A DNA stretch of 64,000 nt, taken from Patescibacteria group bacterium. GTDB taxonomy: Bacteria > Patescibacteriota > WWE3 > UBA101185 > UBA10185. The notes under the pieces are model-generated. The model worked only from the letters and a program-made list of their open reading frames with translations. It had not been told where the DNA came from and searched no databases. Below are positions 1 through 64,000 of this stretch, piece after piece. Position 1 is the first letter of the stretch. The number at the start of each line of letters is the position of its first letter. Made by a program: the position numbers and the translations under genes. The stretch is taken from contig JAFGOI010000004.1 in the NCBI GenBank assembly GCA_016926555.1, positions 64,776-128,775 on the forward strand. The letters are read 5' to 3'.

Positions 1-3
1 ATT

Positions 4-297
4 ATGTCCGTCTTGGTTAATATAGGTTTAAAAATAAGAAAGATAAGAAATTCGAGAAATATGTCTCAGGAAAGATTTGGTTATAAATTAGGTTTATCCG
101 GAAAGACGATTTCGGCTTATGAAACAGGCAGATCTGTTCCTCCGCTAAAAGTTTTGGAAAGTATTTCAAGGACTTATGGAATTAACATAGTTCAACTAAT
201 GCCTAAAGAGAAAGATATTCTTGTCGGAAAAGTACAGCGAATAAAATCCGAGTTAATGTACATTGAAACTGCGTTTGAAGAAAGTTTATCTCTTTGA
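4..297 (+). CDS. XRE-family helix-turn-helix transcriptional regulator (small, 97 aa)
   Basis: HTH_XRE-like segment 'IRKIRNSRNMSQERFGYKLGLSGKTISAYETGRSVPPLKVLESISRTYGINIVQL'; ATG at nt 4, so the true N-terminus could lie upstream of the window. Confidence 0.6.
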   Translation: MSVLVNIGLKIRKIRNSRNMSQERFGYKLGLSGKTISAYETGRSVPPLKVLESISRTYGINIVQLMPKEKDILVGKVQRIKSELMYIETAFEESLSL

Positions 298-714
298 ATA
301 TTGATGGGCTCTTCTGGCTTTGTGTTTGTTGTATTTCTTTCTTTCTACCATTCTTGGGTCTCTTGTAAGAAATCCCTGTTTTCGTAGTATTTTTGAGTAC
401 TCTTCGTCGATTTTTGATAGTGCTCTGGATATCCCATGTACTGTTGCATCCAGTTGAGCGGCTTTTCCGGAGCCTTCTACTTTCACACTTATTGTAAATT
501 TTGAGCTGGGATGTGAGACGCCAATCGCATGAAATGGTTTAAGCCAGGTGTTTTGTTCCTTTTCGGAAGGAAAGTAATCTTCAAAATTTGTGTCGTTTAT
601 TACATGGTCACCTTTTTCCGGCCAGACAAAAACTCGTGCGACCGCTGTCTTTCTTCGGCCGGTTCCTGATGTAAATCCCTTTTTTATTTTTGTATTTGTT
701 TTGTTCTCTGTCAT
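286..714 (-). CDS. rpsI: 30S ribosomal protein S9
   Basis: 'GRRKTAVARVFV...' and C-terminal 'KKYNKHKARRAHQYSKR' are S9 hallmarks; follows rplM as in the L13-S9 operon. Confidence 0.9.
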   Translation of the reverse strand: MTENKTNTKIKKGFTSGTGRRKTAVARVFVWPEKGDHVINDTNFEDYFPSEKEQNTWLKPFHAIGVSHPSSKFTISVKVEGSGKAAQLDATVHGISRALSKIDEEYSKILRKQGFLTRDPRMVERKKYNKHKARRAHQYSKR

Positions 715-1121
715 TTTTCTTGTGCCATATGGGGGTGCGTAGGTCCCGCATACACGTATAAATTTCTCATTCTCTCTCTTTGGAGTTTATTTTTTGGGAG
801 CATTCCTTTTACGGCTTGTTCTATCACTCTCTCGGGATTTCTGCTTAATAGTCCTTCAAGAGACTCTTCTTTTAGACCTCCAGGATAGCCAGTATGCCAT
901 CTGTATTTTTTGTCCTTTAGTTTGTTTCCTGTTACTCTGAGTTTTGATGTATTTGTGACTACTACCTTATCTCCAACATTTACTCTGTAAGAGAAATTTT
1001 CTTTGTGTTTGCCTATAAGTAGCTTAGCAATATCTGAAGCTAACCTGCCCAGTGTTTGGTTTTCGGCATCTATGAAGTGCCAATTTGGTTTTTTCTCTTT
1101 TACTACATGCGTTTTATTCAT
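711..1121 (-). CDS. rplM: 50S ribosomal protein L13
   Basis: 'WHFIDAENQTLGRLAS...YRWHTGYPGGLKE...' L13 signature; 4-nt overlap with rpsI. Confidence 0.9.
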   Translation of the reverse strand: MNKTHVVKEKKPNWHFIDAENQTLGRLASDIAKLLIGKHKENFSYRVNVGDKVVVTNTSKLRVTGNKLKDKKYRWHTGYPGGLKEESLEGLLSRNPERVIEQAVKGMLPKNKLQRERMRNLYVYAGPTHPHMAQEK

Positions 1122-1578
1122 CTTTAGTATTCTCCTCTACTTTTACTTCGTCTTCCTTTACTTTATCCCTGGTTACCTTCTCACTTTTCCTTGCTTTATC
1201 CTTTTTTTCTGTTATCAGTTCTATTCTTCCCATTAAAGCTTTATCTCCGTCCCTGTTTCTTGTTTTTACTATTCTGGTATAACCGCCGTTTCGGTCCTTG
1301 TACCTACTGCTTAGATCCTCGATGACTTTTCTGATAGCCTGTTCAGAGTAAAGCTTTTTTCTTAGGTATTTAACTGTGTTAAATTTCTCGGTCTCGGATC
1401 CGGTTTTGTTTTTTGCCTTGGTGATAAGTTTTTCGACATATGGTTTGACATATTTAGCTTTTACTAGTGTTGTCTCGATTTTTTCGTGAAGTACAAGTTG
1501 ATCAGCGAGGTTTCTTTTTAGAGCCTTTTTGTGATCTAAATCTCTGTTTAATCTCTTTGTCTTTACTTTATGCCTCAT
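1114..1578 (-). CDS. rplQ: 50S ribosomal protein L17 with K/E-rich C-terminal extension
   Basis: 'MRHKVKTKRLNRDLDHKKALKRNLADQL...NGGYTRIVKTRNRDGDKALMGRIEL' L17 core, plus a ~35 aa lysine/glutamate-rich tail. Confidence 0.9.
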   Translation of the reverse strand: MRHKVKTKRLNRDLDHKKALKRNLADQLVLHEKIETTLVKAKYVKPYVEKLITKAKNKTGSETEKFNTVKYLRKKLYSEQAIRKVIEDLSSRYKDRNGGYTRIVKTRNRDGDKALMGRIELITEKKDKARKSEKVTRDKVKEDEVKVEENTKDE

Positions 1579-1581
1579 TTT

Positions 1582-2508
1582 TTACTCCTTGTTTCTTAAG
1601 CCTTCCTTGATTAATAATTTATGTATTTCATTAAGGGATTTTTCACCTAGGTTTTTGATATCGGCTAAGTCGTCATCTGTTTTATTGGACAACTCTTTCA
1701 GCGTTGTAATACCTCCTTTTTTTAGGGCGTTTACAGTTCTTGTCTGAAGAGGGAGTTCTTCAACCTGTATATCTTCTACAATTACTTTTGGTTTGTCTGT
1801 TAGGTCCTCATCTTCTTCAGAACCTGGGACTTTCCACGTTTCAAACACAGAGTAGTATGCTTTTATTAACTTAGCAGCCTGTTGAATGGCACTTTTTGGG
1901 GATACACTTTCGTCAGTCTCGACTTCAATAACTATTTTATCTAAGTCAGTTTTTCCACCAAATCTGGTTGGTTCAATTCTGTAATTTGCTGATACAATAG
2001 GGGAAAATAGTGCATCAAGGATAATAACCCCTATTTTTGATGTCTTTCTATCTTCCATTGGGGAATATCCCACGCCGCTCTCTACTATGAGCTCCATATC
2101 CAGACTCGCGGTTGAGTCGGATAATGTGGCTATATGTGCATCCTTGTTCATTATTTCGACTTCGGCGGGTAGGTTCAAATCGGTTGCCGTGACTTTTCCT
2201 GCGCCTTTCTTTGACAATGTAACAACCGAGGGGTTTTCGGAATGGTGCCTGAATCTGAGCTGTTTAATATTTAAAGTTATCTCTACGATGTCTTCCTTAA
2301 CACCCTCTATGGTAGTAAATTGGTGATTTACGCCATTTACCTTAATCTGCGTGGCGGCCGCTCCTTCAATAGATGTTAGTAGAACTCTTCTTAGCGCGTT
2401 TGCCAGGGTATAGCCAAATCCTGTGGGCAACGGTTCAAAGGCGTACTCGCCGAAGCGATTATCCTCTTTGATGGTATTAATTTTCAAATTACTTACTGAT
2501 ACTTGCAT
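1582..2508 (-). CDS. rpoA: DNA-directed RNA polymerase subunit alpha
   Basis: N-terminal domain 'FEPLPTGFGYTLANALRRVLLTSIEGAA' and C-terminal CTD 'LSNKTDDDLADIKNLGEKSLNEI'; canonical position after rpsD. Confidence 0.95.
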   Translation of the reverse strand: MQVSVSNLKINTIKEDNRFGEYAFEPLPTGFGYTLANALRRVLLTSIEGAAATQIKVNGVNHQFTTIEGVKEDIVEITLNIKQLRFRHHSENPSVVTLSKKGAGKVTATDLNLPAEVEIMNKDAHIATLSDSTASLDMELIVESGVGYSPMEDRKTSKIGVIILDALFSPIVSANYRIEPTRFGGKTDLDKIVIEVETDESVSPKSAIQQAAKLIKAYYSVFETWKVPGSEEDEDLTDKPKVIVEDIQVEELPLQTRTVNALKKGGITTLKELSNKTDDDLADIKNLGEKSLNEIHKLLIKEGLRNKE

Positions 2509-2522
2509 AATAATAAATCTCC

Positions 2523-3131
2523 TTATCTTGAATAGAATTCAATAATTGACTGTACATTGATTCTATCCTGAAAATCCTCCATTGTTGGGATTTTCTCAAC
2601 TTTTACATACTTTTCTTTTACATTGGCTTTTAGCCACTCGGGCAAAACAAAGCCCTCTCTTAAATGAAGTTTTTCAAAATTAGTGGGTTTTATTTCGTCA
2701 CCCACCTTAAGAATTTGAGAAGGTGTTCTTACTTTCTTTCCATTTACTGTAAATAGGCCGTTTCTTATAGATTCTCTTGCTTGTGCTCTTGATACAGCGA
2801 ATCCGCTTCTATATACGAGGTTATCTAATCTTGATTCCAGGATCTGCGTTAATACTTCCCCGGAGACACCTCTGGATTTTTGAGCTTTTTTTACGTAGTT
2901 TCTAAATTGTTTCTCCATTATGCCATATACCCTTTTTGCTTTTTGCTTTTCTCTTAACTGTTTTCCATATTCAGTAGCGGAACTTCTTCTTCTAACGTTT
3001 CCATGTTGTCCAGGTGCCTGGGGACGTTTATCCAAAATACATTTTTCTCCCTCACATTTTGACCCTTTTAGAAACAATTTCATACCTTCCCTTCTGCACA
3101 ATTTACATTTTGGTCCCGTGTATCTTGCCAT
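2523..3131 (-). CDS. rpsD: 30S ribosomal protein S4
   Basis: 'MARYTGPKCKLCRREGMKLFLKGSKCEGEKC' S4 N-terminus with zinc ribbon. The tracked ORF extends to 3164, but the Met of 'MARYTG' at 3131 abuts the rpsK stop, so 3131 is the more likely start. Confidence 0.9.
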   Translation of the reverse strand: MARYTGPKCKLCRREGMKLFLKGSKCEGEKCILDKRPQAPGQHGNVRRRSSATEYGKQLREKQKAKRVYGIMEKQFRNYVKKAQKSRGVSGEVLTQILESRLDNLVYRSGFAVSRAQARESIRNGLFTVNGKKVRTPSQILKVGDEIKPTNFEKLHLREGFVLPEWLKANVKEKYVKVEKIPTMEDFQDRINVQSIIEFYSR

Positions 3132-3133
3132 TG

Positions 3134-3523
3134 TTACATTTTCCTTTTCTTTTTGGGACGACACCCATTATGTGGCATCGGCGTTTCGTCAGAAATTGAT
3201 ACTATGTTTAAACCGGTGCTTTTTAACGCTTTAATTGCGGATATTCTGCCGATTCCGGGTCCGTTTACTATCACTGCGATGTCTTTCATTCCTGCGGTTA
3301 CTGCATCCCCTGCGGCTAGCTCAGCTGCTTTTGTTGCTGCGTAGGGAGTTGATTTTCTTGTGCCCTTGAAGCCGGCTTTTCCGGAACTGTTTGCAAATAA
3401 TGTATTTCCCGCGGGATCGGTGATTGTTATAAGTGTGTTATTAACACCAGCGGTAATATATGCTTTTCCACTTGGTGTTACGTTTTTAGTTTTTTTCTTT
3501 TTTCTTGTAGTTTTTCTTGGCAT
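3134..3523 (-). CDS. rpsK: 30S ribosomal protein S11
   Basis: '...GPGIGRISAIKAL...TPMPHNGCRPKKKRKM' S11 C-terminus. Confidence 0.95.
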   Translation of the reverse strand: MPRKTTRKKKKTKNVTPSGKAYITAGVNNTLITITDPAGNTLFANSSGKAGFKGTRKSTPYAATKAAELAAGDAVTAGMKDIAVIVNGPGIGRISAIKALKSTGLNIVSISDETPMPHNGCRPKKKRKM

Positions 3524-3524
3524 A

Positions 3525-3911
3525 TTATTTCTTTGATAAAGTTTTCTTCATACCGCCGACTGTTTTTCTTTTCCCTTTTCTTGTTCTTGCGTTAGATCTT
3601 GTTCTTTGTCCCCTGGCGGGAAGTCCCGCTTTATGTCTTTCCCCTCTGTAGCATCGAATCTCTTGTAGTCTTCTAATATTCTGATTTACTATCCTTCGAA
3701 GCTCTCCCTCGACGGGCAGCTCCATTTGGTTTATCGTTGCGGTAAGTTTTGCCACTTGTTCATCCGTCAGATCTTTTGCTCTGGTATTAGGATCAATTTT
3801 TGCTTTATCCAGTATTTCTTTCGCGGTCGTTAAACCCACACCTCTGATGTATCTTAGAGATGCTTCTATTCTTTTTTGTGGAGGTACATCGACTCCTTTA
3901 ATTCTCGGCAT
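3525..3911 (-). CDS. rpsM: 30S ribosomal protein S13
   Basis: 'MPRIKGVDVPPQKRIEASLRYIRGVG...RCYRGERHKAGLPARGQRTRSNARTRKG' S13. Confidence 0.95.
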   Translation of the reverse strand: MPRIKGVDVPPQKRIEASLRYIRGVGLTTAKEILDKAKIDPNTRAKDLTDEQVAKLTATINQMELPVEGELRRIVNQNIRRLQEIRCYRGERHKAGLPARGQRTRSNARTRKGKRKTVGGMKKTLSKK

Positions 3912-3914
3912 TTT

Positions 3915-4031
3915 TTACCCTTGTCTTTGTTTATGTTTAGGGTTCCTTTTGCAGATGACTCTTAGGACACCCTTTCTTTTTACAATTTTACAATCCCTGC
4001 AGATTTTTTTTACAGATGATCTAACCTTCAT
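3915..4031 (-). CDS. rpmJ: 50S ribosomal protein L36 (38 aa; absent from the ORF track because it is below the length cutoff)
   Basis: Manual minus-strand translation of 4031->3915 gives '[38 protein letters not shown]', the canonical L36 zinc ribbon; it sits between infA and rpsM as expected. Confidence 0.85.
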
Positions 4032-4032
4032 G

Positions 4033-4278
4033 TTATCTGTACCTGTAGATTATTCTTCCTCTAGATACGTCGTGAGGAGAAAACTCCACTTTCACGCGGT
4101 CCCCAATCAGGACTCTTATGTGAGATTTTCTCATCTTCCCCGATATGGAAGCTAGTGCGTCTGTTTCGTCTTCAAACTCTATTTTAAACATACCACTCAT
4201 CTGGGCTTCGATTACTGTACCATCTTTTGTTATAGTTTTCTTTGTACTCACAATATAGAACGCGCCTGATTGTAACAA
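4033..4278 (-). CDS. infA: Translation initiation factor IF-1
   Basis: S1-like OB fold '...[63 protein letters not shown]'. The tracked start is a TTG at 4278 and the true start may be a few codons downstream. Confidence 0.85.
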
Positions 4279-4292
4279 AACGTTGTAGCTAG

Positions 4293-4314
4293 GTCAACAA
4301 CAACTTTTGTTGAC
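4293..4314. promoter_or_regulatory. 8-bp inverted repeat GTCAACAA-N6-TTGTTGAC in the divergent infA/serS control region, overlapping a -35-like TTGACA
   Basis: Perfect palindrome read directly from the sequence; TTGACA (4310-4315) is followed 17 nt later by TAGCAT (4333-4338). Confidence 0.3.
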
Positions 4315-4344
4315 ATACAAGCACACAAAGTGTAGCATACTTAC

Positions 4345-4530
4345 TATATTAGAAAAAGGCGTTAAGGGAGGCTTTTCCACCTTCCAGACCCTGAGTATTC
4401 GGGACGCGCCTCTGGGAGGAAATGCTCAGACGGGAATGCCCGTAATAGCTGTGAAAGAAGTAAAAAGTACTAGGTGGCACCGTCGCTTGAGAATTCGGGC
4501 AGACCCTGGCAAGTGAGCCGGGGTTTTTTG
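4345..4530 (+). promoter_or_regulatory. Candidate T-box leader (tRNA-sensing riboswitch) with intrinsic terminator, upstream of serS
   Basis: T-box-like motif 'UAGGUGGCACCGUCG' at 4471-4486 (consensus AGGGUGGNACCGCG). A terminator hairpin CCCUGGC-aaguga-GCCGGGG plus U6 at 4504-4529 has a 5' strand that overlaps the potential antiterminator 3' strand (GAC-CCU). Confidence 0.45.
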
Positions 4531-4547
4531 TTTAATAAAGGGTATAT

Positions 4548-5897
4548 ATGTTAGATATAAAGTTTATAAGAAATAACGAAGACGAGATAAGAAAAACGTT
4601 AACTAATAAAGGTATAAAAGATGTTTCGCTGGATGAGTTTCTGGAGATTGACAATAGCAGAGGTGATTTATTAAGAAGAATAGAGCAGCATAGGTCTTTG
4701 CGGAACCAGCTTAGTTCGGACGTCTCAAAAGTGAAGAAAGGCGCGGATAGAAATAAACTTGTTGAAGAAGCTCGTAAAGTAAAAGAGGAGCTTCACGAAA
4801 TGGAAACGGAGTTCACAGAGTTAGATGAAAAACATAAAGAATTGCTCATGAAAATTCCTAATGTCCCATCACGAGAAATGCCTGTAGGCAAGGGTGAAGA
4901 GGATAATGTGGTTTTGAAAGTTTGGGTTCCTGAAAGAGGGTATTTGGATCTAGGTAGTAATACACAGTATTCTGATGTGTCTTATATGGAAGAAACGAAA
5001 TTTCCATATAAAGATCATGTAGAACTTGGTGAGCTTTTGGATGTAATCGATGTGAAACAGAGTGCTGTTGTGTCGGGGAGCAGGTTCAGTTATTTAAAGA
5101 ACGAAGCAGTCCTGCTTCAAGATGCTATATTTTCTTATCTTAAGTCGAGACTTAGAAGCATGGGTTATGTGCCTATGATCCCGCCAATTTTGGTAAGAGA
5201 GAATGCTCTGTTTGGTACGAGTCATTTTCCAGAAGGTAAAGCCGATGCGTATAAAATTGAGAATTTCAATGTTGAAGATAAAAATGAGTTATATTTAGTA
5301 GGATCTTCGGAACCGGCGAATTTTTCCTATTTTACTGATAAAGTGTTTGAAAAAAGGGAGCTTCCCGTGAAGCTATTTGCGCAAACTACATGTTTTAGGA
5401 GTGAGGTTGGTTCATGGGGAAAGGATGTAAGGGGTATTAAAAGGGTTCATCAGTTCGATAAACTTGAAATGAACGCGTTGTGTCTTCCTGAGGAATCGAG
5501 AAGTATTTTTGACGAGTTTCTTGAGACAAATGAATGGATGCTACAGCAGCTTAAACTGCCCTATAGAATTGTTAATAAGTGTACTGGTGACTGCGGATAT
5601 AATGCGTCATACTTGCAGTACGATTTTGAGTATTGGTGCCCGGGGGAAAGAGAGTTTATTGAGGGCGGAACAAATACAATTACAACAGATTATCAGGCAA
5701 GAAGGTTAAATATAAAGTATAAAGACGCGCAGAAAACGAACTTTGTTCATACAGTAAACGATACGGGCTGCGCGATGCCCAGAATGCTTATTAGTATATT
5801 AGAAAATTATCAAACCGAGGATGGTTCTGTCGTTATACCTGAAATACTTAGGGAATTTGTCGGTTTGGAAAAAATATTACCAAAGTTAGATAGTTAA
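4548..5897 (+). CDS. serS: Seryl-tRNA synthetase
   Basis: N-terminal coiled-coil arm 'MLDIKFIRNNEDEIRKTL...'; class II core 'FRSEVGSWGKDVRGIKRVHQFDKLEM' and 'NDTGCAMPRMLISILENYQTEDGSVVIPEIL'. Confidence 0.95.
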   Translation: MLDIKFIRNNEDEIRKTLTNKGIKDVSLDEFLEIDNSRGDLLRRIEQHRSLRNQLSSDVSKVKKGADRNKLVEEARKVKEELHEMETEFTELDEKHKELLMKIPNVPSREMPVGKGEEDNVVLKVWVPERGYLDLGSNTQYSDVSYMEETKFPYKDHVELGELLDVIDVKQSAVVSGSRFSYLKNEAVLLQDAIFSYLKSRLRSMGYVPMIPPILVRENALFGTSHFPEGKADAYKIENFNVEDKNELYLVGSSEPANFSYFTDKVFEKRELPVKLFAQTTCFRSEVGSWGKDVRGIKRVHQFDKLEMNALCLPEESRSIFDEFLETNEWMLQQLKLPYRIVNKCTGDCGYNASYLQYDFEYWCPGEREFIEGGTNTITTDYQARRLNIKYKDAQKTNFVHTVNDTGCAMPRMLISILENYQTEDGSVVIPEILREFVGLEKILPKLDS

Positions 5898-5913
5898 TGG
5901 TATTCTATGTCCA

Positions 5914-6603
5914 ATGAATGTATTTCAAGGAATTAAGTACCCAGAAGTCATTTTTGAAACAGAGTCTCAATTTAACCACAAAATACAAGTTATCCAGATA
6001 GGCGCTGTTAAGAAAATAAAAGTTGATGGGATCGATCAGTCAATAAGTCATGAGTCGAAAGCCTGTAAAAGGCTGGTGTGGGGACAGGCAGTTGATCTGA
6101 TGAAAAGGGAGAATCCCGCAGCAAAAAAAGTTTTGATTTTTGGACTTGGTGGGGGCACGATGCAGCATTTGATTTCACAATCTTATCCAGGTATTGAGCT
6201 GGTGAGTGTGGAAATAGATTCTGTTATGGTGGATATAGCAAAAAAGTATTTTAATCTTGATTTGATCCCCAATCATAGAGTAGTTGTTGCGGATGCATTT
6301 AGGGTTGTTATAGAGCCGGAAACGTATAATTTGGACGAGTCTAGTTTCGACACAGTAATTATTGATGTATATCAAGGAGAGAAATTTCCTGATCTAGGCA
6401 CTTCAGGGAACTTTTTTTCAGCATTAAAAAAACTCATATTGCCTAATGGACTAGTTATAATTAACAGAATTTACAGAGAGGATCATCAGTTTGATGTCGA
6501 TAACTTTATTGGCTATGTTGAGAAAATATTAAGAAGCGTGAAATCTGAGATTGTAGCCGGTTATACAAATTCGGACAACGTTTTAATTTTTGGAAGGAAC
6601 TAA
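5914..6603 (+). CDS. Spermidine-synthase-family / class I SAM-dependent transferase-like protein
   Basis: Rossmann motif 'KVLIFGLGGGTMQHL' followed by 'VSVEIDSVMVDIAKKYF' and 'VIIDVY', a polyamine aminopropyltransferase-like arrangement; function uncertain. Confidence 0.5.
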   Translation: MNVFQGIKYPEVIFETESQFNHKIQVIQIGAVKKIKVDGIDQSISHESKACKRLVWGQAVDLMKRENPAAKKVLIFGLGGGTMQHLISQSYPGIELVSVEIDSVMVDIAKKYFNLDLIPNHRVVVADAFRVVIEPETYNLDESSFDTVIIDVYQGEKFPDLGTSGNFFSALKKLILPNGLVIINRIYREDHQFDVDNFIGYVEKILRSVKSEIVAGYTNSDNVLIFGRN

Positions 6604-6632
6604 CTTTTTTATTTCTATGTTGGTGGTAAATT

Positions 6633-7412
6633 ATGCATATGTCTTTATTACAAGCTTTAATTCTAGGAATTGTACAAGGTCTAACTGAATTTCTGCCGGT
6701 ATCTTCCTCTGGGCATTTGGTAATTTTCCCAGCTATATTTGGCTGGAATGAACAGCCTTTAGTATTTGATACAACTTTACACTTGGGAACGGTATTGGCA
6801 TTAGTGATATATTTTCGAAAAGATATTGTTAGGATGCTTGTCAAAGATAAGGATTTAGGATTAAAGATACTACTAGGCTCTATACCTGCGGGTGTATTGG
6901 GATTGCTTTTTAATTCATTTATTGAGACGCATTTAAGGAATGTATTCAGCGTGATAATTTTTTTATCTGCAGGTAGTTTATTAATGCTTCTAGCTGAGCA
7001 CAAATTTAGAGCTCCATTAAAGGGAACGATTACTTATAGGAAGAGTTTTAAAATAGGAGTTTTCCAGGCACTTGCTTTATTACCGGGTATGTCAAGATCG
7101 GCAGCTTCGATATCCGGGGGTATGTTAAATAATCTAAGACATGTAGATGCTGCCAGATTCTCCTTTTTGTTATCCATTCCCATTGTTTTAGCTGCTGGGG
7201 TTTACAAATTGATTCAGTCCGTGCAGGCTGGTTATGTATTTGGTGGGACTCTATTTGTAGGCTTTATAGCCAGTTTTTTGTTTGGTTTGTTAGCAATTGA
7301 TTTTTTTATGAACTTTCTAAAAAAGAATAGATTATTTATTTTTATTGCGTATAGGCTGTTTCTCGTATCAGTGTTGATATTTTTTGTCGCTTTGAAAGCA
7401 AAGGTATCGTGA
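6633..7412 (+). CDS. uppP: Undecaprenyl-diphosphate phosphatase
   Basis: 'LLQALILGIVQGLTEFLPVSSSGHL' and 'PGMSRSAASISGGM' BacA/UppP motifs; 8 TM. Confidence 0.9.
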   Translation: MHMSLLQALILGIVQGLTEFLPVSSSGHLVIFPAIFGWNEQPLVFDTTLHLGTVLALVIYFRKDIVRMLVKDKDLGLKILLGSIPAGVLGLLFNSFIETHLRNVFSVIIFLSAGSLLMLLAEHKFRAPLKGTITYRKSFKIGVFQALALLPGMSRSAASISGGMLNNLRHVDAARFSFLLSIPIVLAAGVYKLIQSVQAGYVFGGTLFVGFIASFLFGLLAIDFFMNFLKKNRLFIFIAYRLFLVSVLIFFVALKAKVS

Positions 7413-7450
7413 TTTGTTAGTTTTCTCTGAAGGGAATTACATCTTTCTGA

Positions 7451-7459
7451 TGCTATAAT
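7451..7459 (+). promoter_or_regulatory. Extended -10 element TGcTATAAT, 9 nt upstream of the secA ATG (possible leaderless or short-leader promoter)
   Basis: 'tgctataat' at 7451-7459 and ATG at 7469; no good -35 element. Confidence 0.3.
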
Positions 7460-7468
7460 CACCATGTT

Positions 7469-10030
7469 ATGTTTGGAAAATTATTTGATTCGAATGAAAA
7501 ACAGCTAAATAAACTACGTCCCACTGTTAATAGAATTAATCAGCATTGGGAGGATTTTAGAGAGATATCTGACGAGGAGATAAAGGCTAAAACTAATAAT
7601 TGGAAAGAGGAAATCCATAAAATCGACTCTGTCGAGAAACAAAACGCGTATCTAGATAAGATGCTTCCCGAAGCTTTTGCTTTAGCAAAAGAAGCCACTT
7701 TCAGGGCTGATGAAAATAAGATTCTCCACGATGTACAGTTAATGGCGGCGATAGTGTTACACGAGGGCAAGATAGCAGAGCAACAAACAGGAGAAGGAAA
7801 AACGAACACAGCTGTTTTGCCGATGTTTTTAAACTCTTTGACCGGAAGAGGTGCCCATCTAGTTACTCCAAACGATTATCTGTCACGGCATGGTGCGGGT
7901 TGGATGGGTCCGATTTACGAACTGTTGGGGATATCCGTAGGTGTAGTTATGCAGGAAAGAGCGTTTGTATATGATCCACAACATGAAGGGCATGAGTTTG
8001 ATGATGCGTATGCTGTTCATCTGCGGGAGGTTGAGCGGCCAGAAGCTTATTTATGTGGGGTTACTTATGGAACAAATCACGAATTTGGGTTTGATTACCT
8101 GAGAGATAACCTTATAAGGCGGTCCTTGGAGTTTAGCCAGAGAAACTCAAATAAAGTTATGGGAGCCCATAACTATGCAGTAGTTGATGAAGTGGATTCA
8201 ATATTAATTGATGTTGCCAGGACGCCCTTGATTATTTCGACCCAGGATGAAAAGCCTTCTGAAAGATACCATGACGCAGACAGAATAGTAAAATCCTTAG
8301 TTAAGGACACAGATTATGAAGTAGAAGAGAAGTATAAAAACGCCACACTTACCGATTTGGGTATTAGAAGAGTGGAGAGGATGCTCGGAGTTTCCCATTT
8401 ATACGAACAGGATTTTGAAATGGTTCATTTGATTGAGCAGGCTTTAGCCGCGAATACCCTGTATGAAAAAGATACTGATTATGTCGTGAAAAATGGGCAA
8501 GTTGTTATTGTTGATCAATTTACAGGGAGATTACTGCCAAATAACAGATACTCACATGGGTTGCATCAGGCGATAGAAGCCAAAGAAAAAGTACAAATCC
8601 AGCAGGAATCCAAAACAATTGCAGAGATTTCCTATCAAAATTACTTCAGGTTGTATGACAAGTTAGCAGGTATGACTGGAACGGCGGCGACTGAAGCTGA
8701 GGAGTTTTATAAAATATATAGTTTGGAAGTAGTTGTGCTTCCTCCACATAAAAAGGTGACCCGTATTGATTATAATGATGTTGTATATAAATCTGTTGCA
8801 GCAAAGTTTAAAGCTGTAGCGGATGAAATTGAGGAAAGACACAAAGGAGAGCAGCCTGTTCTGGTTGGTACGACTTCGGTTGAGAAAAGCGAATTACTTC
8901 ACAATTATCTACAGAGAAAAAAGATTCCCCATGAAATACTAAATGCAAAAAACCATGAAAGAGAGGCTATTATCATCTCCCAAGCTGGTAAGAAAGGCTC
9001 TGTAACTATTTCTACTAATATGGCTGGTCGAGGGGTTGACATAAAGCTTGGTGGGGATCCCTGCACGAATGAAGAGTATGAGGAAGTTAAATCTTCTGGC
9101 GGTTTACATATTATTGGTACAGAGCGCCACGAGTCTAGAAGAATTGATAATCAGTTAAGAGGAAGATCCGGAAGGCAGGGGGATCCGGGTTCATCCAGAT
9201 TTTTCGTTTCCCTTCAGGATGATTTGATGAGGATTTTTGGCGGCGCAAAGATTGAAAGTATTATGGAGAAATTTGGAGTAGATGAGAACATACCTCTCGA
9301 GGCGGGAATTGTTAGCAAATCGATTGAAAATGCACAAAAAAGGGTCGAAGGGTTCAACTTTGACAGGAGAAAACAGGTTGTAGAGATGGACGATATAATG
9401 AATGTTCATAGAGAAGTAGTGTACAAATTGAGAAGACGTGTATTAGACCTTGGTGAAGGTGTGGAAGAATATAGAGACTGGTTTTTAGATAACCTTTTGT
9501 CTAACGCTGATTTTGATGAAGCCATTTGGGAAAAATATGAGGAGGATTTAGGAACTAAAATGTGGTATTCAATTGTTAAGGATCTGTCCCTGCCTGTTAT
9601 AGATTTACTGTGGATGGAGCATTTAGTAGATATGTCGCAGGTGAGGGATGGTATTGGCCTTAGTGGATACGCGCAGAGAGATCCAATGGTTGAGTATAAA
9701 AGAGAAGCTCATGAAAGGTTTAATGTTCTTGTAAAAAAGATGTATTCCTCAATTTCGGACAGGATTTCAAGAGCGTCAAACGAACCAGTGAGCGGGGACA
9801 ACTCCGTATTGGATATGTTGTCTCAAGCTGATTTCCGTCACGGGAGTATAGAAACTGGAGTTTCCACGGAGGCAGCGGAATTACAAAAGGAGCAAGTAAA
9901 AGCTGTATACGAGGGTCGAGAAATTAAAGTTGAAAAGGTTGAGTCCGGTACGGAAAAAGTTGGCAGGAATGACCCATGTCCTTGTGGTAGTGGAAAGAAG
10001 TATAAGAAGTGTCACGGTAAGACCGTATGA
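7469..10030 (+). CDS. secA: Preprotein translocase ATPase SecA
   Basis: '[24 protein letters not shown]', DEAD-motor motifs '[16 protein letters not shown]' and '[14 protein letters not shown]', and C-terminal zinc finger '[16 protein letters not shown]'. Confidence 0.95.
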
Positions 10031-10047
10031 GGTTGAATTTGAAATAG

Positions 10048-11727
10048 TTAAGGTTTGGTTTGTGCAGGTACAGGTTGAGGTTGTGGGATACTCACTCCCG
10101 AGTTCTGTTCCATTTCCTGCTGAATTTGCGAGGCAGTGGCTTTAATTTGTGCATCATCCGGGACAATTTCCAAGGCTTTGTTCATGTATTGAAGTGCTAG
10201 TTCGTAGTCTCCCTCGTGCCGCGCAATCAAGCCTAGTTTGTATAAAGCCTGGAATATTGTCGGATTTTTTTGGTATGAAAGCATCAAATACTTCTTCGCG
10301 TTTTCGAGATCTCCTGCCTGCATATAGGTGAAACCCAAATTGTGAATAGCTTCCGCATAATTTGGGCTGATTTCTACAGATCTTTTGAAATTCTCGATGG
10401 CCAACGCCCAGTTTCCCTCCTTTGAGTACACGTCCCCCAGATTGTTATAAACCCTCCTGCTAAACGGAGAGGTTTTTTTGGTAGCTAACCATAAGTTTTT
10501 ATTTGTTTTGAAGTCATTTGTTCTTACAGCAGTTCTTATTCCGTAAAATATAATCAGAATCACTATCGCAGTTACAGCCAGGTCTTTTGATTTTTGTTCC
10601 TTTTCAATTTTCATCAAGATTCTACTTATAAGAATTCCAAACAGAAGAGCGGGTAAGTATAGGTACCTATCGGCTATAAACCAGGCGACAACGACCGGGC
10701 TAAAGGTTGGTCCGATTGCTAGGAAGATAAGTATAATCAGCACTGAAGTTTTCCGGTCTTTATTCCAGAAATAAATAACACTTCCCACAACTAAAATAGA
10801 AACTAGTATCATGAAAGTATATATTGCCTGTGTAATTATTTTCCCCTCATGGTAAATCGTTAATTCCATTGGCCAAACTAGCTGTCGCGCGGCCATGTAA
10901 ATTGTATACGGGATTCTATTAATAAGGGGAGTTGTCGATACGGGATCATATTTATATTTGGCTTCAAGACTCTCCACTCTTTGCGTGTATCTGCCGATAA
11001 ATTCGGAAGCTCCGTATAGTCCTGAAGATATAATGAAGAGCATGTAGGTTTTTATTTTTGAGAAATCTATTTTCTTGTTGAGGTAAAGCTGGTCTATTCC
11101 CACTAAAAGTGCGAATATAACAAGAATCCAAGGAATTCGCCAGAAAATCAGTGTAAAGATATATATCAGAGTGGAAGCGGCAAGATAATTTTTATTTCCA
11201 GAGTTGCGGTAGAGAAAGTAGAAAATCATGATTACTGCTCCAAAAAGGAAGAGGAATAAGTATGCTCTTCCTGAAATCCAAGATATCGCTTCTGAACCGG
11301 CTGGGTGAACACAAAATACTAATGTAGCCAAGATAGAAAGTTTTTTATCTTCAGTCATCATGTAGGTAAGACACAACGCCAACACGGTATTTATCAGGTG
11401 CATTAAAATTGATGCTACGTGGAATGCCGTGGGGTTTAGTCCAAAAAGCTCATTCATTGTTCCCATATATATTTTCGGGATATGTAGAGTTTTTAGGGAT
11501 TCCACAAACGTATGTGAGTTGACGTGTCTGAAAATTTCAGGGTCGTCTGCGGTGACAAATTCTCCATTTATAATATTTGCGTATACTAATAGAATGATAA
11601 CCAGAAAAACAAGTAGAATTTTCTTATTTTCCTTCAGGAATTCAAAAATATCTTTGACATTTTTTAATTTTGGGGCGATTTTTTCTGGCTGTGTCTTGCT
11701 TTGTTTTCCCTTTTTTTTACTTTTCAT
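10048..11727 (-). CDS. Polytopic membrane protein with C-terminal TPR repeats (PMT/GT-C-like O-glycosyltransferase candidate)
   Basis: About 12 predicted TM helices over ~400 aa, then TPR units 'NLGDVYSKEGNWALAIENFKRSVEISPNYAEAIHNLGFTYMQAGDLENAKKY...'; 'DDPEIF' in the first loop region. Confidence 0.55.
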   Translation of the reverse strand: MKSKKKGKQSKTQPEKIAPKLKNVKDIFEFLKENKKILLVFLVIILLVYANIINGEFVTADDPEIFRHVNSHTFVESLKTLHIPKIYMGTMNELFGLNPTAFHVASILMHLINTVLALCLTYMMTEDKKLSILATLVFCVHPAGSEAISWISGRAYLFLFLFGAVIMIFYFLYRNSGNKNYLAASTLIYIFTLIFWRIPWILVIFALLVGIDQLYLNKKIDFSKIKTYMLFIISSGLYGASEFIGRYTQRVESLEAKYKYDPVSTTPLINRIPYTIYMAARQLVWPMELTIYHEGKIITQAIYTFMILVSILVVGSVIYFWNKDRKTSVLIILIFLAIGPTFSPVVVAWFIADRYLYLPALLFGILISRILMKIEKEQKSKDLAVTAIVILIIFYGIRTAVRTNDFKTNKNLWLATKKTSPFSRRVYNNLGDVYSKEGNWALAIENFKRSVEISPNYAEAIHNLGFTYMQAGDLENAKKYLMLSYQKNPTIFQALYKLGLIARHEGDYELALQYMNKALEIVPDDAQIKATASQIQQEMEQNSGVSIPQPQPVPAQTKP

Positions 11728-11755
11728 GAGATCCTATTATACTATTTAGGATATC

Positions 11756-12301
11756 ATGAGAATAAAATCAATACTCTTTGAGATATTTGAAACGTTTTTT
11801 GTTTCTTTAGTAGTTTTACTAATAATAAATACCTTTATAGGTGCTATAGAGCAAGTTTGGGGCGCGAGCATGGAACCTGCATTTTATACAGGGGAAAGAA
11901 TATTAGTAGAAAAGATTAGCAAAGGGCTTCTGAAATTTAATCGGGGAGAAGTGGTGATCATTAATGCTCCTAGCACCAACGGTAAGCACTATATCAAGCG
12001 GATCGTTGGTCTTCCGGGAGATATTGTAAAGATATATGACTGCAGTGTTTATATATTAAGAGACGGCAATAAATACAAACTGGATGAACCTTATATTCCC
12101 TCTGAGGAGTGTACAAGGGGTGGTAATGAGATAAGAAATGGCCGTTCTATTAGAATACAGACTGATCAATATATGGTTCTAGGGGATAATAGAGATAATT
12201 CCGTTGACTCAAGAGTATTTGGGTTTTTAACAAAAGATGATATTGTAGGTAGAGTAGTATTTAGATTTTGGCCACTTTCTAGGCTGAGTTTTATTTCATG
12301 A
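11756..12301 (+). CDS. lepB: Signal peptidase I
   Basis: S26 boxes 'GASMEPAF' (Ser), 'IKRIVGLPGD' (Lys) and 'VLGDNRDNSVDSRVFGF'. Confidence 0.9.
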   Translation: MRIKSILFEIFETFFVSLVVLLIINTFIGAIEQVWGASMEPAFYTGERILVEKISKGLLKFNRGEVVIINAPSTNGKHYIKRIVGLPGDIVKIYDCSVYILRDGNKYKLDEPYIPSEECTRGGNEIRNGRSIRIQTDQYMVLGDNRDNSVDSRVFGFLTKDDIVGRVVFRFWPLSRLSFIS

Positions 12302-12452
12302 AAAGAGGAAGTAGTTGTTGACACATAAATGATGATATGATAAGTTTCTTTTCGCTTTGGGGTAATTATCCTAAAATAGATAGTAAAATTGAATATTTTT
12401 ATAGTAAAATTTATAACATTCTAGTTATAGGATTTTTTGTCGTTAAAATATA

Positions 12453-15400
12453 ATGAGACATAGCTTTTCAAAAAGAGAAATAGCGTTGCCCTTGCCAAAT
12501 CTAATATCTGTTCAGTTAAATTCCTATAATTGGTTGGTAGATGAGGGTGTGAACGAGATTTTGGACGAACTTGGTGTCATTGAGGATAACACAGGTCGTG
12601 GCTGGGTTCTCACTCTTTCAGATCCTACTTTTGAGAAGGAAAATATATCAGTTGAAGATGCAAAAAGAACTGGGAGAACATACGACGCTCCTTGGTATCT
12701 CAAAGCAACTATAGAAAACCCATTGGCTAAAGAAAAAAAGATCCAAAGCGTTTACATGGGCGATATACCCCTTATGACAGAAAGGGGGACTTTTGTTATT
12801 AATGGTGTGGAGAGGATTGTTGTAAATCAGTTAATAAGATCAGAGGGAGTGTTGTTTAGCCGCGATGTTTCATCTGTTACTGGCCAGTATATGGCGGGTG
12901 CAAAAATTGTGCCTCGAAGCGGTGTTTGGCTCGAGTTTGAAACATCTCGCACAGGAGTACTCAGTATAAGAATTGACCGAAAGAGGAAAATAGTTGCGTC
13001 GGCGCTTTTTCGTGTATTCGGCCTGGAAACTGATGAAGATATCAGAAATGCGTTTGTATCCGTTGAATCAAATCCTGAAATCAATTATATAGATGCTACT
13101 TTAGCCAAGGATCCCACAAGCAGTTTTGAAGAGGCCTGTATAGAGATTTATAGAAAGATGCGTCCCGGGGAGCCACTCGTTCTTGAGAATGCGAAAGCTT
13201 TGATTGATGCGATGTTTTTTAACCCCCGACGTTACAGTTTGGGGCCGGTTGGAAGGTTCAAACTCAATCAAACATTAGGTCTTAACTTTCCAAACGAGCC
13301 TAAGCACAGACTCCTCCAGCTTGAAGATATAATTAAGATTGTTTCCAACATAATTGAGTTAAACAATGGTATTGGTGAGCCTAGCGATGTTGACTTTCTA
13401 GGAAACAGAAGAGTAAAGAGTATCGGAGAGTTGTTGTTTTGGCAAATGAGAATTGGTTTTTTGAGGATGGAAAAGAATATAAAAGAGAGAATGAGTATGT
13501 CAGATCGAGATAAACTTCCCGAGCCTTCCACTTTAATATCTCCAAGGGCAGTCGCCGCAGCAGTTCATAGCTTTTTTGCGACGGGGCAGTTATCCCAGCT
13601 TCATGACCAGCAGAACCCGTTAACTGGGTTAGACCATTTAAGAAGATTGTCTGTATTGGGGCCGGGTGGATTAACTAAGGAAAGAGCAAGTTTCTCAGTA
13701 AGGGATGTCCACTATTCATCTTTTGGAAGAGTATGTCCTGTTAGAACTCCGGAAGGGCCAAATATCGGGCTGATAAATTATTTAGCTATGTATGCAAATG
13801 TAAACGGCTTCGGATTTTTGGAGACACCCTATATCAAGCTAGAAAAAATGGAGGATGGGAAAGTGCGATTAACAAATAAAATTGAGTATCTGGCTGCGTA
13901 TGATGAGGCTAAATGTTACATTACAGATCAATCAATTAACATTGATGAAAATGGCTATATATTAAATAAACAGGTTCCCCTGCGAAAATCGGGGGACTTT
14001 TTTTTGGGCAGTGTCTCTTTGGCTGAATACATTGAAGTTGTACCGAGGCAAGTAATAGGTTTAACTGCGGGTTTAATTCCTTTCTTGCAGAATAATGATG
14101 TCTCCAGAGCTTTGATGGGAACTCAGCAAATGTCCCAAGCTGTTCCTTTGGTAACTCCCGAAAAGCCGATTGTCGCTACTGGTATAGAAAAAGATGTGGC
14201 TGAGAATACTAACGCGTTGATACTTTCAGAAGGAAGCGGAGTCGTTGATTATGCGGACGGGAGAAGGGTAGAAGTAACTTATGGTACAGGGAAAAAGAAA
14301 GAGAAAGCAGTATATGAAGCAGTGAAGTTTACGCAGACGAATATGGAAACCTGTTTTAGCCAGAAAGTGATTGTTTCTACGGGAGATAAAATTAAAAAGG
14401 GAGATGTTCTAATAGAAGGGCCCGCAGTAAACGGAGGTGAATTATCAATAGGAACAAACGTAACAGTGGCATACATGATTTATGAGGGTTTGGAATTTGA
14501 GGATGGTATTGTTGTATCTGACAGATTAGTAAAAGATGATGTTCTGACTTCGATCCATATAGCTGATTACAAGGTAAAAGTGCAGGAGACAAAGTTAGGA
14601 GATGAAGAGATTACGGCGGATATACCGAATGTTTCAGAGGAAGCATTAAGAAACCTCGATGAGAATGGGATTGTAGCTGTCGGATCAAAGGTGAAATCAG
14701 ATGATATTCTCGTCGGAAAAGTAGCACCCAGAGGGGAAGTTGATTTAACTGCTGAGGAACGACTGTTGAGAGCTATTTTTGGTGAAAAAGCGAAAGATGT
14801 AAGAGACACTTCTTTATATATGCCCCATGGGAAACATGGTGTTGTGATAGGAGTAAAAAAAGTTACTAAGGAAGATAACGAATCCCTTCCGGCGGGAACA
14901 TTAGAAGAAATTACAGTGTACGTGGCTGAGCAGAAAAAGATTGAAATCGGAGATAAACTTGCAGGGCGTCACGGAAATAAAGGTGTAATATCAGCTGTTG
15001 TACCTGCCATAGATATGCCTATGTTGCCCGACGGTAAATCGGTAGATGTGGTTTTTTCTTCTGAGGCGGTTCTTAAGAGAATGAATGTAGGTCAAATTTG
15101 GGAAGCAGGGTTAGGTATGTCGGGGAAAAAACTTGGTAAATACTATGAAGTACCGTCTTTACAGGAAATACCCGAATCGACAATAATAAATGAATTTGAG
15201 GAAGCAGGTTTGCCTGTAACGGGAAAAATGAGACTGATTGATGGTCGTACCGGGGAATATTTTCACGATGAAATAGTTGTTGGCGAAACCTATATTTTAA
15301 AACTTATTCATATGAGCGAAGAGAAAATGCACGCGAGATCTACGGGTCCATATTCGTTGATTACACAACAGCCCTTAGGCGGTAAAGCTCAGTTTGGGGG

Positions 15401-15770
15401 TCAAAGGTTCGGTGAAATGGAGGTTTGGGCATTAGAGGCTTATGGCGCGGCACATACACTTCACGAGATGCTGACAATAAAATCTGACGATATGATCGGG
15501 AGGACTCGTTCTTATGGAGCGTTAGTTAAGGGGGAACCGATTCCGGAATCCACTACTCCAGAGACTTTCAAACTCTTAGTAAGAAAGCTTAATGGACTTG
15601 GATTGGCTATTGAACCCCAGATGCCCGTTATTGATGAAGAAGCGGATCAGGAAGAGAGAGAAGGGATCTCTGATGATGAGTCTAAAGTGGAGCACACAGA
15701 GGAGACATTATATGAAGAGGGCGAGTTAGATGAAATTGAGACTCAAGTTGAGGAGGAAAGTGAAGAATGA
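12453..15770 (+). CDS. rpoB: DNA-directed RNA polymerase subunit beta (1105 aa, acidic C-terminal tail)
   Basis: 'GPGGLTKERASFSVRDVHYSSFGRVCPVRTPEGPNIGLI', 'AGRHGNKGVIS' and 'GGQRFGEMEVWALEAYGAAH' universal beta motifs; 4-nt ATGA overlap with rpoC. Confidence 0.97.
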   Translation: MRHSFSKREIALPLPNLISVQLNSYNWLVDEGVNEILDELGVIEDNTGRGWVLTLSDPTFEKENISVEDAKRTGRTYDAPWYLKATIENPLAKEKKIQSVYMGDIPLMTERGTFVINGVERIVVNQLIRSEGVLFSRDVSSVTGQYMAGAKIVPRSGVWLEFETSRTGVLSIRIDRKRKIVASALFRVFGLETDEDIRNAFVSVESNPEINYIDATLAKDPTSSFEEACIEIYRKMRPGEPLVLENAKALIDAMFFNPRRYSLGPVGRFKLNQTLGLNFPNEPKHRLLQLEDIIKIVSNIIELNNGIGEPSDVDFLGNRRVKSIGELLFWQMRIGFLRMEKNIKERMSMSDRDKLPEPSTLISPRAVAAAVHSFFATGQLSQLHDQQNPLTGLDHLRRLSVLGPGGLTKERASFSVRDVHYSSFGRVCPVRTPEGPNIGLINYLAMYANVNGFGFLETPYIKLEKMEDGKVRLTNKIEYLAAYDEAKCYITDQSINIDENGYILNKQVPLRKSGDFFLGSVSLAEYIEVVPRQVIGLTAGLIPFLQNNDVSRALMGTQQMSQAVPLVTPEKPIVATGIEKDVAENTNALILSEGSGVVDYADGRRVEVTYGTGKKKEKAVYEAVKFTQTNMETCFSQKVIVSTGDKIKKGDVLIEGPAVNGGELSIGTNVTVAYMIYEGLEFEDGIVVSDRLVKDDVLTSIHIADYKVKVQETKLGDEEITADIPNVSEEALRNLDENGIVAVGSKVKSDDILVGKVAPRGEVDLTAEERLLRAIFGEKAKDVRDTSLYMPHGKHGVVIGVKKVTKEDNESLPAGTLEEITVYVAEQKKIEIGDKLAGRHGNKGVISAVVPAIDMPMLPDGKSVDVVFSSEAVLKRMNVGQIWEAGLGMSGKKLGKYYEVPSLQEIPESTIINEFEEAGLPVTGKMRLIDGRTGEYFHDEIVVGETYILKLIHMSEEKMHARSTGPYSLITQQPLGGKAQFGGQRFGEMEVWALEAYGAAHTLHEMLTIKSDDMIGRTRSYGALVKGEPIPESTTPETFKLLVRKLNGLGLAIEPQMPVIDEEADQEEREGISDDESKVEHTEETLYEEGELDEIETQVEEESEE

Positions 15771-18700
15771 AAAATTTACATAAGTTAAAAGATTTTGAAG
15801 CAATAAAAATATATTTGGCTTCCAGTGATGAGTTATTATCTTGGTCATATGGGGAAGTAACTAAACCTGAGACTATAAATTACAGGACTTTTAAACCCGA
15901 AAGGGAGGGTTTGTTTGATGAGAAAATATTTGGCCCGTCAAAAAACTATGAGTGTTACTGTGGTAAGTATAAAGGTATAAGGTATAAGGGTGTGGTTTGC
16001 GACAAATGTGGAGTTGAAGTGACTACGTCTAGAGTAAGAAGAGAGAGGATGGGACATATCAAACTAGCGTGTCCGGTGGCGCATGTTTGGTTCTTTAAGG
16101 GTATACCTTCAAAGATGGCATTGTTGCTCGATCTTACGCCCAGAAATGTTGAGTCTGTAATTTATTTCGCGTCCTTTATAGTAACTAAGATAGAGGGATC
16201 CAAGAAGGCGGAGGCTATAAGTGCTGTAGAGCATGATTTGGAGAAAGCGGCAGGTGTTATTCAGAAGGAGCTTGAACAGGACATCAAGGATATTGAAAGA
16301 GAAATTGAATCTTTGAAGAAAGATAAAGATGAGCTTAAAAGTCAAGAAAAGGAAATCAAACTTAGGCAGAATATTCAACAAATGAAAGTCGCCTGTGAGA
16401 AAAAAGTTGAGGAATCTTCAAAGAAGTATAAATTAATCCAGAAAAAACTCGAGTCAATTGACCTACATACAGTGATTTCTGACAGTGAATACCTGTCTTT
16501 GATGCACTATGTTGACAAATTTGCTACTTTGGAAATTGGCGCAGAAGCACTTCAAAATATATTGGCGAATATGGATTTAAATGAGGTGTCCGAACAAATT
16601 AGGGATGAAATGGAAAGAGCGAAAGGGCAGAAAGCCCAGAAACTCGCCAAGAGACTAAGAGTGGTGGAGCAGTTTAGATGTGCGGAACTTAGTCCCGACA
16701 GAATGATTTTGGAGGTTGTGCCAGTTATTCCGCCCGACCTAAGGCCCATGGTTCAGTTAGATGGCGGAAGATTCGCGAGTTCGGATTTGAATGATTTATA
16801 TAGAAGACTGATAAATAGAAATAATAGACTGGGCAGGCTCTTAGATTTAGGCGCCCCGGAGATTATTGTAAGGAATGAGAAAAGAATGCTACAGGAGTCA
16901 GTTGATGCCTTATTTGACTCATCCAAGCAGAGGAGAAAAACTCGGGTAACTAGAGGTAAAAAGCAGTTAAGGTCTCTCGCAGATATGATTAAGGGTAAAC
17001 AGGGGATATTCCGACTTAATTTATTGGGAAAGCGCGTGGACTATTCCGGCAGAGGAGTTATCATAAATGGTTCGCAGTTGAAGTTAAATGAGTGCGGTCT
17101 GCCAAAAGAAATGGCGCTGGAGTTGTTTAAGCCGATGGTGCTTAGGGAGATTTTACTAAGGGGTTATACTCCTAATGTTAAGAGCGCTAAGTACTTTTTA
17201 GATACAAGAAGTCCAGAGGTGTGGGATATATTGGAGGATATAGTAAAAGACTACCCCGTTTTACTAAATAGAGCACCTACTTTATGGAGGCTTGGTATAC
17301 AAGCATTTTATCCTAAATTAATTGAGGGTAACGCTATTCAATTAGGTTTGTGTGTTGTTTCCGGGTTCAACGCGGATTTTGACGGTGATCAGATGGCTGT
17401 TCATGTGCCGTTATCTGAAGCAGCAAAAGAGGAAGCCAGAAATGTTATGATTTCAACAAAAAACCTGTTAAATCCTTCGAATGGAACGCCCATTTCGATT
17501 CCGGGTAAGACTCTTTTGTTTGGTGTGTACTATATAACTTCTGTTGATGATCGCCTTGGAATGCCGGGAAAAGTTTATGGGAGTAAATCCGAGGTTATAT
17601 ACGCACTAGAAGTGTCTAAGGAAGTAGATTTGAGGCAGACTATTAAATATAGACACAAGGGAACAATAATCGAGACTACTCCGGGTAGGTTGATGTTTAA
17701 TGAGATAGTTCCCGAATCTTTTGGGTATGTAAATAAGCCTATGGATAAGAAGTCCATTAACCTTATGCTGACTAATGCCTTTGAATCGGAACATCCTGAT
17801 GTTGTTGTTAAGTTGATTGATGATATTAAGGAGTTAGGTTTAAAGTGGGGTACGTTGTGTGGTCAGTCGGTATCTCTTGCGGATATAAAAACACCCGATA
17901 ATAGGGATGAGATTATCAAAAAAGGTCGTGATGTAGTGAATGAGATAGAGGGGTATTTTAGAAGAGGGTTAATCACTGAAGATGAGTCACAGCGCCAAAA
18001 AGCGCAGGCATGGAATGATGTGATCTCCGACCTTGACGAAGCTGTGTGGAATAACTTATCTGACCACAATCCGGTGAAGATACTCGTTAAATCAGGGTCC
18101 ACTAGAGCATCTAGGGATCAGGTTAAGCAGATAGCGGGAATGAAGGGTTTAGTTTCGGATCCTACAGGAAAGATAGTTGAAATGCCTATTTTAGGAAATT
18201 ATAAGTACGGTTTATCTGCTTTAGGATACTTCGTGGGTGCTAGAGGGGCAAGAAAAGGATTAGTAGATAAAGGTTTAAAGACAGCGGATGCCGGGTACTT
18301 GACTAGGAGACTGGTTGATGTGGCGCAAGATGTGATTGTTAGAGAAGAAGACTGTGGGAGTGAAGAAGGAAGAGAAATGGTTGTTGGCGAAGGAACGATG
18401 CTGCAGACATTCTCAGAGAGGGTTGCGGGCAGAGTATTGGCGCAGGATGTCAAAGACGGCAGAAAGATAATAAAAAAGAGTGGAACTATGTTGACAGTTA
18501 AGGATGTGGAAGAAATTGAAAAGGCAAATGTTGAAAGCATAGTGATTAGATCTCCCATGCACTGTAAAACCAACAGGGGTTTGTGTGCAAAATGTTATGG
18601 TGTCGACTTGATGACAGGTAGCCCTGTCCGCTTTGGTACGGCTGTTGGTGTTGCTGCCGCCCAATCTATTGGAGAACCCGGGACTCAGTTAACAATGAGA

Positions 18701-19435
18701 ACATTCCATACGGGTGGAATAGTTGGGAAAGATATTACTCAGGGGTTGCCGCGTGTTGAGGAGTTGTTTGAGGCAAGAACTCCCAAATATTTGGCGATCA
18801 TGAGTGAAATTGAAGGTAAAGCAACCATAATTATTTCTGGGGATGAAAGAAGAATTATAATTACTCCTAAAGATAAAGATGAGGATACGGCAGAATATTT
18901 GATAGATCCAGTTTCAGATATTTTAATAGAAGATGGCCAAATGGTGTCTAAGGGGGAGAGGTTAACTGACGGCAATCTTGACTTAAGCGAATTGTTTAGA
19001 ACAGTTGGTGTGAAGGCGACAAAACAATATCTGATTGATGAGGTACAAAGGGTTTATTCCTCACAGGGAGTTTCCCTTAACGATAAACACCTGGAGATCA
19101 TTGTGAAACAAATGTTTAATCATGTAAAAATTGATGAGCCGGGTGATACTGATTTGATGCAGGGGGAACTTGTGACACTGGCAAGTTTTGATGAAGCTAA
19201 TGAGGAAGTCATTGCTAGCGGAGGCGAGCCGGCATCGGGGCATCTCGTGCTATTGGGGATAACCAAAGCTTCATTAAATACAGATAGTTTCTTGTCGGCG
19301 GCGTCGTTTATTCAGACGAGCAATGTGTTGACGGATGCAGCGGCCTCTGGTAAGGTTGACAACTTATTAGGCTTGAAAGAGAACGTAATTATAGGTAGAC
19401 TCATTCCGACAGGAGAAAGGGCAAAATTGGAGTAA
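15767..19435 (+). CDS. rpoC: DNA-directed RNA polymerase subunit beta'
   Basis: Zinc-binding '[23 protein letters not shown]' and catalytic '[14 protein letters not shown]'. Confidence 0.97.
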
Positions 19436-19439
19436 GAAT

Positions 19440-19853
19440 ATGCCAACAATAAATCAATTACTTAGAAAAGGAAGAAAAAGAAAAATAAAGAAAGCCAGTA
19501 CACCAGCTTTGAAAGAGGGTTTTAATGCAATAAAAAGGAGGCCAAAGTATTTTCCATCTCCTTTTAAAAAGGGCGTGGTTTTACAGGTAAGAACAGCGAC
19601 ACCTAAGAAGCCGAACTCCGCTTTGAGAAAAGTAGCAAGGGTGCGACTTTCTAATAAAAGGGAGGTTACCGCTTATATTCCTGGGGAAGGCCATAATTTG
19701 CAGGAACACTCTGTAGTTATGGTTAGAGGTGGGAAAGTACAGGATTTGCCAGGAATTAAATATACCATAGTTAGGGGTGTTTATGATCTTGCAGGCGTTC
19801 AGAATAGGAAATCTTCAAGATCAATATATGGTACAAAGAAAGCAAAGGACTAA
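19440..19853 (+). CDS. rpsL: 30S ribosomal protein S12 (with ~13-aa N-proximal insertion)
   Basis: '[13 protein letters not shown]...[55 protein letters not shown]'. Confidence 0.95.
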
Positions 19854-19856
19854 AGT

Positions 19857-20324
19857 ATGAGAGGTAAAAGAGCCAAGAAAAGACCAATTAATCCTGATTC
19901 GCTTTACAAATCTAAGGTAGTTTCCAGAATGATTAATGTTGTAATGCAAGATGGGGAAAAGAGCATTGCGGAGAATATAGTTTGGAGCGCCTTAGGTAAA
20001 CTATCAGAAGATAGAAAAGAGGCGGTAAAATCCTTTGAGGATGCAGTAAAAAACGTAATGCCTCAACAGGAAGTAAGGTCCAGACGTATTGGGGGCGCTA
20101 CATATCAGGTCCCAATACCATTAAGACATGACAGGTCAGAGGCCCTCGCTATAAGATGGATTGTTCAAGCTGCTAGAAATAAGTCTGGAAAACCTATGGT
20201 AGAAAATTTGTATGATGAACTCAAGAATGCCCATGAAGGTATCGGGGATGCTATAAAGAAGCGTGATGATACTCATAGAATGGCAGAAGCTAACAGGGCG
20301 TTTGCTCATTTTGCGAGATACTAG
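19857..20324 (+). CDS. rpsG: 30S ribosomal protein S7
   Basis: '...AVKNVMPQQEVRSRRIGGATYQVPIPLRHDRSEALAIRWIVQAAR...RMAEANRAFAHFA'. Confidence 0.95.
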   Translation: MRGKRAKKRPINPDSLYKSKVVSRMINVVMQDGEKSIAENIVWSALGKLSEDRKEAVKSFEDAVKNVMPQQEVRSRRIGGATYQVPIPLRHDRSEALAIRWIVQAARNKSGKPMVENLYDELKNAHEGIGDAIKKRDDTHRMAEANRAFAHFARY

Positions 20325-20369
20325 CTTGGGGTATAATTTTCAGGTTACTTATTTTAGATTTAATTAATT

Positions 20370-22472
20370 ATGGTTGATAAGACAAATAAAACATATCCGT
20401 TAGAGAAAATAAGAAACATAGGTATTATTGCCCATATTGATGCGGGAAAGACTACAACAACCGAAAGAGTTTTATACTACACCGGAAAGTCTCATAAAAT
20501 AGGTGAAGTACACGAGGGTGACACCCAAATGGACTGGATGGAACAAGAACGGGAGAGGGGTATTACTATTCAATCAGCTGCTACAACATGTTTTTGGAAA
20601 GATTGCAGAATAAATATTATTGATACTCCTGGTCACGTTGATTTTACGGCAGAAGTCGAGCGCTCTCTGAGAGTTTTAGATGGTGGAGTTATTGTTTTTG
20701 ACGGATCTCAGGGTGTTGAGCCTCAATCTGAAACTGTGTTTAGACAAGCGTATAAATATTCTGTTCCGCTACTCTTTTTTGTAAATAAACTGGATAAATT
20801 AGGGGGAGATTTTTTCATGACACTTGACTCTATTGATGAGAGACTGACTAAAAAAGCGGTACCGGTTCAGTTGCCTATTGGGTTCGAAGGGACTTTTTCC
20901 GGAGTTGTTGATCTTATTGAGAGGAAAGCTTACAAATTTGAAGGAGATTTAGGTGAGAAAGTCATTGAAATAGATATTCCCGAAGACTTGAGGGATAAAG
21001 TCGAGGAATACAGGGGAAGGCTAGTTGAGAAAGTGGCAGAATCAGACGACACGTTGGTCGAGAAATTCTTAAACGGTGAGGAAATTAGCGTTGACGAAAT
21101 ACGAGATGGCTTGAGAAAACTGACGATATCTGCGGAAGTCTACCCGGTGTATGCTGGCGCTTCGCTCGCAAATATTGGTGTACAGCTCCTCCTTGACGGT
21201 GTTGCAGCGTATTTACCATCGCCAAAAGATAAACCTGATATCCCAGCTTACAAACCAGGTAGTGACGAGGGATTGACTTTGGTGGCCGACGAGAAGGGTC
21301 CTTTTGTCGCATTAGCTTTTAAGGTACAGACAGATCCTTACGTTGGAAGACTGGTCTATTTTAGAGTGTATTCGGGGAAGGTGTCTGCCGGAACTTACAT
21401 ATATAACGCTACAAAGAATCAAAAGGAAAGACTGGGACGAATAATACTCATGCATGCCAACAAACGAGAAGAAATCTCTGAGATTAAAGTGGGAGAAATC
21501 GGCGCAGCAGTAGGGATAGATGCCATTACGGGTGATACTTTGTGTGATGAAGGCAATAAGGCGGTTTTAGAAGCAATTACATTTGCGGAGCCGGTTATAG
21601 GTATGGTTGTTGAGCCGAAGAGCAAAGGTGATAGAGACAAACTGGCTACGGCTTTGAAAAAATTCCTTGAGGAAGATCCTACATTGAGAGTCAAAACTGA
21701 CGATGAGACTGCGCAGACAATTATGTACGGTATGGGCGAACTCCATTTAGAAATAGTGGTGGATAGGATGAAAAGGGAATTTGGTGTTGAAGTCAATACT
21801 GGTATGCCCCAGGTTGCTTATAGGGAGACAGTGCGAAAGACAGTTGAAACCGTTGAAGGTAAATATATCCGTCAGACCGGAGGTAGGGGACAGTATGGAC
21901 ATGTGATAGTTAAGATAGAGCCACTAGAGCGGGGAAAAGGATATGAATTCGAAAATAAAATTGTGGGCGGTGCTATACCCAAGGAATATATACCAGCGAT
22001 CCAGAAGGGTATGGTAGAGGCTGCCGAATCAGGTATATTAGCAGGTTATCCTATTGTTGATTTTAAAATAACTCTGCATGACGGTTCCTACCATGACGTA
22101 GATTCATCTGAACAGGCGTTTAAGATGGCTGCGATAATGGCCATGAGGTCTGCCCAGAGGTCCGCGGACTCATTTCTATTAGAACCGATTATGAGTGTTG
22201 AGGTAGTAGTACCTGAAGAATTTATGGGGGATATAATCGGAAACTTATCTGGAAAAAGGGGAAAAATAGAGGGAACGGAGAGAAGAGGTAAAGCCACAGC
22301 AGTACATGCTAAAGTGCCTTTAGCGGAAATGTTTGGTTATGCGACTGAAGCAAGAGGGATGACTCAGGGAAGAGCCAGTTTTACAATGGAACCGAGTCAT
22401 TATGAGGAAGTTCCTCAGAATATAGCTCAGCAGATAATGGAGAGTAAATCTGGGGTGACCCGAAAAGAGTAA
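20370..22472 (+). CDS. fusA: Elongation factor G
   Basis: G domain '[23 protein letters not shown]' and '[21 protein letters not shown]'. Confidence 0.97.
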
Positions 22473-22662
22473 AAAGCAATATAGTACTTGAAAAACCCTT
22501 GATTTTCTTTATATAATCTGGTTAACTATTGCTTGCTGTAAAAACTAAATACCGTCATCCTGGACTTGTTCCAGGATCTTGGAAAACTGCCGAGGTCTCG
22601 AAACAATTTCGGGATGATCGGTTGGGCGTAAGTATCTATTTATTTTGTAAAGGAAAAGTAAG

Positions 22663-23844
22663 ATGCCAGCAGAATTTGTAAGAGATAAAGAACACGTTAA
22701 CGTTGGAACCATCGGTCACGTTGATCATGGAAAAACAACGTTGACTTCGGCTATTACGAAAGTATTGGCTGATAAAGGATTGGCTGAATTCACAGCCTTT
22801 GAGAATATTGATAAAGCTCCCGAAGAACGAGCAAGGGGTATTACAATCAATATTACTCACGTAGAATATCAAACTGAAAAGAGGCACTACGCGCATATAG
22901 ATGCCCCCGGTCATGCAGACTTCATTAAAAACATGATTACTGGAGCTGCTCAGATGGATGGGGCAATCTTAGTAGTATCCGCGCCGGATGGCCCTATGCC
23001 TCAAACCAGGGAGCATATACTACTTGCGAAGCAGGTAAATGTACCGTCTATAGTTGTGTACATGAACAAGACAGATATGGTAGATGATCCTGAACTTTTA
23101 GATTTAGTTGAAATGGAAGTTCGTGAGCTTCTTACCAAGTATAAGTTCCCGGGAGATGAAATACCCGTAATTAGAGGATCTGCGCTAAAAGCTTTAGAGG
23201 GCGATCCTGAAGCTGTAAAAAGCATTGAGGAATTAATGGATGCCGTTGACAACTATATTCCGACTCCGGTAAGAGAATTAGATAAGCCGTTTTTAATGCC
23301 AGTTGAGGACGTATTCTCAATTTCGGGAAGAGGAACCGTTGCCACAGGAAGAATTGAAAGAGGAAAAGTCACACTCAATGAGGAAGTAGAAATAGTGGGT
23401 ATTAGAGATACAAAGAAAACTGTGGTGACAGGTGTTGAAATGTTTAAGAAATCTATGAAGGAAGGACAGGCCGGAGACAACGTCGGAATTCTTCTTAGGG
23501 GTATAGGAAGAGATGATATCGAAAGAGGTCAGGTATTAGCCAAACCCGGCACTGTAAATCCGCATAGTGAGTTTGAATCTCAGGTGTATATTCTCTCTAA
23601 AGAAGAAGGAGGAAGGCACAAACCATTTTTTAGCGGCTATAGACCTCAGTTCTACATAAGAACAACTGATGTTACAGGCCTGGTTACATTGCCTGAGGGA
23701 ACTGAGATGGTGATGCCCGGTGACGATACAAGCTTCAAAGTTGAATTGATTACACCAGTAGCATTGGAAGAAGGAATGAGATTTGCTATCAGAGAAGGTG
23801 GCCAAACGGTAGGAGCCGGTGTAATTACCAAAGTAATTAAGTAA
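22663..23844 (+). CDS. tuf: Elongation factor Tu
   Basis: '[21 protein letters not shown]' and '[28 protein letters not shown]'. Confidence 0.97.
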
Positions 23845-23855
23845 AGGTAAAGTAT

Positions 23856-23885
23856 AAGGCGCAGCTTTCAGCTGCGCCTTTCTAA
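23856..23885 (+). terminator. Rho-independent terminator / attenuator hairpin after tuf, abutting the rpsJ start
   Basis: GGCGCAGC-uuuca-GCUGCGCC (8-bp GC-rich stem) followed by UUUCU; the hairpin ends 8 nt before the rpsJ ATG. Confidence 0.6.
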
Positions 23886-23893
23886 TATAAGTA

Positions 23894-24214
23894 ATGGCAA
23901 AAGGCGGAAAAGAACAAAGAGTAAGAATAAAACTAAAGTCTTATGATTCAAGAATAATAGACTTGAGTGCATCAAATATTGTTGATACCGCTATAAGGAC
24001 TGGGGCTAAGGTTGTAGGCCCTATACCTTTGCCAACCAAGGTAGAAAGATTTACAGTAATTCGAGGTCCACATATAGATAAAAGATCTCGGGAGCAGTTT
24101 GAACTAAGAACGCATAAAAGAGTGATCGATGTATTGAATCCGACACCGTCAACTATAGATAATTTATCTAGATTAAACCTGCCAGCTGGTGTGGGTATAT
24201 CGATAAGGATGTAA
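23894..24214 (+). CDS. rpsJ: 30S ribosomal protein S10
   Basis: '[72 protein letters not shown]'. Confidence 0.95.
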
Positions 24215-24296
24215 TACTATCTTTTTTATTGATAATGATAGTGTTTAAAGAAAAAACTTAATAAATTTGTTAAAATAGGGTTCGTTTGTTGAAGCT

Positions 24297-24313
24297 GGCG
24301 CCCTAGGGGCGCC
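24297..24313 (+). promoter_or_regulatory. GC-rich perfect palindrome (7-bp stem, 3-nt loop) in the unusually long rpsJ-rplC spacer
   Basis: GGCGCCC-uag-GGGCGCC, then 'uaaauuuu'; the 117-nt AT-rich spacer contrasts with the tight packing elsewhere in the operon. Confidence 0.35.
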
Positions 24314-24331
24314 TAAATTTTGGGAAAATAG

Positions 24332-24811
24332 ATGCAGGAAATACAGGGAAGAAAATTAAATATGAGCCAGATCTTTTTGGAGTCGGGAAAGGTTGTTCCT
24401 GTGACGGTAATTGACTGTGAGCTTGAGTTGCATAACGGGGTGATAGATTCGGAAGTGGCTGTTACGGGGACTTCGAAGGGAAAAGGATTTGCTGGAGTTA
24501 TGAAGAAGTGGGGTTTTAAAGGGGGTCCAGCTACGGGAGGTCAGAAACATGATGCGAGGAAACCTGGGTCAATTGGGGCACAGACCCCGGGCAAAGTTTT
24601 TAAAGGAAAGAAGATGGCAGGTAGGCTTGGAAATGAGAAAGTTACCGTAACAGGTTTACGAATAGTCAAATTAATGTCCGATAAACATAAAATTATGGTT
24701 TCAGGCCCGATTCCAGGTGCCAGAAATTCTAAAGTGCTGATACGTTTGAGTAAGCCTATTGAGGAACCTGTAGATAGTTCCGTGGGGGATTCTTCTGCTG
24801 GCGGGAAATAA
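24332..24811 (+). CDS. rplC: 50S ribosomal protein L3 (short form, 159 aa)
   Basis: 'KGKGFAGVMKKWGFKGGPATGGQKHDARKPGSIGAQTPGKVFKGKKMAGRLGNEKVTVTGLRIVK'. Confidence 0.9.
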   Translation: MQEIQGRKLNMSQIFLESGKVVPVTVIDCELELHNGVIDSEVAVTGTSKGKGFAGVMKKWGFKGGPATGGQKHDARKPGSIGAQTPGKVFKGKKMAGRLGNEKVTVTGLRIVKLMSDKHKIMVSGPIPGARNSKVLIRLSKPIEEPVDSSVGDSSAGGK

Positions 24812-24815
24812 TATT

Positions 24816-25439
24816 ATGAAAGTTGATGTACTAGATATAAAAGGAAATAAGGTAAAAGATATAAATCTGAGCGACACAGTTTTTAAGGTTGTTCCTAACA
24901 AAGAGATCCTGGGACAATACTTAAGAGTATACCTGTCTAATCAGCGGCAGGGAACATCTCATACGAAGACAAGAGCGGAGGTATCTGGTGGTGGAAAAAA
25001 GCCATGGAGGCAAAAGGGTACGGGAAGGGCTCGGCATGGTTCTACAAGAAGTCCTATTTGGGTTGGCGGGGGTACTGCGCATGGTCCAAGGGCAAAAAGC
25101 TGGAGTTTATCTTTGTCAAAGGAACAGAGAAGGGCGGCTATGAGATCTGCGATATCCCAGGTTTTTGTGGATAAAAAAGCAGTAGTTGTGGATGAGATCA
25201 AGATAGATTCACCCAAAACTAAGGATGTCTTAGATGCGTTGGCAAGTCTGCTATCATGTGCTGACACACTAATTGTTTGGAAAGAAAAGGATGAAAATCT
25301 TTTTAGAGGGTGCGGGAATATTCCGAATGTATATCTACAAGGTGCGGACAATTTGAATGTTTATGATTTATTGAAGCATAAAAAGATAATATTGGTTGAG
25401 GATGCTGCAAAGTATTTGGAAGGGAAATACAAAAAATGA
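24816..25439 (+). CDS. rplD: 50S ribosomal protein L4
   Basis: 'GGGKKPWRQKGTGRARHGSTRSPIWVGGGTAHGP'. Confidence 0.92.
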   Translation: MKVDVLDIKGNKVKDINLSDTVFKVVPNKEILGQYLRVYLSNQRQGTSHTKTRAEVSGGGKKPWRQKGTGRARHGSTRSPIWVGGGTAHGPRAKSWSLSLSKEQRRAAMRSAISQVFVDKKAVVVDEIKIDSPKTKDVLDALASLLSCADTLIVWKEKDENLFRGCGNIPNVYLQGADNLNVYDLLKHKKIILVEDAAKYLEGKYKK

Positions 25440-25732
25440 GATTTAGCAATATAGTAGAAAAACCAGTGATCACAGAAAAAAGCTTCTCGTTGGCGAGTCA
25501 AGATAAATATGTTTTTAAAGTGAATCTCAAATCTGCAAAAAGTATTGTTGCCAAGGAAATAGAGAGGTTATTTGGTGTGGATGTTGTTAAAATTAGGACG
25601 TCTATAAGTCCAGGTAAGAGAAAGAGGATTATTGGGACAAGAAATTTTACGAAAACCCCAAAGTGGAAGAAAGCAACTGTTCAGCTAAAAAAGGGTCAGT
25701 CAATTGATTTAGTGGAGGCAGGAGAAAAATAG
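25436..25732 (+). CDS. rplW: 50S ribosomal protein L23
   Basis: 'IVEKPVITEKSFSLASQDKYVFKVNLKSAKSIVAKEIERLFGVDVVKIRT'. Confidence 0.9.
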   Translation: MRFSNIVEKPVITEKSFSLASQDKYVFKVNLKSAKSIVAKEIERLFGVDVVKIRTSISPGKRKRIIGTRNFTKTPKWKKATVQLKKGQSIDLVEAGEK

Positions 25733-26571
25733 TGATTAAGATATATAAGCCGACAAGTCCCGGTAGGAGGGCGCGAAGAATACTAAAACCCGATGTTGCC
25801 AAAAAGAGGCCTCTTAGAAAGTTGACAAAGGGTCTGAATAAATCGGTGGGGAGAAATAATGGTAGAATTTCGACAAGGCATAAGCAACGTGGCGCTAAAA
25901 GACTATATAGGGAAATAGATTTCCTAAGAGATAATGCAGGAATTTCTGGTGTTGTAGCTTCTGTTGAATATGATCCCAACCGAGGATCAAATGTGGCTTT
26001 GATTAATTATGCTAACGGGGATAAGAGGTATATACTCGCCCCGGAGGGTTTACATGTCGGTATGAAAGTAGAGGCGGGTGATTCTGTTGAACCCACAGTA
26101 GGAAACTGCATGGCGTTGTCCAATATCCCGCTTGGGATGGAGATTCACAATTTGGAAGTTAATCCCGGAGCTGGCGGAATTTTAGTTAGAGGTGCTGGTA
26201 ATTATGCTCAGATTACCGCAAAAGAGGAGAAATATGTTAATGTTAAGCTCCCTAGCGGTGAGATCAAGAAGTTTCATAAAGATTGTAGGGCTACGATAGG
26301 TTCTTTGAGTAATGCCGAAAAAAGAAATATAAAAATAGGGAAGGCAGGTATAAACAGGCTCAAAGGAAAAAGACCCTCTGTGCGTGGTGTTGCAATGTCA
26401 GATCCGAAACATGACCATCCCCACGCAGGTTCTTATAGTACAAGTGGAATTGGCATGTCTTCCCCGAAGACTCCTTGGGGTAAGAAAGCCAGAGGGGTGA
26501 AGACAAGAAAAAGAAAGAATACTAACTATACAGTTGTAAAAAGTAGGCATGATGCCAAGAAGAGGAAATAA
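25732..26571 (+). CDS. rplB: 50S ribosomal protein L2
   Basis: '[26 protein letters not shown]...[17 protein letters not shown]'. Confidence 0.95.
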
Positions 26572-26573
26572 AG

Positions 26574-26843
26574 ATGGCTAGATCACTTAAAAAAGGTATA
26601 TATGTGCAAGAAAAGCTGATGAAAAAAATAGAGAAAGCCAAATCCGGTGAAACTAGAGGTGTATTAAAGACATGGTCAAGAAGATCTACGGTGGTACCTG
26701 AAATGGTGGGTTTGACGATAGGAGTGCACAATGGAAGGAAGCATATAGAGGTATTTATTACAGAGTCTATGGTAGGCCATAAATTAGGGGAATTTGCTCC
26801 TACGAGAACATTTAGGGGTCATTCTTCGAAGAAGCAAAAATAA
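26574..26843 (+). CDS. rpsS: 30S ribosomal protein S19
   Basis: '[15 protein letters not shown]...[38 protein letters not shown]'. Confidence 0.95.
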
Positions 26844-26848
26844 ATAAT

Positions 26849-27208
26849 ATGGGATCACAAGTGTATGCGAAATACAAACAGGCTGCTATCTCATCCAAGA
26901 AGGTTGCACCAGTTATGGATCTAATAAGAGGAAAACTTTTAGAAGAGGCAAAAGTAACGTTAGCGTTTGATAAAACAAAAGCTGCAAAGATGCTGCTAAA
27001 AGTATTGAGGTCTGTGGAAGCTAGTGCCGTTAACAATAACAATTTGTCTAGCGAGAAACTGTATGTTTCGGAAGTATGGGTTGGCGAGGGTCCTACTAGG
27101 AAATGGGGTCGTTTTGCTGGCAGAGGCAGATATAGCAGGATTATGAAAAGGACTAGTAATATTTATATAGGTTTGTCAGAAAGGGAACAGGCGAAGAAGC
27201 CGAAGTAA
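26849..27208 (+). CDS. rplV: 50S ribosomal protein L22
   Basis: 'ISSKKVAPVMDLIRGK...EVWVGEGPTRKWGRFAGRGRYSRIMKRTSNI'. Confidence 0.92.
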   Translation: MGSQVYAKYKQAAISSKKVAPVMDLIRGKLLEEAKVTLAFDKTKAAKMLLKVLRSVEASAVNNNNLSSEKLYVSEVWVGEGPTRKWGRFAGRGRYSRIMKRTSNIYIGLSEREQAKKPK

Positions 27209-27211
27209 ATT

Positions 27212-27847
27212 ATGGGTACAAAGGTACATCCTATCGGGTTTCGATTAGGAATAACAAAAGATTGGTCCTCAAGATGGTTTGCCGGCAAGAGCAACTACGC
27301 AGATTTGGCTCTAGAGGATGTAAAAATAAGAGAGTTTCTGGATAAGAAGTTGGAGTATGCCGGTCTAAAGAGTGTTGATATAGAAAGAACGGAAAATGAG
27401 ATACAGATATTGTTAAAGGTTTCAAAGCCGGGAGTAGTTATAGGAAAAGGAGGAGCTGGTGTCGAAGAGATAGAAAAAGAGTTGAAGCAGATGACGATAT
27501 CCAGAAAGATTAAAATTACGGCGGAAGGAATAAGAGTACCGGAATTAGAATCCAGGTTAGTTGCTGAGTATATATCTAGGCAGCTAAAGAGGCGTGTACC
27601 ATATAGAAGAGTGTGTGTTTTTGCCACAAATGCAGCTATGGATAAAGGCGCTAAGGGTATTAAAGTGAGGATTTCCGGGGTTTTAAGTGGAAGTAATACG
27701 ATAGGGCGTTCCGAGAAATTTGTTTTAGGTTCTGTGCCACTTCAGACACTAAGGGCTGACATAGATTATGCGCAGGTTGATTGCATGCTTCTGTATGGAA
27801 CCATAGGTATTAAAGTATGGATTTATAAGGGAGAAGTGGAATTATAA
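27212..27847 (+). CDS. rpsC: 30S ribosomal protein S3
   Basis: KH domain '[23 protein letters not shown]'; '[20 protein letters not shown]'. Confidence 0.95.
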
Positions 27848-27851
27848 AAAA

Positions 27852-28259
27852 ATGTTATTGCCAAAGAAAGTAAAATTTAGGAAACAGATGCGAGGTACAA
27901 ATACAGGTATTGCTACTAGAGGTAACTCCATATCTTTTGGAGAGTATGCTTTAAAGGCTGTTGAGAGGGGATTGGTAACCTCAAGACAGATTGAAGCTGC
28001 TAGAAAGGCTATATCTCACAAAACAAAAAGAAGCGGTAAATTGTGGATAAGAATATTTCCGCATAAGCCTATTTCAAAGAAGCCCCAGGAAACTAGAATG
28101 GGTAGTGGAAAATCCCCAGTTGACCATTATGCCGCGATAGTAAAACCCGGAAGAATAATTTTTGAAATTTCAGGAGTTACAGAAGACATTGCGAAAAAAG
28201 CGTTCAGAAGGGCTTCGGATAAGCTTCCGGTGGCAACAAAGTTTATTTCTAATGATTAA
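27852..28259 (+). CDS. rplP: 50S ribosomal protein L16
   Basis: '[36 protein letters not shown]...[24 protein letters not shown]'. Confidence 0.95.
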
Positions 28260-28260
28260 T

Positions 28261-28506
28261 ATGAATATAGCAGATGTAAGGAAAAAAACAGAGACCGAAT
28301 TAACAGAAACCTTGAGAGAGGTAAGAAGAGAATGTGAAAAGATCGTAAAAGATATTTTGCAGAATAAGGAAAAAAACGTAAAAAAGCTGGGATTTCTGAA
28401 GAAAGACATTGCAAGGTTAAAAACAGTGCTAAATGAGAGGAAAGATGATATTATGCCCGTTGTTGTGGACAAAAAGCAAAAGCAAAACAAGGAGGAAAAG
28501 AAATGA
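28261..28506 (+). CDS. rpmC: 50S ribosomal protein L29 (with K-rich C-terminal extension)
   Basis: ATG at 28261 immediately after the rplP stop: 'MNIADVRKKTETELTETLREVRRECEKI...'. The tracked ORF 28162-28506 is an in-frame upstream extension overlapping rplP. Confidence 0.85.
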   Translation: MNIADVRKKTETELTETLREVRRECEKIVKDILQNKEKNVKKLGFLKKDIARLKTVLNERKDDIMPVVVDKKQKQNKEEKK

Positions 28507-28751
28507 GTGCGAAAGTATTTAAAGGTACAGTAGTATCTGCAAAAATGCAGAAAACAGTTGTTATAGCGGTTGAAATGCCGAAAAGGCACAAGCTCTATGA
28601 CAAAGTAGTAAAAAAAACCAGAAGGTTTAAAGCTAGAGATGAACTGGGAGTTTCTGTTGGAGATTTTGTAGTAATTCAGGAAACAAGACCTTATTCAAAA
28701 AAGGTTTCATGGAAGGTTATAAAAAAGATCGATTCCGGGGAGGGTAAATAA
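28503..28751 (+). CDS. rpsQ: 30S ribosomal protein S17
   Basis: '[44 protein letters not shown]'. Confidence 0.92.
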
Positions 28752-29116
28752 TGATACCAGTAGGGGCTGTAATAAAACCGGCGGATAATTCGGGTGCTAA
28801 GAGATTGAAAGTGATTGGTATACCCGGTTCAAATAAGAAATTTGCGAATATCGGAGACATTATTACAGTTGTTGTAAGCGGTGTTACATCAGAAGGGTCT
28901 GTTACAGACCATTCTGTTGTGAAGGCTGTTATAGTTAGAACAAAAAAAGAAAAAAGAAGGAAAGATGGAAGTTACGTGCGTTTTGATGATAACGCTGCAG
29001 TTGTGGTTGATAAAGATAAGAATATGCTGGGAACAAGAATTTTTGGACCTGTTGCAAGAGAGATTAGAGATATAGGATATTTGAAAATCGCTTCTTTGGC
29101 AAAGGAAGTGTGGTAA
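28751..29116 (+). CDS. rplN: 50S ribosomal protein L14
   Basis: '[24 protein letters not shown]...'. Confidence 0.95.
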
Positions 29117-29120
29117 ATAT

Positions 29121-29426
29121 ATGAAAATACGAAAAGGAGATAAAGTAAAAATTATTACAGGAAAAGACAGAGGTAAAGTTGGTACTGTTCTAAAGGTTTT
29201 GAAGGATAAACATAAAGTATTGGTTGAAGGTGTGAATGTGGTAAGAAAACATGTAAAACCGGGGAGTGTGTCTAAGGAGGGTGGGATAGTGAACATTGAA
29301 AAACCGTTGGATGTTTCTAATGTAATGTTTTTTAATGAAAAACTGAATCAAGGAGTTAGGCTTGGTTGCAAGATTATTGATGGTAAAAAGTATAGGATTT
29401 GTAAGAAATCTGGTGAGGTTGTTTAA
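29121..29426 (+). CDS. rplX: 50S ribosomal protein L24
   Basis: KOW motif 'MKIRKGDKVKIITGKDRGKVGTVLKV'. Confidence 0.9.
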   Translation: MKIRKGDKVKIITGKDRGKVGTVLKVLKDKHKVLVEGVNVVRKHVKPGSVSKEGGIVNIEKPLDVSNVMFFNEKLNQGVRLGCKIIDGKKYRICKKSGEVV

Positions 29427-29971
29427 TGCAATTAAAGGATAAGTACGAAAAAGAAATAGTGCCAAATAGTATGAAGGAGTTTAATCTGGACAACAGATTG
29501 GAGGTTCCGAAAATTAAGAAAATTGTTGTAAATGCGGGAATTGGTCCATTTCGGGAGAATAAAGAGGCGGTTGAATCCTTCGCGGATGAAATGAGTAATG
29601 TTGTGGGTCAGAGGATGTATCCTAGGAAGGCCCGATTATCAGAGGCGGGATTTAAAGTAAGAAAAGGAGATGTAGTGGGATATGCTGTAACATTGCGGGG
29701 TAAAAGATTGTGGGCGTTTTTGGAGAAGCTAGTTAAAGTTGCACTACCTAGGGTGCGGGATTTTAGAGGGTTGAGCATAAAAGCTTTTGATAAAAAGGGA
29801 AACTACTCGATTGGTATAAAGGAACATGTTATATTTCCTGAGGTTAATCCAAATACCGTCAAGGGAATTAGAAGTTTACAGATTACTTTAGTTATGGACA
29901 CGGATAATGTTGATTTGAGTAGGGCGCTCTTAGAGCAGCTTGGCGTACCGTTTTCAAGAGAGGATAAATAA
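29426..29971 (+). CDS. rplE: 50S ribosomal protein L5
   Basis: 'LQLKDKYEKEIVPNSMKEFNLDNRLEVPKIKKIVVNAGIG...RDFRGLSIKAFDKKGNYSIGIKEHVIFPEV'. Confidence 0.95.
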   Translation: MQLKDKYEKEIVPNSMKEFNLDNRLEVPKIKKIVVNAGIGPFRENKEAVESFADEMSNVVGQRMYPRKARLSEAGFKVRKGDVVGYAVTLRGKRLWAFLEKLVKVALPRVRDFRGLSIKAFDKKGNYSIGIKEHVIFPEVNPNTVKGIRSLQITLVMDTDNVDLSRALLEQLGVPFSREDK

Positions 29972-29972
29972 T

Positions 29973-30158
29973 ATGGCAAAAGAATCAATGAAAGCAAGAC
30001 ATAAAAAAGAAAAGAGATTTAAAGCAAGAGAATATAACCGATGTTCCCTTTGCGGGAATCCGAGGGGATATATTAGAAGATTTAAGGTATGTAGAAAATG
30101 TTTTAGGGAATTGGCTCTGAAAGGAGTTCTACCCGGTGTACGAAAGGCTAGCTGGTAA
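29973..30158 (+). CDS. rpsZ: 30S ribosomal protein S14 type Z (zinc-binding, 61 aa)
   Basis: ATG at 29973 directly after the rplE stop: 'MAKESMKARHKKEKRFKAREYNRCSLCGNPRGYIRRFKVCRKCFRELALKG' with the C-x2-C...C-x2-C zinc motif. The tracked ORF 29940-30158 is an upstream in-frame extension. Confidence 0.9.
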   Translation: MAKESMKARHKKEKRFKAREYNRCSLCGNPRGYIRRFKVCRKCFRELALKGVLPGVRKASW

Positions 30159-30160
30159 TT

Positions 30161-30559
30161 ATGAGTATTGATTTGTTGTCAAATATGGTGAGTGCGTTGA
30201 AGAACGCTTCAAAAGTTGGAATAAATCACATTGAGATGCCACATTCGAAAATGTGTGAGGATGTTGCGAAAGTGCTAAAGCAAAAGGGGTTTTTGACTGG
30301 TGTTAAGGCTTTCAAAGTAACGGGAAAGTCGCATAAAAAACTTGGTTTGGATTTAACGTACAAAGATGGAAACTGCCTTATAAAAAATACTAAAAGGATC
30401 TCAAAGCCTGGAAGAAGAATTTACAGATCTGCAAACGAGTTGTGTTCAGTAAAGGGAGGAAAAGGGGTTTTAGTTGTTTCAACTTCAAGGGGGGTTATGG
30501 ATGGTTTTGATGCCCGTAAGAAGAAACTTGGGGGGGAACTTGTTTGTGAGGTTTATTAA
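30161..30559 (+). CDS. rpsH: 30S ribosomal protein S8
   Basis: 'DLLSNMVSALKNASKVGINHIEMPHSKM...' and C-terminal 'GVMDGFDARKKKLGGELVCEVY'. Confidence 0.95.
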   Translation: MSIDLLSNMVSALKNASKVGINHIEMPHSKMCEDVAKVLKQKGFLTGVKAFKVTGKSHKKLGLDLTYKDGNCLIKNTKRISKPGRRIYRSANELCSVKGGKGVLVVSTSRGVMDGFDARKKKLGGELVCEVY

Positions 30560-30561
30560 TT

Positions 30562-31110
30562 ATGTCGAGATTAGGGCTTAAACCAATTGTTATACCTGAG
30601 AATGTAAAAGTTGCTATTAACGGTAGTGAAGTTATGGTTGAGGGTCCCAAAGGATCTTTAGCATTGAGTGTGAGGCCAGAAATTGGTGTCGAAGTAGTAG
30701 AGGGAAGTGTAAAAACTTTTATAAAGCAGGAGACAAAAAAGACTTCTGGCTATTGGGGTTTAACTAGATCGTTGATAGCAAATATGGTTACGGGAGTTAT
30801 TGACGGATACGAGAAGAGGTTAGAACTTGTTGGTGTTGGCTATAGAGCTAAACAAGATAGTCCCGATAGTATTACTATAACGGCAGGATTTTCGCACCCC
30901 GTTGAATTTAAAATTCCTGAAGGTGTGAAAGTTACAGTTGTTGATAATCAACATATAACGGTTTCAGGTATTGATAAGCATTTGGTTGGTTTAACAGCTT
31001 CGAGAATTCGCAAGATAAGAAAACCCGAGCCATATAAGGGGAAAGGTATCCGTTATGAGGGCGAAGTTGTGAGAAGAAAACCGGGTAAGGCGGGTAAAGC
31101 CGTGGGATAA
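30562..31110 (+). CDS. rplF: 50S ribosomal protein L6
   Basis: '[33 protein letters not shown]...[22 protein letters not shown]'. Confidence 0.95.
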
Positions 31111-31112
31111 TT

Positions 31113-31472
31113 ATGTATAAAGTAACATTGAGAAAAAATAATAGGGAAAAAAGAAAACTGAGAGTAAGGAAAAAGATTGTCGGTACTTCCGAAAGACCTA
31201 GACTCTCTATATTCAGATCTAATAAATACATATATTGTCAGTTAATTGATGATGTTGAAGGGATTACATTGACGAGTGTTAACAAGGAAGTGTCGGATTT
31301 GCATAAGGGTAAGAACAAAATTGAAGCAGCTTATGAGGTGGGAAAATTGATAGCTAAAAAAGCTTTAGAAAAGGGAATAAAACAAGTTGTGTTTGATAGG
31401 AATGGTTATAGATATCATGGTAGAGTAAAGAGTTTAGCGGATGGTGCTAGAGAAGGAGGAGTAGTTCTATGA
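31113..31472 (+). CDS. rplR: 50S ribosomal protein L18
   Basis: '[20 protein letters not shown]...[25 protein letters not shown]'. Confidence 0.9.
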
Positions 31473-31933
31473 GTGCAAGAGAGATATCGGTAGGTACAAA
31501 AATAAATGAGTTTGAGGAAAAAGTGTTGGAGATACGAAGGGTTTCAAAAAAGACAAAGGGGGGCAACCAAATAGGTTTTACTGCACTGGTTGTGGTTGGA
31601 AATAGAAATGGGGTGGTCGGCACCGGTTACGGTAAAGCTAAAAGTGTAGTCGATGCTATTAGTAAGGCTGTCTCACGGGCGAAAGAGAATGTTGTAGAAG
31701 TTTCCATAAATGATAATACTATTTCGAGAGACGTTAGTGCTAAGTATGGAGCTGCAGAAGTGATGCTAAAGCCCGCGTCAAAAGGTACCGGAATTATTGC
31801 TGGTGGATCTGTTAGAACGGTTGTTGAATTAGCCGGTATTAAAGATATTTCGTCAAAAATGTTGGGGACAAGCAATAAAATTGGAAATGTAAGGTGTACG
31901 ATAAAAGCATTGGAGAAACTAAGGAGTAAATAA
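31469..31933 (+). CDS. rpsE: 30S ribosomal protein S5
   Basis: '[45 protein letters not shown]'. Confidence 0.95.
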
Positions 31934-32367
31934 TGAGTATACATAAGTATTTGACAAAAAAACTGCATGGTAAGAAGAAAAGGATCGGGCGAGGCTACGG
32001 TTCATGTAAGGGTGGCCATACAGTAGGGAGAGGAGCGAAAGGTCAAAAGGCTCGTTCTAAAGTTCCTTCTGGATTCGAGGGGGGGCAGATTCCTCTATAT
32101 AAGAAAATACCTCAAATCGGGGGATTTAGTAATCCTACAAGAAAGAGAATTGCAGCGGTAACAGTAGACAGATTGAATGCATTTGATGCTGGAAGCGAAG
32201 TTACACCGGATTTGCTTGTTGAGAAGGGTATCCTTAAAAAATTACCAAAGCACGGTGTGAAACTTCTCGCCAAGGGAAAACTAGAGAAAAAGATATCTCT
32301 TAAGGGATTTTCTTATTCTAAAGGCGCGGAAAAGCTTATTAAGGATTCAGGGTCAAAAGTGGTTTAA
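31933..32367 (+). CDS. rplO: 50S ribosomal protein L15 (follows rpsE directly; no L30 gene in between)
   Basis: 'GRGYGSCKGGHTVGRGAKGQKARS'. Confidence 0.9.
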   Translation: MSIHKYLTKKLHGKKKRIGRGYGSCKGGHTVGRGAKGQKARSKVPSGFEGGQIPLYKKIPQIGGFSNPTRKRIAAVTVDRLNAFDAGSEVTPDLLVEKGILKKLPKHGVKLLAKGKLEKKISLKGFSYSKGAEKLIKDSGSKVV

Positions 32368-32386
32368 AGTATATTGATACTAGAAT

Positions 32387-33646
32387 ATGATAAAGATTTT
32401 TAGATATCCTACATTGAGGAAAAAGATAATATTTAGTTTACTTATTATTATTGCCTTTAGATTATTAGCCCACATACCCGCGCCCGGTGTAGATCTTCCT
32501 GCTATAAGAGCGTTCTTGGAGAGAAGTGTGTTGTTCGGTATGTATGATCTTTTCAGCGGCGGTGGCTTCCAAAATTTTTCTATTGTTACGTTAGGTTTGG
32601 GACCATATATAAATGTTTCAATAATTATTCAGATGTTGACTTTTATGATACCTGCATTGGAAGAACTTCAAAAAGAAGGAGAATACGGACGGGAGAAAAT
32701 GAATACTTATACAAAGATATTTACATTACCGGTTGGTTTGTTGCAGGCTTATGGTATATACTTCTTGCTTAATAGACAGGGTGTAATTCCTCCTTTGAGT
32801 TTCTTTGAACTTAGTATCTTATTACTTACATTAACCGCAGGTACTATGTTGTTAGTTTGGATCGGAGATTTAGTTTCTGAGTATGGAATTGGTAATGGTA
32901 CGTCTCTTCTAATTTTTGTAGGAATTATAAGCAGGCTTCCTACAGCTATGCTTGGTTTTGTAACTGGAATCACGTCTGATAATCTGGTTAACATAATAGT
33001 GTTTGTTTTGCTCGCACTAGTAGTGATTGCTAGTGTTGTGGTGGTTAACGAAGGTACACGAAATATTACTATAGAATATGGCAGGCGTGGAACAAGATCA
33101 CAAAAAGTAACTAACTTTCTTCCTTTAAAAATTAACCAAGTGGGGGTAATTCCGATTATATTTGCCGTATCTATTGTCATGATACCTTCCCTAGTTAGTG
33201 GGCCTCTTATGGCAGTAGAGAATCCGTTTTTGCAGGGTGTGGGCGTTTTTTTGAACAATCAGTTTAACGGAAATGCGCTAACTTATAACTTGCTTTATTT
33301 TTTGCTAGTTGTCGGTTTTACCTATTTTTATACTTCAATTCAGTTTGATCCAGAGAAAATTGCCGATGACATTAAGAAAAGAGGAGGATTTATACCCGGG
33401 ATTCGTCCGGGCAGTGCCACGTCAAGATATCTTAAAAAGATAGTAACTAGAATTACACTTCCGGGGGCAGTATTTCTAGGAATTATTGCTATACTCCCAT
33501 TTTTGGTGCAGGCGTTTATAGGTGTCTCCAGTGCTATGACTATAGGCGGAACAGGATTGCTTATTACAGTTTCGGTTATTTTGGAAACAGTTAGGCAAAT
33601 TGACTCTCAGATGGTCACTCAGAGCTATGAGAGCTTTTTGAGGTAG
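32387..33646 (+). CDS. secY: Preprotein translocase subunit SecY
   Basis: 10-TM topology; 'ALEELQKEGEYGREKMNTYTKIFTLPVGLLQAYGI' and 'GGFIPGIRPGSATSRYL'. Confidence 0.95.
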   Translation: MIKIFRYPTLRKKIIFSLLIIIAFRLLAHIPAPGVDLPAIRAFLERSVLFGMYDLFSGGGFQNFSIVTLGLGPYINVSIIIQMLTFMIPALEELQKEGEYGREKMNTYTKIFTLPVGLLQAYGIYFLLNRQGVIPPLSFFELSILLLTLTAGTMLLVWIGDLVSEYGIGNGTSLLIFVGIISRLPTAMLGFVTGITSDNLVNIIVFVLLALVVIASVVVVNEGTRNITIEYGRRGTRSQKVTNFLPLKINQVGVIPIIFAVSIVMIPSLVSGPLMAVENPFLQGVGVFLNNQFNGNALTYNLLYFLLVVGFTYFYTSIQFDPEKIADDIKKRGGFIPGIRPGSATSRYLKKIVTRITLPGAVFLGIIAILPFLVQAFIGVSSAMTIGGTGLLITVSVILETVRQIDSQMVTQSYESFLR

Positions 33647-33655
33647 AATATATAT

Positions 33656-33922
33656 ATGTTTGATAAAATAAAGGACCTTAATAATTTTAGGAAAGCCCAG
33701 TCTGAAATAAAAAAACAACTTGAACAGATGTTTCATTCTGAGGAGAAAAGGGGGACAAAAGTGATTGTGAGAGGCGATAAAAGGATTGAAAAGATAGAAA
33801 TAGATGGGGAAGAGGATAAAGAGTTGAAAGATTTGATTAACGATGCAATGAAGAAAATGGATAAAAAAGCTGAAAAACAGCTCCGAGGAAAATTAAAAGG
33901 ATTAGGACTGCCCGATTTATGA
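33656..33922 (+). CDS. YbaB/EbfC-like nucleoid-associated protein
   Basis: 88 aa with the coiled N-terminus 'NFRKAQSEIKKQLEQM', central 'KVIVRGDKRIEKIEIDGE...ELKDLINDAMKKMDKKAE' and C-terminal 'GLGLPDL', matching the YbaB family layout; 4-nt overlap with adk. Confidence 0.5.
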   Translation: MFDKIKDLNNFRKAQSEIKKQLEQMFHSEEKRGTKVIVRGDKRIEKIEIDGEEDKELKDLINDAMKKMDKKAEKQLRGKLKGLGLPDL

Positions 33923-34539
33923 AGATTCTCGTCATGGGACCACAAGCTAGTGGTAAAGGAACCATCGGAAGAATGTTAAGTGAAAAACTTAAATTCCCCT
34001 TGATATCTATCGGAGATATTCTGCGCCACTTACCAAAAAGCCACCCAAGATACAAAGAAGTTAACGAGTTGATGGAGAAAGGTGAGTTAGCCCCGCAGGA
34101 TCTAATTGCTGAATTGCTCGAGTACAGGTTGGCACAAGCTGATTGTTACAAGGGTTATATACTTGATGGTTGGTATAGAGCTATGGAAAATGTAAGACTC
34201 TTGGATGTAGAACCGGATGTAGTTATAGTCTTAGAGATATCTGAGGAAACAACTATAAGAAGGATTAGTGGCCGTAGAACTTGCACGTCAGATGGAGAAA
34301 TTTATAACATCTATACTCTTCCGAAAGAAGAACTGGAGGAATGTGAAGGGGAATTAGTGCAAAGAGAGGATGATACCGAAGAGGCTGTTAAAAAAAGACT
34401 TAGTATATACAACACGGAAACCAAGGAAGTAGTAGAATACTTAAAGAACAGAGGAACTAACGTTAGAGAAGTGAATGCCGAGGGCCCGCCTGAGGAAGTA
34501 TTTGAAGCTGTTATGAAAGTTTTGAACCCTATTATATAA
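33919..34539 (+). CDS. adk: Adenylate kinase
   Basis: P-loop 'MKILVMGPQASGKGT'; 'ILDGWYR'; LID region 'GRRTCTSDGEIYNIY'. Confidence 0.92.
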   Translation: MKILVMGPQASGKGTIGRMLSEKLKFPLISIGDILRHLPKSHPRYKEVNELMEKGELAPQDLIAELLEYRLAQADCYKGYILDGWYRAMENVRLLDVEPDVVIVLEISEETTIRRISGRRTCTSDGEIYNIYTLPKEELEECEGELVQREDDTEEAVKKRLSIYNTETKEVVEYLKNRGTNVREVNAEGPPEEVFEAVMKVLNPII

Positions 34540-34547
34540 TTTGTTGG

Positions 34548-35516
34548 ATGAGTACCCTTACAGCATTGCCTTTGGAAAATGATATAAGTAGCCAGGAAGT
34601 TGGTGAAAACCCAATTGAGAAGTATCAGTTTATTTATCACTTTTTACCGCACCCTCACTATAAAAAAAGAGCGAGCTTGCTCTCGCACCATGCATTTGTG
34701 CTGTATTGCGGGTTAATGATTGTTTTTATGGGTGCGTTCAAAATAGTACCCAAGTTTTTCCCTGGAGTTTTAGGGTATGCCTCGGATATAACAGTCAATG
34801 AGCTGTTTAAATTGACCAATGAGAAGAGAGTGGGAGCCGGTTACCGCGAATTAAGGCTTAGTCCCGCGTTATCTAGGGCAGCGGAAAAAAAAGCAGTTAA
34901 TATGTTCGAAAAAGACTATTGGGCACATGTGGCCCCGGACGGAACAGAACCGTGGTCCTTTGTACTTGCCGAAGATTACGATTATCTATATGCAGGTGAA
35001 AACCTCGCAAAAAACTTTTACACATCTGAGGATGTTGTAGAAGCGTGGTTAAATTCACCTTCTCATCGGGACAATTTATTAAGCTCTAATTACGACGAAA
35101 TTGGTTTCGCGGTTGTTAACGGGGTTTTGGAAGGATATGAAACTACGTTGGTAGTTCAGTTTTTCGGAAAGTCCAGATTTCCTGCGCAGAAAGCATCAGT
35201 AGCTACAGAAGAGGCTTTGCTTGAAGAATATGAAACTGCGAATACATACAGCCCCACACCTCAAGTGGAAGCAAAACAAGTTGAGTATCCGGCGACAAAC
35301 ACGGAAGTTCTTCCATTAGTAGATGTATCTTATGCTGCCAAAGGTATTAGCATAAGTATCGCAGTATTTGTGAGCTTGTTGCTTATAGCTGATATTTGGT
35401 ACTCAAAGAAGAAAGGGATATTAAAGTTGAATGGGCATACTTTATCTCACTTGATTTTGTTGATAGCAGTAATTATTAGTGTTTGGTTTGTTCTTCAACC
35501 GGGAGTTATATTATGA
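34548..35516 (+). CDS. CAP/SCP (PR-1-like) domain membrane-anchored protein
   Basis: CAP motifs 'YAGENLAKN' and 'EAWLNSPSHRDNLLSSNYDEIGFAV'; N-terminal TM and C-terminal TM anchor. Confidence 0.6.
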   Translation: MSTLTALPLENDISSQEVGENPIEKYQFIYHFLPHPHYKKRASLLSHHAFVLYCGLMIVFMGAFKIVPKFFPGVLGYASDITVNELFKLTNEKRVGAGYRELRLSPALSRAAEKKAVNMFEKDYWAHVAPDGTEPWSFVLAEDYDYLYAGENLAKNFYTSEDVVEAWLNSPSHRDNLLSSNYDEIGFAVVNGVLEGYETTLVVQFFGKSRFPAQKASVATEEALLEEYETANTYSPTPQVEAKQVEYPATNTEVLPLVDVSYAAKGISISIAVFVSLLLIADIWYSKKKGILKLNGHTLSHLILLIAVIISVWFVLQPGVIL

Positions 35517-35770
35517 GCGAGCATGAAAGGCATAAAATTGAATATATAGTATTAGCGTCAATTATGCTTTTATTTCTCTATCTGTTCTTACACTTCAGAT
35601 ATGACAGAAGTATGTTAAAATTGTTATCCGGGTTTGTATCTGTTGTATACGTTTTCTGGGGAGTAATTCACCATAAGCTTGAGGGTAGATATACGAAATT
35701 GATACTACTTGAGTATTTTATGTACGGAACATTTGTTTTCTTGCTTTTAATGACTGCTCTAAGTATCTAA
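35513..35770 (+). CDS. Small hypothetical two-TM membrane protein
   Basis: ATG at 35513 overlaps the previous stop (ATGA): 'MSEHERHKIEYIVLASIMLLFLYLFLHF...'; no recognisable family. Confidence 0.4.
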   Translation: MSEHERHKIEYIVLASIMLLFLYLFLHFRYDRSMLKLLSGFVSVVYVFWGVIHHKLEGRYTKLILLEYFMYGTFVFLLLMTALSI

Positions 35771-35774
35771 TATT

Positions 35775-36896
35775 ATGAAGTTCGTATTAGTTATTCCGAC
35801 TTATAATGAGGCGGAAAATATAGGAAAACTTATTGATGCTCTGTCTAGAGTATTCCAAGAGATGCCTGAGAGCGAGTTTGAAGTACTTGTTGTGGAAGGG
35901 AATTCTCCCGATGGCACCTCAGATGTAGTGAAGAAAAAGCAGAAAGAATATAAGTTTGTGCATTTGCTAATGGAGGAGGAAAAGGCTGGTTTAGGTGCAG
36001 CTTATATATATGGGTTTAAGTACGCAATGAAAAATCTTAATCCGGATGTGCTGATAGAAATGGATGCCGATTTCCAACACGATCCCAAAGATTTATGTAA
36101 GTTAGTTGAAGCTATGATGGAGGGCAATGACAGTGTAATAGGTTCCCGTTATATAAAGGGCGGAAGTATTCCGTCAGAGTGGGCATTTTATAGAAAGTTT
36201 TTTAGTGTTGTAGGCAATTGGGTTGTGAAAATAATATTGGGGATATACGACGTGAATGATTTCACAACGGGTTTTAAGGCAACAAGAGTAAAAGGACTTT
36301 TGGATAAAATAAACCTCGATACAGTGTTGTCTTCTGGATTCTCATACAAAATTGATCTTCTTTACAAATTGCGCAAAATGGGCGCAAAAATAAAGGAGGT
36401 TCCCATAAAATTCGGATTACGCAATAGAGGCGACTCGAAAATGGAGCAGGATAACGCAATAGATACACTGCGTATTATTTTGTATTTGAGATATAAAGAC
36501 AGTGAGTCTTTTATCAGATTTTGTGTTGTAGGTTTTGTAGGTTTCTTCACGGATATGGGAATAGCTAATGTTTTATATTCGTTCTCATTTTTTCCCCCAA
36601 ACGTTTCAGCTACAACTTCTGCATTAATTGCTACATTTGTCACGTACTACTTAAATAATATGTGGTCCTTTTCGGATAGAAAGATAGTGGATTTCAGGAA
36701 GACGCTTAAGAGTTTGGTTGTATACTATGTTTCATCATCTGTCCCTATAATATTCAGATTCTGGTTTGTTGCGTATATTACAGGTCAGTTCGCCGACAAT
36801 TTCGCTTTATACAATTTCTCGATTCTTGTGAGTATAATTATTGGACTTGTGTGGAACTACACCATTTATAGTAAAATTATATGGCGTCGTAGTTGA
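35775..36896 (+). CDS. GT2 polyprenyl-phosphate glycosyltransferase (DPM1/GtrB-like) fused to a GtrA-family membrane domain
   Basis: 'KFVLVIPTYNEAENI...VLVVEGNSPDGTSDV...EMDADFQHDPKD' (DxD); C-terminal 4-TM 'FIRFCVVGFVGFFTDMGIANVLY...' GtrA-like. Confidence 0.75.
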   Translation: MKFVLVIPTYNEAENIGKLIDALSRVFQEMPESEFEVLVVEGNSPDGTSDVVKKKQKEYKFVHLLMEEEKAGLGAAYIYGFKYAMKNLNPDVLIEMDADFQHDPKDLCKLVEAMMEGNDSVIGSRYIKGGSIPSEWAFYRKFFSVVGNWVVKIILGIYDVNDFTTGFKATRVKGLLDKINLDTVLSSGFSYKIDLLYKLRKMGAKIKEVPIKFGLRNRGDSKMEQDNAIDTLRIILYLRYKDSESFIRFCVVGFVGFFTDMGIANVLYSFSFFPPNVSATTSALIATFVTYYLNNMWSFSDRKIVDFRKTLKSLVVYYVSSSVPIIFRFWFVAYITGQFADNFALYNFSILVSIIIGLVWNYTIYSKIIWRRS

Positions 36897-37663
36897 AAAT
36901 TATGGAATACTCAATTGTTATACCAGCTTATAATGAAGCTGACAGAATAGCTGCTACTATTACTCAGATAACCACATTCATGCGGACTTTTTCTGATGCG
37001 TATGAGGTTATAGTTGTGGATGACGGCAGTGTAGATAATACGGCTGATATTGTAGAAGATTATAGTAGAGAAAATCGGGATGTTAAAGTAATAAGAAACC
37101 CCCATAAAGGCAAAGGACCCTCTGTGTGGAAGGGTGTGATGTCATCAAGCGGAAAGTATATATACATGTGTGATACCGATTTAGCCGCGCCCATTTCCGA
37201 GCTCAAAAAGTTATCAGTGTGGTTGATAGATCAGGACTATGACATAGTAATCGCGTCGAGAGAAGGGGTAGGTGCTGAGAGAATTGGAGAGCCCTTTTAT
37301 AGGCACTTAATGGGCAGAGTTTTTAATTATGTAGTTCAATTACTTGCACTACCCGGTATAAAAGATAGTCAGTGCGGCTTCAAACTTTTTAAAGCAGAAG
37401 TGGCCATGGATATATTCTCACGATTAAAAATATATGGGGATAACGCCCCTTTACAAAAGAAGGCTTATCTAGGAGCTTTTGATGTCGAGGTTTTATATTT
37501 GGCTAAAAAGATGGGTTTGAGAGTTAAAGCGGTTCCTGTAACTTGGACTTATGTAAAAACAACTAGGCTAAACCCGATTTTGGATTCCATTAAGATGCCT
37601 TTAGATGTGCTTAAAATTAGAGTCAATGACTTAAAGGGTTTATATAATACTGCTCCGAAGTAG
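36893..37663 (+). CDS. GT2 polyprenyl-phosphate sugar synthase-like glycosyltransferase
   Basis: 'YSIVIPAYNEADRI...EVIVVDDGSVDNTADIV...YMCDTDLAAPISEL'. Confidence 0.75.
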   Translation: MKIMEYSIVIPAYNEADRIAATITQITTFMRTFSDAYEVIVVDDGSVDNTADIVEDYSRENRDVKVIRNPHKGKGPSVWKGVMSSSGKYIYMCDTDLAAPISELKKLSVWLIDQDYDIVIASREGVGAERIGEPFYRHLMGRVFNYVVQLLALPGIKDSQCGFKLFKAEVAMDIFSRLKIYGDNAPLQKKAYLGAFDVEVLYLAKKMGLRVKAVPVTWTYVKTTRLNPILDSIKMPLDVLKIRVNDLKGLYNTAPK

Positions 37664-37712
37664 TTAATTTTAGTTTAAACAGATAGTAAGTATTACTCAA
37701 AAGTTTTATTAG

Positions 37713-38960
37713 GTGATGGAGAATAACAGTAAAAAGAATGTACTAATTTTCATACCTGAATTTCCCGGGTTATCTGAGACCTTTATTGAAAGAGAGGTGG
37801 CAAAACTCGTTGAATGGGGGAACATGAATATACAAGTGTATTCCCTTAAAAGGGGAGCAGGAGCCACGTCTGAGAAAGTTATAGAAAAAATCAGGTATCA
37901 CCGTCTAAATATATCTAATTTATTGTTTCTTCCGGTTTTTTTGTTATTTAGGCTGGGAAAAGTTCGCGAGGCTTATAAACTAGTTAAAATAAATCCCAAT
38001 AGGAAATTTATGGGCAACTTGTTTTTGTTTATCAAAGCTCTTGGATATGCCCGACTTTTTAAAAGTTTTAAACCTGATGTTATATATGCGAATTTTATGT
38101 CTGAACCCTCTACAATCTGTTTGATTGCGAGTGAGGTGCTTGGTACTGATTTTGCGATTTCCGCACATGCAAAAGATGTATTAGTCACAGAGCACACAAA
38201 AGTTGATGAAAATGCGGAGTTGGTAGCAAATAAAGTTAAGAAAGCTAAGTTTGTTTCTATATGCAATAAGTATGCTTACGAGGCTGCATTAAGGCAAAGT
38301 GATAAAGAAGATCATAAAAAAGTACATTTGATTTATCATGGGTTGGATTTTAAAAGTATAGAGAACTTTAAGTCTGGAGATTTAGAAAAACCGGATGTAT
38401 CTATGATTTTTACTAATGGGCGCTTCGTGGAGAAGAAAGGGCATAAATATCTAATTGAGGCTTCAAGGATTTTAAAGGATAGAGGATTTTCTCATGTAGT
38501 GTATTTATTAGGGGCTCCGGGGAGTTACTATCAGGAAACTGTTGACTATATAGAAAAGTTGGACGTAGTCTCTACAGTGAAAGTAATCGGAGAGGGAGAA
38601 GGGTTGCCTTTTGAGAAGGTAGTGGCTTACTACCGAATTGCGGATGTATTTGCTTATCCTTCCATAAATACTGAAATTGGGGATGCGGATGGTATAGCTA
38701 ACACACTTATTGAAGCCTGCGCTTTTAGGCTACCTATAGTCACGACAGATGCTGGGAGCATCTCCGAGCTTATAAAAAATGAGGAAACCGGTTTAGTAGT
38801 CCCCCAGGAAAATTCGTATGAGTTAGCTAATGCGTTAGAAAAACTAATTGTGGACAAAGAGTATGCCGCTAATCTAGCTAACAATGCCTATGAAAAAGCG
38901 GTTTCTATGTTTGATATCAATAGGAATGTTGGGGAAGTACAAAGGCTACTAATTTCCTAG
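37713..38960 (+). CDS. GT4 (GT-B fold) glycosyltransferase
   Basis: C-terminal 'EGLPFEKVVAYYRIADVFAYPS...EACAFRLPIVTTDAGSISELI' E-x7-E-like region. Confidence 0.7.
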   Translation: MMENNSKKNVLIFIPEFPGLSETFIEREVAKLVEWGNMNIQVYSLKRGAGATSEKVIEKIRYHRLNISNLLFLPVFLLFRLGKVREAYKLVKINPNRKFMGNLFLFIKALGYARLFKSFKPDVIYANFMSEPSTICLIASEVLGTDFAISAHAKDVLVTEHTKVDENAELVANKVKKAKFVSICNKYAYEAALRQSDKEDHKKVHLIYHGLDFKSIENFKSGDLEKPDVSMIFTNGRFVEKKGHKYLIEASRILKDRGFSHVVYLLGAPGSYYQETVDYIEKLDVVSTVKVIGEGEGLPFEKVVAYYRIADVFAYPSINTEIGDADGIANTLIEACAFRLPIVTTDAGSISELIKNEETGLVVPQENSYELANALEKLIVDKEYAANLANNAYEKAVSMFDINRNVGEVQRLLIS

Positions 38961-38993
38961 ATTTATAAACGTTACTAATATAATGTAAAATGA

Positions 38994-40184
38994 TTGTGTA
39001 TGCGAGTTGCAGTTTTTATTAAAAGGACTACTTTTCACGATGGATTTGGTGGAATGGAGACTCAGAATAAAGTTTTATGTGAAGGTTTAATGAAAAAGGG
39101 TTTCGAAGTAGTTGTATTTTCGCCTAGTAGAGAACTTGAGAAAACCGAGGAGAAAGAAAACGGTGTGAGGTATATTTTTGTTAAAAGTGTGTATAGAACT
39201 TTGTTTTCCAGATCAAATAAAAATAACTGGTTCAGTAAATCCGTTGAAGCATTCGCGGCAGAACATACTAAGAATCCGTTTGATATAGTAATAAGTCAAA
39301 GTGTGTCCGGAGTTGGTGTGATACTTAGGAAGACTGAGTTTGGTGTCAAGGTTATATCAGTTTCACATGGAAGTATTATAAGCGAGATTAAAACCCGTTT
39401 ATCCAATATTTCCGATTTAAAGTCTGTAGTCCAGCTATTGCCGGATCTCCTTTTCAGTTTGTATATATTTTTCGGCAGACAGCGTGATTTTATACACGGA
39501 TCCGATTTAGTGGTGTGTGTTTCTTCTCATATAAAAAAAGCGTTAAAAGATGAGACTTTTGCCTCAGATGAGAAATTTACGGTCATAAATAACGGTATAT
39601 CCGTAGAAGGTTTTGCGGGTGCAGAGTTGTCTTCTACTGAACAACAAGTATCCCTTTTGTATGTGGGCAGACTTGAAAAAGAAAAAGGTACAGACCTCTT
39701 TCTTGATATAGCAAAGGATGCAAGATTTGACGGATTAACTCTCGATGTTTTTGGAACGGGTCCTCAGGAAGATTTTTTAAGGGAAAACCTCCAAAACAAA
39801 AGTACTCCTTTGCGCGTTAATATACATGGCCGGGTTCCGTATGATGAAGTTCTTAAAGAATATAGACCAGGAAGGGTTTTTATACTTCCCTCCTCCAGAG
39901 TTGAGGGGTTTCCCATGGTCTTGGCTGAAGCTATGTATGGGGGCTGTGTGGTTGTGTCTTACAATGTTGGAGGGGTATCTGACGCGGTTATAGATAATTC
40001 TACAGGTATATTAGTAGAACCTGGAAACTCAAGTCAGTTTATTAACAAGGTTTATAATATAATTGAAGATACAAATTTACGTAATACCTTGAGTAAAAAT
40101 GCGAAGGAAAAAGCTCAGAATGATTTAACTTCTGAGAAAATGGTTGAGAATTATGTAAAGTGTATAAATAAGTTAGTGAAATGA
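38994..40184 (+). CDS. GT4 glycosyltransferase
   Basis: 'GRLEKEKGTDLFL...FILPSSRVEGFPMVLAEAMYGGCVVVSYNVGGVSDAVID'. Confidence 0.75.
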   Translation: MCMRVAVFIKRTTFHDGFGGMETQNKVLCEGLMKKGFEVVVFSPSRELEKTEEKENGVRYIFVKSVYRTLFSRSNKNNWFSKSVEAFAAEHTKNPFDIVISQSVSGVGVILRKTEFGVKVISVSHGSIISEIKTRLSNISDLKSVVQLLPDLLFSLYIFFGRQRDFIHGSDLVVCVSSHIKKALKDETFASDEKFTVINNGISVEGFAGAELSSTEQQVSLLYVGRLEKEKGTDLFLDIAKDARFDGLTLDVFGTGPQEDFLRENLQNKSTPLRVNIHGRVPYDEVLKEYRPGRVFILPSSRVEGFPMVLAEAMYGGCVVVSYNVGGVSDAVIDNSTGILVEPGNSSQFINKVYNIIEDTNLRNTLSKNAKEKAQNDLTSEKMVENYVKCINKLVK

Positions 40185-41374
40185 AAATACTAAGGATTAT
40201 ATATGATTGGCCTCCCCCGTGGAGTGGGTTAGCGCCTCATCCATATGAAATCACTGTAGCTCAAACCAAGCTTGGGCATAAAATAGATGTGTTCTGTGGC
40301 AGATGGCCAAATTCTGGTGATGTGCAAGAACCAGAAGGGGCTAAAGTACATTCCATCATAAGAGAGCCAATTCCCGGATCTCTTACTTTAACTTCATCAA
40401 TATTGTTGCTGTTTAGATATATTAGCTGGAGAAAACATAATGAAGTGGATATAATTCACGCCCACGGCCATTTTGGTATATGGATATTTTTATATAGGAT
40501 TATCTTGAGGAAGTTTTTTCCTTGGGTTAAGGAGTTAAAAACCCCTTTGGTTGCCCACTTTCATAATACAGCCAAGGGAAGGTGGGTTAAGCTAAAAGAG
40601 AAAAATAAAATTACTAATCCCATATCCGAATTTTTTGTTTTTCCTATGGAGGTATTGGCTAATAAACTCGCAATCAAAGCTGCGGCTGCAAACGTATTTG
40701 TAAGTGAGGAAAATAAGAAGGAGGCAATCGAATATTATGGTGTTGAAGAGAAAATGTGTTTTGTTGTTGAACCGGGGATCAATACGGAATTATTTGTGGC
40801 TGTTGGGGAGGAGGAAAAGGAGAAATCAAGAAGAGATCTGTCACTTGATATGTATGACAAAGTTATTGTGAGCCATGGATTTATTGTAAAAAGGAAGAAC
40901 AATCATTTAATAGTGGAAGCACTTAAGTACTTGCCGGAGAATTACACACTCTTGTTATCCGGCCCAGGAGAAGAGGGATATATCGATGAAATAGATGAAA
41001 TAATTAAAAAAGGCAATCTTAAAGAGAGAGTGATGAAGACAGGATATACTCCTTATAATGAGGCGCCTATTGTTTATCAGGTTGGCGATATTTTTGTACT
41101 GCCTTCCGAGTGGGAAGGAATGCCGAAGGCTGTGTTAGAAAGTTTGGCTTGTGGAGTTCCCACACTTGTATCAGGATTTAAGTTTTCAGAAGAGGTGCCG
41201 GGAGTATATTATCTCGAAAATCATGATCCAAAACATATTGCAGAAAGAATATTGGATATTGTAGAAAAGAAGGAGTATGTAGATTTTAATATTTTAAGAG
41301 AAAGGTATTCTTGGGAACAAAGGGCGAAAGAATTAGAGAAGGTGTATGAGTTTGCTAAGAAGCACTATTTGTAA
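40181..41374 (+). CDS. GT4 glycosyltransferase
   Basis: 'DIFVLPSEWEGMPKAVLESLACGVPTLVS'; ATGA overlap with the upstream gene. Confidence 0.7.
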   Translation: MKILRIIYDWPPPWSGLAPHPYEITVAQTKLGHKIDVFCGRWPNSGDVQEPEGAKVHSIIREPIPGSLTLTSSILLLFRYISWRKHNEVDIIHAHGHFGIWIFLYRIILRKFFPWVKELKTPLVAHFHNTAKGRWVKLKEKNKITNPISEFFVFPMEVLANKLAIKAAAANVFVSEENKKEAIEYYGVEEKMCFVVEPGINTELFVAVGEEEKEKSRRDLSLDMYDKVIVSHGFIVKRKNNHLIVEALKYLPENYTLLLSGPGEEGYIDEIDEIIKKGNLKERVMKTGYTPYNEAPIVYQVGDIFVLPSEWEGMPKAVLESLACGVPTLVSGFKFSEEVPGVYYLENHDPKHIAERILDIVEKKEYVDFNILRERYSWEQRAKELEKVYEFAKKHYL

Positions 41375-42932
41375 AAAAATTTCTCCCACATGCTGGATAT
41401 TTTTTTTATTTCTTGTACTTCATGTGTTTTTGTTTAATATAAATACCGCTGAATGGGGAGATTCGTATAGAATTCTTCGGGCCGGTGAAGAATTGAGGCG
41501 TGGGGTTTATCCAGAAGATGAGAAACGTCCCCCGTTAATGTCATATTTTCTTTCTCTAAGACCTAGTTTGGCTGACCCGGTTTATTTTGGGCGTGCACTT
41601 CTACTTGTTTTTAGTGTTATGTCATTTGCTATATTCAGTGGGTTAGCTGAAATATATATTAAGTCTGATAGATATAAAAACCTCGCCCTTTTACTATTTT
41701 CCCTTAACCCCGTGTATTTGTACTGGTCTATAAGAATAATGGCGGATGTGCCCTTTGCGGTTTTTGTTTTACTGGCCTTCTATTTATTTTCTAAATGGCG
41801 GGGTAGTATGAATGGTTTCAAATGTGTATTGTTGGGTTTGCTGGCCGGTTTATCTGTGCTAATGAGATTCGAGGGGTATTTGTTACTAGGCTCACTGGCG
41901 GCAGGGCTAATGTTTCACTCTATTAGTGATTTGGTGGGAAGGTTTACTGCTTCGATAAGAAAAAGATGGGTAAATGTGGTTGCATATATAAGTGCTTCGC
42001 TGTTTGTTCTGGTTCCTTACATCGTTTATAGAAACCCGTTTAGTTCGAGTTATTTGGGCGAACCCTCAGGGCGCGAGTACGATGCTCATATGGGTTTAGT
42101 ATACCTGTTCTCTTTTATTTTCTTGTTTGGTTTTGTTCATGCAGCGGTTTTTCTCGTGAGAGGAAGAAAGCTAAGTTATGAGTTTTTGTCAAAACACTTT
42201 GGGTTATTTGTGTTTGTAGTTTTAGAAATGCTGCTCATATTAGCTTGGCCTGCAGCGATACCTCGTTTGTTTGTATGCGTAATTCCTTTTTTTATTATTA
42301 TGATTTCATTGTCAGTAAAAGAATTTTTTGAGGAACCTCTTGTAAAAAGAAACGTGCTGGATTTGGCAGTACTCTTAATGCCTTTTGTATATGTTCTTGC
42401 GCAATATTTGTTGGGTTTACAGTTTTTAGTAATGACGAGAAAATTAATATTTCTGGTATTTATACTTCAGCTTCCTATTGTTTTAGCTGTTATAGCTAGA
42501 AAATATGCTTGGTTTGTTTATTCAGTATCATTGTCAACGCTTGTTTGGTCCTTTTTGGTGATAATTATGCACAAAGATATTTTTGTTTCAGTAAAGAGTG
42601 CTGCGGATTATTCAGTGAATAATCTCCAGGGTAAAATTGGACATAACGATTTGAGCAGTGTGTCTAATTGGTACTTAAATTACGTGGGGGATAAGACAGT
42701 GGGGAAATATTATGATATCGATAGCGGTGGCAAGTTAACATCCGATTTCGTTTATGAGAACAATCTCGATTATCTAATAATTACTAACGAACATAATCTA
42801 AATCTTGAAATTGACTTCGACAAAAGACCCTATCTAAAAGTCTTGAAGGAATTTAGATATAATGTCAATGGATCCGAATTTGTTACTTATGTCGCGAAAG
42901 TAGAAAAGGAGGAATTATGCAACTGTCGGTAG
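41346..42932 (+). CDS. GT-C-fold polytopic membrane glycosyltransferase (ArnT/PMT-like), putative
   Basis: About 13 TM helices; first-loop motif 'YPEDEKRPPLMSYF', like the DE...KPPL motif of the lipid-carrier-dependent GT39/GT83 families; soluble C-terminal ~120 aa. Confidence 0.55.
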   Translation: MSLLRSTICKKISPTCWIFFLFLVLHVFLFNINTAEWGDSYRILRAGEELRRGVYPEDEKRPPLMSYFLSLRPSLADPVYFGRALLLVFSVMSFAIFSGLAEIYIKSDRYKNLALLLFSLNPVYLYWSIRIMADVPFAVFVLLAFYLFSKWRGSMNGFKCVLLGLLAGLSVLMRFEGYLLLGSLAAGLMFHSISDLVGRFTASIRKRWVNVVAYISASLFVLVPYIVYRNPFSSSYLGEPSGREYDAHMGLVYLFSFIFLFGFVHAAVFLVRGRKLSYEFLSKHFGLFVFVVLEMLLILAWPAAIPRLFVCVIPFFIIMISLSVKEFFEEPLVKRNVLDLAVLLMPFVYVLAQYLLGLQFLVMTRKLIFLVFILQLPIVLAVIARKYAWFVYSVSLSTLVWSFLVIIMHKDIFVSVKSAADYSVNNLQGKIGHNDLSSVSNWYLNYVGDKTVGKYYDIDSGGKLTSDFVYENNLDYLIITNEHNLNLEIDFDKRPYLKVLKEFRYNVNGSEFVTYVAKVEKEELCNCR

Positions 42933-43603
42933 TTATACCTGTTTATAACGAAAAAAATACAATCGGGAAAATAGTAGAAAGAGTAAAAGCAGTCAAAGAT
43001 ATAGATAAAGAAATCATCATCGTGGATGATAAATCCACAGACGGAACAATAGAATTACTGCGCAAGATGGAGAAGGATCAGCCGGATTTGAAAATATATT
43101 ATAAAGACCAGAATATGGGGAAAGGCCACACTTTAAAAGTGGGATTTAAGTACACAACGGGTGACTATGTGATTGTGCAAGATGCGGATCTCGAGTACGA
43201 TCCCCAAGATTATCATAAATTACTGCGGGCTTTGGAGGAGGAAAATGTTGATGCCGTATATGGTTCAAGATTTTCTGGTAATTATGAAGATATGAGTAAT
43301 CTTCATTACTTTGGCAATAAAGTTCTAACTTTAATAACAAATGTTTTTTTTGGTGTAATGTTAACTGATATGGAAACATGTTATAAATTATTGCCGGGAG
43401 ACTTTGTCAGAAACATAGATATAAAGTCTAACAGGTTTGACTTTGAACCGGAAATAACCGCTAAAGCGCTCAAAGCAGGACTCAGAATCAAAGAGGTTCC
43501 GATTTCTTATAAGGGCAGATCCCATCAAGATGGCAAGAAAATAACCTGGAGAGATGGGCTTGTCGCGTTGTATACACTTATAAAGCATAGGTTTTTAAAT
43601 TAA
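42917..43603 (+). CDS. GT2 polyprenyl-phosphate glycosyltransferase (ArnC/DPM1-like)
   Basis: 'LSVVIPVYNEKNTIGKIVERV...IIIVDDKSTDGT...VIVQDADLEYDPQD'. Confidence 0.75.
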   Translation: MQLSVVIPVYNEKNTIGKIVERVKAVKDIDKEIIIVDDKSTDGTIELLRKMEKDQPDLKIYYKDQNMGKGHTLKVGFKYTTGDYVIVQDADLEYDPQDYHKLLRALEEENVDAVYGSRFSGNYEDMSNLHYFGNKVLTLITNVFFGVMLTDMETCYKLLPGDFVRNIDIKSNRFDFEPEITAKALKAGLRIKEVPISYKGRSHQDGKKITWRDGLVALYTLIKHRFLN

Positions 43604-45762
43604 TGAAAAAACTTAAGGGTTTTGTTCAGAAATATATATATTTGATTATTCTGTTTTTCTTCGCAGTTTTAATATTTGGTGTAAATTACCGGATAAATGT
43701 TTTTAGGTATAACAATTTTGATTATGGGAAGTTTGACCTCGGAAATATGTCCCAAATGGTTTGGAATACTCTTAATGGTCGCTTTATGTATCTGACTGAT
43801 TACTTTGGTACGAATTTGCCCAGGTGGGCGATGAGTCACGTAGATCCGATACTTCTGATGTTTGTTCCGGCCTTTCTCGTTTGGCCCTCTCCTTTGAGTT
43901 TAGTATTTAGTCAGTTGATACTTGTGATATTTTCGGCGTTTATAATATACAAAATCGCGAAATTGGAGCTTGATAATAAATTCTGCGCGTTACTTTGGGG
44001 AGTAATCTTTCTCGCGTATCCAGCAGTAGGGTTTATAACAGCTTGGACCGGATTTCATGGGGTTAGCGTTGTAATACCGTTTTTCTTATATGCTTTTTAT
44101 ATTTTTGAGAGAGATTATAGAAACGGCAGCTTCAAACCGCGGAGTAAGCTACTATTCTGGATTTTATTAATCCTTACAATGTGTGGAAAGGAACAGGTTC
44201 CGCTGTACATTTTTATGTACGGTATTTTTATTCTCTTATTTAGAACAAGTGGGTGGGTGAACATTAATCACAAATTCTTATCTACTAAATGGCTAGTAAG
44301 TGCGCTCAAACTTTCTAATGTCATGACTGCGTTAAGTATGTTAATAGTAAGCATGCTTTGGTTTTATTGGGCTTTCTTTATAATAATTCCTAAATATGCG
44401 CCTTACAGAGTAGCAGGATATGATAAGTTTGCCGAGTCCCTTGGAATTGAGAACGCTCAAACAAGGGATGTTGCGTTGCCAAATTACTTTTTGTCCAGAT
44501 ACGATGCATTTGGTGAATCTTATGTCGAGATCTTGGTAAATATGATTACTCATCCTAAAAAGCTGATTAAAGTCTTCTTTGGAGGGGATAGAGTGGACAA
44601 TCTAAGAAGGACATTTGAGCCATTGGGATATTTGCCCCTTCTAAATCCTCAGCTTCTTATGCTGGCATTTCCGGATTTTCTAATTAATTATGGTACTAGT
44701 GCGGGGGGCATAGGTACTGCTGAAATCAGTAATCATAGGATATCTATGATAATACCCATATTGTTTATTTCATCTATATATTCGGTCACATTAGTTACCA
44801 GGACTATTCAAAAGGTTTTTGGCGGGGCCGAATCGTGCAGAAAACTAATCTCAGCGGGTATATCGGCTACAGTTCTTTTTGTGACCTTTTATGCAACATA
44901 TAAATATAATAATCCGGTATATTTATGGCTTACTCAGGCGGTAAAAAAGAGGTTGGCTGTTGTTGATGTTTATGCTAGTGATGAAATGATTCTTAGGAAG
45001 GAAACTGATTTGAGTGTTGGCGATGTTTTCAAACTATCTAAACTCGAGAATAAAGATAGAGATTGCGCGCAGAAAATCGTTGATATGATTCCTGATGGGG
45101 TCTCTGTCTCGGGGCCTGATTACCTTGGTGCTCAGTTATCGTTAAGAGAGACATATGCAATTTATCCTGCTTTATACAATACTGCCGAGTATGTGATTGT
45201 GGACGTGTTTTCCAGAAAGCTATTAACAATATTGGATGTGAATCTGGATTTATCGAAAGAAGTTGTTCAGAAGCTTCTCTCATCTGAGGAGTACATACTG
45301 GAAGCGGGGTGTGGTAACTTGTTCGTATTCAAGAGAGTTGACCATGTAGATAAATCTGAGCTATTACCTTTACAGGAGAAGTATAAATATGCGGGCAGCG
45401 TGGAATACGAATTGTTTCAGGGGTTATATGTAGTTGATTACAAGATACCAAGTGACATTGAGAGAGGTGTTACCAATAAAATGGAATTTGTATACGAGAA
45501 AAGAGGAAGTAAATCCATTGAGGACTATGTGATGTTTGTTACTTATGTTAATTCTGAGACAAAGGATTCCTATCAAGCTGCTAACCTACCATCTTTTGCT
45601 ATAAAGGAATTGGGTGAGTGGAAGCAAGACAGATTTTATTTAGAAAATGTAGATATTGCGCTTCCCGAATATCTGGAGCCAGGTATATATTGGGTTTTCA
45701 TTGGTATGAGTAATAATGTAAGAACTAGAAGTATGTATATAGGAGATACAGAAGTGTTATGA
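43603..45762 (+). CDS. Large (719 aa) polytopic membrane protein of unknown function with ~290-aa C-terminal extracytoplasmic domain (GT-C-like candidate)
   Basis: N-terminal loop 'YGKFDLGNMSQMVWNTLNG' followed by ~11 TM helices; C-terminal soluble region with no recognised motif. Confidence 0.4.
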   Translation: MKKLKGFVQKYIYLIILFFFAVLIFGVNYRINVFRYNNFDYGKFDLGNMSQMVWNTLNGRFMYLTDYFGTNLPRWAMSHVDPILLMFVPAFLVWPSPLSLVFSQLILVIFSAFIIYKIAKLELDNKFCALLWGVIFLAYPAVGFITAWTGFHGVSVVIPFFLYAFYIFERDYRNGSFKPRSKLLFWILLILTMCGKEQVPLYIFMYGIFILLFRTSGWVNINHKFLSTKWLVSALKLSNVMTALSMLIVSMLWFYWAFFIIIPKYAPYRVAGYDKFAESLGIENAQTRDVALPNYFLSRYDAFGESYVEILVNMITHPKKLIKVFFGGDRVDNLRRTFEPLGYLPLLNPQLLMLAFPDFLINYGTSAGGIGTAEISNHRISMIIPILFISSIYSVTLVTRTIQKVFGGAESCRKLISAGISATVLFVTFYATYKYNNPVYLWLTQAVKKRLAVVDVYASDEMILRKETDLSVGDVFKLSKLENKDRDCAQKIVDMIPDGVSVSGPDYLGAQLSLRETYAIYPALYNTAEYVIVDVFSRKLLTILDVNLDLSKEVVQKLLSSEEYILEAGCGNLFVFKRVDHVDKSELLPLQEKYKYAGSVEYELFQGLYVVDYKIPSDIERGVTNKMEFVYEKRGSKSIEDYVMFVTYVNSETKDSYQAANLPSFAIKELGEWKQDRFYLENVDIALPEYLEPGIYWVFIGMSNNVRTRSMYIGDTEVL

Positions 45763-47237
45763 AAAGTTTGGTGAAATGGCAGCTGATTAGTTTTGTATCT
45801 AGAAGTATTGCCACCGTTTTAGGTATTATTCAAGGGGCCATAGTTTTCAGAATACTCACTCAGACTGAGTTTGGCCTGAAAGAATTGGCATTATCTATTG
45901 GTGGCGCTTTGGGAATATATCAGCACTTAGGACTTGCCTCGGCTACCACACGGGAAATAGCCGCTGCCGAAGACGATTCGGAGATATTTAAGATATTTGT
46001 TACGTCAGTTTTTGCGAGATATTGTGTAACCATACCCCTGGCTATAGGACTCTATATGTCTTCAGGGTACGTGTCTAGAAAATATCCGGGTTTGGAATTA
46101 CCACTGAAATTGTATGCGTTTTCTTTGTTATTCCAAGGAATGCAGAGTATTCTTAATGCGGTAATATCTGGTACAAAGAGATTTAAGCACCTATTTATAT
46201 ACCAAGTAGTTATCGCTTTTGTAAGTGTCATTTTGTATGTACCCTTAGTTTATTTTTTTAGAGTTGCAGGTTTCTTTCATGCTTTTCTTGCATTTAACAT
46301 TGTCAGCACGGTTTCCTTAGCCTTCCTTGCTTTCAGACCGTTAAAGGGAAAGATGAAATTTCCTTCTTGGAAAGACTTCAAGCGTCTCCTTAAGGAGATA
46401 TTTTCTATTAGTATAGCAATATACGTTGTTAAAGTTCTTTATACCAACTGGGAGAAATTAGGTAATAACCTACTGGGTCTTTTCGTGTCAGCAGAAGCGG
46501 TTGCGTTATTTGGTTTTGCCATGATTTTTGCCAAGAAGCTTATGCTAATATCTGATTCGGTAACGGATGTAAATTTGCCTGTTTTATCGGAGAAATATAA
46601 GAAAGACATTTCTGATTTTAAAAGAACTTTCATTTCAAACTTTAATAAAGTCTTTTCTGTTGTGATAATCGCAGCTTCTCTTGGAACGTACTGGGCTCCC
46701 CAGGTTGTAATTATTTACGGGGGTTTAGACAAGTATTATGAATATCAGGAATCCCTTAAATTAGTTCCCCCTTTAATTATGTCGTTTGTAATATATTCAT
46801 TCATAAATATCGTGATGTCTAGTATTTTGGTTCCTGCGAAGCTAGTGAGAAGTATGATAGTGGGATTTACGGGTATGTTGCTTGGAACAGGAGGAGCATT
46901 TTTGCTAGGTCGTGTGTATTTTAATATACTTCACTCGATGGCTTGGGCTATGGTTATAGGAGCTGCAGGGGCATTATTATATTTGAAGCGTGTCGTAAAA
47001 AGAAAACTTGACTTTAACTTTCTAACAGACAGCCACATTTTATTGTTTATACAAACGTTTGCGATATGTATTTTGGGATCTGTTGAGTACGTATGGATAA
47101 AAGTAGGTGCTTTTCTACCCTTAAGTTTCCTTCTATGCTGGGGAATCTTAACTGCCGGATTTATTTCCAAGGAAGAGTATAAATTATTGATTAATAAGGC
47201 GAGGGGTTTTATTAAATGCAGAAATATAAGAGCCTAA
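45759..47237 (+). CDS. MOP-superfamily (Wzx/MurJ-like) polysaccharide flippase
   Basis: About 14 TM helices; N-terminal 'SRSIATVLGIIQGAIVFRILTQTEFGLKELALSIGGALGIYQHLGLASATTREIA'. Confidence 0.65.
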   Translation: MKSLVKWQLISFVSRSIATVLGIIQGAIVFRILTQTEFGLKELALSIGGALGIYQHLGLASATTREIAAAEDDSEIFKIFVTSVFARYCVTIPLAIGLYMSSGYVSRKYPGLELPLKLYAFSLLFQGMQSILNAVISGTKRFKHLFIYQVVIAFVSVILYVPLVYFFRVAGFFHAFLAFNIVSTVSLAFLAFRPLKGKMKFPSWKDFKRLLKEIFSISIAIYVVKVLYTNWEKLGNNLLGLFVSAEAVALFGFAMIFAKKLMLISDSVTDVNLPVLSEKYKKDISDFKRTFISNFNKVFSVVIIAASLGTYWAPQVVIIYGGLDKYYEYQESLKLVPPLIMSFVIYSFINIVMSSILVPAKLVRSMIVGFTGMLLGTGGAFLLGRVYFNILHSMAWAMVIGAAGALLYLKRVVKRKLDFNFLTDSHILLFIQTFAICILGSVEYVWIKVGAFLPLSFLLCWGILTAGFISKEEYKLLINKARGFIKCRNIRA

Positions 47238-48160
47238 TCATTAAGATTTTAGTTAGCATTTTATTATTTGGATTTCTTTTTTCTAAGATAGATGTTAATA
47301 GCGTTGTTCAAAATTTTAGCTTAATAGATTTCACTTATGTGCCGGTGATTATTCTTTTGCTTGTACTTAATTATGTTTTAAGCTCAGTTCGGTGGAAGGC
47401 TCTTCTTATTTTTGATAACACAGATGATGTGAGTGTCAGCTATTTGACGACGTTGTACTTTGTTGGGTCTTTCTTTAATAATTTTATGCCGACGAGTATA
47501 GGAGGAGATGTCTATAAGTTCGTTAAGTTGGGTAAGAAGATCGGCAGTATCGCCCATGGATTTTCTGCGACATTTATGGAAAGATTCACAGGTGTTATAA
47601 TTTTATTTCTAATTACCTTGCTGAGTTTTCCTTTAGTTTTGTCTGATTTTGTGGACTTACCGGTTGTAGGGTCAGTATTAGGCGGGTCAAAAGTTAAGTC
47701 TGTCCTGTTGTCTATATTTATCTTTATATTGTTTATCTTGGGGTTGAGAATAGGTTTATGGGTGTTGGAAAAAGCGTCAGAAAGATTCCCGAAATTAAAG
47801 AAAATATATTCATCAGTAAGTGAATACGAAAACAGACAGGATATAATCAAGACTGCTTTACTTACGTCCGTATTAGTACAGCTTATGTCTATATTTACGC
47901 AGTATTTTATATTTTCTGCACTGGGTGTTAGAATTCCGATATTTTACACGTTCACGGTTTTTCCCGTTATAGCCCTGATAAGTTTCCTTCCGATTTCTCT
48001 TAACAGTATTGGTGTGCAGGATGCTTTATACGTAAATTTATTCGGTGTGGTTGGGATATCTCCTGAGATATCTTTAAGTGCATCTATACTCTACCATTTA
48101 TTTAGATTAGGGGTTAGTTTAATTGGAGGGCTGCTATATGCGTTGGGTAAAGATTCTTAG
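47216..48160 (+). CDS. UPF0104 / lysyl-PG-synthase-TM-like 'flippase-like' membrane protein
   Basis: 'LSSVRWKALL...YFVGSFFNNFMPTSIGGDVYKFVKLGKK' resembles the LPG_synthase_TM family, which is often paired with GT2 polyprenyl-P glycosyltransferases. Confidence 0.5.
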   Translation: MQKYKSLIIKILVSILLFGFLFSKIDVNSVVQNFSLIDFTYVPVIILLLVLNYVLSSVRWKALLIFDNTDDVSVSYLTTLYFVGSFFNNFMPTSIGGDVYKFVKLGKKIGSIAHGFSATFMERFTGVIILFLITLLSFPLVLSDFVDLPVVGSVLGGSKVKSVLLSIFIFILFILGLRIGLWVLEKASERFPKLKKIYSSVSEYENRQDIIKTALLTSVLVQLMSIFTQYFIFSALGVRIPIFYTFTVFPVIALISFLPISLNSIGVQDALYVNLFGVVGISPEISLSASILYHLFRLGVSLIGGLLYALGKDS

Positions 48161-49703
48161 CATCAGTGACAAAAGGATAGTATATCTTGTCATTTTTTCG
48201 GTTGTGTTTGCGGTAACTCGGTTAGCGGGTATAAAAACGGATGTGATAAACCCGGATGCGGTTAACTGGCATTTTAGATCCCAGCAGTTCATTGTAGGGT
48301 TGAAACAATTGGAGTTTGAGAAGACGTACCAGCACTATCACCCGGGAGTAACTTTGATGTGGATCACAGGAGTGCCTATTGAATTACTGAAGCAAATAAC
48401 CGGTATTCAACATTACAATAATACCAATTTTATTTACTTCCATTTCATTGCGAAGTTCAGTCTTATTTTGTTTCAGCTAGTTTTATCTTTGGTTTTAATA
48501 TACTTTTTAAGTAGGGCAACCGATTTTCAGAGGGCATTTTTGGTTATGTCTTTATTAAGCCTGGAACCGTTCTTTTTAGGAAACTCGCGTTTGTATCATA
48601 TGGATATTTTATTTACATTAGTGTCGTTTTTAGGAATTATACTTTTATATTTGTCTGTACATAGAAATTCGTTTTTGTACAGTGTCGCTACTGGATTTGT
48701 ATTTTCCTTGAGTTTCTTAACAAGAAGTATTGGGGTGGGACTAGTACTTTATACGCTAGGCTACTTTTTTATTATGTATGTGTCCAAATCGGCTGACTTT
48801 TCACTTAAGAAATTATTAGTAATATTATCTGCTTTTGTTGTATCTTCTTTCATATTGTTTCCAGCGTTGTGGGTAAGACCAGTGCATTACATATCTGAGA
48901 TATTTAGTGAGGGTCAGAGAATAGGTGTGAGAAAAGGTCACAGCCAGCTTTTCTTTGGGAAGCAAACTGATGATGCCGGTGTTTTGTTTTATCCGCTAGT
49001 GCTTGTGATGAAAATGTCGCCGGTAATGCTGTTTGGTATTATTTGCTGCTTGATATCCTCGTGCAGAAAATTCAATATTTACAACCTGTCTTTTAAATTC
49101 ATTGGGAAAAACTCGTTTTTGTTCGTGATAACTTCATTCTATTTCGGATATTTTGCTATTATGTCCGTGTTATCTAAGAAAATAGATAGGTATATGCTCT
49201 TTATGTTTCCGTTACTTGGCTATTGTGCAGTAGTGGGTTTAGAGAGATTCTACTCTTATATTCATAAGAGGTTTGGAATTTCTCTTAAAGTGTATTACGT
49301 ATTTTTCATGACTTTTTTTGCGGCTACCTTGTTTAGTTTTTATCCGTATTACTTTACATATACGAGTCCGGTATTTCTAAATGCTAAGACGGCCAATAGT
49401 GTAATTGGTCAGAAGCCTTTTGGCGTGGGTATTTTTGAACTTAAGGATTTCGTTAACGAAAATTATAAAGACGGTGTAAATCTGGGTTTTATAGATACAA
49501 AACCGATGAAGGCGGTCTATGCAAATTCCGGGGTATTTGATATAAGGGTCAACGATCCCGGGGATTATGACCTGATAATTTTAGGTATTAATGAGGAATT
49601 TCCCGATAAGGTTCTAAAGAGTTCGCAGAGGTTTGAGCTTAGTTCAGTGATAACAATAAATGGGTTAGAATATTGGAGGATATATGACAAAAAAACTAAC
49701 TGA
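48123..49703 (+). CDS. GT-C-like polytopic membrane glycosyltransferase (paralog A)
   Basis: First-loop motif 'WHFRSQQF...YQHYHPGVTLMW' and 'LEPFFLGNSRLYH'; paralogous to 51207-52838; the true start may be the 'MRWVKIL' Met at 48138. Confidence 0.5.
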   Translation: MEGCYMRWVKILSISDKRIVYLVIFSVVFAVTRLAGIKTDVINPDAVNWHFRSQQFIVGLKQLEFEKTYQHYHPGVTLMWITGVPIELLKQITGIQHYNNTNFIYFHFIAKFSLILFQLVLSLVLIYFLSRATDFQRAFLVMSLLSLEPFFLGNSRLYHMDILFTLVSFLGIILLYLSVHRNSFLYSVATGFVFSLSFLTRSIGVGLVLYTLGYFFIMYVSKSADFSLKKLLVILSAFVVSSFILFPALWVRPVHYISEIFSEGQRIGVRKGHSQLFFGKQTDDAGVLFYPLVLVMKMSPVMLFGIICCLISSCRKFNIYNLSFKFIGKNSFLFVITSFYFGYFAIMSVLSKKIDRYMLFMFPLLGYCAVVGLERFYSYIHKRFGISLKVYYVFFMTFFAATLFSFYPYYFTYTSPVFLNAKTANSVIGQKPFGVGIFELKDFVNENYKDGVNLGFIDTKPMKAVYANSGVFDIRVNDPGDYDLIILGINEEFPDKVLKSSQRFELSSVITINGLEYWRIYDKKTN

Positions 49704-51210
49704 GCCTCTATTTATGATTTTTATTCTCGCGCTGGCTCTTCGGTGGATTGGCAGCACACATGGATTCCCTTTTATCTTTCATCCCGATGAACCCACTATT
49801 GTGAGGGAAGCTCTGAACCTGAGATTTACTAGAAATCCGGGCCACTTTGACTGGCCGCATTTGTATATGTATCTGAACTACTTTTTGTTTATGTTCTTTG
49901 CAAAGCTGCGGGATCTGGCAGCTGTACAGGGTTTGAAGCCTTATCTAAGTGCGAATATTCCGATACTGTGGAACGATAACTTGGTATTTTATCTGCTTGC
50001 TAGACTTCTTTCGGGATTTTTTGGCGCGTTAACCGTAATCCCGGTTTATTACACCGGTAAAGTTTTATTTGATAAGAAAACAGCTATAATCTCAGCTTTT
50101 ATTTTCTCTGTTCTACCTTTTCACGTGTGGCATTCACACTATTCAATGGGAGATGTTCCAATGGTGTTTTTTATTGCTTTGAATATGTATTTTTCGGCTA
50201 AAATATTCAAAGAAAACGAGGCAAAAAATTATTTGCTGGCAGGGCTTTCCATTGGATTAGCGTCTTCTGTTAAATATAATGCTGTTTTATTGTGCTTAAC
50301 TGTGCCGCTTGCGCATATTTTTAGGATTCTCAATGATCGAAAAGAAAAGTTTTTTAATTTTGATACACTTATGAATCTAGTATTTTCCGGATTATGTGCC
50401 ATCGCAGGTTTTGTTGCTGGGACGCCTTACGCTGTGATGGATTACAAGACCTTTCTTATAAGTGATAGCCCAAAGGGTGCTCTTTGGCAGTTTGTGAATG
50501 TTGGTTCAGTGGATTCATCACAGCGTTTTACGAAATTTTTTACTGAAATGGTTCATAGGGTTTCAGATGATGTGGGTTATGTGGTTCTTGCCGCGTTTTT
50601 CATTGTTTTAGCAGTATTATTGTATAAATTGGCTGTGAGGAAGTTTTCGAAGAAAGATTATACTTTATGGTACTTAGTTATTCCCCCGTTTATTTCGCTT
50701 GTGTATGTTTCAGGATTCGACAGTACCAGATCGCACTACTATATGATAGCCTACCCGTTTCTGGCCGTTGTGTACGCTTATATTGTTTGTTATTTTTCTT
50801 CCTTAGTGAAGAAAAGTTATATGATTGAGTTTTTTTCGGTTGTTCTTTTGATTTTTCCGTTGTTTTATTTTTCCGTGATAAAAACGTATATATTTGCAAG
50901 GGAGGATACAAGAAATGTTTTATTTTCTTGGGCTAATCAACATGTGGATTTGAATACCCCGATAATTTCAGGAAATGATGAATATATTTATATGGTTTTG
51001 TCTTCGAAATATAAAAATATTTATAAAGGGTATTCTAGTTATAGTATTTCTCCCTTTGGATTGGGATATTTAGTTGTGGCTGTGAGTGATGAAAGCCCAA
51101 AACAGGCTTTTGAGAGGTTTACATATCTACCCAAGCTTAATCTTGTTTATTCTATAAATAATACGTATAGGCGGGGACCGTTTATTAATATTTATGAGTA
51201 TAGAAAATGA
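49684..51210 (+). CDS. GT-C (GT39/ArnT-like) lipid-carrier-dependent glycosyltransferase
   Basis: 'FHPDEPTIVREALNLRFTRNPGHFDWPHLYMYLNY' and 'YYTGKVLFDKKTAIISAFIFSVLPFHVWHSHY'; ~12 TM. Confidence 0.6.
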   Translation: MTKKLTEPLFMIFILALALRWIGSTHGFPFIFHPDEPTIVREALNLRFTRNPGHFDWPHLYMYLNYFLFMFFAKLRDLAAVQGLKPYLSANIPILWNDNLVFYLLARLLSGFFGALTVIPVYYTGKVLFDKKTAIISAFIFSVLPFHVWHSHYSMGDVPMVFFIALNMYFSAKIFKENEAKNYLLAGLSIGLASSVKYNAVLLCLTVPLAHIFRILNDRKEKFFNFDTLMNLVFSGLCAIAGFVAGTPYAVMDYKTFLISDSPKGALWQFVNVGSVDSSQRFTKFFTEMVHRVSDDVGYVVLAAFFIVLAVLLYKLAVRKFSKKDYTLWYLVIPPFISLVYVSGFDSTRSHYYMIAYPFLAVVYAYIVCYFSSLVKKSYMIEFFSVVLLIFPLFYFSVIKTYIFAREDTRNVLFSWANQHVDLNTPIISGNDEYIYMVLSSKYKNIYKGYSSYSISPFGLGYLVVAVSDESPKQAFERFTYLPKLNLVYSINNTYRRGPFINIYEYRK

Positions 51211-52838
51211 AACTGATTTTACGCTATAAATATGAAATATGTGTGTTTCTGCTTTTTGTTATCAGTAGGCTGCCCTCTTTAGGAAATGACTGTTTTAATA
51301 CGGATGTGTGGAAATGGAAAACGAGGAGTTATGATTTCGGTACAGGTGTATTTACACTAGATTTTGCAAAAACCAGTCAAAAGTATCATCCGGGAGTTAC
51401 TTTAATGTGGCTGGGGACTTTTGGTGTCAAAGTATTTAACCTCTATTATGATCTAGTATATGGCTCTGAAACTATTTCATTGTCTCCTACGCAAGATTAT
51501 TTAGTGAGGATTTTTGGTCTACACTTTGTTCAAAAATTATTTGTTGTCGTTGTGATAGGAGTTACACTGGTTTTTCTATTTAAAGCTTTGGAGAAAATTA
51601 TTGATAGGAAATACGCTGCTATTACTATATTTTTAATTGCGTTTGAGCCTTTTTTCTTAGCTTTAAGCAGAGTATTTCATCTTGAAGGTCTTCTTTCTGT
51701 TTTTATGGTCACTTCTGTGGTGTGGTTCTATATTTACCTGACTGGAAAAAGCGAAAAGAAGGCATTGCTTATTTCAGGAGTATTTGGAGGTTTATCGTTT
51801 CTAACAAAGACTTCTGCGGTGTACCTTGTTCCTTACGTGTTTCTAGTGTCCTTTATTTGGCTTAGTAAAATCAAGGATAATAAAAATGGAAGATTTGTTC
51901 CTGAATATGTAAAAACGGTTTTCTCGTGGATATTGATATCCCTGTCTGTGGTTGTGATATTGTGGCCCGCGTTGTGGGTGGATTTTTCAAATGTTGTGTC
52001 TAATCTATACAGGGGAGTTTCTGAAATTGGTATTGAACAAGAACATTCACAGATATATTTTGGCAAGCGCGTAGAGAATCCGGGTTTAACCTACTATTTG
52101 GTGGTATTACTACTAAGATCTTCTCCTTATTTATTAGTTGGATGTTTCAGTATGTATTTTTTAATTAAAAATGGCCGATTTGAGGATAAGAAAGATTTCG
52201 TATTTTATCTTTTTATATTTTCACTTTTTTATTTGATGCAGCATACGATTCCATCAAAAAAATTGGATAGATATATACTACCGGCAATTGTGGGTATGGT
52301 TCCCATTGCGTCGTTCTTCTTTTATGATCTTGTACAAAATAAAAGCATATCTAAAAATATTAAAGTGGCTGTTTTGCTATTTCCTTTGATTACAGCGGTC
52401 TATATACATCCGGACTACTTTTCCTACTATAATCCGTTTTTCGGAGGTATAAGAACGGGGATTAAAGTAATTGAACCTAAATGGATGATCGGACAAAGTG
52501 AAATTACAAAGTATTTTGAAGAATTAATTAAAGAGCGAGGAATTACAGGAGATAATGAGTGCCCATCTTTCGAATGTGTTATTGACAGTAACAAAACCAA
52601 AGATGTTCTTTCAGTAGGATTTCCTGAGAAATATTACACACAGGTACATCCATTTATTAGGAAAATTGGCGGTTGGGCAGTTATAAAGGATTTGACGCCC
52701 TTTGCAAAGCATACCAATTTTTTCGTTTATCCCGTGTGGGAAGACGATTCTTCTTTGGAGGACAGATTTAAGCTAAACTATATTGGTACCATTAAGGTAA
52801 AAGGAGTGGATGTATACAATGTTTACGAAAGTAATTAA
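51207..52838 (+). CDS. GT-C-like polytopic membrane glycosyltransferase (paralog B)
   Basis: 'WKWKTRSYDF...SQKYHPGVTLMW' and 'FEPFFLALSRVFH'; C-terminal soluble ~170 aa. Confidence 0.5.
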   Translation: MKLILRYKYEICVFLLFVISRLPSLGNDCFNTDVWKWKTRSYDFGTGVFTLDFAKTSQKYHPGVTLMWLGTFGVKVFNLYYDLVYGSETISLSPTQDYLVRIFGLHFVQKLFVVVVIGVTLVFLFKALEKIIDRKYAAITIFLIAFEPFFLALSRVFHLEGLLSVFMVTSVVWFYIYLTGKSEKKALLISGVFGGLSFLTKTSAVYLVPYVFLVSFIWLSKIKDNKNGRFVPEYVKTVFSWILISLSVVVILWPALWVDFSNVVSNLYRGVSEIGIEQEHSQIYFGKRVENPGLTYYLVVLLLRSSPYLLVGCFSMYFLIKNGRFEDKKDFVFYLFIFSLFYLMQHTIPSKKLDRYILPAIVGMVPIASFFFYDLVQNKSISKNIKVAVLLFPLITAVYIHPDYFSYYNPFFGGIRTGIKVIEPKWMIGQSEITKYFEELIKERGITGDNECPSFECVIDSNKTKDVLSVGFPEKYYTQVHPFIRKIGGWAVIKDLTPFAKHTNFFVYPVWEDDSSLEDRFKLNYIGTIKVKGVDVYNVYESN

Positions 52839-54075
52839 GAATCCCGAATTACAGGGAACAATAATCATTACAACCGGAAGTATAATTGGAAGCTTTTTTG
52901 CTTATCTTCTTCAATTTTTCTTGGGTCGAATGCTGTCTGTCGAAAATTATGGATCTTTTAGTGCTTTAATTTCTGTTTCTACAATAGTTGGCGTGTTTGC
53001 GGGTGTGTTTGTTATTGCATTAGTTAAAATAGTGTCTGAGCTGGTTGCGAAGGAAGATTTTGAGAGAGTGACAGCGTTATTTTGGAAGGTAACCCTCTGG
53101 GGACTTTTGTACGGGCTCGTGGCGTTTTTCTTGGTTTATATACTAAAGAATTATATCTCGAGTACACTAAAGATTTCTGATGTTACAGCTATAGTATTTT
53201 TCGGGTGGTTTCTGGGAATGAATTTATTTCCTCCTATATCGCGATCTTACCTTCAAGCCCTTTTAAGATATAAAGCATTGGCTTTCTTTCTAGTTTATAG
53301 CGGGTTTTTAAGGTTTGTTTTTCCGGTTGTTTTTGTTTATTTTGGCTATGCATTGTCCGGTGTTTTTTTTGGAATGGGGATAGGGTTGGCACTTTCGTTT
53401 GTTTTCTCGCTGCTTTTATTGCGTAAAAACTTTAGAAAACACGAGATAATTGATCTGTCCGAGCAGTATGAGAAATTTCTTATGCTGGGACTGCCTATTA
53501 CGATTCTATTTCTTGGTTTGATGATTCTTAGCAATATGGATATGATTCTCGTGAAAAGATTTTTTGATCCAGACCTAGCGGGATATTATGCCGGAACAGT
53601 AACACTTGGAAAAATACTTCTCTTTGGGGCGGGTTCGGTCAACTTGATTATGTTTCCGCAAATTTCAGCGGTATATACAAAAGGAGAAAATTATATCGAA
53701 AAATTCAAAAAGTTGCTATTCATGCAAATAGGTGTGGTAATTGCCGGGGTTGTCCCCTATATAGCATTTCCGAAATTTCTCACGACGGCATTCTTCGGGA
53801 AGAGTTTTCTGGGTTCAGTCGAATATTTACCTCTGTTCTCTATTTTTGTTGGATTATATGTATTAGTAAATTTTATGGTGTTGTTTTTTCTCGCGATAGA
53901 TAAAAAAAACGTTTTTTGGTTTCTTGTACCAGGTGTAACACTCCAAACTCTATTGATTTATTTTCTGCATGCGGATTTGTATCAGGTTATATATATAAAC
54001 ATAGGGGTTTCCTTAGCTACTTGTTTGGCACTATTTATTTACTATAGAAAAACTGTATCTCAAGCTCTATTTTAG
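52810..54075 (+). CDS. MOP-superfamily (Wzx-like) flippase, second copy
   Basis: 12-14 TM helices; 'IIITTGSIIGSFFAYLLQFFLGRMLSVENYGSFSALISV'. Confidence 0.6.
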   Translation: MYTMFTKVIKNPELQGTIIITTGSIIGSFFAYLLQFFLGRMLSVENYGSFSALISVSTIVGVFAGVFVIALVKIVSELVAKEDFERVTALFWKVTLWGLLYGLVAFFLVYILKNYISSTLKISDVTAIVFFGWFLGMNLFPPISRSYLQALLRYKALAFFLVYSGFLRFVFPVVFVYFGYALSGVFFGMGIGLALSFVFSLLLLRKNFRKHEIIDLSEQYEKFLMLGLPITILFLGLMILSNMDMILVKRFFDPDLAGYYAGTVTLGKILLFGAGSVNLIMFPQISAVYTKGENYIEKFKKLLFMQIGVVIAGVVPYIAFPKFLTTAFFGKSFLGSVEYLPLFSIFVGLYVLVNFMVLFFLAIDKKNVFWFLVPGVTLQTLLIYFLHADLYQVIYINIGVSLATCLALFIYYRKTVSQALF

Positions 54076-54092
54076 TATAATACGGGGTATAT

Positions 54093-54905
54093 ATGTTAGT
54101 TTCAATAATTATTCCGGTATACAAAAAGGAAGAAACTGTAGTTAAAGATATTTTGAATATTTGGAAAACAGTTAAACAGACCAGATGGGATTGTGAGTTG
54201 ATAGTTGTTATTGATGGTTTTGTAGATAAAAGTTTTGAGAGGGCGAAGACGATAAAAAAGAAGAATATTAAAGTTTTCGGATATCCGACAAATAAAGGAA
54301 AAGGATATGCTGTAAAGTATGGTATGGCGCGTGCTAGAGGGGATTTGGTTGCTTTTATAGATTCTGGTATGGAGATAAATCCAAATAGTATTTCAATGGT
54401 TCTTGAACATATGGAATGGTATGATGCCGATGTAATAGTTGGCAGTAAGAGGCACCCTGCCTCTAAGACCAATTTAACGGCATTGAGGAAATTATATAGC
54501 TGGGGTTATTATCAACTTGTTAAGTATTTGTTTGGTTTGAGAGTAAAAGATACACAGGCTGGTTTAAAAGTTTTTAGAAGAAAAGTGTTAGAAAAGGTTC
54601 TTCCTCGGCTTTTAGTGAAGGAGTACGCATTTGATGTGGAACTTCTTGCCGTGACAAATCATCTCGGCTTTACGAGAATTTATGAGGCTCCTATTGAGAT
54701 AACATTGGATTTTGACAATTCTAGGTTTTCGAAAAATTGGTTTCCATTTATGGATAAACATATTCGGAAAATGATGGTGGATACACTTGCCGTCTTTTAT
54801 AGGCTTTATCTTCTTCGATACTATGACGATACAAGCAAGAGAAAATGGACATATGATAATGAGCTAAAAATGAGGATTAATACTGGAGAAGTAACTTATG
54901 ATTAA
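54093..54905 (+). CDS. GT2 glycosyltransferase
   Basis: 'LVSIIIPVYKKEETV...ELIVVIDGFVDKS...VAFIDSGMEINP'. Confidence 0.7.
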   Translation: MLVSIIIPVYKKEETVVKDILNIWKTVKQTRWDCELIVVIDGFVDKSFERAKTIKKKNIKVFGYPTNKGKGYAVKYGMARARGDLVAFIDSGMEINPNSISMVLEHMEWYDADVIVGSKRHPASKTNLTALRKLYSWGYYQLVKYLFGLRVKDTQAGLKVFRRKVLEKVLPRLLVKEYAFDVELLAVTNHLGFTRIYEAPIEITLDFDNSRFSKNWFPFMDKHIRKMMVDTLAVFYRLYLLRYYDDTSKRKWTYDNELKMRINTGEVTYD

Positions 54906-55911
54906 GTTTAGTATCATCATTCCTTGTAGATCAATTACGGATTTTTTGAAAGAGAGTATTCCTTACCTCAAAAAATTAAATTATAAACAGTACGAGATTC
55001 TCATTGTACTTGATAATGATGATGCATATGATTTCAGGGATAACAGGTTTAAGGTGCTGGTTTCGGGACCGGTTGGTCCCGCGGAGAAAAGAAATCTCGC
55101 GGTTTCTAAAGCTACAGGTGATATTTTAGCTTTTTTGGATGATGATGCGTTTCCGACTGAAAATTGGTTGGACAAAGCCGCAGAGTATTTTAATGACCCT
55201 TCTGTATACGCGTTAGGAGGTCCTGCGATGACTCCGGGTAACGCCGGTTTCCTTGAATTAGTTTCTGGTTTAATCTTGGAGTCATGTATATCCAGCGGCA
55301 ATACTGTTTATAGGCATCTTCCAAAAAAAGCAAGAAAGATCTCGGATTATCCAACCGTGAATTTGTTTGTCAGAAGGAAGATATTTATCGATGTAAAAGG
55401 ATTTAACACAGATTTTTGGCCCGGAGAGGACACAAAACTATGTTTGGATTTAGTTAAGAAAATGGGTGGGCCTTTTGTTTATGCACCGAATGTGTTGGTT
55501 TATCATCACAGGAGAGATGTGTTTATACCGCATTTGAAGCAGGTATCCCGTTACGGGAAACATCGCGGACAGTTTGCAAAAATATACCCCGAAACATCAA
55601 GGTTGCCATTTTATTTTGTACCTTCCATGTTTGTAGTGTTTTTAGTTTTGGGCGGGATATTGTCAGTGCTATTCAAACAGTATTTTTGGGGATACTTGGG
55701 GGTCATTTCACTGTATGTATGTATTACACTATTAGAAAGTATAAAAGCTTATACCAAGAGTAAGAAAATTTTAGTTGTGCCGTATTTCGTACTTGGAGTT
55801 TTTCTGACGCATCTTGTTTATGGTATAAACTTTATTATTGGTTATTTAGTAAGACCGGAATTAAAATTAAAGAGATATAATGAGAAAACCGGAAATTATA
55901 TGGAAGGATGA
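54898..55911 (+). CDS. GT2 glycosyltransferase with C-terminal TM anchor
   Basis: 'FSIIIPCRSITDFL...ILIVLDNDDAYD...LAFLDDDAFPTENWL' (DxD) plus 2-3 C-terminal TM. Confidence 0.7.
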   Translation: MIKFSIIIPCRSITDFLKESIPYLKKLNYKQYEILIVLDNDDAYDFRDNRFKVLVSGPVGPAEKRNLAVSKATGDILAFLDDDAFPTENWLDKAAEYFNDPSVYALGGPAMTPGNAGFLELVSGLILESCISSGNTVYRHLPKKARKISDYPTVNLFVRRKIFIDVKGFNTDFWPGEDTKLCLDLVKKMGGPFVYAPNVLVYHHRRDVFIPHLKQVSRYGKHRGQFAKIYPETSRLPFYFVPSMFVVFLVLGGILSVLFKQYFWGYLGVISLYVCITLLESIKAYTKSKKILVVPYFVLGVFLTHLVYGINFIIGYLVRPELKLKRYNEKTGNYMEG

Positions 55912-56165
55912 ATATGTCCGAGGAACAAAAAGTCTATAAAAATGCCTCTTCAAAAGTTGTGATTAAGGTTGTAAATGATGCATGTGTTAGCGCTGCTACA
56001 TGTGTAGTTTTTGCGCCCAACACGTTTGACTTGGATGAAAACGGTATCGTATATGCCAAAGAAGGTACATGGGACGAAGCTGAGGAGATAATTAAAGCCG
56101 CCAAGTCGTGCCCTACCACTGCAATAATTGTGGAAGATTTGGATGGAAACAGATTGTATCCTTAA
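55908..56165 (+). CDS. Small single-cluster ferredoxin ([3Fe-4S]/[4Fe-4S] type)
   Basis: 85 aa; 'CVSAATC' (C-x2-A-x2-C) ...'SCP', the mono-cluster Fd pattern; directly upstream of the radical SAM gene. Confidence 0.6.
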   Translation: MNMSEEQKVYKNASSKVVIKVVNDACVSAATCVVFAPNTFDLDENGIVYAKEGTWDEAEEIIKAAKSCPTTAIIVEDLDGNRLYP

Positions 56166-56204
56166 GCTATGTAATTCAAGTGCGATTATAGTATCATTAG
56201 TTTT

Positions 56205-57809
56205 ATGTCCCAAAAGAAGTATAAAATCGTAATAGGATATCCACCGATTGCTCAAGAAAAAGGCACACCTCTTCTGTCTCAGAACAGACAGTTTCAGTAT
56301 TTTAATGCTCCCTGTTATATATATCCCATGGTTCCCGCGTATGCCGCAAGTTTAGCGCAGGAGAGAGGTTATGATGTTGTTTGGATGGATGGGATTGCCG
56401 AGAAGATGTCTTATAGCGAATGGGCAAGCAAGTTTATAAACGAAAAGCCCGATATTCTAATGATAGAGACAAAGGCTCCTGTAGTAAGACAGCACTGGAA
56501 AATAGTTGATGAACTGAAAAATGAACTCCCTGAGTTGGTTATTGTTCTGGTTGGCGATCATGTAACATGTTTTCCTGAGGAGTCGCTTAATTCCTGTAGT
56601 GCCGACTTCATAATTCTGGGGGGAGACTACGATTTTGTACTGTCTGATTTGGCGGATTCTCTTTCAAGCGGTACAACCTTGCCAGGAGGCATATGGGGTA
56701 GAAGTAGTAATAAAAAATTAGAACTTCCGAAAGAAACAGAAAACAAGGGCAAATATTTCGTTACGGGGTCGTCTCAATTAAAACACAAGCTGGACGATCT
56801 TCCTTTTATAGATAGGGATCTTACCAAGTGGAAACTATATGCATATGAGAATGGAAACTACAAGTATAAACCGGCAACTTATATGTACTCCGGGAGAGAC
56901 TGCTGGTGGAATAGGTGCACGTTTTGTATATGGGATCATTCCCTGTATCCACGAGGAAGTTACAGAAGATTTTCGCCTGAAAGACTGTTTGCAGAGGTAA
57001 AACATGTTGTTGATAATTATGGTGTAAGAGAAATTTTTGATGATGCGGGAACTCTATTCGTTGGCCCTCCCCTAAAGAAATTTTGCCAGTTATTAATAGA
57101 CTCAGGTTATAACAAAAAGGTTGTTTATAGCTGTAATATGAGATTAAATGCGCTAAACCAGGAATACTACGATTTGATGGGTAAGGCCAACTTTAGATTT
57201 ATTTTATATGGTATGGAGTCAGCAAATCAGGAAACACTTGATCGGATAGATAAGGGGATGAAAGTTGAAGATATCGAAAAGGGAGTGATAATGGCCAAGA
57301 AAGCTGGCCTAGAACCACATTTAACTGTCATGCTTGGGTATCCGTGGGAAACTGAGGAGATGGTAAAAAATACTATAAATTTGGCGAGAGATTTGTTTAA
57401 AAGAGGTTATGTCGATACGATGCAAGCCACTATAACAATTCCATATCCAGGGACGCCTCTATATAACGAGTGTGTAAAAAATGGCTGGTTGCGCGTGGAC
57501 CCAAAAGATTATGAAGCATTTGATATGCGGGGGCCTGTGATGAAAACACCTTTTCCCGTAGAGAGAATTTATGACTTTACACAGGAATTGTATTCTAGTT
57601 TCTTTACTCCGCAGTATATTATCCGAAAAGTTTTAGCCGTGAGGTCGCCCGATGATGTTAAGTTTCTGTTTATGGCGGCAAGAAGATTGATAGGACATTT
57701 ACTGGATTTTGATAAAGAGCAGGAGGGATCCAGCTGGTTAAATCCTAGTTTCTGGTTTCGGGCTGTAAAAAGCATGTTTAAGCATGTGTTTTCGAAAGAA
57801 AGCAAATAG
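56205..57809 (+). CDS. B12-binding-domain radical SAM enzyme (class B-like)
   Basis: N-terminal Rossmann-like cobalamin-binding region 'KIVIGYPPIAQEKGTPLLSQNRQFQYFNAPCYIYPMVPAYAASLAQERGYDVVWMD...' followed by a Cys triad 'RDCWWNRCTFCIW' (C-x4-C-x2-C) and TIM-barrel-like 'ILYGMESANQETLDRIDKG'. Confidence 0.65.
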   Translation: MSQKKYKIVIGYPPIAQEKGTPLLSQNRQFQYFNAPCYIYPMVPAYAASLAQERGYDVVWMDGIAEKMSYSEWASKFINEKPDILMIETKAPVVRQHWKIVDELKNELPELVIVLVGDHVTCFPEESLNSCSADFIILGGDYDFVLSDLADSLSSGTTLPGGIWGRSSNKKLELPKETENKGKYFVTGSSQLKHKLDDLPFIDRDLTKWKLYAYENGNYKYKPATYMYSGRDCWWNRCTFCIWDHSLYPRGSYRRFSPERLFAEVKHVVDNYGVREIFDDAGTLFVGPPLKKFCQLLIDSGYNKKVVYSCNMRLNALNQEYYDLMGKANFRFILYGMESANQETLDRIDKGMKVEDIEKGVIMAKKAGLEPHLTVMLGYPWETEEMVKNTINLARDLFKRGYVDTMQATITIPYPGTPLYNECVKNGWLRVDPKDYEAFDMRGPVMKTPFPVERIYDFTQELYSSFFTPQYIIRKVLAVRSPDDVKFLFMAARRLIGHLLDFDKEQEGSSWLNPSFWFRAVKSMFKHVFSKESK

Positions 57810-57820
57810 CGGGTTAAAAA

Positions 57821-58561
57821 ATGAAAATTCTTGATATTTTGCTAGACACATTTACTGCTCTAAAAGAAAAAGGATTAAAACATGTAGTTAAGGTTATTAC
57901 TGACGTTGCTGGAGGAAATTTGCATAACTGTTTTTGGTATACGTATGGCAAAGTCTTTAATAAAACGGTTGTCCATGTCATAGGTGATAGTCACGTTAGA
58001 GTTTTTAAGGGCCAAAAACGCTTCATTATTCATCATTTGGGACCTGCTACAGCGTATAATCTTTCAAGTAAACATAGTACAACGGACTCAAATGAGAAGT
58101 TTTGGAATGTTGTTGATACACTTGTTGAAAAGAAAAAAGACAAAATACTCCTTGTTTTTGGCGAGATAGATAGCCGGATACATATTTATAAAGCCTATAA
58201 AAAGAAGGGAAGTTCGATTGACGACGTTATTTACGCTACTATATCCAGATATGACGAAGTTCTTAGTCAGCTAAACGAAAGAGGATATACTTTCTACGTT
58301 CATGGAATTCCACCTGGCTCAAAGCAAGAAAACATATATAACGTTTCCCACTATCCCACACCTGAGATGCGAGCGAAGATTAACAAAAGATTTCATGAGG
58401 TATTAGAAGAGCATTGTAAGAAGAGAGGATACAAGTATATCGATGTATATATGCCGTATGTTAACGAAGAAGGTTTTATTAAGAGAGAATATGAGTTAGA
58501 TGAAGTTCATCTGAACAATAGAATAATTCCTGAGGTGAAGAGAGCCATAAATTTTTACTAG
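57821..58561 (+). CDS. SGNH/GDSL-family hydrolase or acyl-/O-acetyltransferase-like protein
   Basis: Block I 'VVHVIGDSHVRVF' (GDSx) and block V 'YELDEVHLNNR' (DxxH). Confidence 0.5.
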   Translation: MKILDILLDTFTALKEKGLKHVVKVITDVAGGNLHNCFWYTYGKVFNKTVVHVIGDSHVRVFKGQKRFIIHHLGPATAYNLSSKHSTTDSNEKFWNVVDTLVEKKKDKILLVFGEIDSRIHIYKAYKKKGSSIDDVIYATISRYDEVLSQLNERGYTFYVHGIPPGSKQENIYNVSHYPTPEMRAKINKRFHEVLEEHCKKRGYKYIDVYMPYVNEEGFIKREYELDEVHLNNRIIPEVKRAINFY

Positions 58562-58569
58562 CACTAACT

Positions 58570-59613
58570 ATGAAAGTAAACTGGCAAAAAATCTCAATAG
58601 TAATGCCGACACTAAATGCCGAGAAGGTATTAGGTAGCGCGCTAGAGTCCATAAAAGTGCAAGATTACCCCAAGGACAAAATAGAGATTATTGTTGCAGA
58701 TGGAAGTTCCTCGGATGGAACTTTAGACTTGGCGAAAAAATATGGGGCGAGAGTAGTTGGGAACAAGTTAAGAACGGGGGAGGCCGGTAAGGCGGCTGCG
58801 TTAAGAGAAGTAAATGGAGAATTTGTTATATTTATAGATTCGGACAATATTCTGCCTACAAAGAATTGGATAAAGCAGATGATTAAACCGTTGATAGACA
58901 ATCCAAATGCTGTTGGCAGTGAACCCTGGAAATATACGTGGAGGAAAGAAGATGGCTTTATTACGAGATATTGCGCGTTAATCGGCATGAACGATCCCCT
59001 GGTACATTTCCTTGGTAACTATGATCGAGTGAATCTCCTGACGGGGAAGTGGACGGAAGTGCCCCATGAAGAGGAAGATATGGGAGATTACCTTCTTGTT
59101 AAATTGGATGAAAGGGGAATTCCCACTATTGGTGCGAATGGAACTGTATTCAGGAAAGCATTTTTGGATAAAAATTGGTCTGGCGATTATTTTTTCGATA
59201 TAGATATCATCCACAAAAAGATACGTTTGGACGGCAGCGTATTGTTTATTAAGGTAAAAAACGGAATTATCCACACTTTTTGCGAGAATAATGTGTCCAA
59301 GTTCATAAGGAAGCAAAAAAGGAGAATAAAAGATTATCTCTACCATCAGTATGTGGCTAAAGACAGAGAATATGATTGGAGCAGCATGGATATATCGGGC
59401 AAAAATAACAAAGGTATACTCCTTTTTATATTCTCGTGTTTGACAGTAATTCCATTGATAATACAGTCTTTAAAGGGATATTTTAGAAAACCGGATATGG
59501 CGTGGTTCTTTCATCCTATAGCTTGCGAAATTACTTTATGGGAATATGGTTGGGCTAAAATTACGGGTATATTTAAAAAAGCGGAAATTAGTAGAAGTAA
59601 CTGGAGGCAGTGA
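58570..59613 (+). CDS. GT2 glycosyltransferase with C-terminal TM segment
   Basis: 'ISIVMPTLNAEKVL...IEIIVADGSSSDGT...VIFIDSDNILP'. Confidence 0.7.
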   Translation: MKVNWQKISIVMPTLNAEKVLGSALESIKVQDYPKDKIEIIVADGSSSDGTLDLAKKYGARVVGNKLRTGEAGKAAALREVNGEFVIFIDSDNILPTKNWIKQMIKPLIDNPNAVGSEPWKYTWRKEDGFITRYCALIGMNDPLVHFLGNYDRVNLLTGKWTEVPHEEEDMGDYLLVKLDERGIPTIGANGTVFRKAFLDKNWSGDYFFDIDIIHKKIRLDGSVLFIKVKNGIIHTFCENNVSKFIRKQKRRIKDYLYHQYVAKDREYDWSSMDISGKNNKGILLFIFSCLTVIPLIIQSLKGYFRKPDMAWFFHPIACEITLWEYGWAKITGIFKKAEISRSNWRQ

Positions 59614-60497
59614 TTGTGAAAAGTAAGAAAGATAAAATAGATTTTATAGGTATAGGTTCAGCGAAATCCGGTTCATCGTGGTTGGCGACTTGTTTAATAG
59701 AACATCCCCAAGTTAACCTCCCAAAGGAGAAATCACTTTTCTTTTTTAACGCAGATTATGGAAATGAATATATCAAGGATAACTGGTCGTATTGGTCAAA
59801 AGGTATAGATTGGTACCTAAGTAAATTCCCCCCCGTGGAAAAAGGAAAAATAAGAGGTGAATTTGGGGTAAGTTATTTGCACGATCCTGAAGCGCCACAA
59901 AGGATTAAGGATAATTTCCCCGATACAAAAATCTTAGTCACTTTGAGGAACCCCTGTGACATGCTCTATTCACTATATTGGTATAACGTCAACACTGTTG
60001 AGGCGAAAGTTCCGGAGACGTTTGAAGAGGCAGTTAAGACCGGATGGTGTATCGACAGAGGGAATTATTATAAGTATTTAAGAAGGTTTTTTGATTTGTT
60101 TCCGCGGAAGAATATTCATGTTGTGATATTTGATGATATTAGAAATGAGCCTGAAAGAGTTGCGTTCGAGCTGTACAAATTTCTGGAAGTTGATACAAGT
60201 TTTAAACCATCTATATTAGATAAGAAAATTTATTCGGCCATAGGACATCGGTTTTGGATGTTTAAACAGCTCGGATATTATATGTTTGCTGTGTTAAGAA
60301 TTCTAAAGCTTGAGAAAGTGAGAAGGTTTCTTATTGATAACCCAATATTTTACGCAGTCTATGCGAAGTTAAATGTTGTTCCTAAAAAGTATCCCCCAAT
60401 GGAAGATGGCAGTAGAAATAAACTGAGGAAAGTATATAGGAAAGATATAAAAAAGCTAGAAAAGCTGGTAAAACATGATTTAAGTGCCTGGTTATAG
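59610..60497 (+). CDS. Sulfotransferase-family protein (PAPS-dependent)
   Basis: 5'-PSB-like 'IDFIGIGSAKSGSSWL' and 3'-PB-like 'ILVTLRNPCDMLYSLYWY'; GTG start. Confidence 0.65.
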   Translation: MIVKSKKDKIDFIGIGSAKSGSSWLATCLIEHPQVNLPKEKSLFFFNADYGNEYIKDNWSYWSKGIDWYLSKFPPVEKGKIRGEFGVSYLHDPEAPQRIKDNFPDTKILVTLRNPCDMLYSLYWYNVNTVEAKVPETFEEAVKTGWCIDRGNYYKYLRRFFDLFPRKNIHVVIFDDIRNEPERVAFELYKFLEVDTSFKPSILDKKIYSAIGHRFWMFKQLGYYMFAVLRILKLEKVRRFLIDNPIFYAVYAKLNVVPKKYPPMEDGSRNKLRKVYRKDIKKLEKLVKHDLSAWL

Positions 60498-60580
60498 ATA
60501 CAACTATTCAACCTATAAAAATTTGGTATTATATATTTCACATTAACTATGTACTATATTTTGTCTATAGGGGGTAGTTT

Positions 60581-61612
60581 ATGAAATATCTTATTACCGG
60601 AGGTTGCGGGTTTATAGGTGTTAACTTCGCTGAGAAAATACTAAGGAGGGGAGACGAAGTGATATTACTGGATAATTTATCCAGGAGAGGGACATCCACA
60701 AATCTTGAATACCTTAAAAAGATATACAATAAAGTGAAATTTGTTCATGTGGATATAAGAATAGATAATGGTTCTTTGCAGAAAGCTGTTAATCAGGTTG
60801 ATGTTGTGTACCATTTAGCTTCTCAGGTTGCAGTAACCACATCGGTGAAAGATCCATTTGAAGATTTTTACATTAATGCGTTGGGTACTTTTAATGTTTT
60901 GGAAGCGGTAAGAAAGTCGGCAAATAAGCCGATTCTAATTTACGCGTCAACAAACAAAGTGTACGGAGGGATGGAAGAAATATCAGTAATTGAAGGTGCA
61001 GATAGGTATACCTATAAAGATTTTCCTATTGGGATTCCAGAATCAATGTGTCTTGATTTTCATTCTCCTTATGGTTGTTCAAAAGGTTGTGGAGACCAGT
61101 ACGTGAGAGATTACGCGAGAATCTACGATTTACGCACAGTGGTTATGAGACAATCATGTATATACGGTCCCCGTCAGTTTGGGATTGAGGATCAAGGATG
61201 GGTTGCCTGGTTTGTGATAGCAAAGCTTCTAGGTTCCCCAATAAGTATTTATGGCAACGGGAAACAGGTGCGTGATGTTCTTTACGTTGACGATTTGTTT
61301 AGCGCATGGGATTTTGCTACTAAAAATCCTAATATAACTAGGGGTAAAGTATATAATGTTGGAGGCGGTCCTCGAAATACGATTTCTTTGTTGGAATTTC
61401 TTAACTTACTAGGTGAGCTAACAGGATCTTTTGTGAGTTATACTTTTTCTGACTGGCGCCCCGGAGATCAACCCGTTTATATTTCGGATATAAGTAAGAT
61501 ACGAGAAGAGTTGGGATGGGAGCCATTAACTGATGTAAAGTCGGGTGTAAGAAAACTAATTGATTGGGTGAGAGAGAACGAAGATTTGGTTAGAGCACAA
61601 TTAAGTTTATAA
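60581..61612 (+). CDS. NAD-dependent sugar epimerase/dehydratase (extended SDR; CDP-paratose-2-epimerase-like)
   Basis: 'MKYLITGGCGFIGVNFAEKIL' (GxxGxxG), 'YASTNKVYGG' and catalytic 'YGCSKGCGDQY' (YxxxK). Confidence 0.85.
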   Translation: MKYLITGGCGFIGVNFAEKILRRGDEVILLDNLSRRGTSTNLEYLKKIYNKVKFVHVDIRIDNGSLQKAVNQVDVVYHLASQVAVTTSVKDPFEDFYINALGTFNVLEAVRKSANKPILIYASTNKVYGGMEEISVIEGADRYTYKDFPIGIPESMCLDFHSPYGCSKGCGDQYVRDYARIYDLRTVVMRQSCIYGPRQFGIEDQGWVAWFVIAKLLGSPISIYGNGKQVRDVLYVDDLFSAWDFATKNPNITRGKVYNVGGGPRNTISLLEFLNLLGELTGSFVSYTFSDWRPGDQPVYISDISKIREELGWEPLTDVKSGVRKLIDWVRENEDLVRAQLSL

Positions 61613-61619
61613 TTGGTTA

Positions 61620-62771
61620 ATGAAAATTGGAGTACTAATAGATAGACTGAACGTTGGTGGTGTGGAGAAGACTGCAATCCAGGAAGTGAAAGCCGCACAA
61701 AAGTTGGGTGTTAATACAGAGCTGTTAGTTCTGAGTAGAAAATCAGTTGTGGAAGGCGCGCATGAGGATTTGTTAGGGGATCTTCCAATTCAATTTCTGG
61801 ATGATAGATTACCCGGTTTCCTGAAGTTTACATTCGGAATGCCTGGTTTTGCTTTTTTCTCTCTTTTCCACATTACGTATCCCATCATTTTGCCGTTTTT
61901 TATAAAGTCTAGGGAATGGGATCATATAATAAGCCATGGTTCTTATACAACATTATCTGCTCTTGGCATAAAATTTCTGAGAAAAATCCCATTTTCTATT
62001 TATTTTTGGGATCCAATAGATTATATAGTTAAGAGAGTTTATATTGGAAAGTTCCCAAAGCAGTTAATAAGTATATACACATTTTTTGGGAGATTCTTCG
62101 ACAGATTATTTGTTAAAGAAGCGGAGTATGTGTTTGTCGCTGGGGATACACATAATTCTTATCTGAGTAAATATGTGGGTTTAGATAAAATTACGGTTGT
62201 AAATCCAGGTACGCCAGTTGGGAAACCTGAAAAAAAGGAAAAACATGTGCTTATGGTAACTACATGGAAAGAGGGAAAACACCCCGAATATGTATTTGAA
62301 TTAGCAAGGAAGTTGCCGGGGGTAAAATTTAAACTGGTTGGCGGATGGGTAGATTCTGGAATGAGAAGATCTTTTGAGAAAAAAAGGGATAAGTTAGGTT
62401 TGGATGACTATATCGAGTTGTGCGGTGAGGCAAATGAGGGACAGCTAGCCTATTATTATCCGAGGGCGGCAGTTCATTTAACTACTAATTTAGAAAAAGG
62501 CTTCGGTATGCCTGTTTTAGAAGCTGCAGCATGCGGAACGGTATCAATTGTTCCAAAAGGCAGCGGGGTATGTTCAGTGTTTGAGCATGGCGTGGACGCT
62601 TTTTATTCTGAAGAGAGAAATACTGAAGAGATTGTATCTTATATTAAGTCTATGATTGATGATATGGATAAAGCAAAGGAGATGGGGCTTAAGGCTTATA
62701 ATCGTGTTAAAGAAAGTTATACATGGGAAGCTCACACGAAAAAGATTTTAAAGAAAATTGGCGCTATGTAG
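61620..62771 (+). CDS. GT4 glycosyltransferase
   Basis: 'LTTNLEKGFGMPVLEAAACGTVSIVPKGSGVCSVFEHGVDAF'. Confidence 0.7.
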   Translation: MKIGVLIDRLNVGGVEKTAIQEVKAAQKLGVNTELLVLSRKSVVEGAHEDLLGDLPIQFLDDRLPGFLKFTFGMPGFAFFSLFHITYPIILPFFIKSREWDHIISHGSYTTLSALGIKFLRKIPFSIYFWDPIDYIVKRVYIGKFPKQLISIYTFFGRFFDRLFVKEAEYVFVAGDTHNSYLSKYVGLDKITVVNPGTPVGKPEKKEKHVLMVTTWKEGKHPEYVFELARKLPGVKFKLVGGWVDSGMRRSFEKKRDKLGLDDYIELCGEANEGQLAYYYPRAAVHLTTNLEKGFGMPVLEAAACGTVSIVPKGSGVCSVFEHGVDAFYSEERNTEEIVSYIKSMIDDMDKAKEMGLKAYNRVKESYTWEAHTKKILKKIGAM

Positions 62772-63999
62772 AAAATCAATGTTTAAAGAACATGACAGAC
62801 ATAAATCCATTTTTAACATCACTCGCGCCTCATACATAAATGCAGGTTATACCTCGGATTATTTTAGAGAATGTTATGAGTACTACTGCGTGTTGTCTTT
62901 TAGTTCACACAATACGAATAAAGAGGATAAGACGAAATTTACGATCTATAAAAATGGGGAAGTTAAGGACGCTGTCGAATTAGTATCACTGCCGAAAAAT
63001 CCGCCCGTACTTTTGGTGCCTTTTTATCAGTTGTTTTTCTGCTTGAGCATAGTTTGGTCTTTTTTTATATTGAAGTTTAAATATAAGATCAAACCTGAAA
63101 TATGTGTTACATCTTTTTCTCTATGGTCCCTTACCTCTCACCTAATGAGAATATTGGGTTTTTGTAAACGGACAATTTTTTGGACCTGGGATTATTTTCC
63201 GAAAGTTAAAGAGGATCCATACTATATGCTTCTGCACATAATTGAGCCCTTCGATAAATTAGCATTAAATATTTGTGACTATGCTTGGTACGCGAGTCAG
63301 AGCAATTTTGATAAGCGGGTTGAAATTGGGCAGGTAAAAAATCCCGATGATCCGAAACACAAAGTTGTTCACTGGGGAACCGGCGGTAGTCTTATTGGAC
63401 CTGTTTCGTCAAACTATTTAGACACAGGTATTCTAAGGCTGGTCTATTTTGGGTCTATAAATCCGGAGAAGGGTCTGGATATTTTGTTTGAATCTCTTCC
63501 GAGATTGATAAAGTTAGTTAATGGGAAATTGGAAATACTTATAATAGGTGGAGACACGGAATATAAAAAGGAGTTGCAGAAAGAGATTAAAAAACAGGGA
63601 AATGACAAGTATGTGAAATTTTACGGATTTATGTCAACTGATGAGTTTGATAAAATCGCGGAAACTTGTGACCTGGGATTGGCTTTATTTGTTCCGGAGA
63701 TTGGGGGGCAACCCAACTTTTCATATTATGCTGACCCGTCAAAGCCAAGAGATTATTTGGCTAATGGTCTTCCCGTGCTGATTACCGCAGTGCCATTTAT
63801 TCATAAGGATATACAAGAATATAACGCGGGTATTGTGCTAGATAAATATTCAGCCGAGAGTTTAGTTTTGGCGGTATCTGCATATGTTAAAAATCCGTCA
63901 ATGTACAAAAAAGGGGCTTACAAACTTGCTCAAGTAGATAGATATGATGTTTATTACGGAAGTAAATTTGGATTGGTTTACAAAGACTTGCAAAATTAG
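62758..63999 (+). CDS. GT-B-fold (GT4-like) glycosyltransferase, divergent
   Basis: C-terminal Rossmann half 'LRLVYFGSINPEKGLDILFE...LEILIIGGDTEYKKEL...YLANGLPVLITAVPFIHKDIQEYNAGIV'; the N-terminal half is poorly conserved. Confidence 0.45.
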   Translation: MALCRKSMFKEHDRHKSIFNITRASYINAGYTSDYFRECYEYYCVLSFSSHNTNKEDKTKFTIYKNGEVKDAVELVSLPKNPPVLLVPFYQLFFCLSIVWSFFILKFKYKIKPEICVTSFSLWSLTSHLMRILGFCKRTIFWTWDYFPKVKEDPYYMLLHIIEPFDKLALNICDYAWYASQSNFDKRVEIGQVKNPDDPKHKVVHWGTGGSLIGPVSSNYLDTGILRLVYFGSINPEKGLDILFESLPRLIKLVNGKLEILIIGGDTEYKKELQKEIKKQGNDKYVKFYGFMSTDEFDKIAETCDLGLALFVPEIGGQPNFSYYADPSKPRDYLANGLPVLITAVPFIHKDIQEYNAGIVLDKYSAESLVLAVSAYVKNPSMYKKGAYKLAQVDRYDVYYGSKFGLVYKDLQN

Positions 64000-64000
64000 G

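What the first reader, a model, noticed from the sequence alone, without database searches (positions are those of the whole stretch)
35775..64000. A 28-kb-plus, gap-free glycan-assembly operon built around polyprenyl-phosphate sugar donors and five GT-C membrane transferases
From 35775 to the window edge every gene is on the + strand. Spacers are under 50 nt or the genes overlap (ATGA overlaps at 40181, 45759, 51207, 55908), so this is probably one transcription unit that continues past the window. Its composition is unusual for a small genome. Three DPM1/ArnC/GtrB-like GT2 enzymes (35775 fused to GtrA, 36893, 42917) make polyprenyl-P-monosaccharides. Five polytopic GT-C-like proteins (41346, 43603, 48123, 49684, 51207), two Wzx-type flippases (45759, 52810) and a UPF0104 flippase-like protein (47216) would use those donors on the outer face of the membrane. 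Five cytoplasmic GT4 and three further GT2 enzymes would build a lipid-linked oligosaccharide. This combination resembles mycobacterial LAM/arabinogalactan assembly or protein O-mannosylation more than a classic Wzy O-antigen locus; no Wzy, Wzz or initiating phosphoglycosyltransferase was seen in the window. In a reduced genome such an investment suggests a dominant surface glycoconjugate, possibly an S-layer or pilin glycan or a lipoglycan.
Basis: partly seen in the sequence, partly recalled or inferred. Interest (0 to 1): 0.8.

Follow-up and report, generated by a model that had tools for sequence, protein, structure and literature searches.

The report
Conserved WWE3 envelope-glycan assembly gene cluster
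A tiny-genome bacterium of the uncultured WWE3 group spends about 28 kb on 16 sugar-transferring enzymes, lipid flippases and sugar-modifying enzymes. The same gene order occurs in more than 70 related genomes, so the cluster very likely builds a major but still unknown cell-surface sugar polymer.

Summary
From 35775 to 63999 there are 24 intact + strand genes and only 247 non-coding bases. One spacer is 83 nt, not under 50.

HMM, PDB and AlphaFold tests support nearly every gene call:
- **GT-C transferases:** five. Two were confirmed by structure, two by Pfam and one by paralogy.
- **Polyprenyl-phosphate sugar synthases:** four DPM1/ArnC/GtrB-like GT2 enzymes, not three, because 54093 is also one. 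The gene at 35775 matches the archaeal Dol-P-Man synthase over its full length.
- **Other transferases and flippases:** five GT4, two further GT2, two Wzx-type flippases and one MprF-type flippase-like protein.
a ferredoxin, a B12-type radical-SAM enzyme with a non-canonical CX4CX2C motif, an SGNH-like protein, a sulfotransferase and a sugar epimerase/dehydratase.

The main new result is comparative. The order secY-ybaB-adk-CAP-85aa-…-radical SAM recurs in 74 loci from WWE3 (Katanobacteria) genomes at 35-75% identity, and the tail after it varies. Two modules come and go as units: GT-C+GT2, and GT2+ferredoxin+rSAM.

No initiating phosphoglycosyltransferase, Wzy, Wzz or WWDxG-type oligosaccharyltransferase is present.

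The best reading is a two-compartment assembly line for an envelope glycoconjugate. Its product and its transcription as a single unit remain unproven.

The parts
34548..35516 (+). CAP/SCP-domain membrane protein. It is a conserved upstream neighbour; whether it takes part in the pathway is uncertain.
   Evidence: Pfam CAP 60.8 bits. It has predicted TM segments. It holds the same position (adk-CAP-85aa-GT2) in all relatives with upstream data.
35513..35770 (+). Conserved 85-aa protein with 3 TM segments, lying 4 nt upstream of the DPMS-like gene. It may be a partner or activator of that enzyme, by analogy with GacJ.
   Evidence: No Pfam family. An 85-86 aa orthologue sits at the same place in L004, L080, L081 and the JGI contig, sharing the motif HH.(L)E.RL..(L/M)EY.
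35775..36896 (+). A: GT2 fused to a GtrA/DPMS TM domain. It is a polyprenyl-phosphate hexose synthase of the archaeal DPMS type.
   Evidence: Pfam GT2 96 bits plus GtrA_DPMS_TM 49 bits. PDB 5mlz PfDPMS E 1.2e-42 over residues 1-370; MDADFQHDP conserved.
36893..37663 (+). B: soluble GT2, DPM1/ArnC-like. Candidate polyprenyl-P-sugar synthase.
   Evidence: Pfam GT2 101 bits. Best NCBIfam hits are ArnC and PgfS. Best PDB hits are DPMS, ArnC x3 and GtrB. Three of four relatives carry a UDP-glucose dehydrogenase right after it.
37713..38960 (+). C: GT4 cytoplasmic glycosyltransferase.
   Evidence: Pfam Glycos_transf_1 98.9 bits. EpsE-like, 125 bits.
38994..40184 (+). D: GT4 cytoplasmic glycosyltransferase.
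   Evidence: Pfam Glycos_transf_1 121 bits and Glyco_transf_4 67 bits.
40181..41374 (+). E: GT4 cytoplasmic glycosyltransferase.
   Evidence: Pfam Glycos_transf_1 80 bits and Glyco_transf_4 72 bits. Weak NCBIfam hits include LTA-anchor IagA/BgsA and MGlcDAG synthase, all below cut-off.
41346..42932 (+). F: GT-C transferase, ArnT-like fold. It forms a facultative pair with G.
   Evidence: PMT_2 22 bits, below the gathering score of 26.1. AF2 pLDDT 91.4; Foldseek best hits ArnT 5f15/5ezm (E 2e-8, TM 0.6), then STT3, ALG9/12, DPY19, PglB, Emb. E36/D39 after TM1 are invariant. F+G are both present in 24 loci and both absent in 6.
42917..43603 (+). G: 228-aa GT2, AglJ/DPM1/PpgS-like. It probably makes the donor for F.
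   Evidence: Pfam GT2 121 bits. AglJ 117 bits; PpgS match is full length. Best PDB hits are DPMS, ArnC and GtrB. Median identity across WWE3 is 71%.
43603..45762 (+). H: DUF2079 protein. It has a GT-C fold with a C-terminal beta-sandwich domain that resembles a carbohydrate-binding module.
45759..47237 (+). I: MOP/Wzx-type flippase.
   Evidence: Pfam Polysacc_synt_3 55 bits and Polysacc_synt 53 bits, both above gathering score. About 11 TM segments. Present in 54 of 56 loci.
47216..48160 (+). J: LPG_synthase_TM (UPF0104, MprF-type) flippase-like protein. Facultative.
   Evidence: Pfam 151 bits. TIGR00374 'flippase-like domain' 79 bits, above the cut-off of 43. Present in 43 of 56 loci; absent for example from the complete genome CP006914.
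48123..49703 (+). K: GT-C transferase, paralogue of M.
   Evidence: PMT_2 23 bits, below gathering score. 29% identity over 461 aa to 51207, E 1e-37. Present in 58 of 58 loci.
49684..51210 (+). L: GT-C transferase, PMT/PMT_2/STT3-N-like.
   Evidence: Pfam PMT 62 bits, PMT_2 55 bits and STT3 40 bits, all above gathering score. 'HPDEP' follows TM1; no WWDxG motif. Present in 60 of 64 loci.
51207..52838 (+). M: GT-C transferase (PMT_2).
   Evidence: Pfam PMT_2 42 bits and PMT 27 bits, above gathering score. 2482 representative clusters at E<=1e-3. FNTD(V)WKW after TM1 is invariant.
52810..54075 (+). N: second MOP/Wzx-type flippase.
   Evidence: Pfam Polysacc_synt 55 bits. About 12 TM segments. 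Present in 55 of 59 loci.
54093..54905 (+). O: GT2, DPM1/GtrB-like. Candidate fourth polyprenyl-P-sugar synthase.
   Evidence: Pfam GT2 83 bits. Best NCBIfam hits are PgfS, PpgS and ArnC. The only PDB hits are DPMS and GtrB sll0501. Related to B and G.
54898..55911 (+). P: GT2 with 2 C-terminal TM segments. Part of the P-Q-R module.
   Evidence: Pfam GT2 59 bits and Glyco_trans_2_3 44 bits. MftF-like, 96 bits. Not DPMS-like in the PDB search. Co-occurs with R.
55908..56165 (+). Q: small single-cluster ferredoxin. Probable electron donor for R.
   Evidence: Pfam Fer4_13 42 bits. 62-78% identical in relatives and always sits between P and R.
56205..57809 (+). R: B12-binding-domain radical SAM enzyme (HpnJ/AprD4-like). 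Probably rearranges, deoxygenates or methylates a sugar.
   Evidence: Pfam Radical_SAM 68 bits; B12-binding 28 bits, below gathering score. HpnJ 169 bits against a cut-off of 577. PDB AprD4 E 3e-10. 67-74% identical in 120 orthologues, all with CX4CX2C and none with CX3CX2C.
57821..58561 (+). S: weak SGNH/GDSL-like protein. Possible O-acyl esterase or transferase. Specific to this genome.
   Evidence: Pfam Lipase_GDSL_2 22 bits, below the gathering score of 32.9. No orthologue in 49 loci that have room for it.
58570..59613 (+). T: GT2.
   Evidence: Pfam GT2 78.5 bits. 63% identical orthologues occur in many relatives, often displaced.
59610..60497 (+). U: sulfotransferase (variable tail).
   Evidence: Pfam Sulfotransfer_1 65 bits. 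'AKSGSS' P-loop-like motif. Also present in the nearest relative but in only 1 of 44 GTDB loci.
60498..60580 (.). The only spacer longer than 50 nt (83 nt, AT-rich). Possible internal promoter ahead of the variable tail.
   Evidence: No Rfam family.
60581..61612 (+). V: NAD-dependent sugar-nucleotide epimerase/dehydratase.
   Evidence: Pfam GDP_Man_Dehyd 174 bits and Epimerase 158 bits. dTDP-glucose 4,6-dehydratase 193 bits, below the cut-off of 365.
61620..62771 (+). W: GT4.
   Evidence: Pfam Glycos_transf_1 75 bits.
62758..63999 (+). X: GT4. Its stop codon lies one base before the window edge.
   Evidence: Pfam Glycos_transf_1 59 bits. ORF ends at 63999.

Best explanation
This is the conserved envelope-glycan assembly cluster of the WWE3 (Katanobacteria) lineage of Patescibacteria. 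It works as a two-compartment assembly line.

**Shown**
- The enzyme families and folds.
- Intact catalytic motifs: the DAD-Q motif in A, and acidic residues after TM1 in all five GT-C proteins.
- Class-wide synteny.
- The modular presence or absence of F+G and of P+(Q)+R.

**Inferred**
1. Cytoplasmic GT4 enzymes (C, D, E, and W, X in the tail) and GT2 enzymes (P, T) build a lipid-linked oligosaccharide from nucleotide sugars.
2. The two MOP/Wzx-type proteins (I, N) move lipid-linked intermediates across the membrane.
3. Four DPM1/ArnC/GtrB-like GT2 enzymes (A, B, G, O) load single sugars onto polyprenyl (probably undecaprenyl) phosphate.
4. Those sugars are flipped by the GtrA-like domain of A and perhaps by the MprF-type protein J.
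5. The five GT-C enzymes (F, H, K, L, M) use them outside the membrane to extend or branch the glycan.
6. G makes the donor for F.
7. P, Q and R install a radical-SAM-modified sugar.
8. The variable tail (sulfotransferase, epimerase/dehydratase, SGNH-like protein and GT4s here; mostly methyltransferases in relatives) gives strain-specific decoration.

No phosphoglycosyltransferase, Wzy, Wzz or WWDxG-type oligosaccharyltransferase lies in or next to the cluster in any genome examined. I therefore favour priming without a classical PGT. The primer would be either a polyprenyl-monophosphate hexose, as in haloarchaeal AglJ-initiated glycans, or a membrane glycolipid, as in PimA/PimB or LTA-anchor chemistry. 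The product would be a lipoglycan or another envelope heteroglycan.
For: - **Families:**
- **A is DPMS-like over its full length:**
- **B, G and O have DPMS, ArnC and GtrB as best solved relatives:**
- **GT-C fold of F and H:**. K is a paralogue of M. L and M pass Pfam cut-offs. Acidic residues follow TM1 in all five.
- **Synteny:** the order secY-ybaB-adk-CAP-85aa-A-B-(Ugd)-C-D-E-F-G-H-I-(J)-K-L-M-N appears in four relatives at 40-51% identity. The segment E..R(T) appears in 74 GTDB loci, with H, I, K, L and N present in at least 93% of loci that have room.
- **Modules:** F+G are both present in 24 loci, both absent in 6, and G alone in 1. P+R are both present in 30 loci and both absent in 13.
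- **No PGT or Wzy:** none in the window. Neither is among the 25 commonest Pfam families of 129 extra flanking ORF clusters in relatives.
- **Undecaprenyl carrier:** UppP/BacA at 6633-7412 shows the cell uses undecaprenyl carriers.
Against: - No biochemical, transcript or glycan data exist for any WWE3 organism.
- The sugar, lipid carrier, acceptor and order of steps are all inferred.
- B, G and O lack TM helices and score far below the NCBIfam equivalog cut-offs, so their polyprenyl-P acceptor rests on nearest-relative inference.
- A PGT could lie elsewhere in the genome. Only 64 kb of this genome and +/-10 kb in relatives were seen, and the census shows only the top 25 families.
- Co-orientation and tight spacing extend 24 kb upstream through housekeeping operons, so they do not prove a single operon.
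- In several relatives, small minus-strand ORFs interrupt the block after the radical-SAM gene.
Confidence: 0.55

Rival explanations
1. A classical Und-PP-linked, Wzx-dependent pathway whose initiating phosphoglycosyltransferase is encoded elsewhere. GT4 and GT2 enzymes extend Und-PP-sugar and Wzx flips it. GT-C enzymes add side-branch sugars from Und-P-sugars. One GT-C protein (H or L) or an unlinked ligase then transfers the glycan to S-layer or pilin proteins, or to peptidoglycan. This would resemble the eukaryotic ALG/OST pathway, archaeal Agl pathways, or streptococcal rhamnose-polysaccharide side-chain addition.
For: - The gene set mirrors the ALG pathway: GT4, a MOP-like flippase, DPM1/ALG5-like GT2 enzymes, luminal GT-C enzymes and an STT3-like fold.
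- L hits the Pfam STT3 N-terminal model at 40 bits.
- UppP is present, and UppP recycles Und-PP.
- Kantor et al. 2013 (PMC3812714) suggested glycoproteins or a glycosylated S-layer for WWE3.
Against: - No PGT lies in the window or in the conserved block of over 70 genomes.
- None of the five GT-C proteins has the WWDxG motif that defines STT3, PglB and AglB.
- No Wzy_C-type O-oligosaccharyltransferase or ligase was seen.
Confidence: 0.25
2. A mosaic of independent systems rather than one pathway. Several Gtr/Arn/Gac-type three-component units (GT2 synthase + flippase + GT-C) and Pmt-like protein O-glycosyltransferases each decorate a different acceptor (peptidoglycan, proteins, lipids). They are co-located with a separate cytoplasmic oligosaccharide pathway.
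For: - F+G behave as a self-contained unit that is gained or lost as a pair, and so do P+(Q)+R.
- J is facultative.
- The counts of four synthases and five GT-C proteins fit several parallel donor/transferase pairs.
- L passes the Pfam PMT (GT39) model.
- A sixth polytopic TPR protein lies elsewhere in the window at 10048-11727, minus strand.
Against: - The core order H-I-(J)-K-L-M-N-O is kept almost invariant at only 40-50% identity over the whole class. That is unexpected for unrelated systems.
- Two MOP flippases and five GT4 enzymes point to at least one multi-sugar lipid-linked intermediate.
Confidence: 0.15
3. No functional unit exists. The genes are merely packed and co-oriented, as everything else is in this streamlined genome, and the glycosylation theme is a coincidence of annotation.
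For: - The + strand run and the very short spacers start 24 kb upstream in housekeeping genes.
- Promoter-like and terminator-like hits are no more frequent than in shuffled sequence.
Against: - Of the 24 consecutive genes, 19 are glycosyltransferases or flippase-type proteins and the remaining 5 are plausible sugar-modifying enzymes.
- The order is conserved in 74 loci at 35-75% identity.
Confidence: 0.03

Closest known systems
Mycobacterial PIM/LM/LAM and arabinogalactan assembly (PimA/PimB' GT4; Ppm1 and PpgS GT2; PimE, MptA/B/C, EmbC, Aft and Rv3779 GT-C)
   Same: - Cytoplasmic GT4 steps are followed by extracytoplasmic elongation by several GT-C enzymes using polyprenyl-P-monosaccharides made by DPM1-like GT2 enzymes.
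- No Wzy is involved, and the lipoglycan branch needs no PGT.
- The G-F pair resembles PpgS/Rv3779. G aligns with PpgS over its full length.
   Different: - No Pfam hit to the mycobacterial GT-C families (GT87/DUF2029, Arabinose_trans, AftA) was found. The GT-C proteins here are PMT_2/PMT-like or DUF2079.
- The mycobacterial genes are scattered, whereas these form one block.
- Two MOP flippases, a radical-SAM module and a sulfotransferase are present here.
- The organism is a Patescibacterium that probably scavenges its lipids.
Three-component periplasmic glycosylation systems (GtrA/B/C, ArnC/ArnE-F/ArnT, GacI/J/K/L, CsbB/GtcA/YfhO, PgfS/M1/M2)
   Same: - A GT2 enzyme makes Und-P-sugar, a small flippase moves it and a GT-C enzyme transfers it outside.
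- GacJ is a small membrane protein that activates GacI (bioRxiv 10.1101/180810). It offers an analogy for the 85-aa protein that lies 4 nt upstream of A.
- ArnT is the best structural match of F.
   Different: - Those systems add one decorating sugar to a polymer made by other loci.
- This cluster has four synthases and five GT-C proteins, together with its own GT4/GT2 set and Wzx proteins.
- The 85-aa protein has no detectable similarity to any Pfam family.
Haloarchaeal Agl and eukaryotic ALG/OST N-glycan assembly
   Same: - The part list matches: GT4 enzymes on the cytoplasmic face, a MOP-type flippase (AglR/Rft1-like), DPM1/ALG5/AglJ/AglD-like GT2 enzymes, and GT-C enzymes using Dol-P-sugars on the far side.
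- Haloarchaeal glycans are primed by the DPM1-like AglJ on a monophosphate carrier without a PGT.
   Different: - No protein has the WWDxG motif of AglB and STT3.
- AglJ and Agl23 scores are far below the equivalog cut-offs.
- The host is bacterial, and no acceptor protein is known.
Wzx/Wzy-dependent O-antigen or capsule loci
   Same: - Wzx-type flippases and GT2/GT4 sets are present.
- Sugar-nucleotide-modifying genes are present.
- A conserved core is followed by a hypervariable, strain-specific tail.
   Different: - No Wzy, Wzz/PCP, PGT or WaaL-type ligase is present.
- Five GT-C proteins and four polyprenyl-P-sugar synthases are not a feature of such loci.
Hopanoid side-chain genes hpnI/J/K/L/A
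   Same: - R's best family match is HpnJ (169 bits, full length).
- J hits HpnL, V hits HpnA, and GT2 enzymes hit HpnB weakly.
- HpnJ is proposed to contract a glucosamine ring into a cyclitol (PMC9204698).
   Different: - All scores are far below the equivalog cut-offs.
- No hopanoid synthesis genes were seen.
- R carries CX4CX2C instead of the usual CX3CX2C.
- Its best solved relative is the sugar diol-dehydratase AprD4.

Membership tests
GT-C glycosyltransferase superfamily (fold level) | A polytopic membrane protein whose fold matches solved GT-C enzymes | tested here: met
   - F: AF2 pLDDT 91.4; the 47 best Foldseek hits are all GT-C-fold membrane proteins of glycosylation and GPI-anchor pathways, with ArnT at TM 0.6.
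- L and M: Pfam PMT/PMT_2 above gathering score.
- K: paralogue of M, E 1e-37; not modelled.
- All have 7-10 hydrophobic segments.
GT-C glycosyltransferase superfamily (fold level) | Conserved acidic residue(s) in the first extracytoplasmic loop, directly after TM1 | tested here: met
   - F: E36 and D39 invariant.
- H: D40 and D45 invariant.
- M: D33 invariant in FNTDxWKW.
- K: 'KTDVINPD'. L: 'HPDEP'.
GT39 protein O-mannosyltransferase (PMT) | Match to the PMT N-terminal model, a DE motif in loop 1 and the C-terminal PMT_4TMC domain | tested here: inconclusive
   - L: PF02366 62 bits and a 'DE' after TM1, but no PMT_4TMC hit.
- M: PF02366 27 bits.
- F: NCBI names it GT39, but Pfam PMT_2 scores only 22 bits, below the gathering score.
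- No PDB sequence hit for L.
STT3/PglB/AglB oligosaccharyltransferase (GT66) | WWDxG motif in the C-terminal extracytoplasmic domain | tested here: not met
   None of F, H, K, L or M has a WWD or WWDxG-like motif. L's STT3 hit covers only the shared N-terminal TM module.
Polyprenyl-phosphate glycosyltransferases (DPM1 / DPMS / ArnC / GtrB clade of GT2) | GT-A domain with DXD(-Q), closest relatives within this clade, and a membrane-association module | tested here: met
   This row concerns A (35775). It aligns with PfDPMS (5mlz) over its full length, E 1e-42, keeps MDADFQH, and has a GtrA/DPMS TM domain at 49 bits.
Polyprenyl-phosphate glycosyltransferases (DPM1 / DPMS / ArnC / GtrB clade of GT2) | The same features, tested for B (36893), G (42917) and O (54093) | tested here: inconclusive
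   - Their best solved relatives are DPMS, ArnC and GtrB.
- Their best NCBIfam hits are AglJ, ArnC, PgfS and PpgS, all far below the cut-offs.
- A DXD motif is present in each.
- No TM helix is predicted. This is as in human DPM1 and in PpgS, a comparison drawn from general knowledge.
- G's co-occurrence with F supports a donor role.
- P, by contrast, is not DPMS-like.
Polyprenyl-phosphate glycosyltransferases (DPM1 / DPMS / ArnC / GtrB clade of GT2) | Catalytic formation of polyprenyl-P-sugar | not testable with these tools
   This needs membrane assays with labelled nucleotide sugars.
MOP/Wzx flippases | Polysacc_synt family match with 10-14 TM segments | tested here: met
   I and N score above the Pfam gathering scores and have about 11 and 12 hydrophobic segments. 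Substrate is unknown.
Wzx/Wzy-dependent polysaccharide locus | Presence of a Wzy polymerase, a Wzz/PCP chain-length regulator and an initiating PGT | tested here: not met
   None was found among the window ORFs. None is among the 25 commonest Pfam families in 129 extra flanking ORF clusters from 74 related loci.
HpnJ (hopanoid radical SAM) equivalog | Score above the TIGR03471 cut-off, and a hopanoid gene context | tested here: not met
   Score is 169 bits against a cut-off of 577.6. No hopanoid genes are in the window. The motif is CX4CX2C.
Single operon | Same strand, short or overlapping junctions, and no intrinsic terminator in the spacers | tested here: met
   All terminator-like hits lie inside ORFs and their number is within about 2.3 sd of the shuffled mean. 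This evidence is weak, because the same holds for 24 kb of upstream housekeeping genes.
Single operon | One continuous transcript | not testable with these tools
   This needs metatranscriptomic or long-read RNA data. In relatives, small minus-strand ORFs follow the radical-SAM gene.

The most novel reading that the evidence does not exclude
WWE3 bacteria were reported to lack a complete recognisable peptidoglycan pathway (Kantor et al. 2013, PMC3812714). On this reading they use the class-wide conserved cluster to make their principal cell-wall or envelope polymer. The route would be an archaeal/eukaryote-like, PGT-independent pathway. The glycan would be primed on a polyprenyl monophosphate by a DPMS/AglJ-type enzyme, flipped by MOP proteins, and polymerised and branched outside the cell by five GT-C enzymes. 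It would include a radical-SAM-modified (for example ring-contracted or deoxygenated) sugar.
Probability: 0.1. Interest if true: 0.85.

Novelty: new variant of a known kind. Interest (0 to 1): 0.55.

Why it matters
The cell envelope of Patescibacteria (CPR) mediates their attachment to host cells, yet its chemistry is almost unknown.

This cluster takes up roughly 3% of a WWE3-sized genome; the complete genome CP006914 is 878 kb. It is kept in the same order, next to the ribosomal-protein/secY operon, across the whole WWE3 class. That level of conservation marks it as core biology, not an accessory island.

The cluster defines concrete targets:
- four candidate lipid-sugar synthases;
- five GT-C transferases, including a DUF2079 protein shown here to have the GT-C fold;
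- a conserved ferredoxin/radical-SAM pair.

These can be expressed heterologously or looked for in metatranscriptomes and in glycolipid or glycoprotein analyses of enrichments.

The cluster is also a natural example of a bacterial pathway with the same parts list as eukaryotic and archaeal lipid-linked oligosaccharide assembly, but without a recognisable initiating phosphotransferase or oligosaccharyltransferase.

Tried and rejected
1. **Sequence beyond 64000.**
   - Exact-protein look-ups of window genes and of the identical NCBI proteins found nothing or only a 2.9-kb Logan contig.
   - A genome-contig scan with the last gene found nothing.
   - A metagenome scan found only two irrelevant 39%-identity fragments.
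   - The source is a 288-kb NCBI contig (proteins MBN1162289-301) that could not be read.
   - As a proxy, the nearest relative (JGI contig, 51-73% identity) ends its cluster after GT2-GT2-sulfotransferase-GT4 with a strand switch.
2. **Sequence-only placement of the GT-C proteins in the PDB.** This failed for L and H, and for a 35-sequence profile of F. Structure prediction was needed instead.
3. **Profile comparison of GT-C families.** hhalign found no link between DUF2079 and the F family (probability 3%). F against M gave only a weak link (E 2e-5).
4. **Promoter and terminator scans.** Counts were close to those in shuffled sequence (promoter-like sites at or below expectation, terminator-like sites about 2.3 sd above it), and no terminator-like site fell in a spacer. 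They were uninformative.
5. **Rfam.** No match anywhere in the window.
6. **AlphaFold database search (afdb50).** The library was unavailable.
7. **OST hypothesis for H or L.** Rejected as family membership, because no WWDxG motif is present.
8. **GacJ/DUF2304 identity for the 85-aa protein.** No Pfam hit even at E<=1.
9. **GT-C identity for the N-terminal domain of the TPR membrane protein at 10048-11727.** Only a sub-threshold EpsG hit, so this is left open.
10. **Literature.** No paper mentions DUF2079, or Katanobacteria together with glycosyltransferases. Only a general remark on abundant WWE3 glycosyltransferases was found.

Full report
**Observation**

The ORF map and the junction table confirm 24 consecutive, intact + strand ORFs from 35775 to 63999. 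The ATGA overlaps at 40181, 45759, 51207 and 55908 are as reported. Only 247 nt in this stretch are non-coding.

Three points need correcting.
- One spacer (60498-60580) is 83 nt and AT-rich, so not all spacers are under 50 nt.
- The + strand run and the tight packing begin at 11756. They run through rpoBC, the S10/spc ribosomal operons, secY, ybaB and adk. Spacers between 30161 and 35775 are at most 19 nt. Orientation and spacing therefore do not delimit the cluster or prove an operon.
- The last ORF ends at 63999, so continuation beyond the window is not shown.

The window uses TGA as a stop codon. It contains no tRNA gene and no Rfam match.

**Gene identities**

Pfam, NCBIfam and PDB searches give the following.

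| Label | Start | Identity |
|---|---|---|
| A | 35775 | GT2 + GtrA/DPMS TM domain |
| B | 36893 | GT2 |
| C, D, E | 37713, 38994, 40181 | GT4 |
| F | 41346 | polytopic, PMT_2 below threshold |
| G | 42917 | 228-aa GT2 |
| H | 43603 | DUF2079 |
| I | 45759 | Polysacc_synt (Wzx/MOP) |
| J | 47216 | LPG_synthase_TM / 'flippase-like domain' |
| K | 48123 | polytopic, PMT_2 below threshold |
| L | 49684 | PMT + PMT_2 + STT3-N |
| M | 51207 | PMT_2 + PMT |
| N | 52810 | Polysacc_synt |
| O | 54093 | GT2 |
| P | 54898 | GT2 with two C-terminal TM segments |
| Q | 55908 | single-cluster ferredoxin |
| R | 56205 | B12-domain radical SAM |
| S | 57821 | weak SGNH/GDSL |
| T | 58570 | GT2 |
| U | 59610 | sulfotransferase |
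| V | 60581 | NAD epimerase/dehydratase |
| W, X | 61620, 62758 | GT4 |

It omitted Q, R, S, U and V.

**The GT-C test**

- L and M pass Pfam gathering scores.
- K is a paralogue of M, with 29% identity over 461 residues and E 1e-37.
- For F, I collected homologues, aligned 35 of them and predicted the structure: pLDDT 91.4, pTM 0.90. Foldseek against the PDB returned ArnT first (E 2e-8, TM about 0.6). STT3, ALG9/12, DPY19, PglB, Emb, AftB and Pmt followed.
- All five proteins carry conserved acidic residues just after TM1.
- None carries the WWDxG motif of STT3, PglB and AglB. They are GT-C enzymes but not classical oligosaccharyltransferases.
- Sequence-only searches of the PDB failed. DUF2079 shows no profile similarity to the F family.

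**The DPM1-like test**

- A aligns with Pyrococcus furiosus Dol-P-Man synthase over residues 1-370 (E 1.2e-42) and keeps the MDADxQH motif.
- B and G have DPMS, ArnC and GtrB as their best solved relatives. Their best NCBIfam hits are AglJ, ArnC, PgfS and PpgS.
Its best NCBIfam hits are PgfS, PpgS and ArnC. There are therefore probably four lipid-sugar synthases.
- P, by contrast, is not DPMS-like.
- B, G and O have no TM helix and score well below the equivalog cut-offs. Their lipid acceptor is inferred, not shown.

**Comparative genomics**

This analysis gave the main new result.

NCBI annotates the identical proteins as belonging to a 'Patescibacteria group bacterium' (MBN1162289, -291, -301).

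Four relatives at 40-51% identity for F carry the same order: secY-ybaB-adk-CAP-85aa-A-B-(Ugd)-C-D-E-F-G-H-I-(J)-K-L-M-N. One of them is WWE3 RIFOXYC1_FULL_40_10.

A scan of one genome per GTDB species, using an alignment of M orthologues, returned 74 loci. Almost all are WWE3, and they include the complete genome CP006914.

I mapped their ORFs to the window proteins. Among loci with enough flank, the genes were present as follows:

| Gene | Present / loci with room |
|---|---|
| H | 53/54 |
| I | 54/56 |
| K | 58/58 |
| L | 60/64 |
| N | 55/59 |
| O | 46/54 |
| J | 43/56 |
| P | 36/53 |
| R | 32/50 |
| S | 0/49 |
| U | 1/44 |

The most conserved proteins are G (median identity 71%), R (69%), Q (64%) and O (62%). 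The GT-C proteins are 41-51% identical.

**Modules and the variable tail**

- F and G are both present in 24 loci and both absent in 6, where E abuts H directly. G occurs alone once. This supports G as the donor synthase for F.
- P and R are both present in 30 loci and both absent in 13, with Q between them whenever it is detected.
- Downstream of R the content varies. Relatives carry small minus-strand ORFs, many SAM methyltransferases, extra GT4 and GT2 genes, sugar dehydratases and epimerases, and a few more PMT_2 genes.
- In the nearest relative the block ends after GT2-GT2-sulfotransferase-GT4 with a strand switch. Its length there is about 26.8 kb.

**What is missing**

- No Bac_transf or MraY/WecA-type phosphoglycosyltransferase, Wzy or Wzz occurs in the window.
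- None of these is among the 25 commonest families in 129 clusters of additional flanking ORFs from relatives.
- UppP/BacA is present at 6633-7412, so undecaprenyl carriers are in use.

**The radical-SAM module**

- R's best family match is HpnJ, at 169 bits and full length, but far below the 577-bit cut-off.
- Its best solved relative is the aminoglycoside sugar diol-dehydratase AprD4.
- HpnJ is proposed to contract a glucosamine ring (PMC9204698).
- All 120 orthologues carry DCWW(N/G)RCTFC, which is CX4CX2C. None has the canonical CX3CX2C.
- Together with the adjacent ferredoxin and GT2, this suggests a radical modification of a sugar: rearrangement, deoxygenation or methylation.

**Mechanism**

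The parts list fits a two-compartment assembly line.
1. GT4 and GT2 enzymes build a lipid-linked oligosaccharide in the cytoplasm.
2. MOP proteins flip it across the membrane.
3. DPM1-like enzymes charge polyprenyl phosphate with single sugars.
4. GT-C enzymes use those sugars outside the membrane.
5. Tail enzymes add decoration.

No PGT accompanies the conserved block in any genome examined. I therefore favour priming on a polyprenyl-monophosphate hexose (AglJ-like) or on a membrane glycolipid (PimA- or LTA-anchor-like). My confidence in this full statement is about 0.55. For the general two-compartment logic it is about 0.85.

The rivals are:
- a classical Und-PP pathway with the PGT elsewhere and a protein or wall acceptor (0.25);
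- a mosaic of independent three-component decoration systems (0.15);
- mere co-orientation (0.03).

**Comparison and novelty**

The closest functional analogues are mycobacterial LM/LAM/AG assembly, the Gtr/Arn/Gac three-component systems (GacI/J/L: bioRxiv 10.1101/180810) and archaeal Agl or eukaryotic ALG pathways.

Membership of any of these is not supported.
- The mycobacterial GT-C families are not hit.
- The OST motif is absent.
- Equivalog cut-offs are not reached.

Kantor et al. (PMC3812714) noted only that WWE3 has many glycosyltransferases and lacks a complete identifiable peptidoglycan pathway. I found no description of this cluster.

I rate it a new variant of a known kind. The enzyme families are familiar, but the combination is unusual:
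- it is conserved across the whole class;
- it has no PGT, Wzy or OST;
- it is rich in GT-C enzymes;
- it includes a radical-SAM module.

**Limits**

- The product, acceptor, sugars and transcript structure are unknown.
- Only 64 kb of the source genome was visible, and sequence downstream could not be retrieved.
- The presence and absence counts rest on BLAST best hits among paralogous families, so they are approximate.

Noticed in passing
window 10048-11727 (-): A 559-aa protein has about 8 N-terminal TM segments, a 'TADDPE' acidic motif just after TM1 and C-terminal TPR repeats. The layout recalls TMTC or PMT_2-TPR glycosyltransferases, so it may be a sixth GT-C-like enzyme outside the cluster. 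Pfam finds only the TPR repeats and a sub-threshold EpsG hit.
   Followed up: partly
window 6633-7412 (+): BacA/UppP undecaprenyl-diphosphate phosphatase (249 bits). It shows the cell recycles Und-PP, which bears on the choice of lipid carrier for the cluster.
   Followed up: no
window 286-3911 (-) and 32387-35775 (+): The alpha-operon genes (S13/S11-like ORFs, rpsD, rpoA, rplQ) lie inverted at the far left of the window instead of following secY-adk. Downstream of secY come ybaB, adk, a CAP-domain membrane protein, an 85-aa membrane protein and then the glycan cluster. This arrangement is conserved in WWE3 relatives.
   Followed up: partly
L004 5041-6411, L080 5032-6393, L081 5069-6454 (relatives); window 37664-37712: Three of four relatives carry a UDP-glucose/GDP-mannose dehydrogenase between B and C. 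The window has only a 49-nt spacer there. The uronic-acid step is therefore either absent or encoded elsewhere in this genome.
   Followed up: no
window 56205-57809 (residues 233-241): The radical-SAM enzyme and all 120 retrieved orthologues carry CX4CX2C (DCWWNRCTFC) instead of the canonical CX3CX2C cluster-binding motif.
   Followed up: partly
[not shown]
   Followed up: partly
L007-L079 record titles: Many third-party MAG assemblies titled 'uncultured Candidatus Saccharibacteria bacterium' carry this WWE3-type cluster. One is labelled Nomurabacteria and one Leptospirales. Their orthologues are 42-50% identical to the window's. These labels look like coarse or wrong taxonomic assignments.
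   Followed up: no
window 57821-58561 (+): The SGNH/GDSL-like gene has no detectable orthologue in 49 related loci that have room for it. It appears to be a strain-specific insertion between the radical-SAM gene and the next GT2.
   Followed up: no
L053 16730-17988, L012 16702-18145, L019 14957-16111: In several WWE3 genomes, two to four small ORFs (93-127 aa) lie near the radical-SAM gene, most of them on the minus strand. They interrupt the otherwise co-directional block. Their identity was not examined.
   Followed up: no
window 46000-54000: AT skew turns clearly negative (-0.15 to -0.22) over the run of polytopic membrane genes while GC skew stays positive. This fits T-rich codons for hydrophobic residues and does not indicate a change of replication strand.
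   Followed up: no

Follow-up and report, generated by a model that had tools for sequence, protein, structure and literature searches.

What does a radical SAM protein with a cobalamin-binding-like domain do among the glycosyltransferase genes of a Patescibacteria (CPR) chromosome? This question is raised by one gene, rSAM, of the window, i.e., the whole 64,000-nt stretch of DNA that was analysed (Table 1). Its product is best explained as a predicted active [4Fe-4S]/SAM radical enzyme that forms one functional unit with GT2b, the membrane glycosyltransferase encoded upstream. That rSAM performs a radical tailoring of the lipid-linked sugar made by the GT2a-GT2b pair appears quite probable. 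When the reaction is further specified as a rearrangement of the HpnJ type, HpnJ being the enzyme of the hopanoid sugar ring contraction, we put the probability of the whole statement at about 0.4.

Table 1. Genes and protein features of the glycan locus (positions in the window)
Feature	Position	Strand	Description
LPG_synthase_TM membrane protein	47216..48160	+	MprF-flippase/HpnL-like; Pfam, 6.7e-44
Three GT-C membrane glycosyltransferases	48123..52838	+	PMT/PMT_2/STT3-like, users of polyprenyl-phosphate-sugar donors; Pfam
Flippase	52810..54075	+	MOP/Wzx-type (Polysacc_synt), immediately precedes the GT2 pair; Pfam
GT2a	54093..54905	+	Soluble family-2 glycosyltransferase, resembles polyprenyl-phosphate sugar synthases (PgfS, PpgS, ArnC, AglJ-like); Pfam, NCBIfam
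GT2b	54898..55911	+	Membrane-integrated, synthase-type family-2 glycosyltransferase, GT-A domain and three C-terminal TM helices; Pfam Glycos_transf_2, Glyco_trans_2_3
Ferredoxin	55908..56165	+	85 aa, single-cluster, predicted [3Fe-4S]-type, C26xxA29xxC32...C68P69; Pfam Fer4_13, Fer4_15, Fer4_19
rSAM	56205..57809	+	534 aa, class-B (cobalamin-domain-like) architecture; CPR clade mark RDCW[WY]xxCxFCxW
N-terminal domain of rSAM	56223..56702	+	aa 7-166, Rossmann-type, cobalamin-binding-like
Cluster-binding motif of rSAM	56901..56927	+	C233-x4-C238-x2-C241
SGNH-like ORF	57821..58561	+	Lipase_GDSL_2, E 2e-4, below cut-off
GT2c	58570..59613	+	Third family-2 glycosyltransferase, frequent downstream member; Pfam
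Sulfotransferase	59610..60497	+	Pfam, 7e-18

Domains and cluster motif of rSAM

rSAM belongs to the radical SAM superfamily by its profile score, its three-cysteine motif of variant spacing and its core fold. The radical SAM domain, already proposed in the first-pass annotation, is recovered by Pfam Radical_SAM (PF04055) over aa 231-394 (E 1.2e-18, 68.3 bits, above the cut-off of 29.5), and the AF2 model (pLDDT 71), in which the cluster loop is of low confidence, aligns to many radical SAM structures over a partial TIM-barrel core. The cysteine triad, which reads RDCWWNRCTFCIW, is invariant in 16/16 aligned homologues, and homologues linked to GT2b keep CW[WY]xxCxFC, with its Cx4Cx2C spacing, at identities as low as 45%. 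The non-canonical spacing to which the same annotation had drawn attention is thus a conserved character, and OxsB, which contracts a sugar ring and also belongs to class B, offers a precedent with its CX4CX2C motif (PMC9204698). Two homologues encoded beside GT2b and apparently devoid of the motif were considered as degenerate copies, which was rejected: one (L142) is a Cx16Cx2C variant and the other (L153) carries an intein.

The cobalamin-binding-like character that had also been ascribed to the N-terminal domain stands as far as architecture is concerned, every full-length NCBIfam match of rSAM being a class-B (B12-domain) radical SAM family, but Pfam B12-binding (E 2.2e-6, 28.0 bits) remains slightly under its cut-off of 32.1. 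None of the curated NCBIfam family cut-offs is reached. T89 (for the Ser/Thr after beta3), G117 (for the Gly on beta4) and W243, positions assigned from alignment and secondary structure rather than from a cofactor-bound model, are present and invariant, and W243, located two residues past C241, matches W215 of TokK, where a Trp also occupies the +2 position after the Cys motif. In the alpha5 motif, G139-G140-D141, GD takes the place of the class-B GE. The beta1-alpha1 loop is unusually long and invariant (PLLSQNRQFQYFN...IYPMVP). Judged from these motifs, binding of cobalamin by rSAM is plausible.

rSAM is the founder of a large, uncharacterised CPR clade, which comprises 491 species genomes at ~70% identity across WWE3 and Microgenomates; a literature search on this CPR family found no publication. 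Outgroup relatives, at 38-40% identity, are also located in glycan clusters; outgroup loci encode 3-4 paralogous B12-type radical SAM proteins each.

A conserved unit with two glycosyltransferases

The neighbourhood of rSAM was counted in 53 species loci that extend 9 kb or more upstream and, for the other side, in 47 related loci with enough downstream flank. GT2b is found in 53/53 and GT2a in 51/53 of the former, with intergenic gaps of a few tens of nt within the module; in one locus (L001), both are even fused into a 633-aa protein. In the reverse test, rSAM accompanies GT2b in 31/33 GT2b-seeded metagenome loci, which include divergent, directly abutting pairs (43-48% identity for GT2b, 45-53% for rSAM). 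The conserved unit consists of GT2a, GT2b, an optional ferredoxin and rSAM, in that order, and GT2b is an obligate partner of rSAM. The link between rSAM and glycan assembly, which the first-pass annotation had read from a single locus, therefore holds up: it is conserved in both directions and is older than the CPR clade. As rSAM is nearly always encoded directly after GT2b, it most likely remodels a lipid-linked envelope sugar. The GT2b model (AF2, pLDDT 87) has hyaluronan synthase, PcManGT and BcsA as its best folds. GT2b was also considered as an HpnI orthologue, which was rejected (BLASTP E 0.006; HpnI hit absent in NCBIfam).

This reciprocal pairing bears on another reading, also raised in the first-pass annotation, according to which rSAM would act on the lipid itself, with the polyprenyl carrier, or the tail of a membrane lipid, being cyclised, cross-linked or methylated as by GrsA/B, Tes/Mss, HpnP/R or the ladderane enzyme. 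Many class-B and related radical SAM enzymes do modify lipids (PMC13459092), and rSAM weakly matches a lipid-biosynthesis B12/radical SAM family (TIGR04072, 60 bits in NCBIfam). The tight pairing is however with a glycosyltransferase and not with lipid-synthesis genes, and isoprenoid or fatty-acid synthesis genes do not recur in the loci, so that we regard a lipid substrate as very unlikely.

The ferredoxin gene overlaps that of GT2b by 4 nt (ATGA), as initially described, and is separated from rSAM by a 39-nt spacer (56166-56204). Its product passes the Fer4_13 cut-off of 24.5 (E 1.2e-10, 42.4 bits); C26, A29, C32, C68 and P69 are conserved in 45-46/46 ferredoxin sequences, the Ala at the fourth-ligand position being found in 45/46 orthologues, which suggests a [3Fe-4S] cluster. 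The ferredoxin is presumed to be the reductant of the rSAM cluster, but the initial view of it as an electron donor of rSAM's own is only partly retained. It is present in 41/53 species loci of this clade (~77%), at most 400 nt upstream of rSAM in 30 of those, yet it is attached more tightly to GT2b than to rSAM, and deeper clades, in which divergent GT2b-rSAM pairs abut directly, lack it.

The wider locus

GT2a, the MOP flippase, the MprF/HpnL-like protein, the GT-C transferases and BacA together indicate a polyprenyl-phosphate glycan assembly setting. By ORF clustering, the flippase is present in 62/84 loci, always on the same strand and at a median offset of -3.9 kb; GT-C transferases are found in 31-33 of the 53 species loci. 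The LPG_synthase_TM protein scores 78.9 bits against TIGR00374, over the cut-off, and 41.8 bits against HpnL, under the cut-off. On the downstream side, GT2c is encoded in 24/47 of the species loci whose flank was long enough; ORF clustering recovers it in 40 loci. BacA is encoded elsewhere within the window.

The genes that follow rSAM had been proposed as meaningful context. The GT2 and sulfotransferase assignments are confirmed, the SGNH one being weak; in the 47 related loci, however, the SGNH-like ORF and the sulfotransferase recur in 0/47 and 2/47, respectively. They were consequently rejected as functional partners, the true partners being the two GT2 genes upstream, GT2b first of all, and are strain-specific accessory genes outside the conserved module. 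For the ferredoxin, rSAM and their neighbours, assignment by chance match is excluded.

Between 52 and 62 kb, predicted promoters and terminators were no more numerous than in shuffled sequence, a result which is compatible with one operon and proves nothing. A replication origin at ~4 kb, where a GC-skew and a strand switch are seen, was also considered and discarded: the first gene on the + strand is serS, and the intergenic region has no DnaA-box matches.

Which chemistry on the lipid-linked sugar?

In its general form, radical tailoring of the sugar or of its lipid carrier, the initial proposal remains the best-supported reading. As for the reaction itself, the likeliest single chemistry is an HpnJ-type rearrangement, with C-methylation as a close rival. 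GT2a and GT2b would assemble a lipid-linked sugar or short glycan at the cytoplasmic membrane face, the ferredoxin, where encoded, would supply the electron for SAM cleavage, and the 5'-deoxyadenosyl radical would take a hydrogen from the sugar. The pyranose added by GT2b could then be contracted, in a non-methylating reaction of the HpnJ/Cds type, to a carbocyclic cyclitol ether-linked to the aglycone. Contraction on the non-reducing sugar would leave the glycan transferable, and the modified lipid-linked glycan would be flipped and passed to envelope acceptors.

HpnJ is the best curated match to rSAM, with a nearly end-to-end alignment, the same architecture and a score of 168.7 bits vs 90.2 for BchE; identity between rSAM and a genuine HpnJ is 28% over 354 aa. 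CTFCxW is present in both, and the beta1-alpha1 loop motif is common to rSAM and HpnJ-like proteins but not to a BchE-like one. The gene context is similar as well: in the genuine hpn locus, the order is hpnJ, hpnI (GT2), LPG_synthase_TM, hpnK, hpnJ thus adjoining, as in the window, genes for a membrane GT2, in the hpn case the one installing the HpnJ substrate sugar, and for an LPG_synthase_TM protein. A radical SAM gene is likewise combined with GT2 and LPG_synthase_TM genes in the window and in two further loci (L089, L090), and the LPG_synthase_TM family adjoins HpnJ-like radical SAM genes in these and in a third one (L084).

Other enzymes provide parallels for the reaction. For HpnJ, Cds and PtmC, all radical SAM enzymes, contraction of a glycosidically linked hexose has been proposed (PMC13459092, PMC9092360). 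Compared by description, Cds (calditol synthase, Saci_1489) and PtmC share with our proposal the conversion of a linked hexose to a cyclopentitol, the hexose being lipid-linked in the case of Cds; the literature covered calls Cds a radical SAM enzyme without describing it as B12-binding. OxsB (PDB 5UL3), the cobalamin-dependent enzyme that converts a deoxyribose to an oxetane, is a fold match to rSAM within class B, has the same cysteine spacing and contracts its ring without methylation.

The affinity to HpnJ is nevertheless relative, not close, since more generic class-B proteins outscore the rSAM family against HpnJ. The score of rSAM amounts to 29% of the TIGR03471 equivalog cut-off (577.6), the HpnJ motif is Cx3Cx2C, and the rSAM locus has a ferredoxin partner. 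In the window cluster, neither an HpnK-type deacetylase nor other hopanoid families were found, the LPG_synthase_TM/HpnL-like gene being the only one shared. As the host is a CPR bacterium and not one of the Proteobacteria, the aglycone of rSAM must be other than a hopanoid. Furthermore, HpnJ has never been reconstituted in vitro, and the chemistry of rSAM is predicted. BchE (TIGR02026) is more distant still, its cut-off being 481 bits, and there is no bacteriochlorophyll context.

C-methylation was the chemistry favoured in the first-pass annotation. rSAM would be, like MoeK5, GenK or Fom3, a cobalamin-dependent C-methyltransferase producing a C-methyl branched sugar: a first SAM would methylate cob(I)alamin, a second would yield the 5'-deoxyadenosyl radical for hydrogen abstraction at an unactivated sugar carbon, and a methyl radical would finally pass from methyl-cobalamin to that carbon of the lipid-linked glycan. 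The class-B architecture is consistent with it, as are the cobalamin-contact positions (T89, G117, GGD 139-141, W243), which are largely kept, and the best fold matches, which include TsrM, MgmA, CysS and TokK. Characterised class-B enzymes are mostly methylases, and HpnJ itself is grouped with MoeK5 and Fom3 in published similarity networks, which also weakens the HpnJ argument. MoeK5, GenK and Fom3, which act on sugars or small phospho-compounds, share the class-B architecture by description, and the MoeK5 substrate is a sugar linked to a lipid-phosphoglycerate. Finally, the several paralogous B12-type radical SAM proteins of the outgroup glycan clusters would fit multiple methylations better than ring contractions.

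Several observations point away from a methylase. Curated methylase models give 33-58 bits with rSAM, far under the score of HpnJ (HpnR 57.7, rSAM_ocin_1 50.1, MgmA family 49, KedN5 32.8), and the sub-threshold B12-binding match and the GD at the alpha5 GE motif count in the same direction. Corrin synthesis is usually missing from CPR genomes, and C-methylation would then require a scavenged cofactor; a paper on CPR metabolism offered nothing usable about cobalamin. With the non-methylating HpnJ as closest curated family and the cobalamin-independent AprD4 as closest solved fold, C-methylation loses its favoured place and is considered here as a possible, though less likely, outcome.

By both sequence and fold, no solved structure is closer to rSAM than AprD4 (PDB 6FD2), the 1,2-diol dehydratase of apramycin biosynthesis, which combines a Rossmann-like N-domain with a radical SAM barrel and acts on a sugar. 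rSAM could accordingly be envisaged as a cobalamin-independent sugar enzyme that oxidises, epimerises or, by 1,2-diol dehydration, deoxygenates the lipid-linked sugar, with its Rossmann N-domain binding the substrate instead of cobalamin; AprD4 and ArsL have Rossmann-like N-domains without cobalamin binding (PMC12931638), and the Pfam B12-binding score agrees with such a role. However, identity in the structural alignment is 15%, the AprD4 substrate is a soluble aminoglycoside, and rSAM has 45.8 bits against the AprD4 model of NCBIfam (NF033070), whose cut-off is 500. The margins of AprD4 over TsrM, MgmA and CysS in the fold search are negligible, and when solved structures were searched with the rSAM family alignment as profile, MgmA and AprD4 alone were retrieved, which gave no further discrimination. 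The cobalamin-contact positions are conserved in rSAM, and a conserved AprD3-like reductase partner was not found in the loci. An AprD4-type reaction is thus rather unlikely. The equal ranking of a cobalamin-independent dehydratase and cobalamin-dependent methylases in fold searches also counts against the HpnJ-type rearrangement, which we still retain as the best explanation.

Implications for CPR envelopes

A module of two to four genes, shared by some 500 species genomes at ~70% identity, predicts an unusual, radical-based modification of a lipid-linked sugar. A large part of bacterial diversity belongs to the CPR, whose envelope chemistry is almost uncharted. As these bacteria are believed to attach to the cells of hosts, their surface glycans are probably important for their lifestyle. 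The module is small enough for heterologous expression and could be a tractable system for HpnJ-type chemistry, the product mass distinguishing between the reactions: an unchanged mass would indicate rearrangement, +14 Da methylation and a lower mass deoxygenation. It also bears on whether a cobalamin-type domain truly uses cobalamin in organisms of minimal metabolism.

A more speculative reading is that hundreds of CPR species, from WWE3, Microgenomates and related groups, employ the GT2b-rSAM pair to build, on a lipid-linked envelope glycan or glycolipid, a sugar mimic that is carbocyclic and ether-linked. If true, it would be a cyclitol or carbasugar unit like calditol or the BHT cyclitol ether, with an acid- and glycosidase-resistant linkage, and these organisms of minimal metabolism might make it either without cobalamin or with cobalamin that they scavenge. 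HpnJ/Cds-type chemistry would then reach beyond hopanoids and archaeal tetraethers and become a general modification of bacterial envelopes.

Gene layout and window content

The ORF layout reproduces exactly what was initially proposed, namely a small ferredoxin gene overlapping the gene upstream, then a short spacer and a gene for a 534-aa protein. The upstream gene (GT2b, a membrane synthase-type family-2 glycosyltransferase), the ferredoxin gene and that of the radical SAM (rSAM) protein are all on the + strand, inside a run of closely packed genes, and promoter-like and terminator-like sites around the cluster are not more frequent than in shuffled sequence, which is compatible with one operon.

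Coordinates of the features considered in the window
Feature	Position	Strand	Remark
BacA/UppP (undecaprenyl-diphosphate phosphatase)	6633-7412		
CAP/cysteine-rich secretory family protein	34548-35516		
LPG_synthase_TM gene	47216-48160		Pfam 6.7e-44; weak HpnL match
GT2a, soluble GT2	54093-54905	+	
GT2b, GT2 gene	54898-55911	+	ORF layout
Ferredoxin ORF, 85 aa	55908-56165	+	Start overlaps GT2 gene by 4 nt (ATGA)
Antisense ORFs, 61 and 101 aa	55934-56255	-	Overlap ferredoxin gene
Spacer, ferredoxin to rSAM	56166-56204 (39 nt)		ORF layout
rSAM ORF, 534 aa	56205-57809	+	ORF layout
Site equivalent to intein insertion in homologues	56922-56927		

The first 35 kb of the window contain rpoB/rpoC, ribosomal-protein genes, SecA and BacA/UppP, the latter consistent with recycling of a polyprenyl-phosphate carrier. 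From 35.7 kb to the window end, immediately after the CAP-family gene, extends an unbroken envelope-glycosylation cluster containing GT2, GT4 and GT-C (PMT_2, DUF2079) enzymes, two MOP flippases and an LPG_synthase_TM protein. Within window positions 1-4600, GC skew and gene orientation both switch at ~4 kb; past this point the + strand begins with serS, not dnaA, and no DnaA-box match was found in the 3911-4548 intergenic region. The switch looks like a divergent operon boundary, not an origin. The motif TTATCCACA (at most 1 mismatch) occurs 39 times in the whole window against 20.7 +/- 4.6 expected, a count reached in 0 of 100 shuffles; its matches, mainly on the - strand, are dispersed within genes, and the excess probably reflects codon usage or composition. 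The two antisense ORFs over the ferredoxin gene look spurious, without support.

The ferredoxin and the radical SAM protein

The ferredoxin matches Pfam Fer4_13 above threshold (E 1.2e-10), as well as Fer4_15 and Fer4_19, with the ligand pattern C26-x2-A29-x2-C32...C68-P69. The three Cys and the Pro are invariant in 46 orthologues and Ala occupies the fourth-ligand position in 45 of them, so that the predicted [3Fe-4S] type, a cluster assignment drawn from the motif, bears out the initial one and holds for the whole family.

A database entry identical to the 534-aa protein bears the name 'radical SAM protein', and the proposed radical SAM core is confirmed by Pfam Radical_SAM (68.3 bits, well over threshold). 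The N-terminus is a class-B-type domain; its match to Pfam B12-binding is significant (E 2.2e-6), but the score of 28.0 bits is slightly below the curated cut-off of 32.1. All substantial NCBIfam matches are to B12-domain rSAM families, aligned nearly end to end, which points to a class-B-like architecture, i.e., that of rSAM enzymes with a cobalamin-binding N-terminal domain. The hopanoid-pathway protein HpnJ is far in front (2e-49, 168.7 bits), followed by BchE (90.2) and, between 33 and 69 bits, by PhpK, ApyD, the ladderane enzyme, HpnR and others; none of the NCBIfam cut-offs is approached, that of HpnJ being 577.6.

The fold is uninformative on cobalamin binding, since AprD4 and ArsL share it without binding the cofactor (PMC12931638), and a cobalamin-free, AprD4-like dehydratase or another redox role is possible. 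With cobalamin-contact motifs taken as defined from OxsB, TsrM and TokK (PMC9204698), the family keeps T89 (after beta3), G117 (on beta4) and, two residues past the Cys motif, W243, which is at the position of TokK W215; alpha5 has GGD where the contact motif has GE. Cobalamin use is thus plausible but unproven.

The non-canonical motif C233-x4-C238-x2-C241 (RDCWWNRCTFCIW) proved to be conserved, as it is invariant across a 16-sequence alignment and its RDCW[WYH]xxCxFCxW form is retained in homologues linked to GT2b at identities as low as 45%. Across the wider superclade, the length of the first spacing varies unusually (x3, x4, x7, x9, x10, x16); in more generic class-B relatives it is uniformly x3. 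The x4 spacing has an in-class precedent, since the sugar-ring-contracting enzyme OxsB carries CX4CX2C (PMC9204698).

An intein, lacking in the window protein, lies exactly between F240 and C241 in homologues P0122, P0126 and P0151 and at locus L153, making the third cluster Cys the +1 extein nucleophile. That of P0122 (~465 aa) contains a LAGLIDADG-like homing endonuclease, that of P0126 is a mini-intein (~190 aa), and P0123-P0125 (890-940 aa) probably have the same insertion. Five relatives at 29-36% identity (P0142, P0145, P0149, P0150, P0155) have lost all three cluster Cys, the rest of the fold-length sequence being kept, and may be non-catalytic paralogues.

Distribution and conserved neighbourhood

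Among 8000 candidates scored, more than 5000 match the window protein at E < 1e-10, the best 120 (67-74% identity) being proteins of Patescibacteria (CPR) MAGs, among them WWE3 and Saccharimonadales-labelled ones. When one genome per GTDB species was scanned, 491 loci were confirmed, and HMMER, run exhaustively on representatives at 50% identity, gave 438 clusters with E-values up to 1e-30, along which identity declines gradually to ~25%. Many MAG records with this CPR-type locus (L055, L057, L058, others) carry the title 'uncultured Gammaproteobacteria', 'Pseudomonadales' or 'Saccharibacteria'; these titles are probably wrong, since the loci share their synteny with those of WWE3 and Roizmanbacteria.

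In 53 non-redundant species loci that reach 9 kb or more upstream of the rSAM gene, GT2b is present in 53, GT2a in 51, the ferredoxin in 41 (at most 400 nt from rSAM in 30) and PMT-type GT-C genes in 31-33; a MOP flippase is found in 37/53 by tblastn and in 62/84 loci by ORF clustering. Of the proposed glycan-operon partners, the GT2 genes are therefore conserved, but downstream, in the 47 loci with enough flank, no SGNH-like gene was found and a sulfotransferase only twice. In the reverse direction, 80 metagenome loci were seeded with GT2b homologues, and rSAM is present in 31/33 of those with 6 kb or more of downstream flank and in 40/43 with 2.5 kb or more. These forward and reverse co-occurrences, which substantiate the suspected link to glycosyltransferases across genomes, show that GT2b and rSAM are a reciprocal, deeply conserved pair.

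The GT2b-to-ferredoxin gap (median 30 nt; at most 300 nt in 53/56) varies less than the ferredoxin-to-rSAM gap. Where the ferredoxin is missing, GT2b abuts rSAM, and divergent pairs (GT2b 43-48%, rSAM 45-53% identity) abut directly without it. As an insert, the ferredoxin is confined to the WWE3-like clade, and the first-pass annotation's 'own electron donor', although frequent, is not general.

In one Patescibacteria genome (L001, 1317-3218), a single fusion protein of 633 aa combines GT2a and GT2b; the ferredoxin remains attached to the fusion, with rSAM 6.5 kb downstream. Fourteen related loci (e.g., L027 7629-8603, L002 6336-7298) encode, upstream of rSAM at a median offset of -1.06 kb, a 320-336-aa protein with a faint Glyco_hydro_42 match and a CxCxxC stretch, directly after the ferredoxin in L001-L003 and not encoded in the window. 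In 15 loci, a membrane protein of 153 aa is encoded immediately 3' of rSAM.

The soluble GT2a (270 aa) best resembles the polyprenyl-phosphate sugar synthases PgfS, PpgS, ArnC and AglJ. In GT2b (337 aa), a GT-A domain is accompanied by interface helices and, at the C-terminus, three TM helices; the folds that match its AF2 model (pLDDT 87) best are those of hyaluronan synthase, a Pyrobaculum membrane mannosyltransferase and BcsA, and the NCBIfam matches of GT2b are MftF, EpsD and AglG, which extends a dolichyl-phosphate-glucose. Together with the MOP flippase, GT-C enzymes and BacA, these types suggest that a sugar or short glycan linked to polyprenyl phosphate is put together on the cytoplasmic face, then flipped and transferred.

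Relation to HpnJ and proposed chemistry

HpnJ, Cds and PtmC, none of them reconstituted so far, are rSAMs for which ring contraction of a glycosidically linked hexose to a cyclopentitol has been proposed, HpnJ converting BHT-glucosamine to the cyclitol ether and Cds GDGT-hexose to calditol (PMC13459092, PMC9092360). On a Burkholderia replicon, the genes of a genuine hpn locus follow the order hpnJ, hpnI (GT2), LPG_synthase_TM protein, hpnK, and the LPG_synthase_TM and GT2 context of this locus is mirrored in the window. However, the window protein is far below the HpnJ cut-off, GT2b was rejected as HpnI on sequence comparison and HpnK is missing from the locus, so that the HpnJ affinity is a lead, not family membership.

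HpnJ-like, but not true HpnJ, rSAMs of unrelated lineages (L089, L090) adjoin LPG_synthase_TM, GT2, PMT_2 and MOP-flippase genes, and one on a Lawsonia plasmid is amid GT2, GalE, SIS, HAD and GHMP-kinase genes, with no LPG_synthase_TM gene. Outgroup relatives of the window protein (38-40% identity) are also within glycan clusters, some of which hold B12-type rSAMs in sets of three or four paralogues, and one adjoins a Bac_transf priming transferase. The broader clade is thus consistently glycan-associated. The outgroup glycan clusters L085, L086 and L089 each have three or four paralogous B12-domain rSAM genes (L085 and L089 also SPASM-type rSAMs) among GT1/GT2, PMT, YfhO-like, carbamoyltransferase, methyltransferase and NDP-sugar genes, which suggests that further uncultivated lineages have glycans with heavy radical tailoring.

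The rSAM, activated by the ferredoxin where present, would act on the sugar that the GT2 pair installs, although action on the lipid itself is possible. The likeliest single chemistry would be an HpnJ-type, non-methylating rearrangement, as HpnJ is the family that matches best, its GT2 and LPG_synthase_TM context is mirrored here and OxsB offers a precedent for the motif; contraction of a non-reducing sugar could leave the glycan transferable. C-methylation of the lipid-linked sugar, favoured by the first-pass annotation, is a close rival given the departures from the hpn system and similarity networks in which HpnJ's nearest relatives include the methylases MoeK5 and Fom3, but the top curated family, HpnJ, is non-methylating. 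The initial interpretation, radical tailoring in a glycan operon, is partly supported: it holds in outline and is amended as to partners, ferredoxin generality and preferred chemistry, now rearrangement.

We found no paper on this rSAM family in a literature search. The clade to which the window protein belongs is uncharacterised and centred on the CPR; its class-B-type rSAMs combine a variant cluster motif with a fixed GT2 partner. While not astonishing to a specialist, the GT2-rSAM module is compact and widespread, and lets a predicted, unusual modification of the CPR envelope, as well as chemistry of the HpnJ type, be tested directly.

Follow-up and report, generated by a model that had tools for sequence, protein, structure and literature searches.

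A predicted PAPS-dependent carbohydrate sulfotransferase in a probable surface-glycan operon of a Patescibacteria (CPR) bacterium

Results

Layout of the glycan cluster

The stretch of DNA analyzed here (64 kb of a Patescibacteria metagenome-assembled genome, hereafter the window) contains a ~28-kb cluster of GT2, GT4, GT-C and Wzx genes, assigned by Pfam and all encoded on the forward strand. Within this cluster lie the three ORFs on which the original prediction had centered, i.e., an SGNH-like ORF, a family-2 glycosyltransferase and a sulfotransferase; all three are present as it described them, with the glycosyltransferase placed between the other two. The genes of the cluster are the following:

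35775-49703, + strand: upstream half of the cluster, with three GT2, three GT4 and two GT-C-like (PMT_2) genes, DUF2079, another flippase of the Wzx-like kind and a flippase-like LPG_synthase_TM protein (Pfam, NCBIfam)
49684-51210 and 51207-52838, + strand: two GT-C (PMT/STT3-like) membrane glycosyltransferases (PF02366, PF13231, PF02516)
52810-54075, + strand: Wzx-type flippase (PF01943)
54093-54905, + strand: GT2a, resembling polyprenyl-phosphate sugar synthases (PF00535, 82.6 bits)
54898-55911, + strand: GT2b, with two C-terminal TM segments (PF00535, 59 bits)
55908-56165, + strand: small 4Fe-4S ferredoxin (PF13370, 42.4 bits)
56205-57809, + strand: B12-binding radical SAM enzyme resembling HpnJ, below equivalog level (PF04055, 68 bits; PF02310, 28 bits)
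57821-58561, + strand: divergent, soluble SGNH-fold esterase-like protein, between the radical SAM gene and GT2c (PF13472, below cutoff)
58570-59613, + strand: GT2c, family-2 glycosyltransferase with a C-terminal membrane anchor (PF00535, 78.5 bits)
59616-60497, + strand: predicted soluble PAPS-type carbohydrate sulfotransferase (PF00685, PF13469)
60581-61612, + strand: NDP-sugar 4,6-dehydratase/epimerase of the SDR type (PF16363, 173.7 bits)
61620-62771 and 62758-63999, + strand: two GT4 glycosyltransferases (PF00534, 75.2 and 59 bits)

The core of the cluster reads, in order, GT-C, GT-C, Wzx, GT2a, GT2b, ferredoxin, B12-radical-SAM, GT2c, sulfotransferase and GT4. The GT2a and GT2b genes overlap; their nearest NCBIfam families (PgfS/PpgS/ArnC-like and MftF/EpsD-like, respectively) were matched below the cutoffs. 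GT2c carries a single TM-like segment (at 283-301) and the Wzx-type flippase carries 12, while the SDR scored 192.8 bits against TIGR01181 dTDP-glucose 4,6-dehydratase, for which the cutoff is 365. Pfam gave no match to a Wzy polymerase, PCP or OPX for any ORF of the cluster (35775-63999), where GT-C enzymes are present instead; such components could lie beyond the window, past whose end the cluster itself may extend. Elsewhere, the window holds a contiguous rpoBC/ribosomal-protein operon (12453-32367), identified from position and length only.

A sulfotransferase with conserved donor-binding and catalytic positions

The sulfotransferase ORF (59610-60497) scored above the gathering thresholds of both Pfam families to which it had been expected to belong, PF00685 (65.3 bits versus 22) and PF13469 (44 bits versus 27). 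The ORF does open with a GTG at 59610; however, a GGAGG Shine-Dalgarno sequence (59603-59607) leaves 2 nt before this codon and 8 nt before an in-frame GTG at 59616, a spacing that makes the latter the probable start. Translated from 59616, which falls 2 nt downstream of the GT2c stop codon, the protein is 293 aa long and identical to database entry P0001.

The two PAPS-binding signatures that had been read in this ORF, GSAKSGSSWL (residues 16-25) and LRNPCDM (residues 112-118), are present, and their key residues are conserved over 117 homologs. The first contains the 5'-phosphosulfate-binding loop, GxxK-S/T-G-S/T-S/T (GSAKSGSS, residues 16-23), in which K19 aligns with the loop lysine of 3-OST-1 and NST; this position is always basic (K in 87 homologs, R in 30). 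The 3'-phosphate-binding motif, an arginine followed by a serine eight residues on, is given by R113 and S121 in LRNPCDMLYS, which align with the R and S of 3-OST-1 and are both kept in 117/117. The catalytic base is a glutamate in heparan-sulfate (HS) sulfotransferases and a histidine in cytosolic SULTs. Here, E84, within rGEFgvsY, is kept in 114 of the 117 homologs and aligns with the glutamate of vEKtpaY (3-OST-1) and fEKsanY (NST), which we take to be the catalytic base of 3-OST and NST.

In line with these motifs, the best PDB sequence matches were 3rnl (1.7e-24, full length), followed by HS 3-OST-1 and NDST, and the predicted model (pLDDT 91.1, pTM 0.88) matched 3rnl, NDST1 and 3-OST-1/3/5 in Foldseek at E values of 1e-14 to 1e-10 with a probability of 1.00, several of these structures being PAP- or PAPS-bound. 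Cytosolic SULTs were weaker matches (E about 1e-6). No TM-like segment or signal peptide was found in the sequence. These comparisons identify the ORF as a predicted soluble sulfotransferase of the PAPS-dependent fold, with all donor-binding and catalytic positions kept, and place it in the branch that holds the HS 3-O- and N-sulfotransferases.

The closest solved relative, 3rnl, is an uncharacterized sulfotransferase of Alicyclobacillus acidocaldarius from structural genomics; it is closest by fold as well as by sequence (E 7.8e-14, TMt 0.79; 24% identity), and is likewise bacterial, soluble and of similar size, but gives no substrate information. The best characterized structural matches are HS 3-OST-1/3/5 and the N-sulfotransferase domain of NDST1 (E 1e-13 to 1e-10, TM 0.61-0.78), which use PAPS as donor and carbohydrates as acceptors, and share with the enzyme described here the 5'-PSB lysine loop, the 3'-PB Arg/Ser pair and the Glu in the xEKxxxY strand. 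The animal proteins are, however, Golgi lumenal type II membrane proteins, whereas the enzyme in the window is prokaryotic, soluble and presumably cytoplasmic, and no sign of a heparan-like polymer was seen in its system. Given that it is only 18-22% identical to them and has a ~60-residue segment (~197-258) without counterpart in the sequence alignments, we do not file it in the 3-OST/NDST family, although it is predicted to work like those enzymes.

The remark in the original prediction that sulfated glycans are uncommon in bacteria holds among characterized systems (PMC8205485). The enzyme subfamily, however, is not rare, with 467 clusters (at 50% identity, E≤1e-30) in metagenomes. Members from CPR, Bacteroidetes and Desulfobacteraceae sit in glycosyltransferase clusters, while ~50 members from Verrucomicrobia/Chthoniobacterales are orphans with no glycosyltransferase nearby; the association with glycans is therefore a property of certain branches, not of the family as a whole.

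A divergent SGNH-fold protein, inserted in this lineage

In ORF 57821-58561, the SGNH blocks I (GDSH, residues 55-58) and V (DEVH, residues 227-230) were found as predicted, and the triad that they contribute is conserved over 120 homologs (S57 and H230 in 120/120, D227 in 119/120). Block III diverges, reading G114-E-I-D117 instead of GxND, with an isoleucine at the position of the oxyanion asparagine in 118/120 homologs. In the interval between blocks I and III, in which the oxyanion glycine of block II was sought, no glycine is invariant and the conserved stretch is T77-A78-x-N80-L81. Both N80 and the motif GEIDxR are invariant or almost so, and it may be N80, located after strand 2, that stands in for the block III asparagine. 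The assignment to PF13472 or PF00657 did not materialize: the former was matched at 22.3 bits, below its gathering threshold of 32.9, and searches with PF00657 and NCBIfam profiles gave no match, although about half of the homologs do carry precomputed matches to one of the two Pfam families.

The fold is clearer. The predicted model (pLDDT 91.2) had sialate O-acetylesterase (6xpg/7pzg), PAF-AH, GDSL lipases and PatB as top Foldseek matches; there were 69 PDB matches at E≤1e-3, and in the listed 50 those natural proteins that bear a name were of the SGNH/GDSL type, sialate O-acetylesterase first. The family profile likewise matched 7pzg and 6njc at 5e-5. With the Phocaeicola vulgatus sialate O-acetylesterase and the PAF-AH/GDSL family, the protein shares the SGNH alpha/beta/alpha fold and the Ser-Asp-His triad in blocks I and V, yet it is only 10-18% identical to them, has GEID for GxND and an invariant N80 instead, bears an extra N-terminal two-helix extension and is predicted to be cytoplasmic rather than secreted or periplasmic. 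The ORF thus encodes a divergent SGNH-fold protein with an intact triad.

Of the two activities originally proposed, hydrolase and acyltransferase, an esterase is the likelier role, since the protein is soluble (no TM segment or signal peptide was found) and no AT3 or MBOAT partner was found by Pfam among the cluster ORFs. SGNH domains do act as transferases in PatB, OatA and AlgX, PatB (8tlb) is among the structural matches (E 2e-4), and the altered oxyanion block could disfavor water as acceptor; nevertheless, the known SGNH O-acetyltransferases act outside the membrane with just such a partner, and O-acetylesterases are the best sequence and fold matches, so that the addition of an acyl group to the glycan by this protein appears unlikely. 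Any assignment of a substrate is a weak analogy, owing to the missing block III asparagine, the sub-threshold Pfam score and the lack of co-conservation: the gene is absent from L095, L001, L007, L003 and every other related locus examined (loci are labeled L). A homolog 46% identical to it lies in a nonulosonic/Kdo-like sugar cluster. Given that both the SGNH gene and the SDR gene downstream are missing from the nearest relative, L095, they are lineage-specific insertions.

Conserved partners of the sulfotransferase

In L095, the genes follow one another as in the window, from GT-C, GT-C, Wzx, GT2a, GT2b, ferredoxin, radical SAM, GT2c and sulfotransferase to GT4, at 46-76% identity, with the GT4 gene directly after the sulfotransferase in place of the absent SDR. 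The set is also carried by the WWE3 locus L001 (37-66% identity), while L007 and L003 carry GT2a, GT2b, the radical SAM enzyme, GT2c and the sulfotransferase; these five central enzymes recur in three more low-GC genomes besides the nearest relative. GT2a and GT2b are syntenic in L095, L001, L007, L003 and L015, and the order GT-C, GT-C, Wzx is found in L095, L001 and L011/L101. The GT2c homolog adjoins the sulfotransferase in L095 (58%) and L007 (46%), lies beside it on the opposite strand in L015 (37%) and has another position within the cluster in L001 (66%) and L003 (35%). In both L095 and L096, the gene that immediately follows the sulfotransferase is a 60% homolog of the first GT4. Radical SAM homologs are present in L095 (70%), L001 (64%), L007 (47%, adjoining the sulfotransferase) and L003 (46%), and the ferredoxin occupies the same position in L095 (76%).

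The sulfotransferase is hence co-conserved with three GT2s, the ferredoxin, the B12-radical-SAM enzyme, the Wzx flippase and the GT-C transferases, and it is the B12-radical-SAM enzyme and the three GT2s, not the SGNH gene, that are its conserved partners. Moreover, natural fusions of sulfotransferases to Wzx (P0417, a continuous ORF in L094) and to GT2 (P0473) elsewhere suggest that sulfation takes place on a lipid-linked glycan at the cytoplasmic face of the membrane. That the sulfotransferase, radical SAM and SGNH proteins are without TM segment or signal peptide and that GT2b and GT2c are membrane-anchored likewise argues for a lipid-linked stage.

The best NCBIfam match of the radical SAM enzyme is HpnJ, the radical SAM enzyme of hopanoid cyclitol-ether synthesis (TIGR03471), matched over the full length at 168.7 bits but far below the equivalog cutoff of 577.6; its nearest solved structure is AprD4 (6fd2, 2.8e-10). 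HpnJ and AprD4 both remodel amino-sugars, and the ferredoxin is the likely electron donor of the enzyme. The HpnJ match raises an alternative, namely that the cluster makes the sulfated head group of a glycolipid and not a flipped oligosaccharide bound for protein or wall. In this scheme, the GT2s would glycosylate a membrane lipid, the radical SAM enzyme would remodel the amino-sugar in the manner of hopanoid cyclitol-ether synthesis, and the sulfotransferase would add the sulfate. An HpnL-like LPG_synthase_TM protein in the cluster and weak HpnB and HpnI matches of GT2c fit this scheme, and glycolipids are frequent substrates of bacterial sulfotransferases, as mycobacterial sulfolipids and Nod factors show (PMC8205485). 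We nonetheless consider it improbable: every Hpn match is far below its equivalog cutoff, no genes for hopanoid or other lipid-backbone synthesis were found in the window, the sulfotransferase module always adjoins a Wzx flippase and GT-C transferases in the loci examined, and a Wzx-sulfotransferase fusion is known (P0417).

Supply of PAPS

As originally stated, no PAPS-synthesis genes are present in the window. Searches by tblastn with CysC and CysD probes (whose matches were confirmed by Pfam) and scans for Sat motifs were empty for the 64 kb, cysD, cysN, cysC, sat and cysQ were all missing from it, and every ORF of at least 120 aa outside 12453-32367 was assigned to a non-PAPS family. The same was true of the syntenic loci L001, L095, L007 and L003, where none of these five genes was found up to 10 kb away from the sulfotransferase.

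Other loci show a different arrangement. L070 encodes a GT4, CysD, CysN-CysC, a CysQ-like protein, the sulfotransferase and a second sulfotransferase, and L027 is similar; the sulfotransferases of these two loci have the DFIGIG N-terminus in common with that of the window, to which they are 30-35% identical. Of the 120 nearest CysN-CysC fusions, nearly all bear the names of CPR lineages, and three lie in glycan clusters that also hold a sulfotransferase. Altogether, CysN-CysC was found beside sulfotransferases in glycan clusters of L070, L027, L091, L092 and L093; L070, L091 and L092 also encode a CysQ-like PAP phosphatase.

The original prediction had raised a host or partner as the source of PAPS. 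CPR genomes are metabolically reduced, and the absences from the window and from the neighborhood of the sulfotransferase in the four syntenic loci accord with a cell that cannot make PAPS and takes up PAPS or APS from outside. However, the window covers 64 kb of a contig that alone measures 288 kb, so its lack of these genes says little about the genome; in addition, we know of no bacterial PAPS importer, and the large CPR clade of CysN-CysC fusions weakens the proposal further. As cysD-cysNC-cysQ neighbor members of the same sulfotransferase family in related CPR loci, synthesis of PAPS by the cell itself is, by analogy, likelier, and external supply seems quite unlikely.

Discussion

A model for sulfated surface-glycan assembly

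Our preferred reading, to which we assign a probability of roughly 60%, is that the region forms the tailoring end of a conserved CPR/Patescibacteria surface-glycan assembly operon, whose sulfated lipid-linked product is flipped to the surface; surface sugars in this bacterium are thus probably decorated with sulfate. At the cytoplasmic face, the membrane-anchored GT2s would assemble an oligosaccharide on polyprenyl phosphate as carrier, and the radical SAM enzyme, reduced by the ferredoxin, would modify a sugar carbon by C-methylation or rearrangement. The sulfotransferase would then move sulfate from cytoplasmic PAPS, which the cell most likely makes itself with CysD/CysN-CysC encoded at another place in its genome, to a sugar hydroxyl or free amine, with K19 stabilizing the leaving 5'-phosphate and E84 acting as base. 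Wzx would flip the sulfated lipid-linked glycan, which the GT-C enzymes would pass on to a protein or wall polymer as its acceptor at the surface. Two acquired enzymes would act in this lineage alone: the SGNH esterase, which would probably strip an O-acetyl or O-acyl group off this intermediate or off a sugar precursor, and the NDP-sugar dehydratase, which would probably contribute another sugar variant. That a sulfotransferase and an SGNH-type enzyme tailor the glycan of the surrounding glycosyltransferases, the central idea of the original prediction, is supported by profiles, folds and conservation.

It is very improbable that the acceptor is not a glycan (but a lipid, a protein tyrosine or some small metabolite), or that the sulfate is a transient leaving group as with the CurM/OLS sulfotransferase domains, the cluster position being incidental in either case. 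In favor of such a reading, the verrucomicrobial family members are orphans beside transporters, and CurM and OLS sulfotransferase domains and TPSTs occur among the distant fold matches. Those matches, however, trail the carbohydrate sulfotransferases by three orders of magnitude or more. In addition, the order of the genes is conserved, as is their close spacing to GT2c, the enzyme is found fused to GT2 and to Wzx in other systems, and the CPR, Bacteroidetes and Desulfobacteraceae members lie among glycosyltransferases.

Two known systems resemble the proposed pathway of flipped, sulfated lipid-linked glycan. In the synechan (xss) cluster of Synechocystis PCC 6803, a sulfated EPS cluster with many glycosyltransferases, the sulfotransferases act during repeat-unit assembly (PMC8205485). 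It combines, as does the cluster here, a Wzx flippase, glycosyltransferases and PF00685/PF13469-type sulfotransferases. Unlike synechan, the cluster in the window has no recognized Wzy, PCP or OPX, and instead holds several GT-C transferases, a B12-radical-SAM enzyme with ferredoxin and an SGNH esterase; its host is a monoderm-like CPR bacterium, and no equivalents of the XssQRS regulators were seen in the window. The second system, the N-glycan of Halobacterium salinarum, provides a precedent for the lipid-linked stage, as it is sulfated and methylated while on its dolichol-phosphate carrier, before transfer to surface proteins (PMC8674786). The GT2-type enzymes in the window's cluster resemble AglJ and AglG of this pathway, which differs in being archaeal and in using a dolichol carrier and the AglB oligosaccharyltransferase; the paper makes no mention of a sulfotransferase, and permits no statement of homology.

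Implications

The locus places a predicted carbohydrate sulfotransferase in a probable CPR surface-glycan operon, and sulfation of surface sugars has not yet been described for this group. More tentatively, and at clearly less than even odds, CPR/Patescibacteria may widely make sulfated surface glycans: the conserved GT2a-GT2b-ferredoxin-B12-radical-SAM-GT2c-sulfotransferase operon, with Wzx and GT-C, would build a C-modified, sulfated lipid-linked oligosaccharide, and CysD, CysN-CysC and CysQ would be kept only to feed glycan sulfation, not for sulfur assimilation. If so, a cobalamin radical SAM enzyme working together with a carbohydrate sulfotransferase would represent a glycan-tailoring chemistry without earlier description, and the resulting polyanionic, glycosaminoglycan-like coat could mediate attachment to host cells or evasion of phages.

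A predicted carbohydrate sulfotransferase in a glycan-assembly cluster

The sulfotransferase lies in a cluster of glycan-assembly genes, all on one strand, of which the following are discussed here:

35775 to the window end (~28 kb): glycan-assembly cluster, including the sulfotransferase and SGNH neighbourhood
43603-45762: DUF2079 membrane protein (719 aa)
47216-48160: LPG_synthase_TM/HpnL-like flippase-like protein
52810-54075: Wzx
54093-54905: GT2a
54898-55911: GT2b
55908-56165: ferredoxin
56205-57809: B12-radical SAM enzyme
57821-58561: SGNH-like protein
58570-59613: GT2c
59610-60497: PAPS-type sulfotransferase
60581-61612: NDP-sugar dehydratase-like SDR

The cluster encodes six GT2, five GT4 and four GT-C (PMT/PMT_2/STT3-like) enzymes, along with the DUF2079 protein, the LPG_synthase_TM protein and two Wzx-type flippases. 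The presence of these last three kinds of protein hints at two or more glycan pathways.

The original prediction held that a sulfotransferase and an SGNH protein flank a GT2 and tailor a glycan. All three ORFs, with the motif strings quoted for them, are present in the sequence: the gene in the middle is indeed a GT2 (PF00535, 78.5 bits), and the sulfotransferase carries the PAPS-binding motifs GSAKSGSSWL (5'-PSB, residues 16-25) and LRNPCDM (3'-PB, residues 112-118). Its start is probably GTG 59616 rather than GTG 59610, since a GGAGG ribosome-binding site (59603-59607) is spaced 8 nt from the former, in-frame codon and 2 nt from the latter. Starting at 59616, two bases after the TGA stop of GT2c (59611-59613), the protein has 293 aa, the same as a database entry to which it is 100% identical (P0001).

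Both sulfotransferase profiles recognised the protein (PF00685, 65.3 bits, cutoff 22; PF13469, 44 bits, cutoff 27). Its nearest solved relative by sequence is 3rnl, an uncharacterised bacterial enzyme (1.7e-24, full length), followed by the heparan-sulfate enzyme 3-OST-1 (4.9e-10) and the sulfotransferase domain of NDST (4.4e-9). In the 3-OST-1 and NDST alignments, K19 falls on the 5'-PSB loop lysine, R113 and S121 on the 3'-PB Arg and Ser of 3-OST-1, and E84 (GEFgvsY) on the Glu in 'vEKtpaY' of 3-OST-1 and 'fEKsanY' of NST, which is the catalytic base in these two enzymes. The PSB and PB residues, whose loss among homologs would have spoken against the proposed reading, are kept in 117 full-length homologs: R113, S121, H32, P33 and Y89 do not vary, position 19 is occupied by K (87) or R (30), and position 84 has E in 114 of them, the others having D (2) or Q (1).

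A structure predicted by AlphaFold with a homolog alignment (pLDDT 91.1, pTM 0.88) agreed with this picture. The model's PDB neighbours are 3rnl, PAPS-bound NDST1 and PAP-bound 3-OST-1, -3 and -5 (E 8e-14 to 8e-10), whereas cytosolic SULTs, CurM/OLS sulfotransferase domains and tyrosylprotein sulfotransferases scored ~1e-6 or weaker. Because the carbohydrate sulfotransferases outscore these other types, the model places the enzyme in the carbohydrate-sulfotransferase branch of the fold. It would work like the heparan-sulfate 3-O-/N-sulfotransferases, but it is no member of that animal family, to which it is 18-22% identical, with an extra ~60-residue segment and a cytoplasmic location; no TM-like segment was found in it. 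Members of the subfamily are not scarce among known sequences, with 467 clusters (50% identity, E<=1e-30), and the enzyme is an ordinary member of a large superfamily (26,312 such clusters at E<=1e-3).

The sulfotransferase keeps a stable set of partner genes

We compared the cluster proteins with 85 genome loci and 80 metagenome loci, and scanned the collection for sulfotransferase relatives using a 12-sequence alignment as seed. The nearest relative with gene context, locus L095, has a sulfotransferase 59% identical to that of the window.

Gene order in L095, with identity to the window protein
Genes 1-3: GT-C, GT-C, Wzx
Genes 4-5: GT2a (64%), GT2b (54%)
Genes 6-7: ferredoxin (76%), B12-radical SAM (70%)
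Genes 8-10: GT2c (58%), sulfotransferase (59%), GT4 (60%)

This order is that of the window except for two absences, namely the SGNH gene, in whose place 27 nt (8958-8985) lie between the matches to the radical SAM enzyme and GT2c, and the SDR, missing between the sulfotransferase and GT4. The same core occurs at 37-66% identity in a WWE3 genome locus (L001); a 160-aa ORF in the SGNH position there (9444-9926) was considered as an SGNH homolog and rejected, being unrelated by comparison and having no Pfam match. GT2a, GT2b, the radical SAM enzyme, GT2c and the sulfotransferase are likewise all present in L007, where the radical SAM gene directly adjoins the sulfotransferase, and in L003/L009; in each of these loci the five genes are 35-50% identical to those of the window, and a shorter locus, L015, has four. 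These last loci are labelled Pseudomonadales or Gammaproteobacteria, labels made doubtful by their G+C of 32-36% and their synteny with a window from the Patescibacteria (CPR).

The gene comparisons thus identify three GT2s, the B12-radical SAM enzyme, Wzx and the GT-C enzymes as the stable partners of the sulfotransferase, joined by the ferredoxin in the closest relative, L095. By gene content, the SGNH gene and the SDR are read as lineage-specific insertions. The closest NCBIfam model to the radical SAM enzyme is HpnJ (168.7 bits, far under the equivalog cutoff of 577.6), and its closest solved structure is the sugar-modifying AprD4.

The SGNH-like protein is probably an accessory esterase

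The SGNH-like protein, identical to NCBI 'hypothetical protein JXA34_00985 [Patescibacteria group bacterium]', has the two predicted motifs, GDSH at residues 55-58 and DEVH at 227-230. PF13472 scored 22.3 bits, below the cutoff of 32.9, NCBIfam gave no match, and the assignment from sequence alone is weak; the model (pLDDT 91.2) does have the SGNH fold. The family to which the protein belongs is coherent (>150 proteins), about half of its members having precomputed PF13472 or PF00657 matches and several being annotated as SGNH/GDSL hydrolase or lysophospholipase L1-like esterase. The triad is nearly invariant among 120 homologs (S57 and H230 in 120/120, D227 in 119/120). Block III is non-canonical, an invariant G114-E-I-D117-x-R119 with Ile in the usual oxyanion-Asn position, and another Asn that never varies, N80, comes after strand 2.

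The top PDB matches of the model, at 10-18% identity, are a Bacteroides/Phocaeicola sialate O-acetylesterase, PAF acetylhydrolase, GDSL lipases, acetyl-xylan esterases and PatB, the last a peptidoglycan O-acetyltransferase; the family profile also reaches sialate O-acetylesterase by sequence (5e-5). Since no TM-like segment was found in the protein and no AT3 or MBOAT partner among the glycan-cluster ORFs, we favour, with modest confidence, a role as an esterase over one as an acyltransferase. An NDST-like scheme, in which the protein would act as a de-N-acetylase ahead of N-sulfation, was rejected, as the gene does not accompany the sulfotransferase across loci and the protein's closest relatives are O-acetylesterases.

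The closest homologs of the SGNH-like protein belong to other phyla, one of them being a Nanoarchaeota record at 46%, and this, together with the gene's absence from the closest CPR relative, L095, suggests that it was acquired horizontally into the operon. A 46% identical homolog, an unnamed metagenome protein, is encoded in a nonulosonic/Kdo-type sugar cluster, and the gene context of a Chloroflexi homolog was uninformative.

CPR relatives appear to make their own PAPS

That the window lacks PAPS-synthesis genes had been pointed out in the original prediction, with the host or a partner suggested as the source. We too found no cysD, cysN, cysC, sat or cysQ in the window: tblastn with E. coli CysC and CysD probes and Sat/APS-kinase motif scans returned nothing, and the remaining ORFs all fall in non-PAPS families by Pfam, a scan run outside the rpoBC/ribosomal-protein operon (12453-32367). 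The probes matched two of the first 85 loci, L027 and L070, and none of the 80 metagenome loci. Both matching loci are labelled Candidatus Saccharibacteria, a CPR lineage, and have a G+C of 31-38%. By Pfam, L070 (1770-7241) encodes a GT4, CysD, a CysN-CysC fusion, a CysQ-like PAP phosphatase and two sulfotransferases, and in L027 (1078-10915) a glycan cluster combines cysD and a cysN-cysC fusion with a sulfotransferase gene. The sulfotransferases of these loci are 30-35% identical to that of the window (E 2e-40 to 1e-55), with a DFIGIG N-terminus common to all.

The CysN-CysC fusion of L070 served as query against a set of 5.8 billion proteins. The best 120 matches (51-71% identity) are almost all named as CPR lineages, among them Andersenbacteria, Peregrinibacteria, Falkowbacteria, Magasanikbacteria, Paceibacteria and many 'Patescibacteria group' records, a Spirochaetales record appearing only near the bottom. 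Three CPR CysN-CysC genes viewed in context (L091, L092 and L093) each lie in a glycan cluster with a sulfotransferase, GTs and an exporter, accompanied in L091 and L092 by a CysQ-like gene. Only the L093 sulfotransferase is detectably related to that of the window (31% identity), those of L091 and L092 belonging to other subfamilies.

The position of cysD and cysN-cysC, at times with a cysQ-like gene, beside sulfotransferases in CPR glycan clusters argues that CPR lineages are able to produce PAPS and to recycle it, apparently to supply glycan sulfation, and suggests that PAPS synthesis is retained in reduced genomes for this use. Host-derived PAPS would then be unnecessary as a general explanation, a view based on CPR relatives.

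Sulfation may take place on a lipid-linked glycan

In the cluster, GT2b and GT2c are anchored in the membrane at their C-terminal ends and Wzx contains 12 TM-like segments; the SGNH-like protein, the radical SAM enzyme and the sulfotransferase are soluble, and PAPS is a metabolite of the cytoplasm. Two natural fusions tie the sulfotransferase subfamily to lipid-linked glycan assembly: in P0417, a Wzx flippase is followed by the sulfotransferase domain, as a continuous ORF in a GT2-rich cluster (L094, 6001-8235), and in P0473 a GT2 is followed by a domain of the same subfamily. In a third fusion, P0418, the domain comes after an N-terminal region of ~670 residues with no Pfam match.

Going beyond a carbohydrate sulfotransferase in a conserved glycan operon, the most likely order of events would be that the GT2s assemble the glycan on polyprenyl phosphate, the radical SAM enzyme modifies a carbon, the sulfotransferase sulfates the glycan, Wzx flips the sulfated glycan and the GT-C enzymes transfer it. 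The Halobacterium N-glycan, which occurs already sulfated and methylated on its dolichol-phosphate carrier, offers a biochemical precedent for sulfation on a lipid carrier (PMC8674786). The synechan xss cluster is similar in combining GTs, Wzx and PF00685-type sulfotransferases (PMC8205485); unlike it, the window cluster has no recognisable Wzy, PCP or OPX and includes GT-C enzymes, a B12-radical SAM enzyme and a ferredoxin. To the knowledge of the authors of that study, sulfotransferase genes were not found in other bacterial EPS clusters (PMC8205485); later papers on Pontiella and Actinoplanes describe further cases.

The glycan association does not extend to the whole family

HMMs derived from the GT2, GT4 and Wzx genes of the window located a GT within 6 kb of the sulfotransferase in 22 of 80 reference-genome loci, which belong to CPR, Bacteroidetes, some Desulfobacteraceae and a few others. 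About 50 Chthoniobacterales/Verrucomicrobia loci (within L013-L066) have an orphan copy of the family with almost no GT nearby (L049 and L050 have a single GT match apiece). The sulfotransferase of L023 (9995-10864) has as neighbours an AI-2E transporter, DUF819 and bPH_2 proteins and a family-B DNA polymerase. These loci rule out a family that is glycan-associated throughout, and the acceptor in this branch may differ.

The remainder of the window

The window has a G+C of ~38%, and ahead of the glycan cluster it contains:

286-3911, minus strand: ribosomal-protein and rpoA operon (S13-S11-S4-rpoA-L17-L13-S9), at the left edge
4548-5897: serS, followed by bacA, secA and lepB, to the right of the rpoA operon
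after lepB: rpoBC and the main ribosomal operon, recognised by their position and length
after the main ribosomal operon: secY, adk and a CAP-domain protein
34548-35516: this CAP/SCP-domain protein, between adk and the glycan cluster

The rpoA block stands apart from the rpoBC/S10-spc ribosomal genes (12.4-33.6 kb) and runs on the other strand. The window as a whole gave neither a tRNA nor a match in Rfam. The serS leader (4330-4530) contains 'ctaggtggcaccgtcgc', then a GC-rich stem and a T-run, and resembles a T-box riboswitch with a terminator; Rfam gave nothing for it at gathering thresholds, nor at E<=0.1. Near 4 kb (gap 3912-4547), GC skew and gene orientation both switch. A replication origin at this point was rejected, the gap being without a DnaA-box cluster. 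Over the whole window, DnaA-box-like 9-mers (<=1 mismatch) number 39 against 20.7 +/- 4.6 expected, a count reached in 0 of 100 shuffles; the excess is probably a compositional effect, because most of them sit on the minus strand inside plus-strand genes.

Implications for CPR surface chemistry

Taken together, sequence and structural models describe the locus as a carbohydrate sulfotransferase, correctly predicted at the outset, with a putative accessory, divergent SGNH esterase in an uncharacterised, conserved CPR glycan operon. The protein families are ordinary and include no new kind of protein; what makes the locus interesting is the organism, together with the conserved pairing of sulfotransferase and B12-radical SAM enzyme.

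Life attached to a host, with a very small genome, makes surface chemistry central to the biology of CPR cells, and to our knowledge this chemistry is almost unknown. Animals, algae, cyanobacteria and haloarchaea are familiar sources of sulfated glycans. In the remaining bacteria such glycans are considered rare (PMC8205485). The literature that we searched held nothing linking sulfotransferases, APS kinase or PAPS synthesis to CPR/Patescibacteria beyond incidental co-mentions; relative to it, sulfated surface glycans in CPR, a conserved radical SAM partner and dedicated PAPS synthesis in relatives would be new. The locus provides a concrete, testable prediction of a sulfated surface glycan in a CPR bacterium, a defined and conserved gene set usable for heterologous reconstitution, and a rationale for the retention of PAPS synthesis by some CPR genomes.
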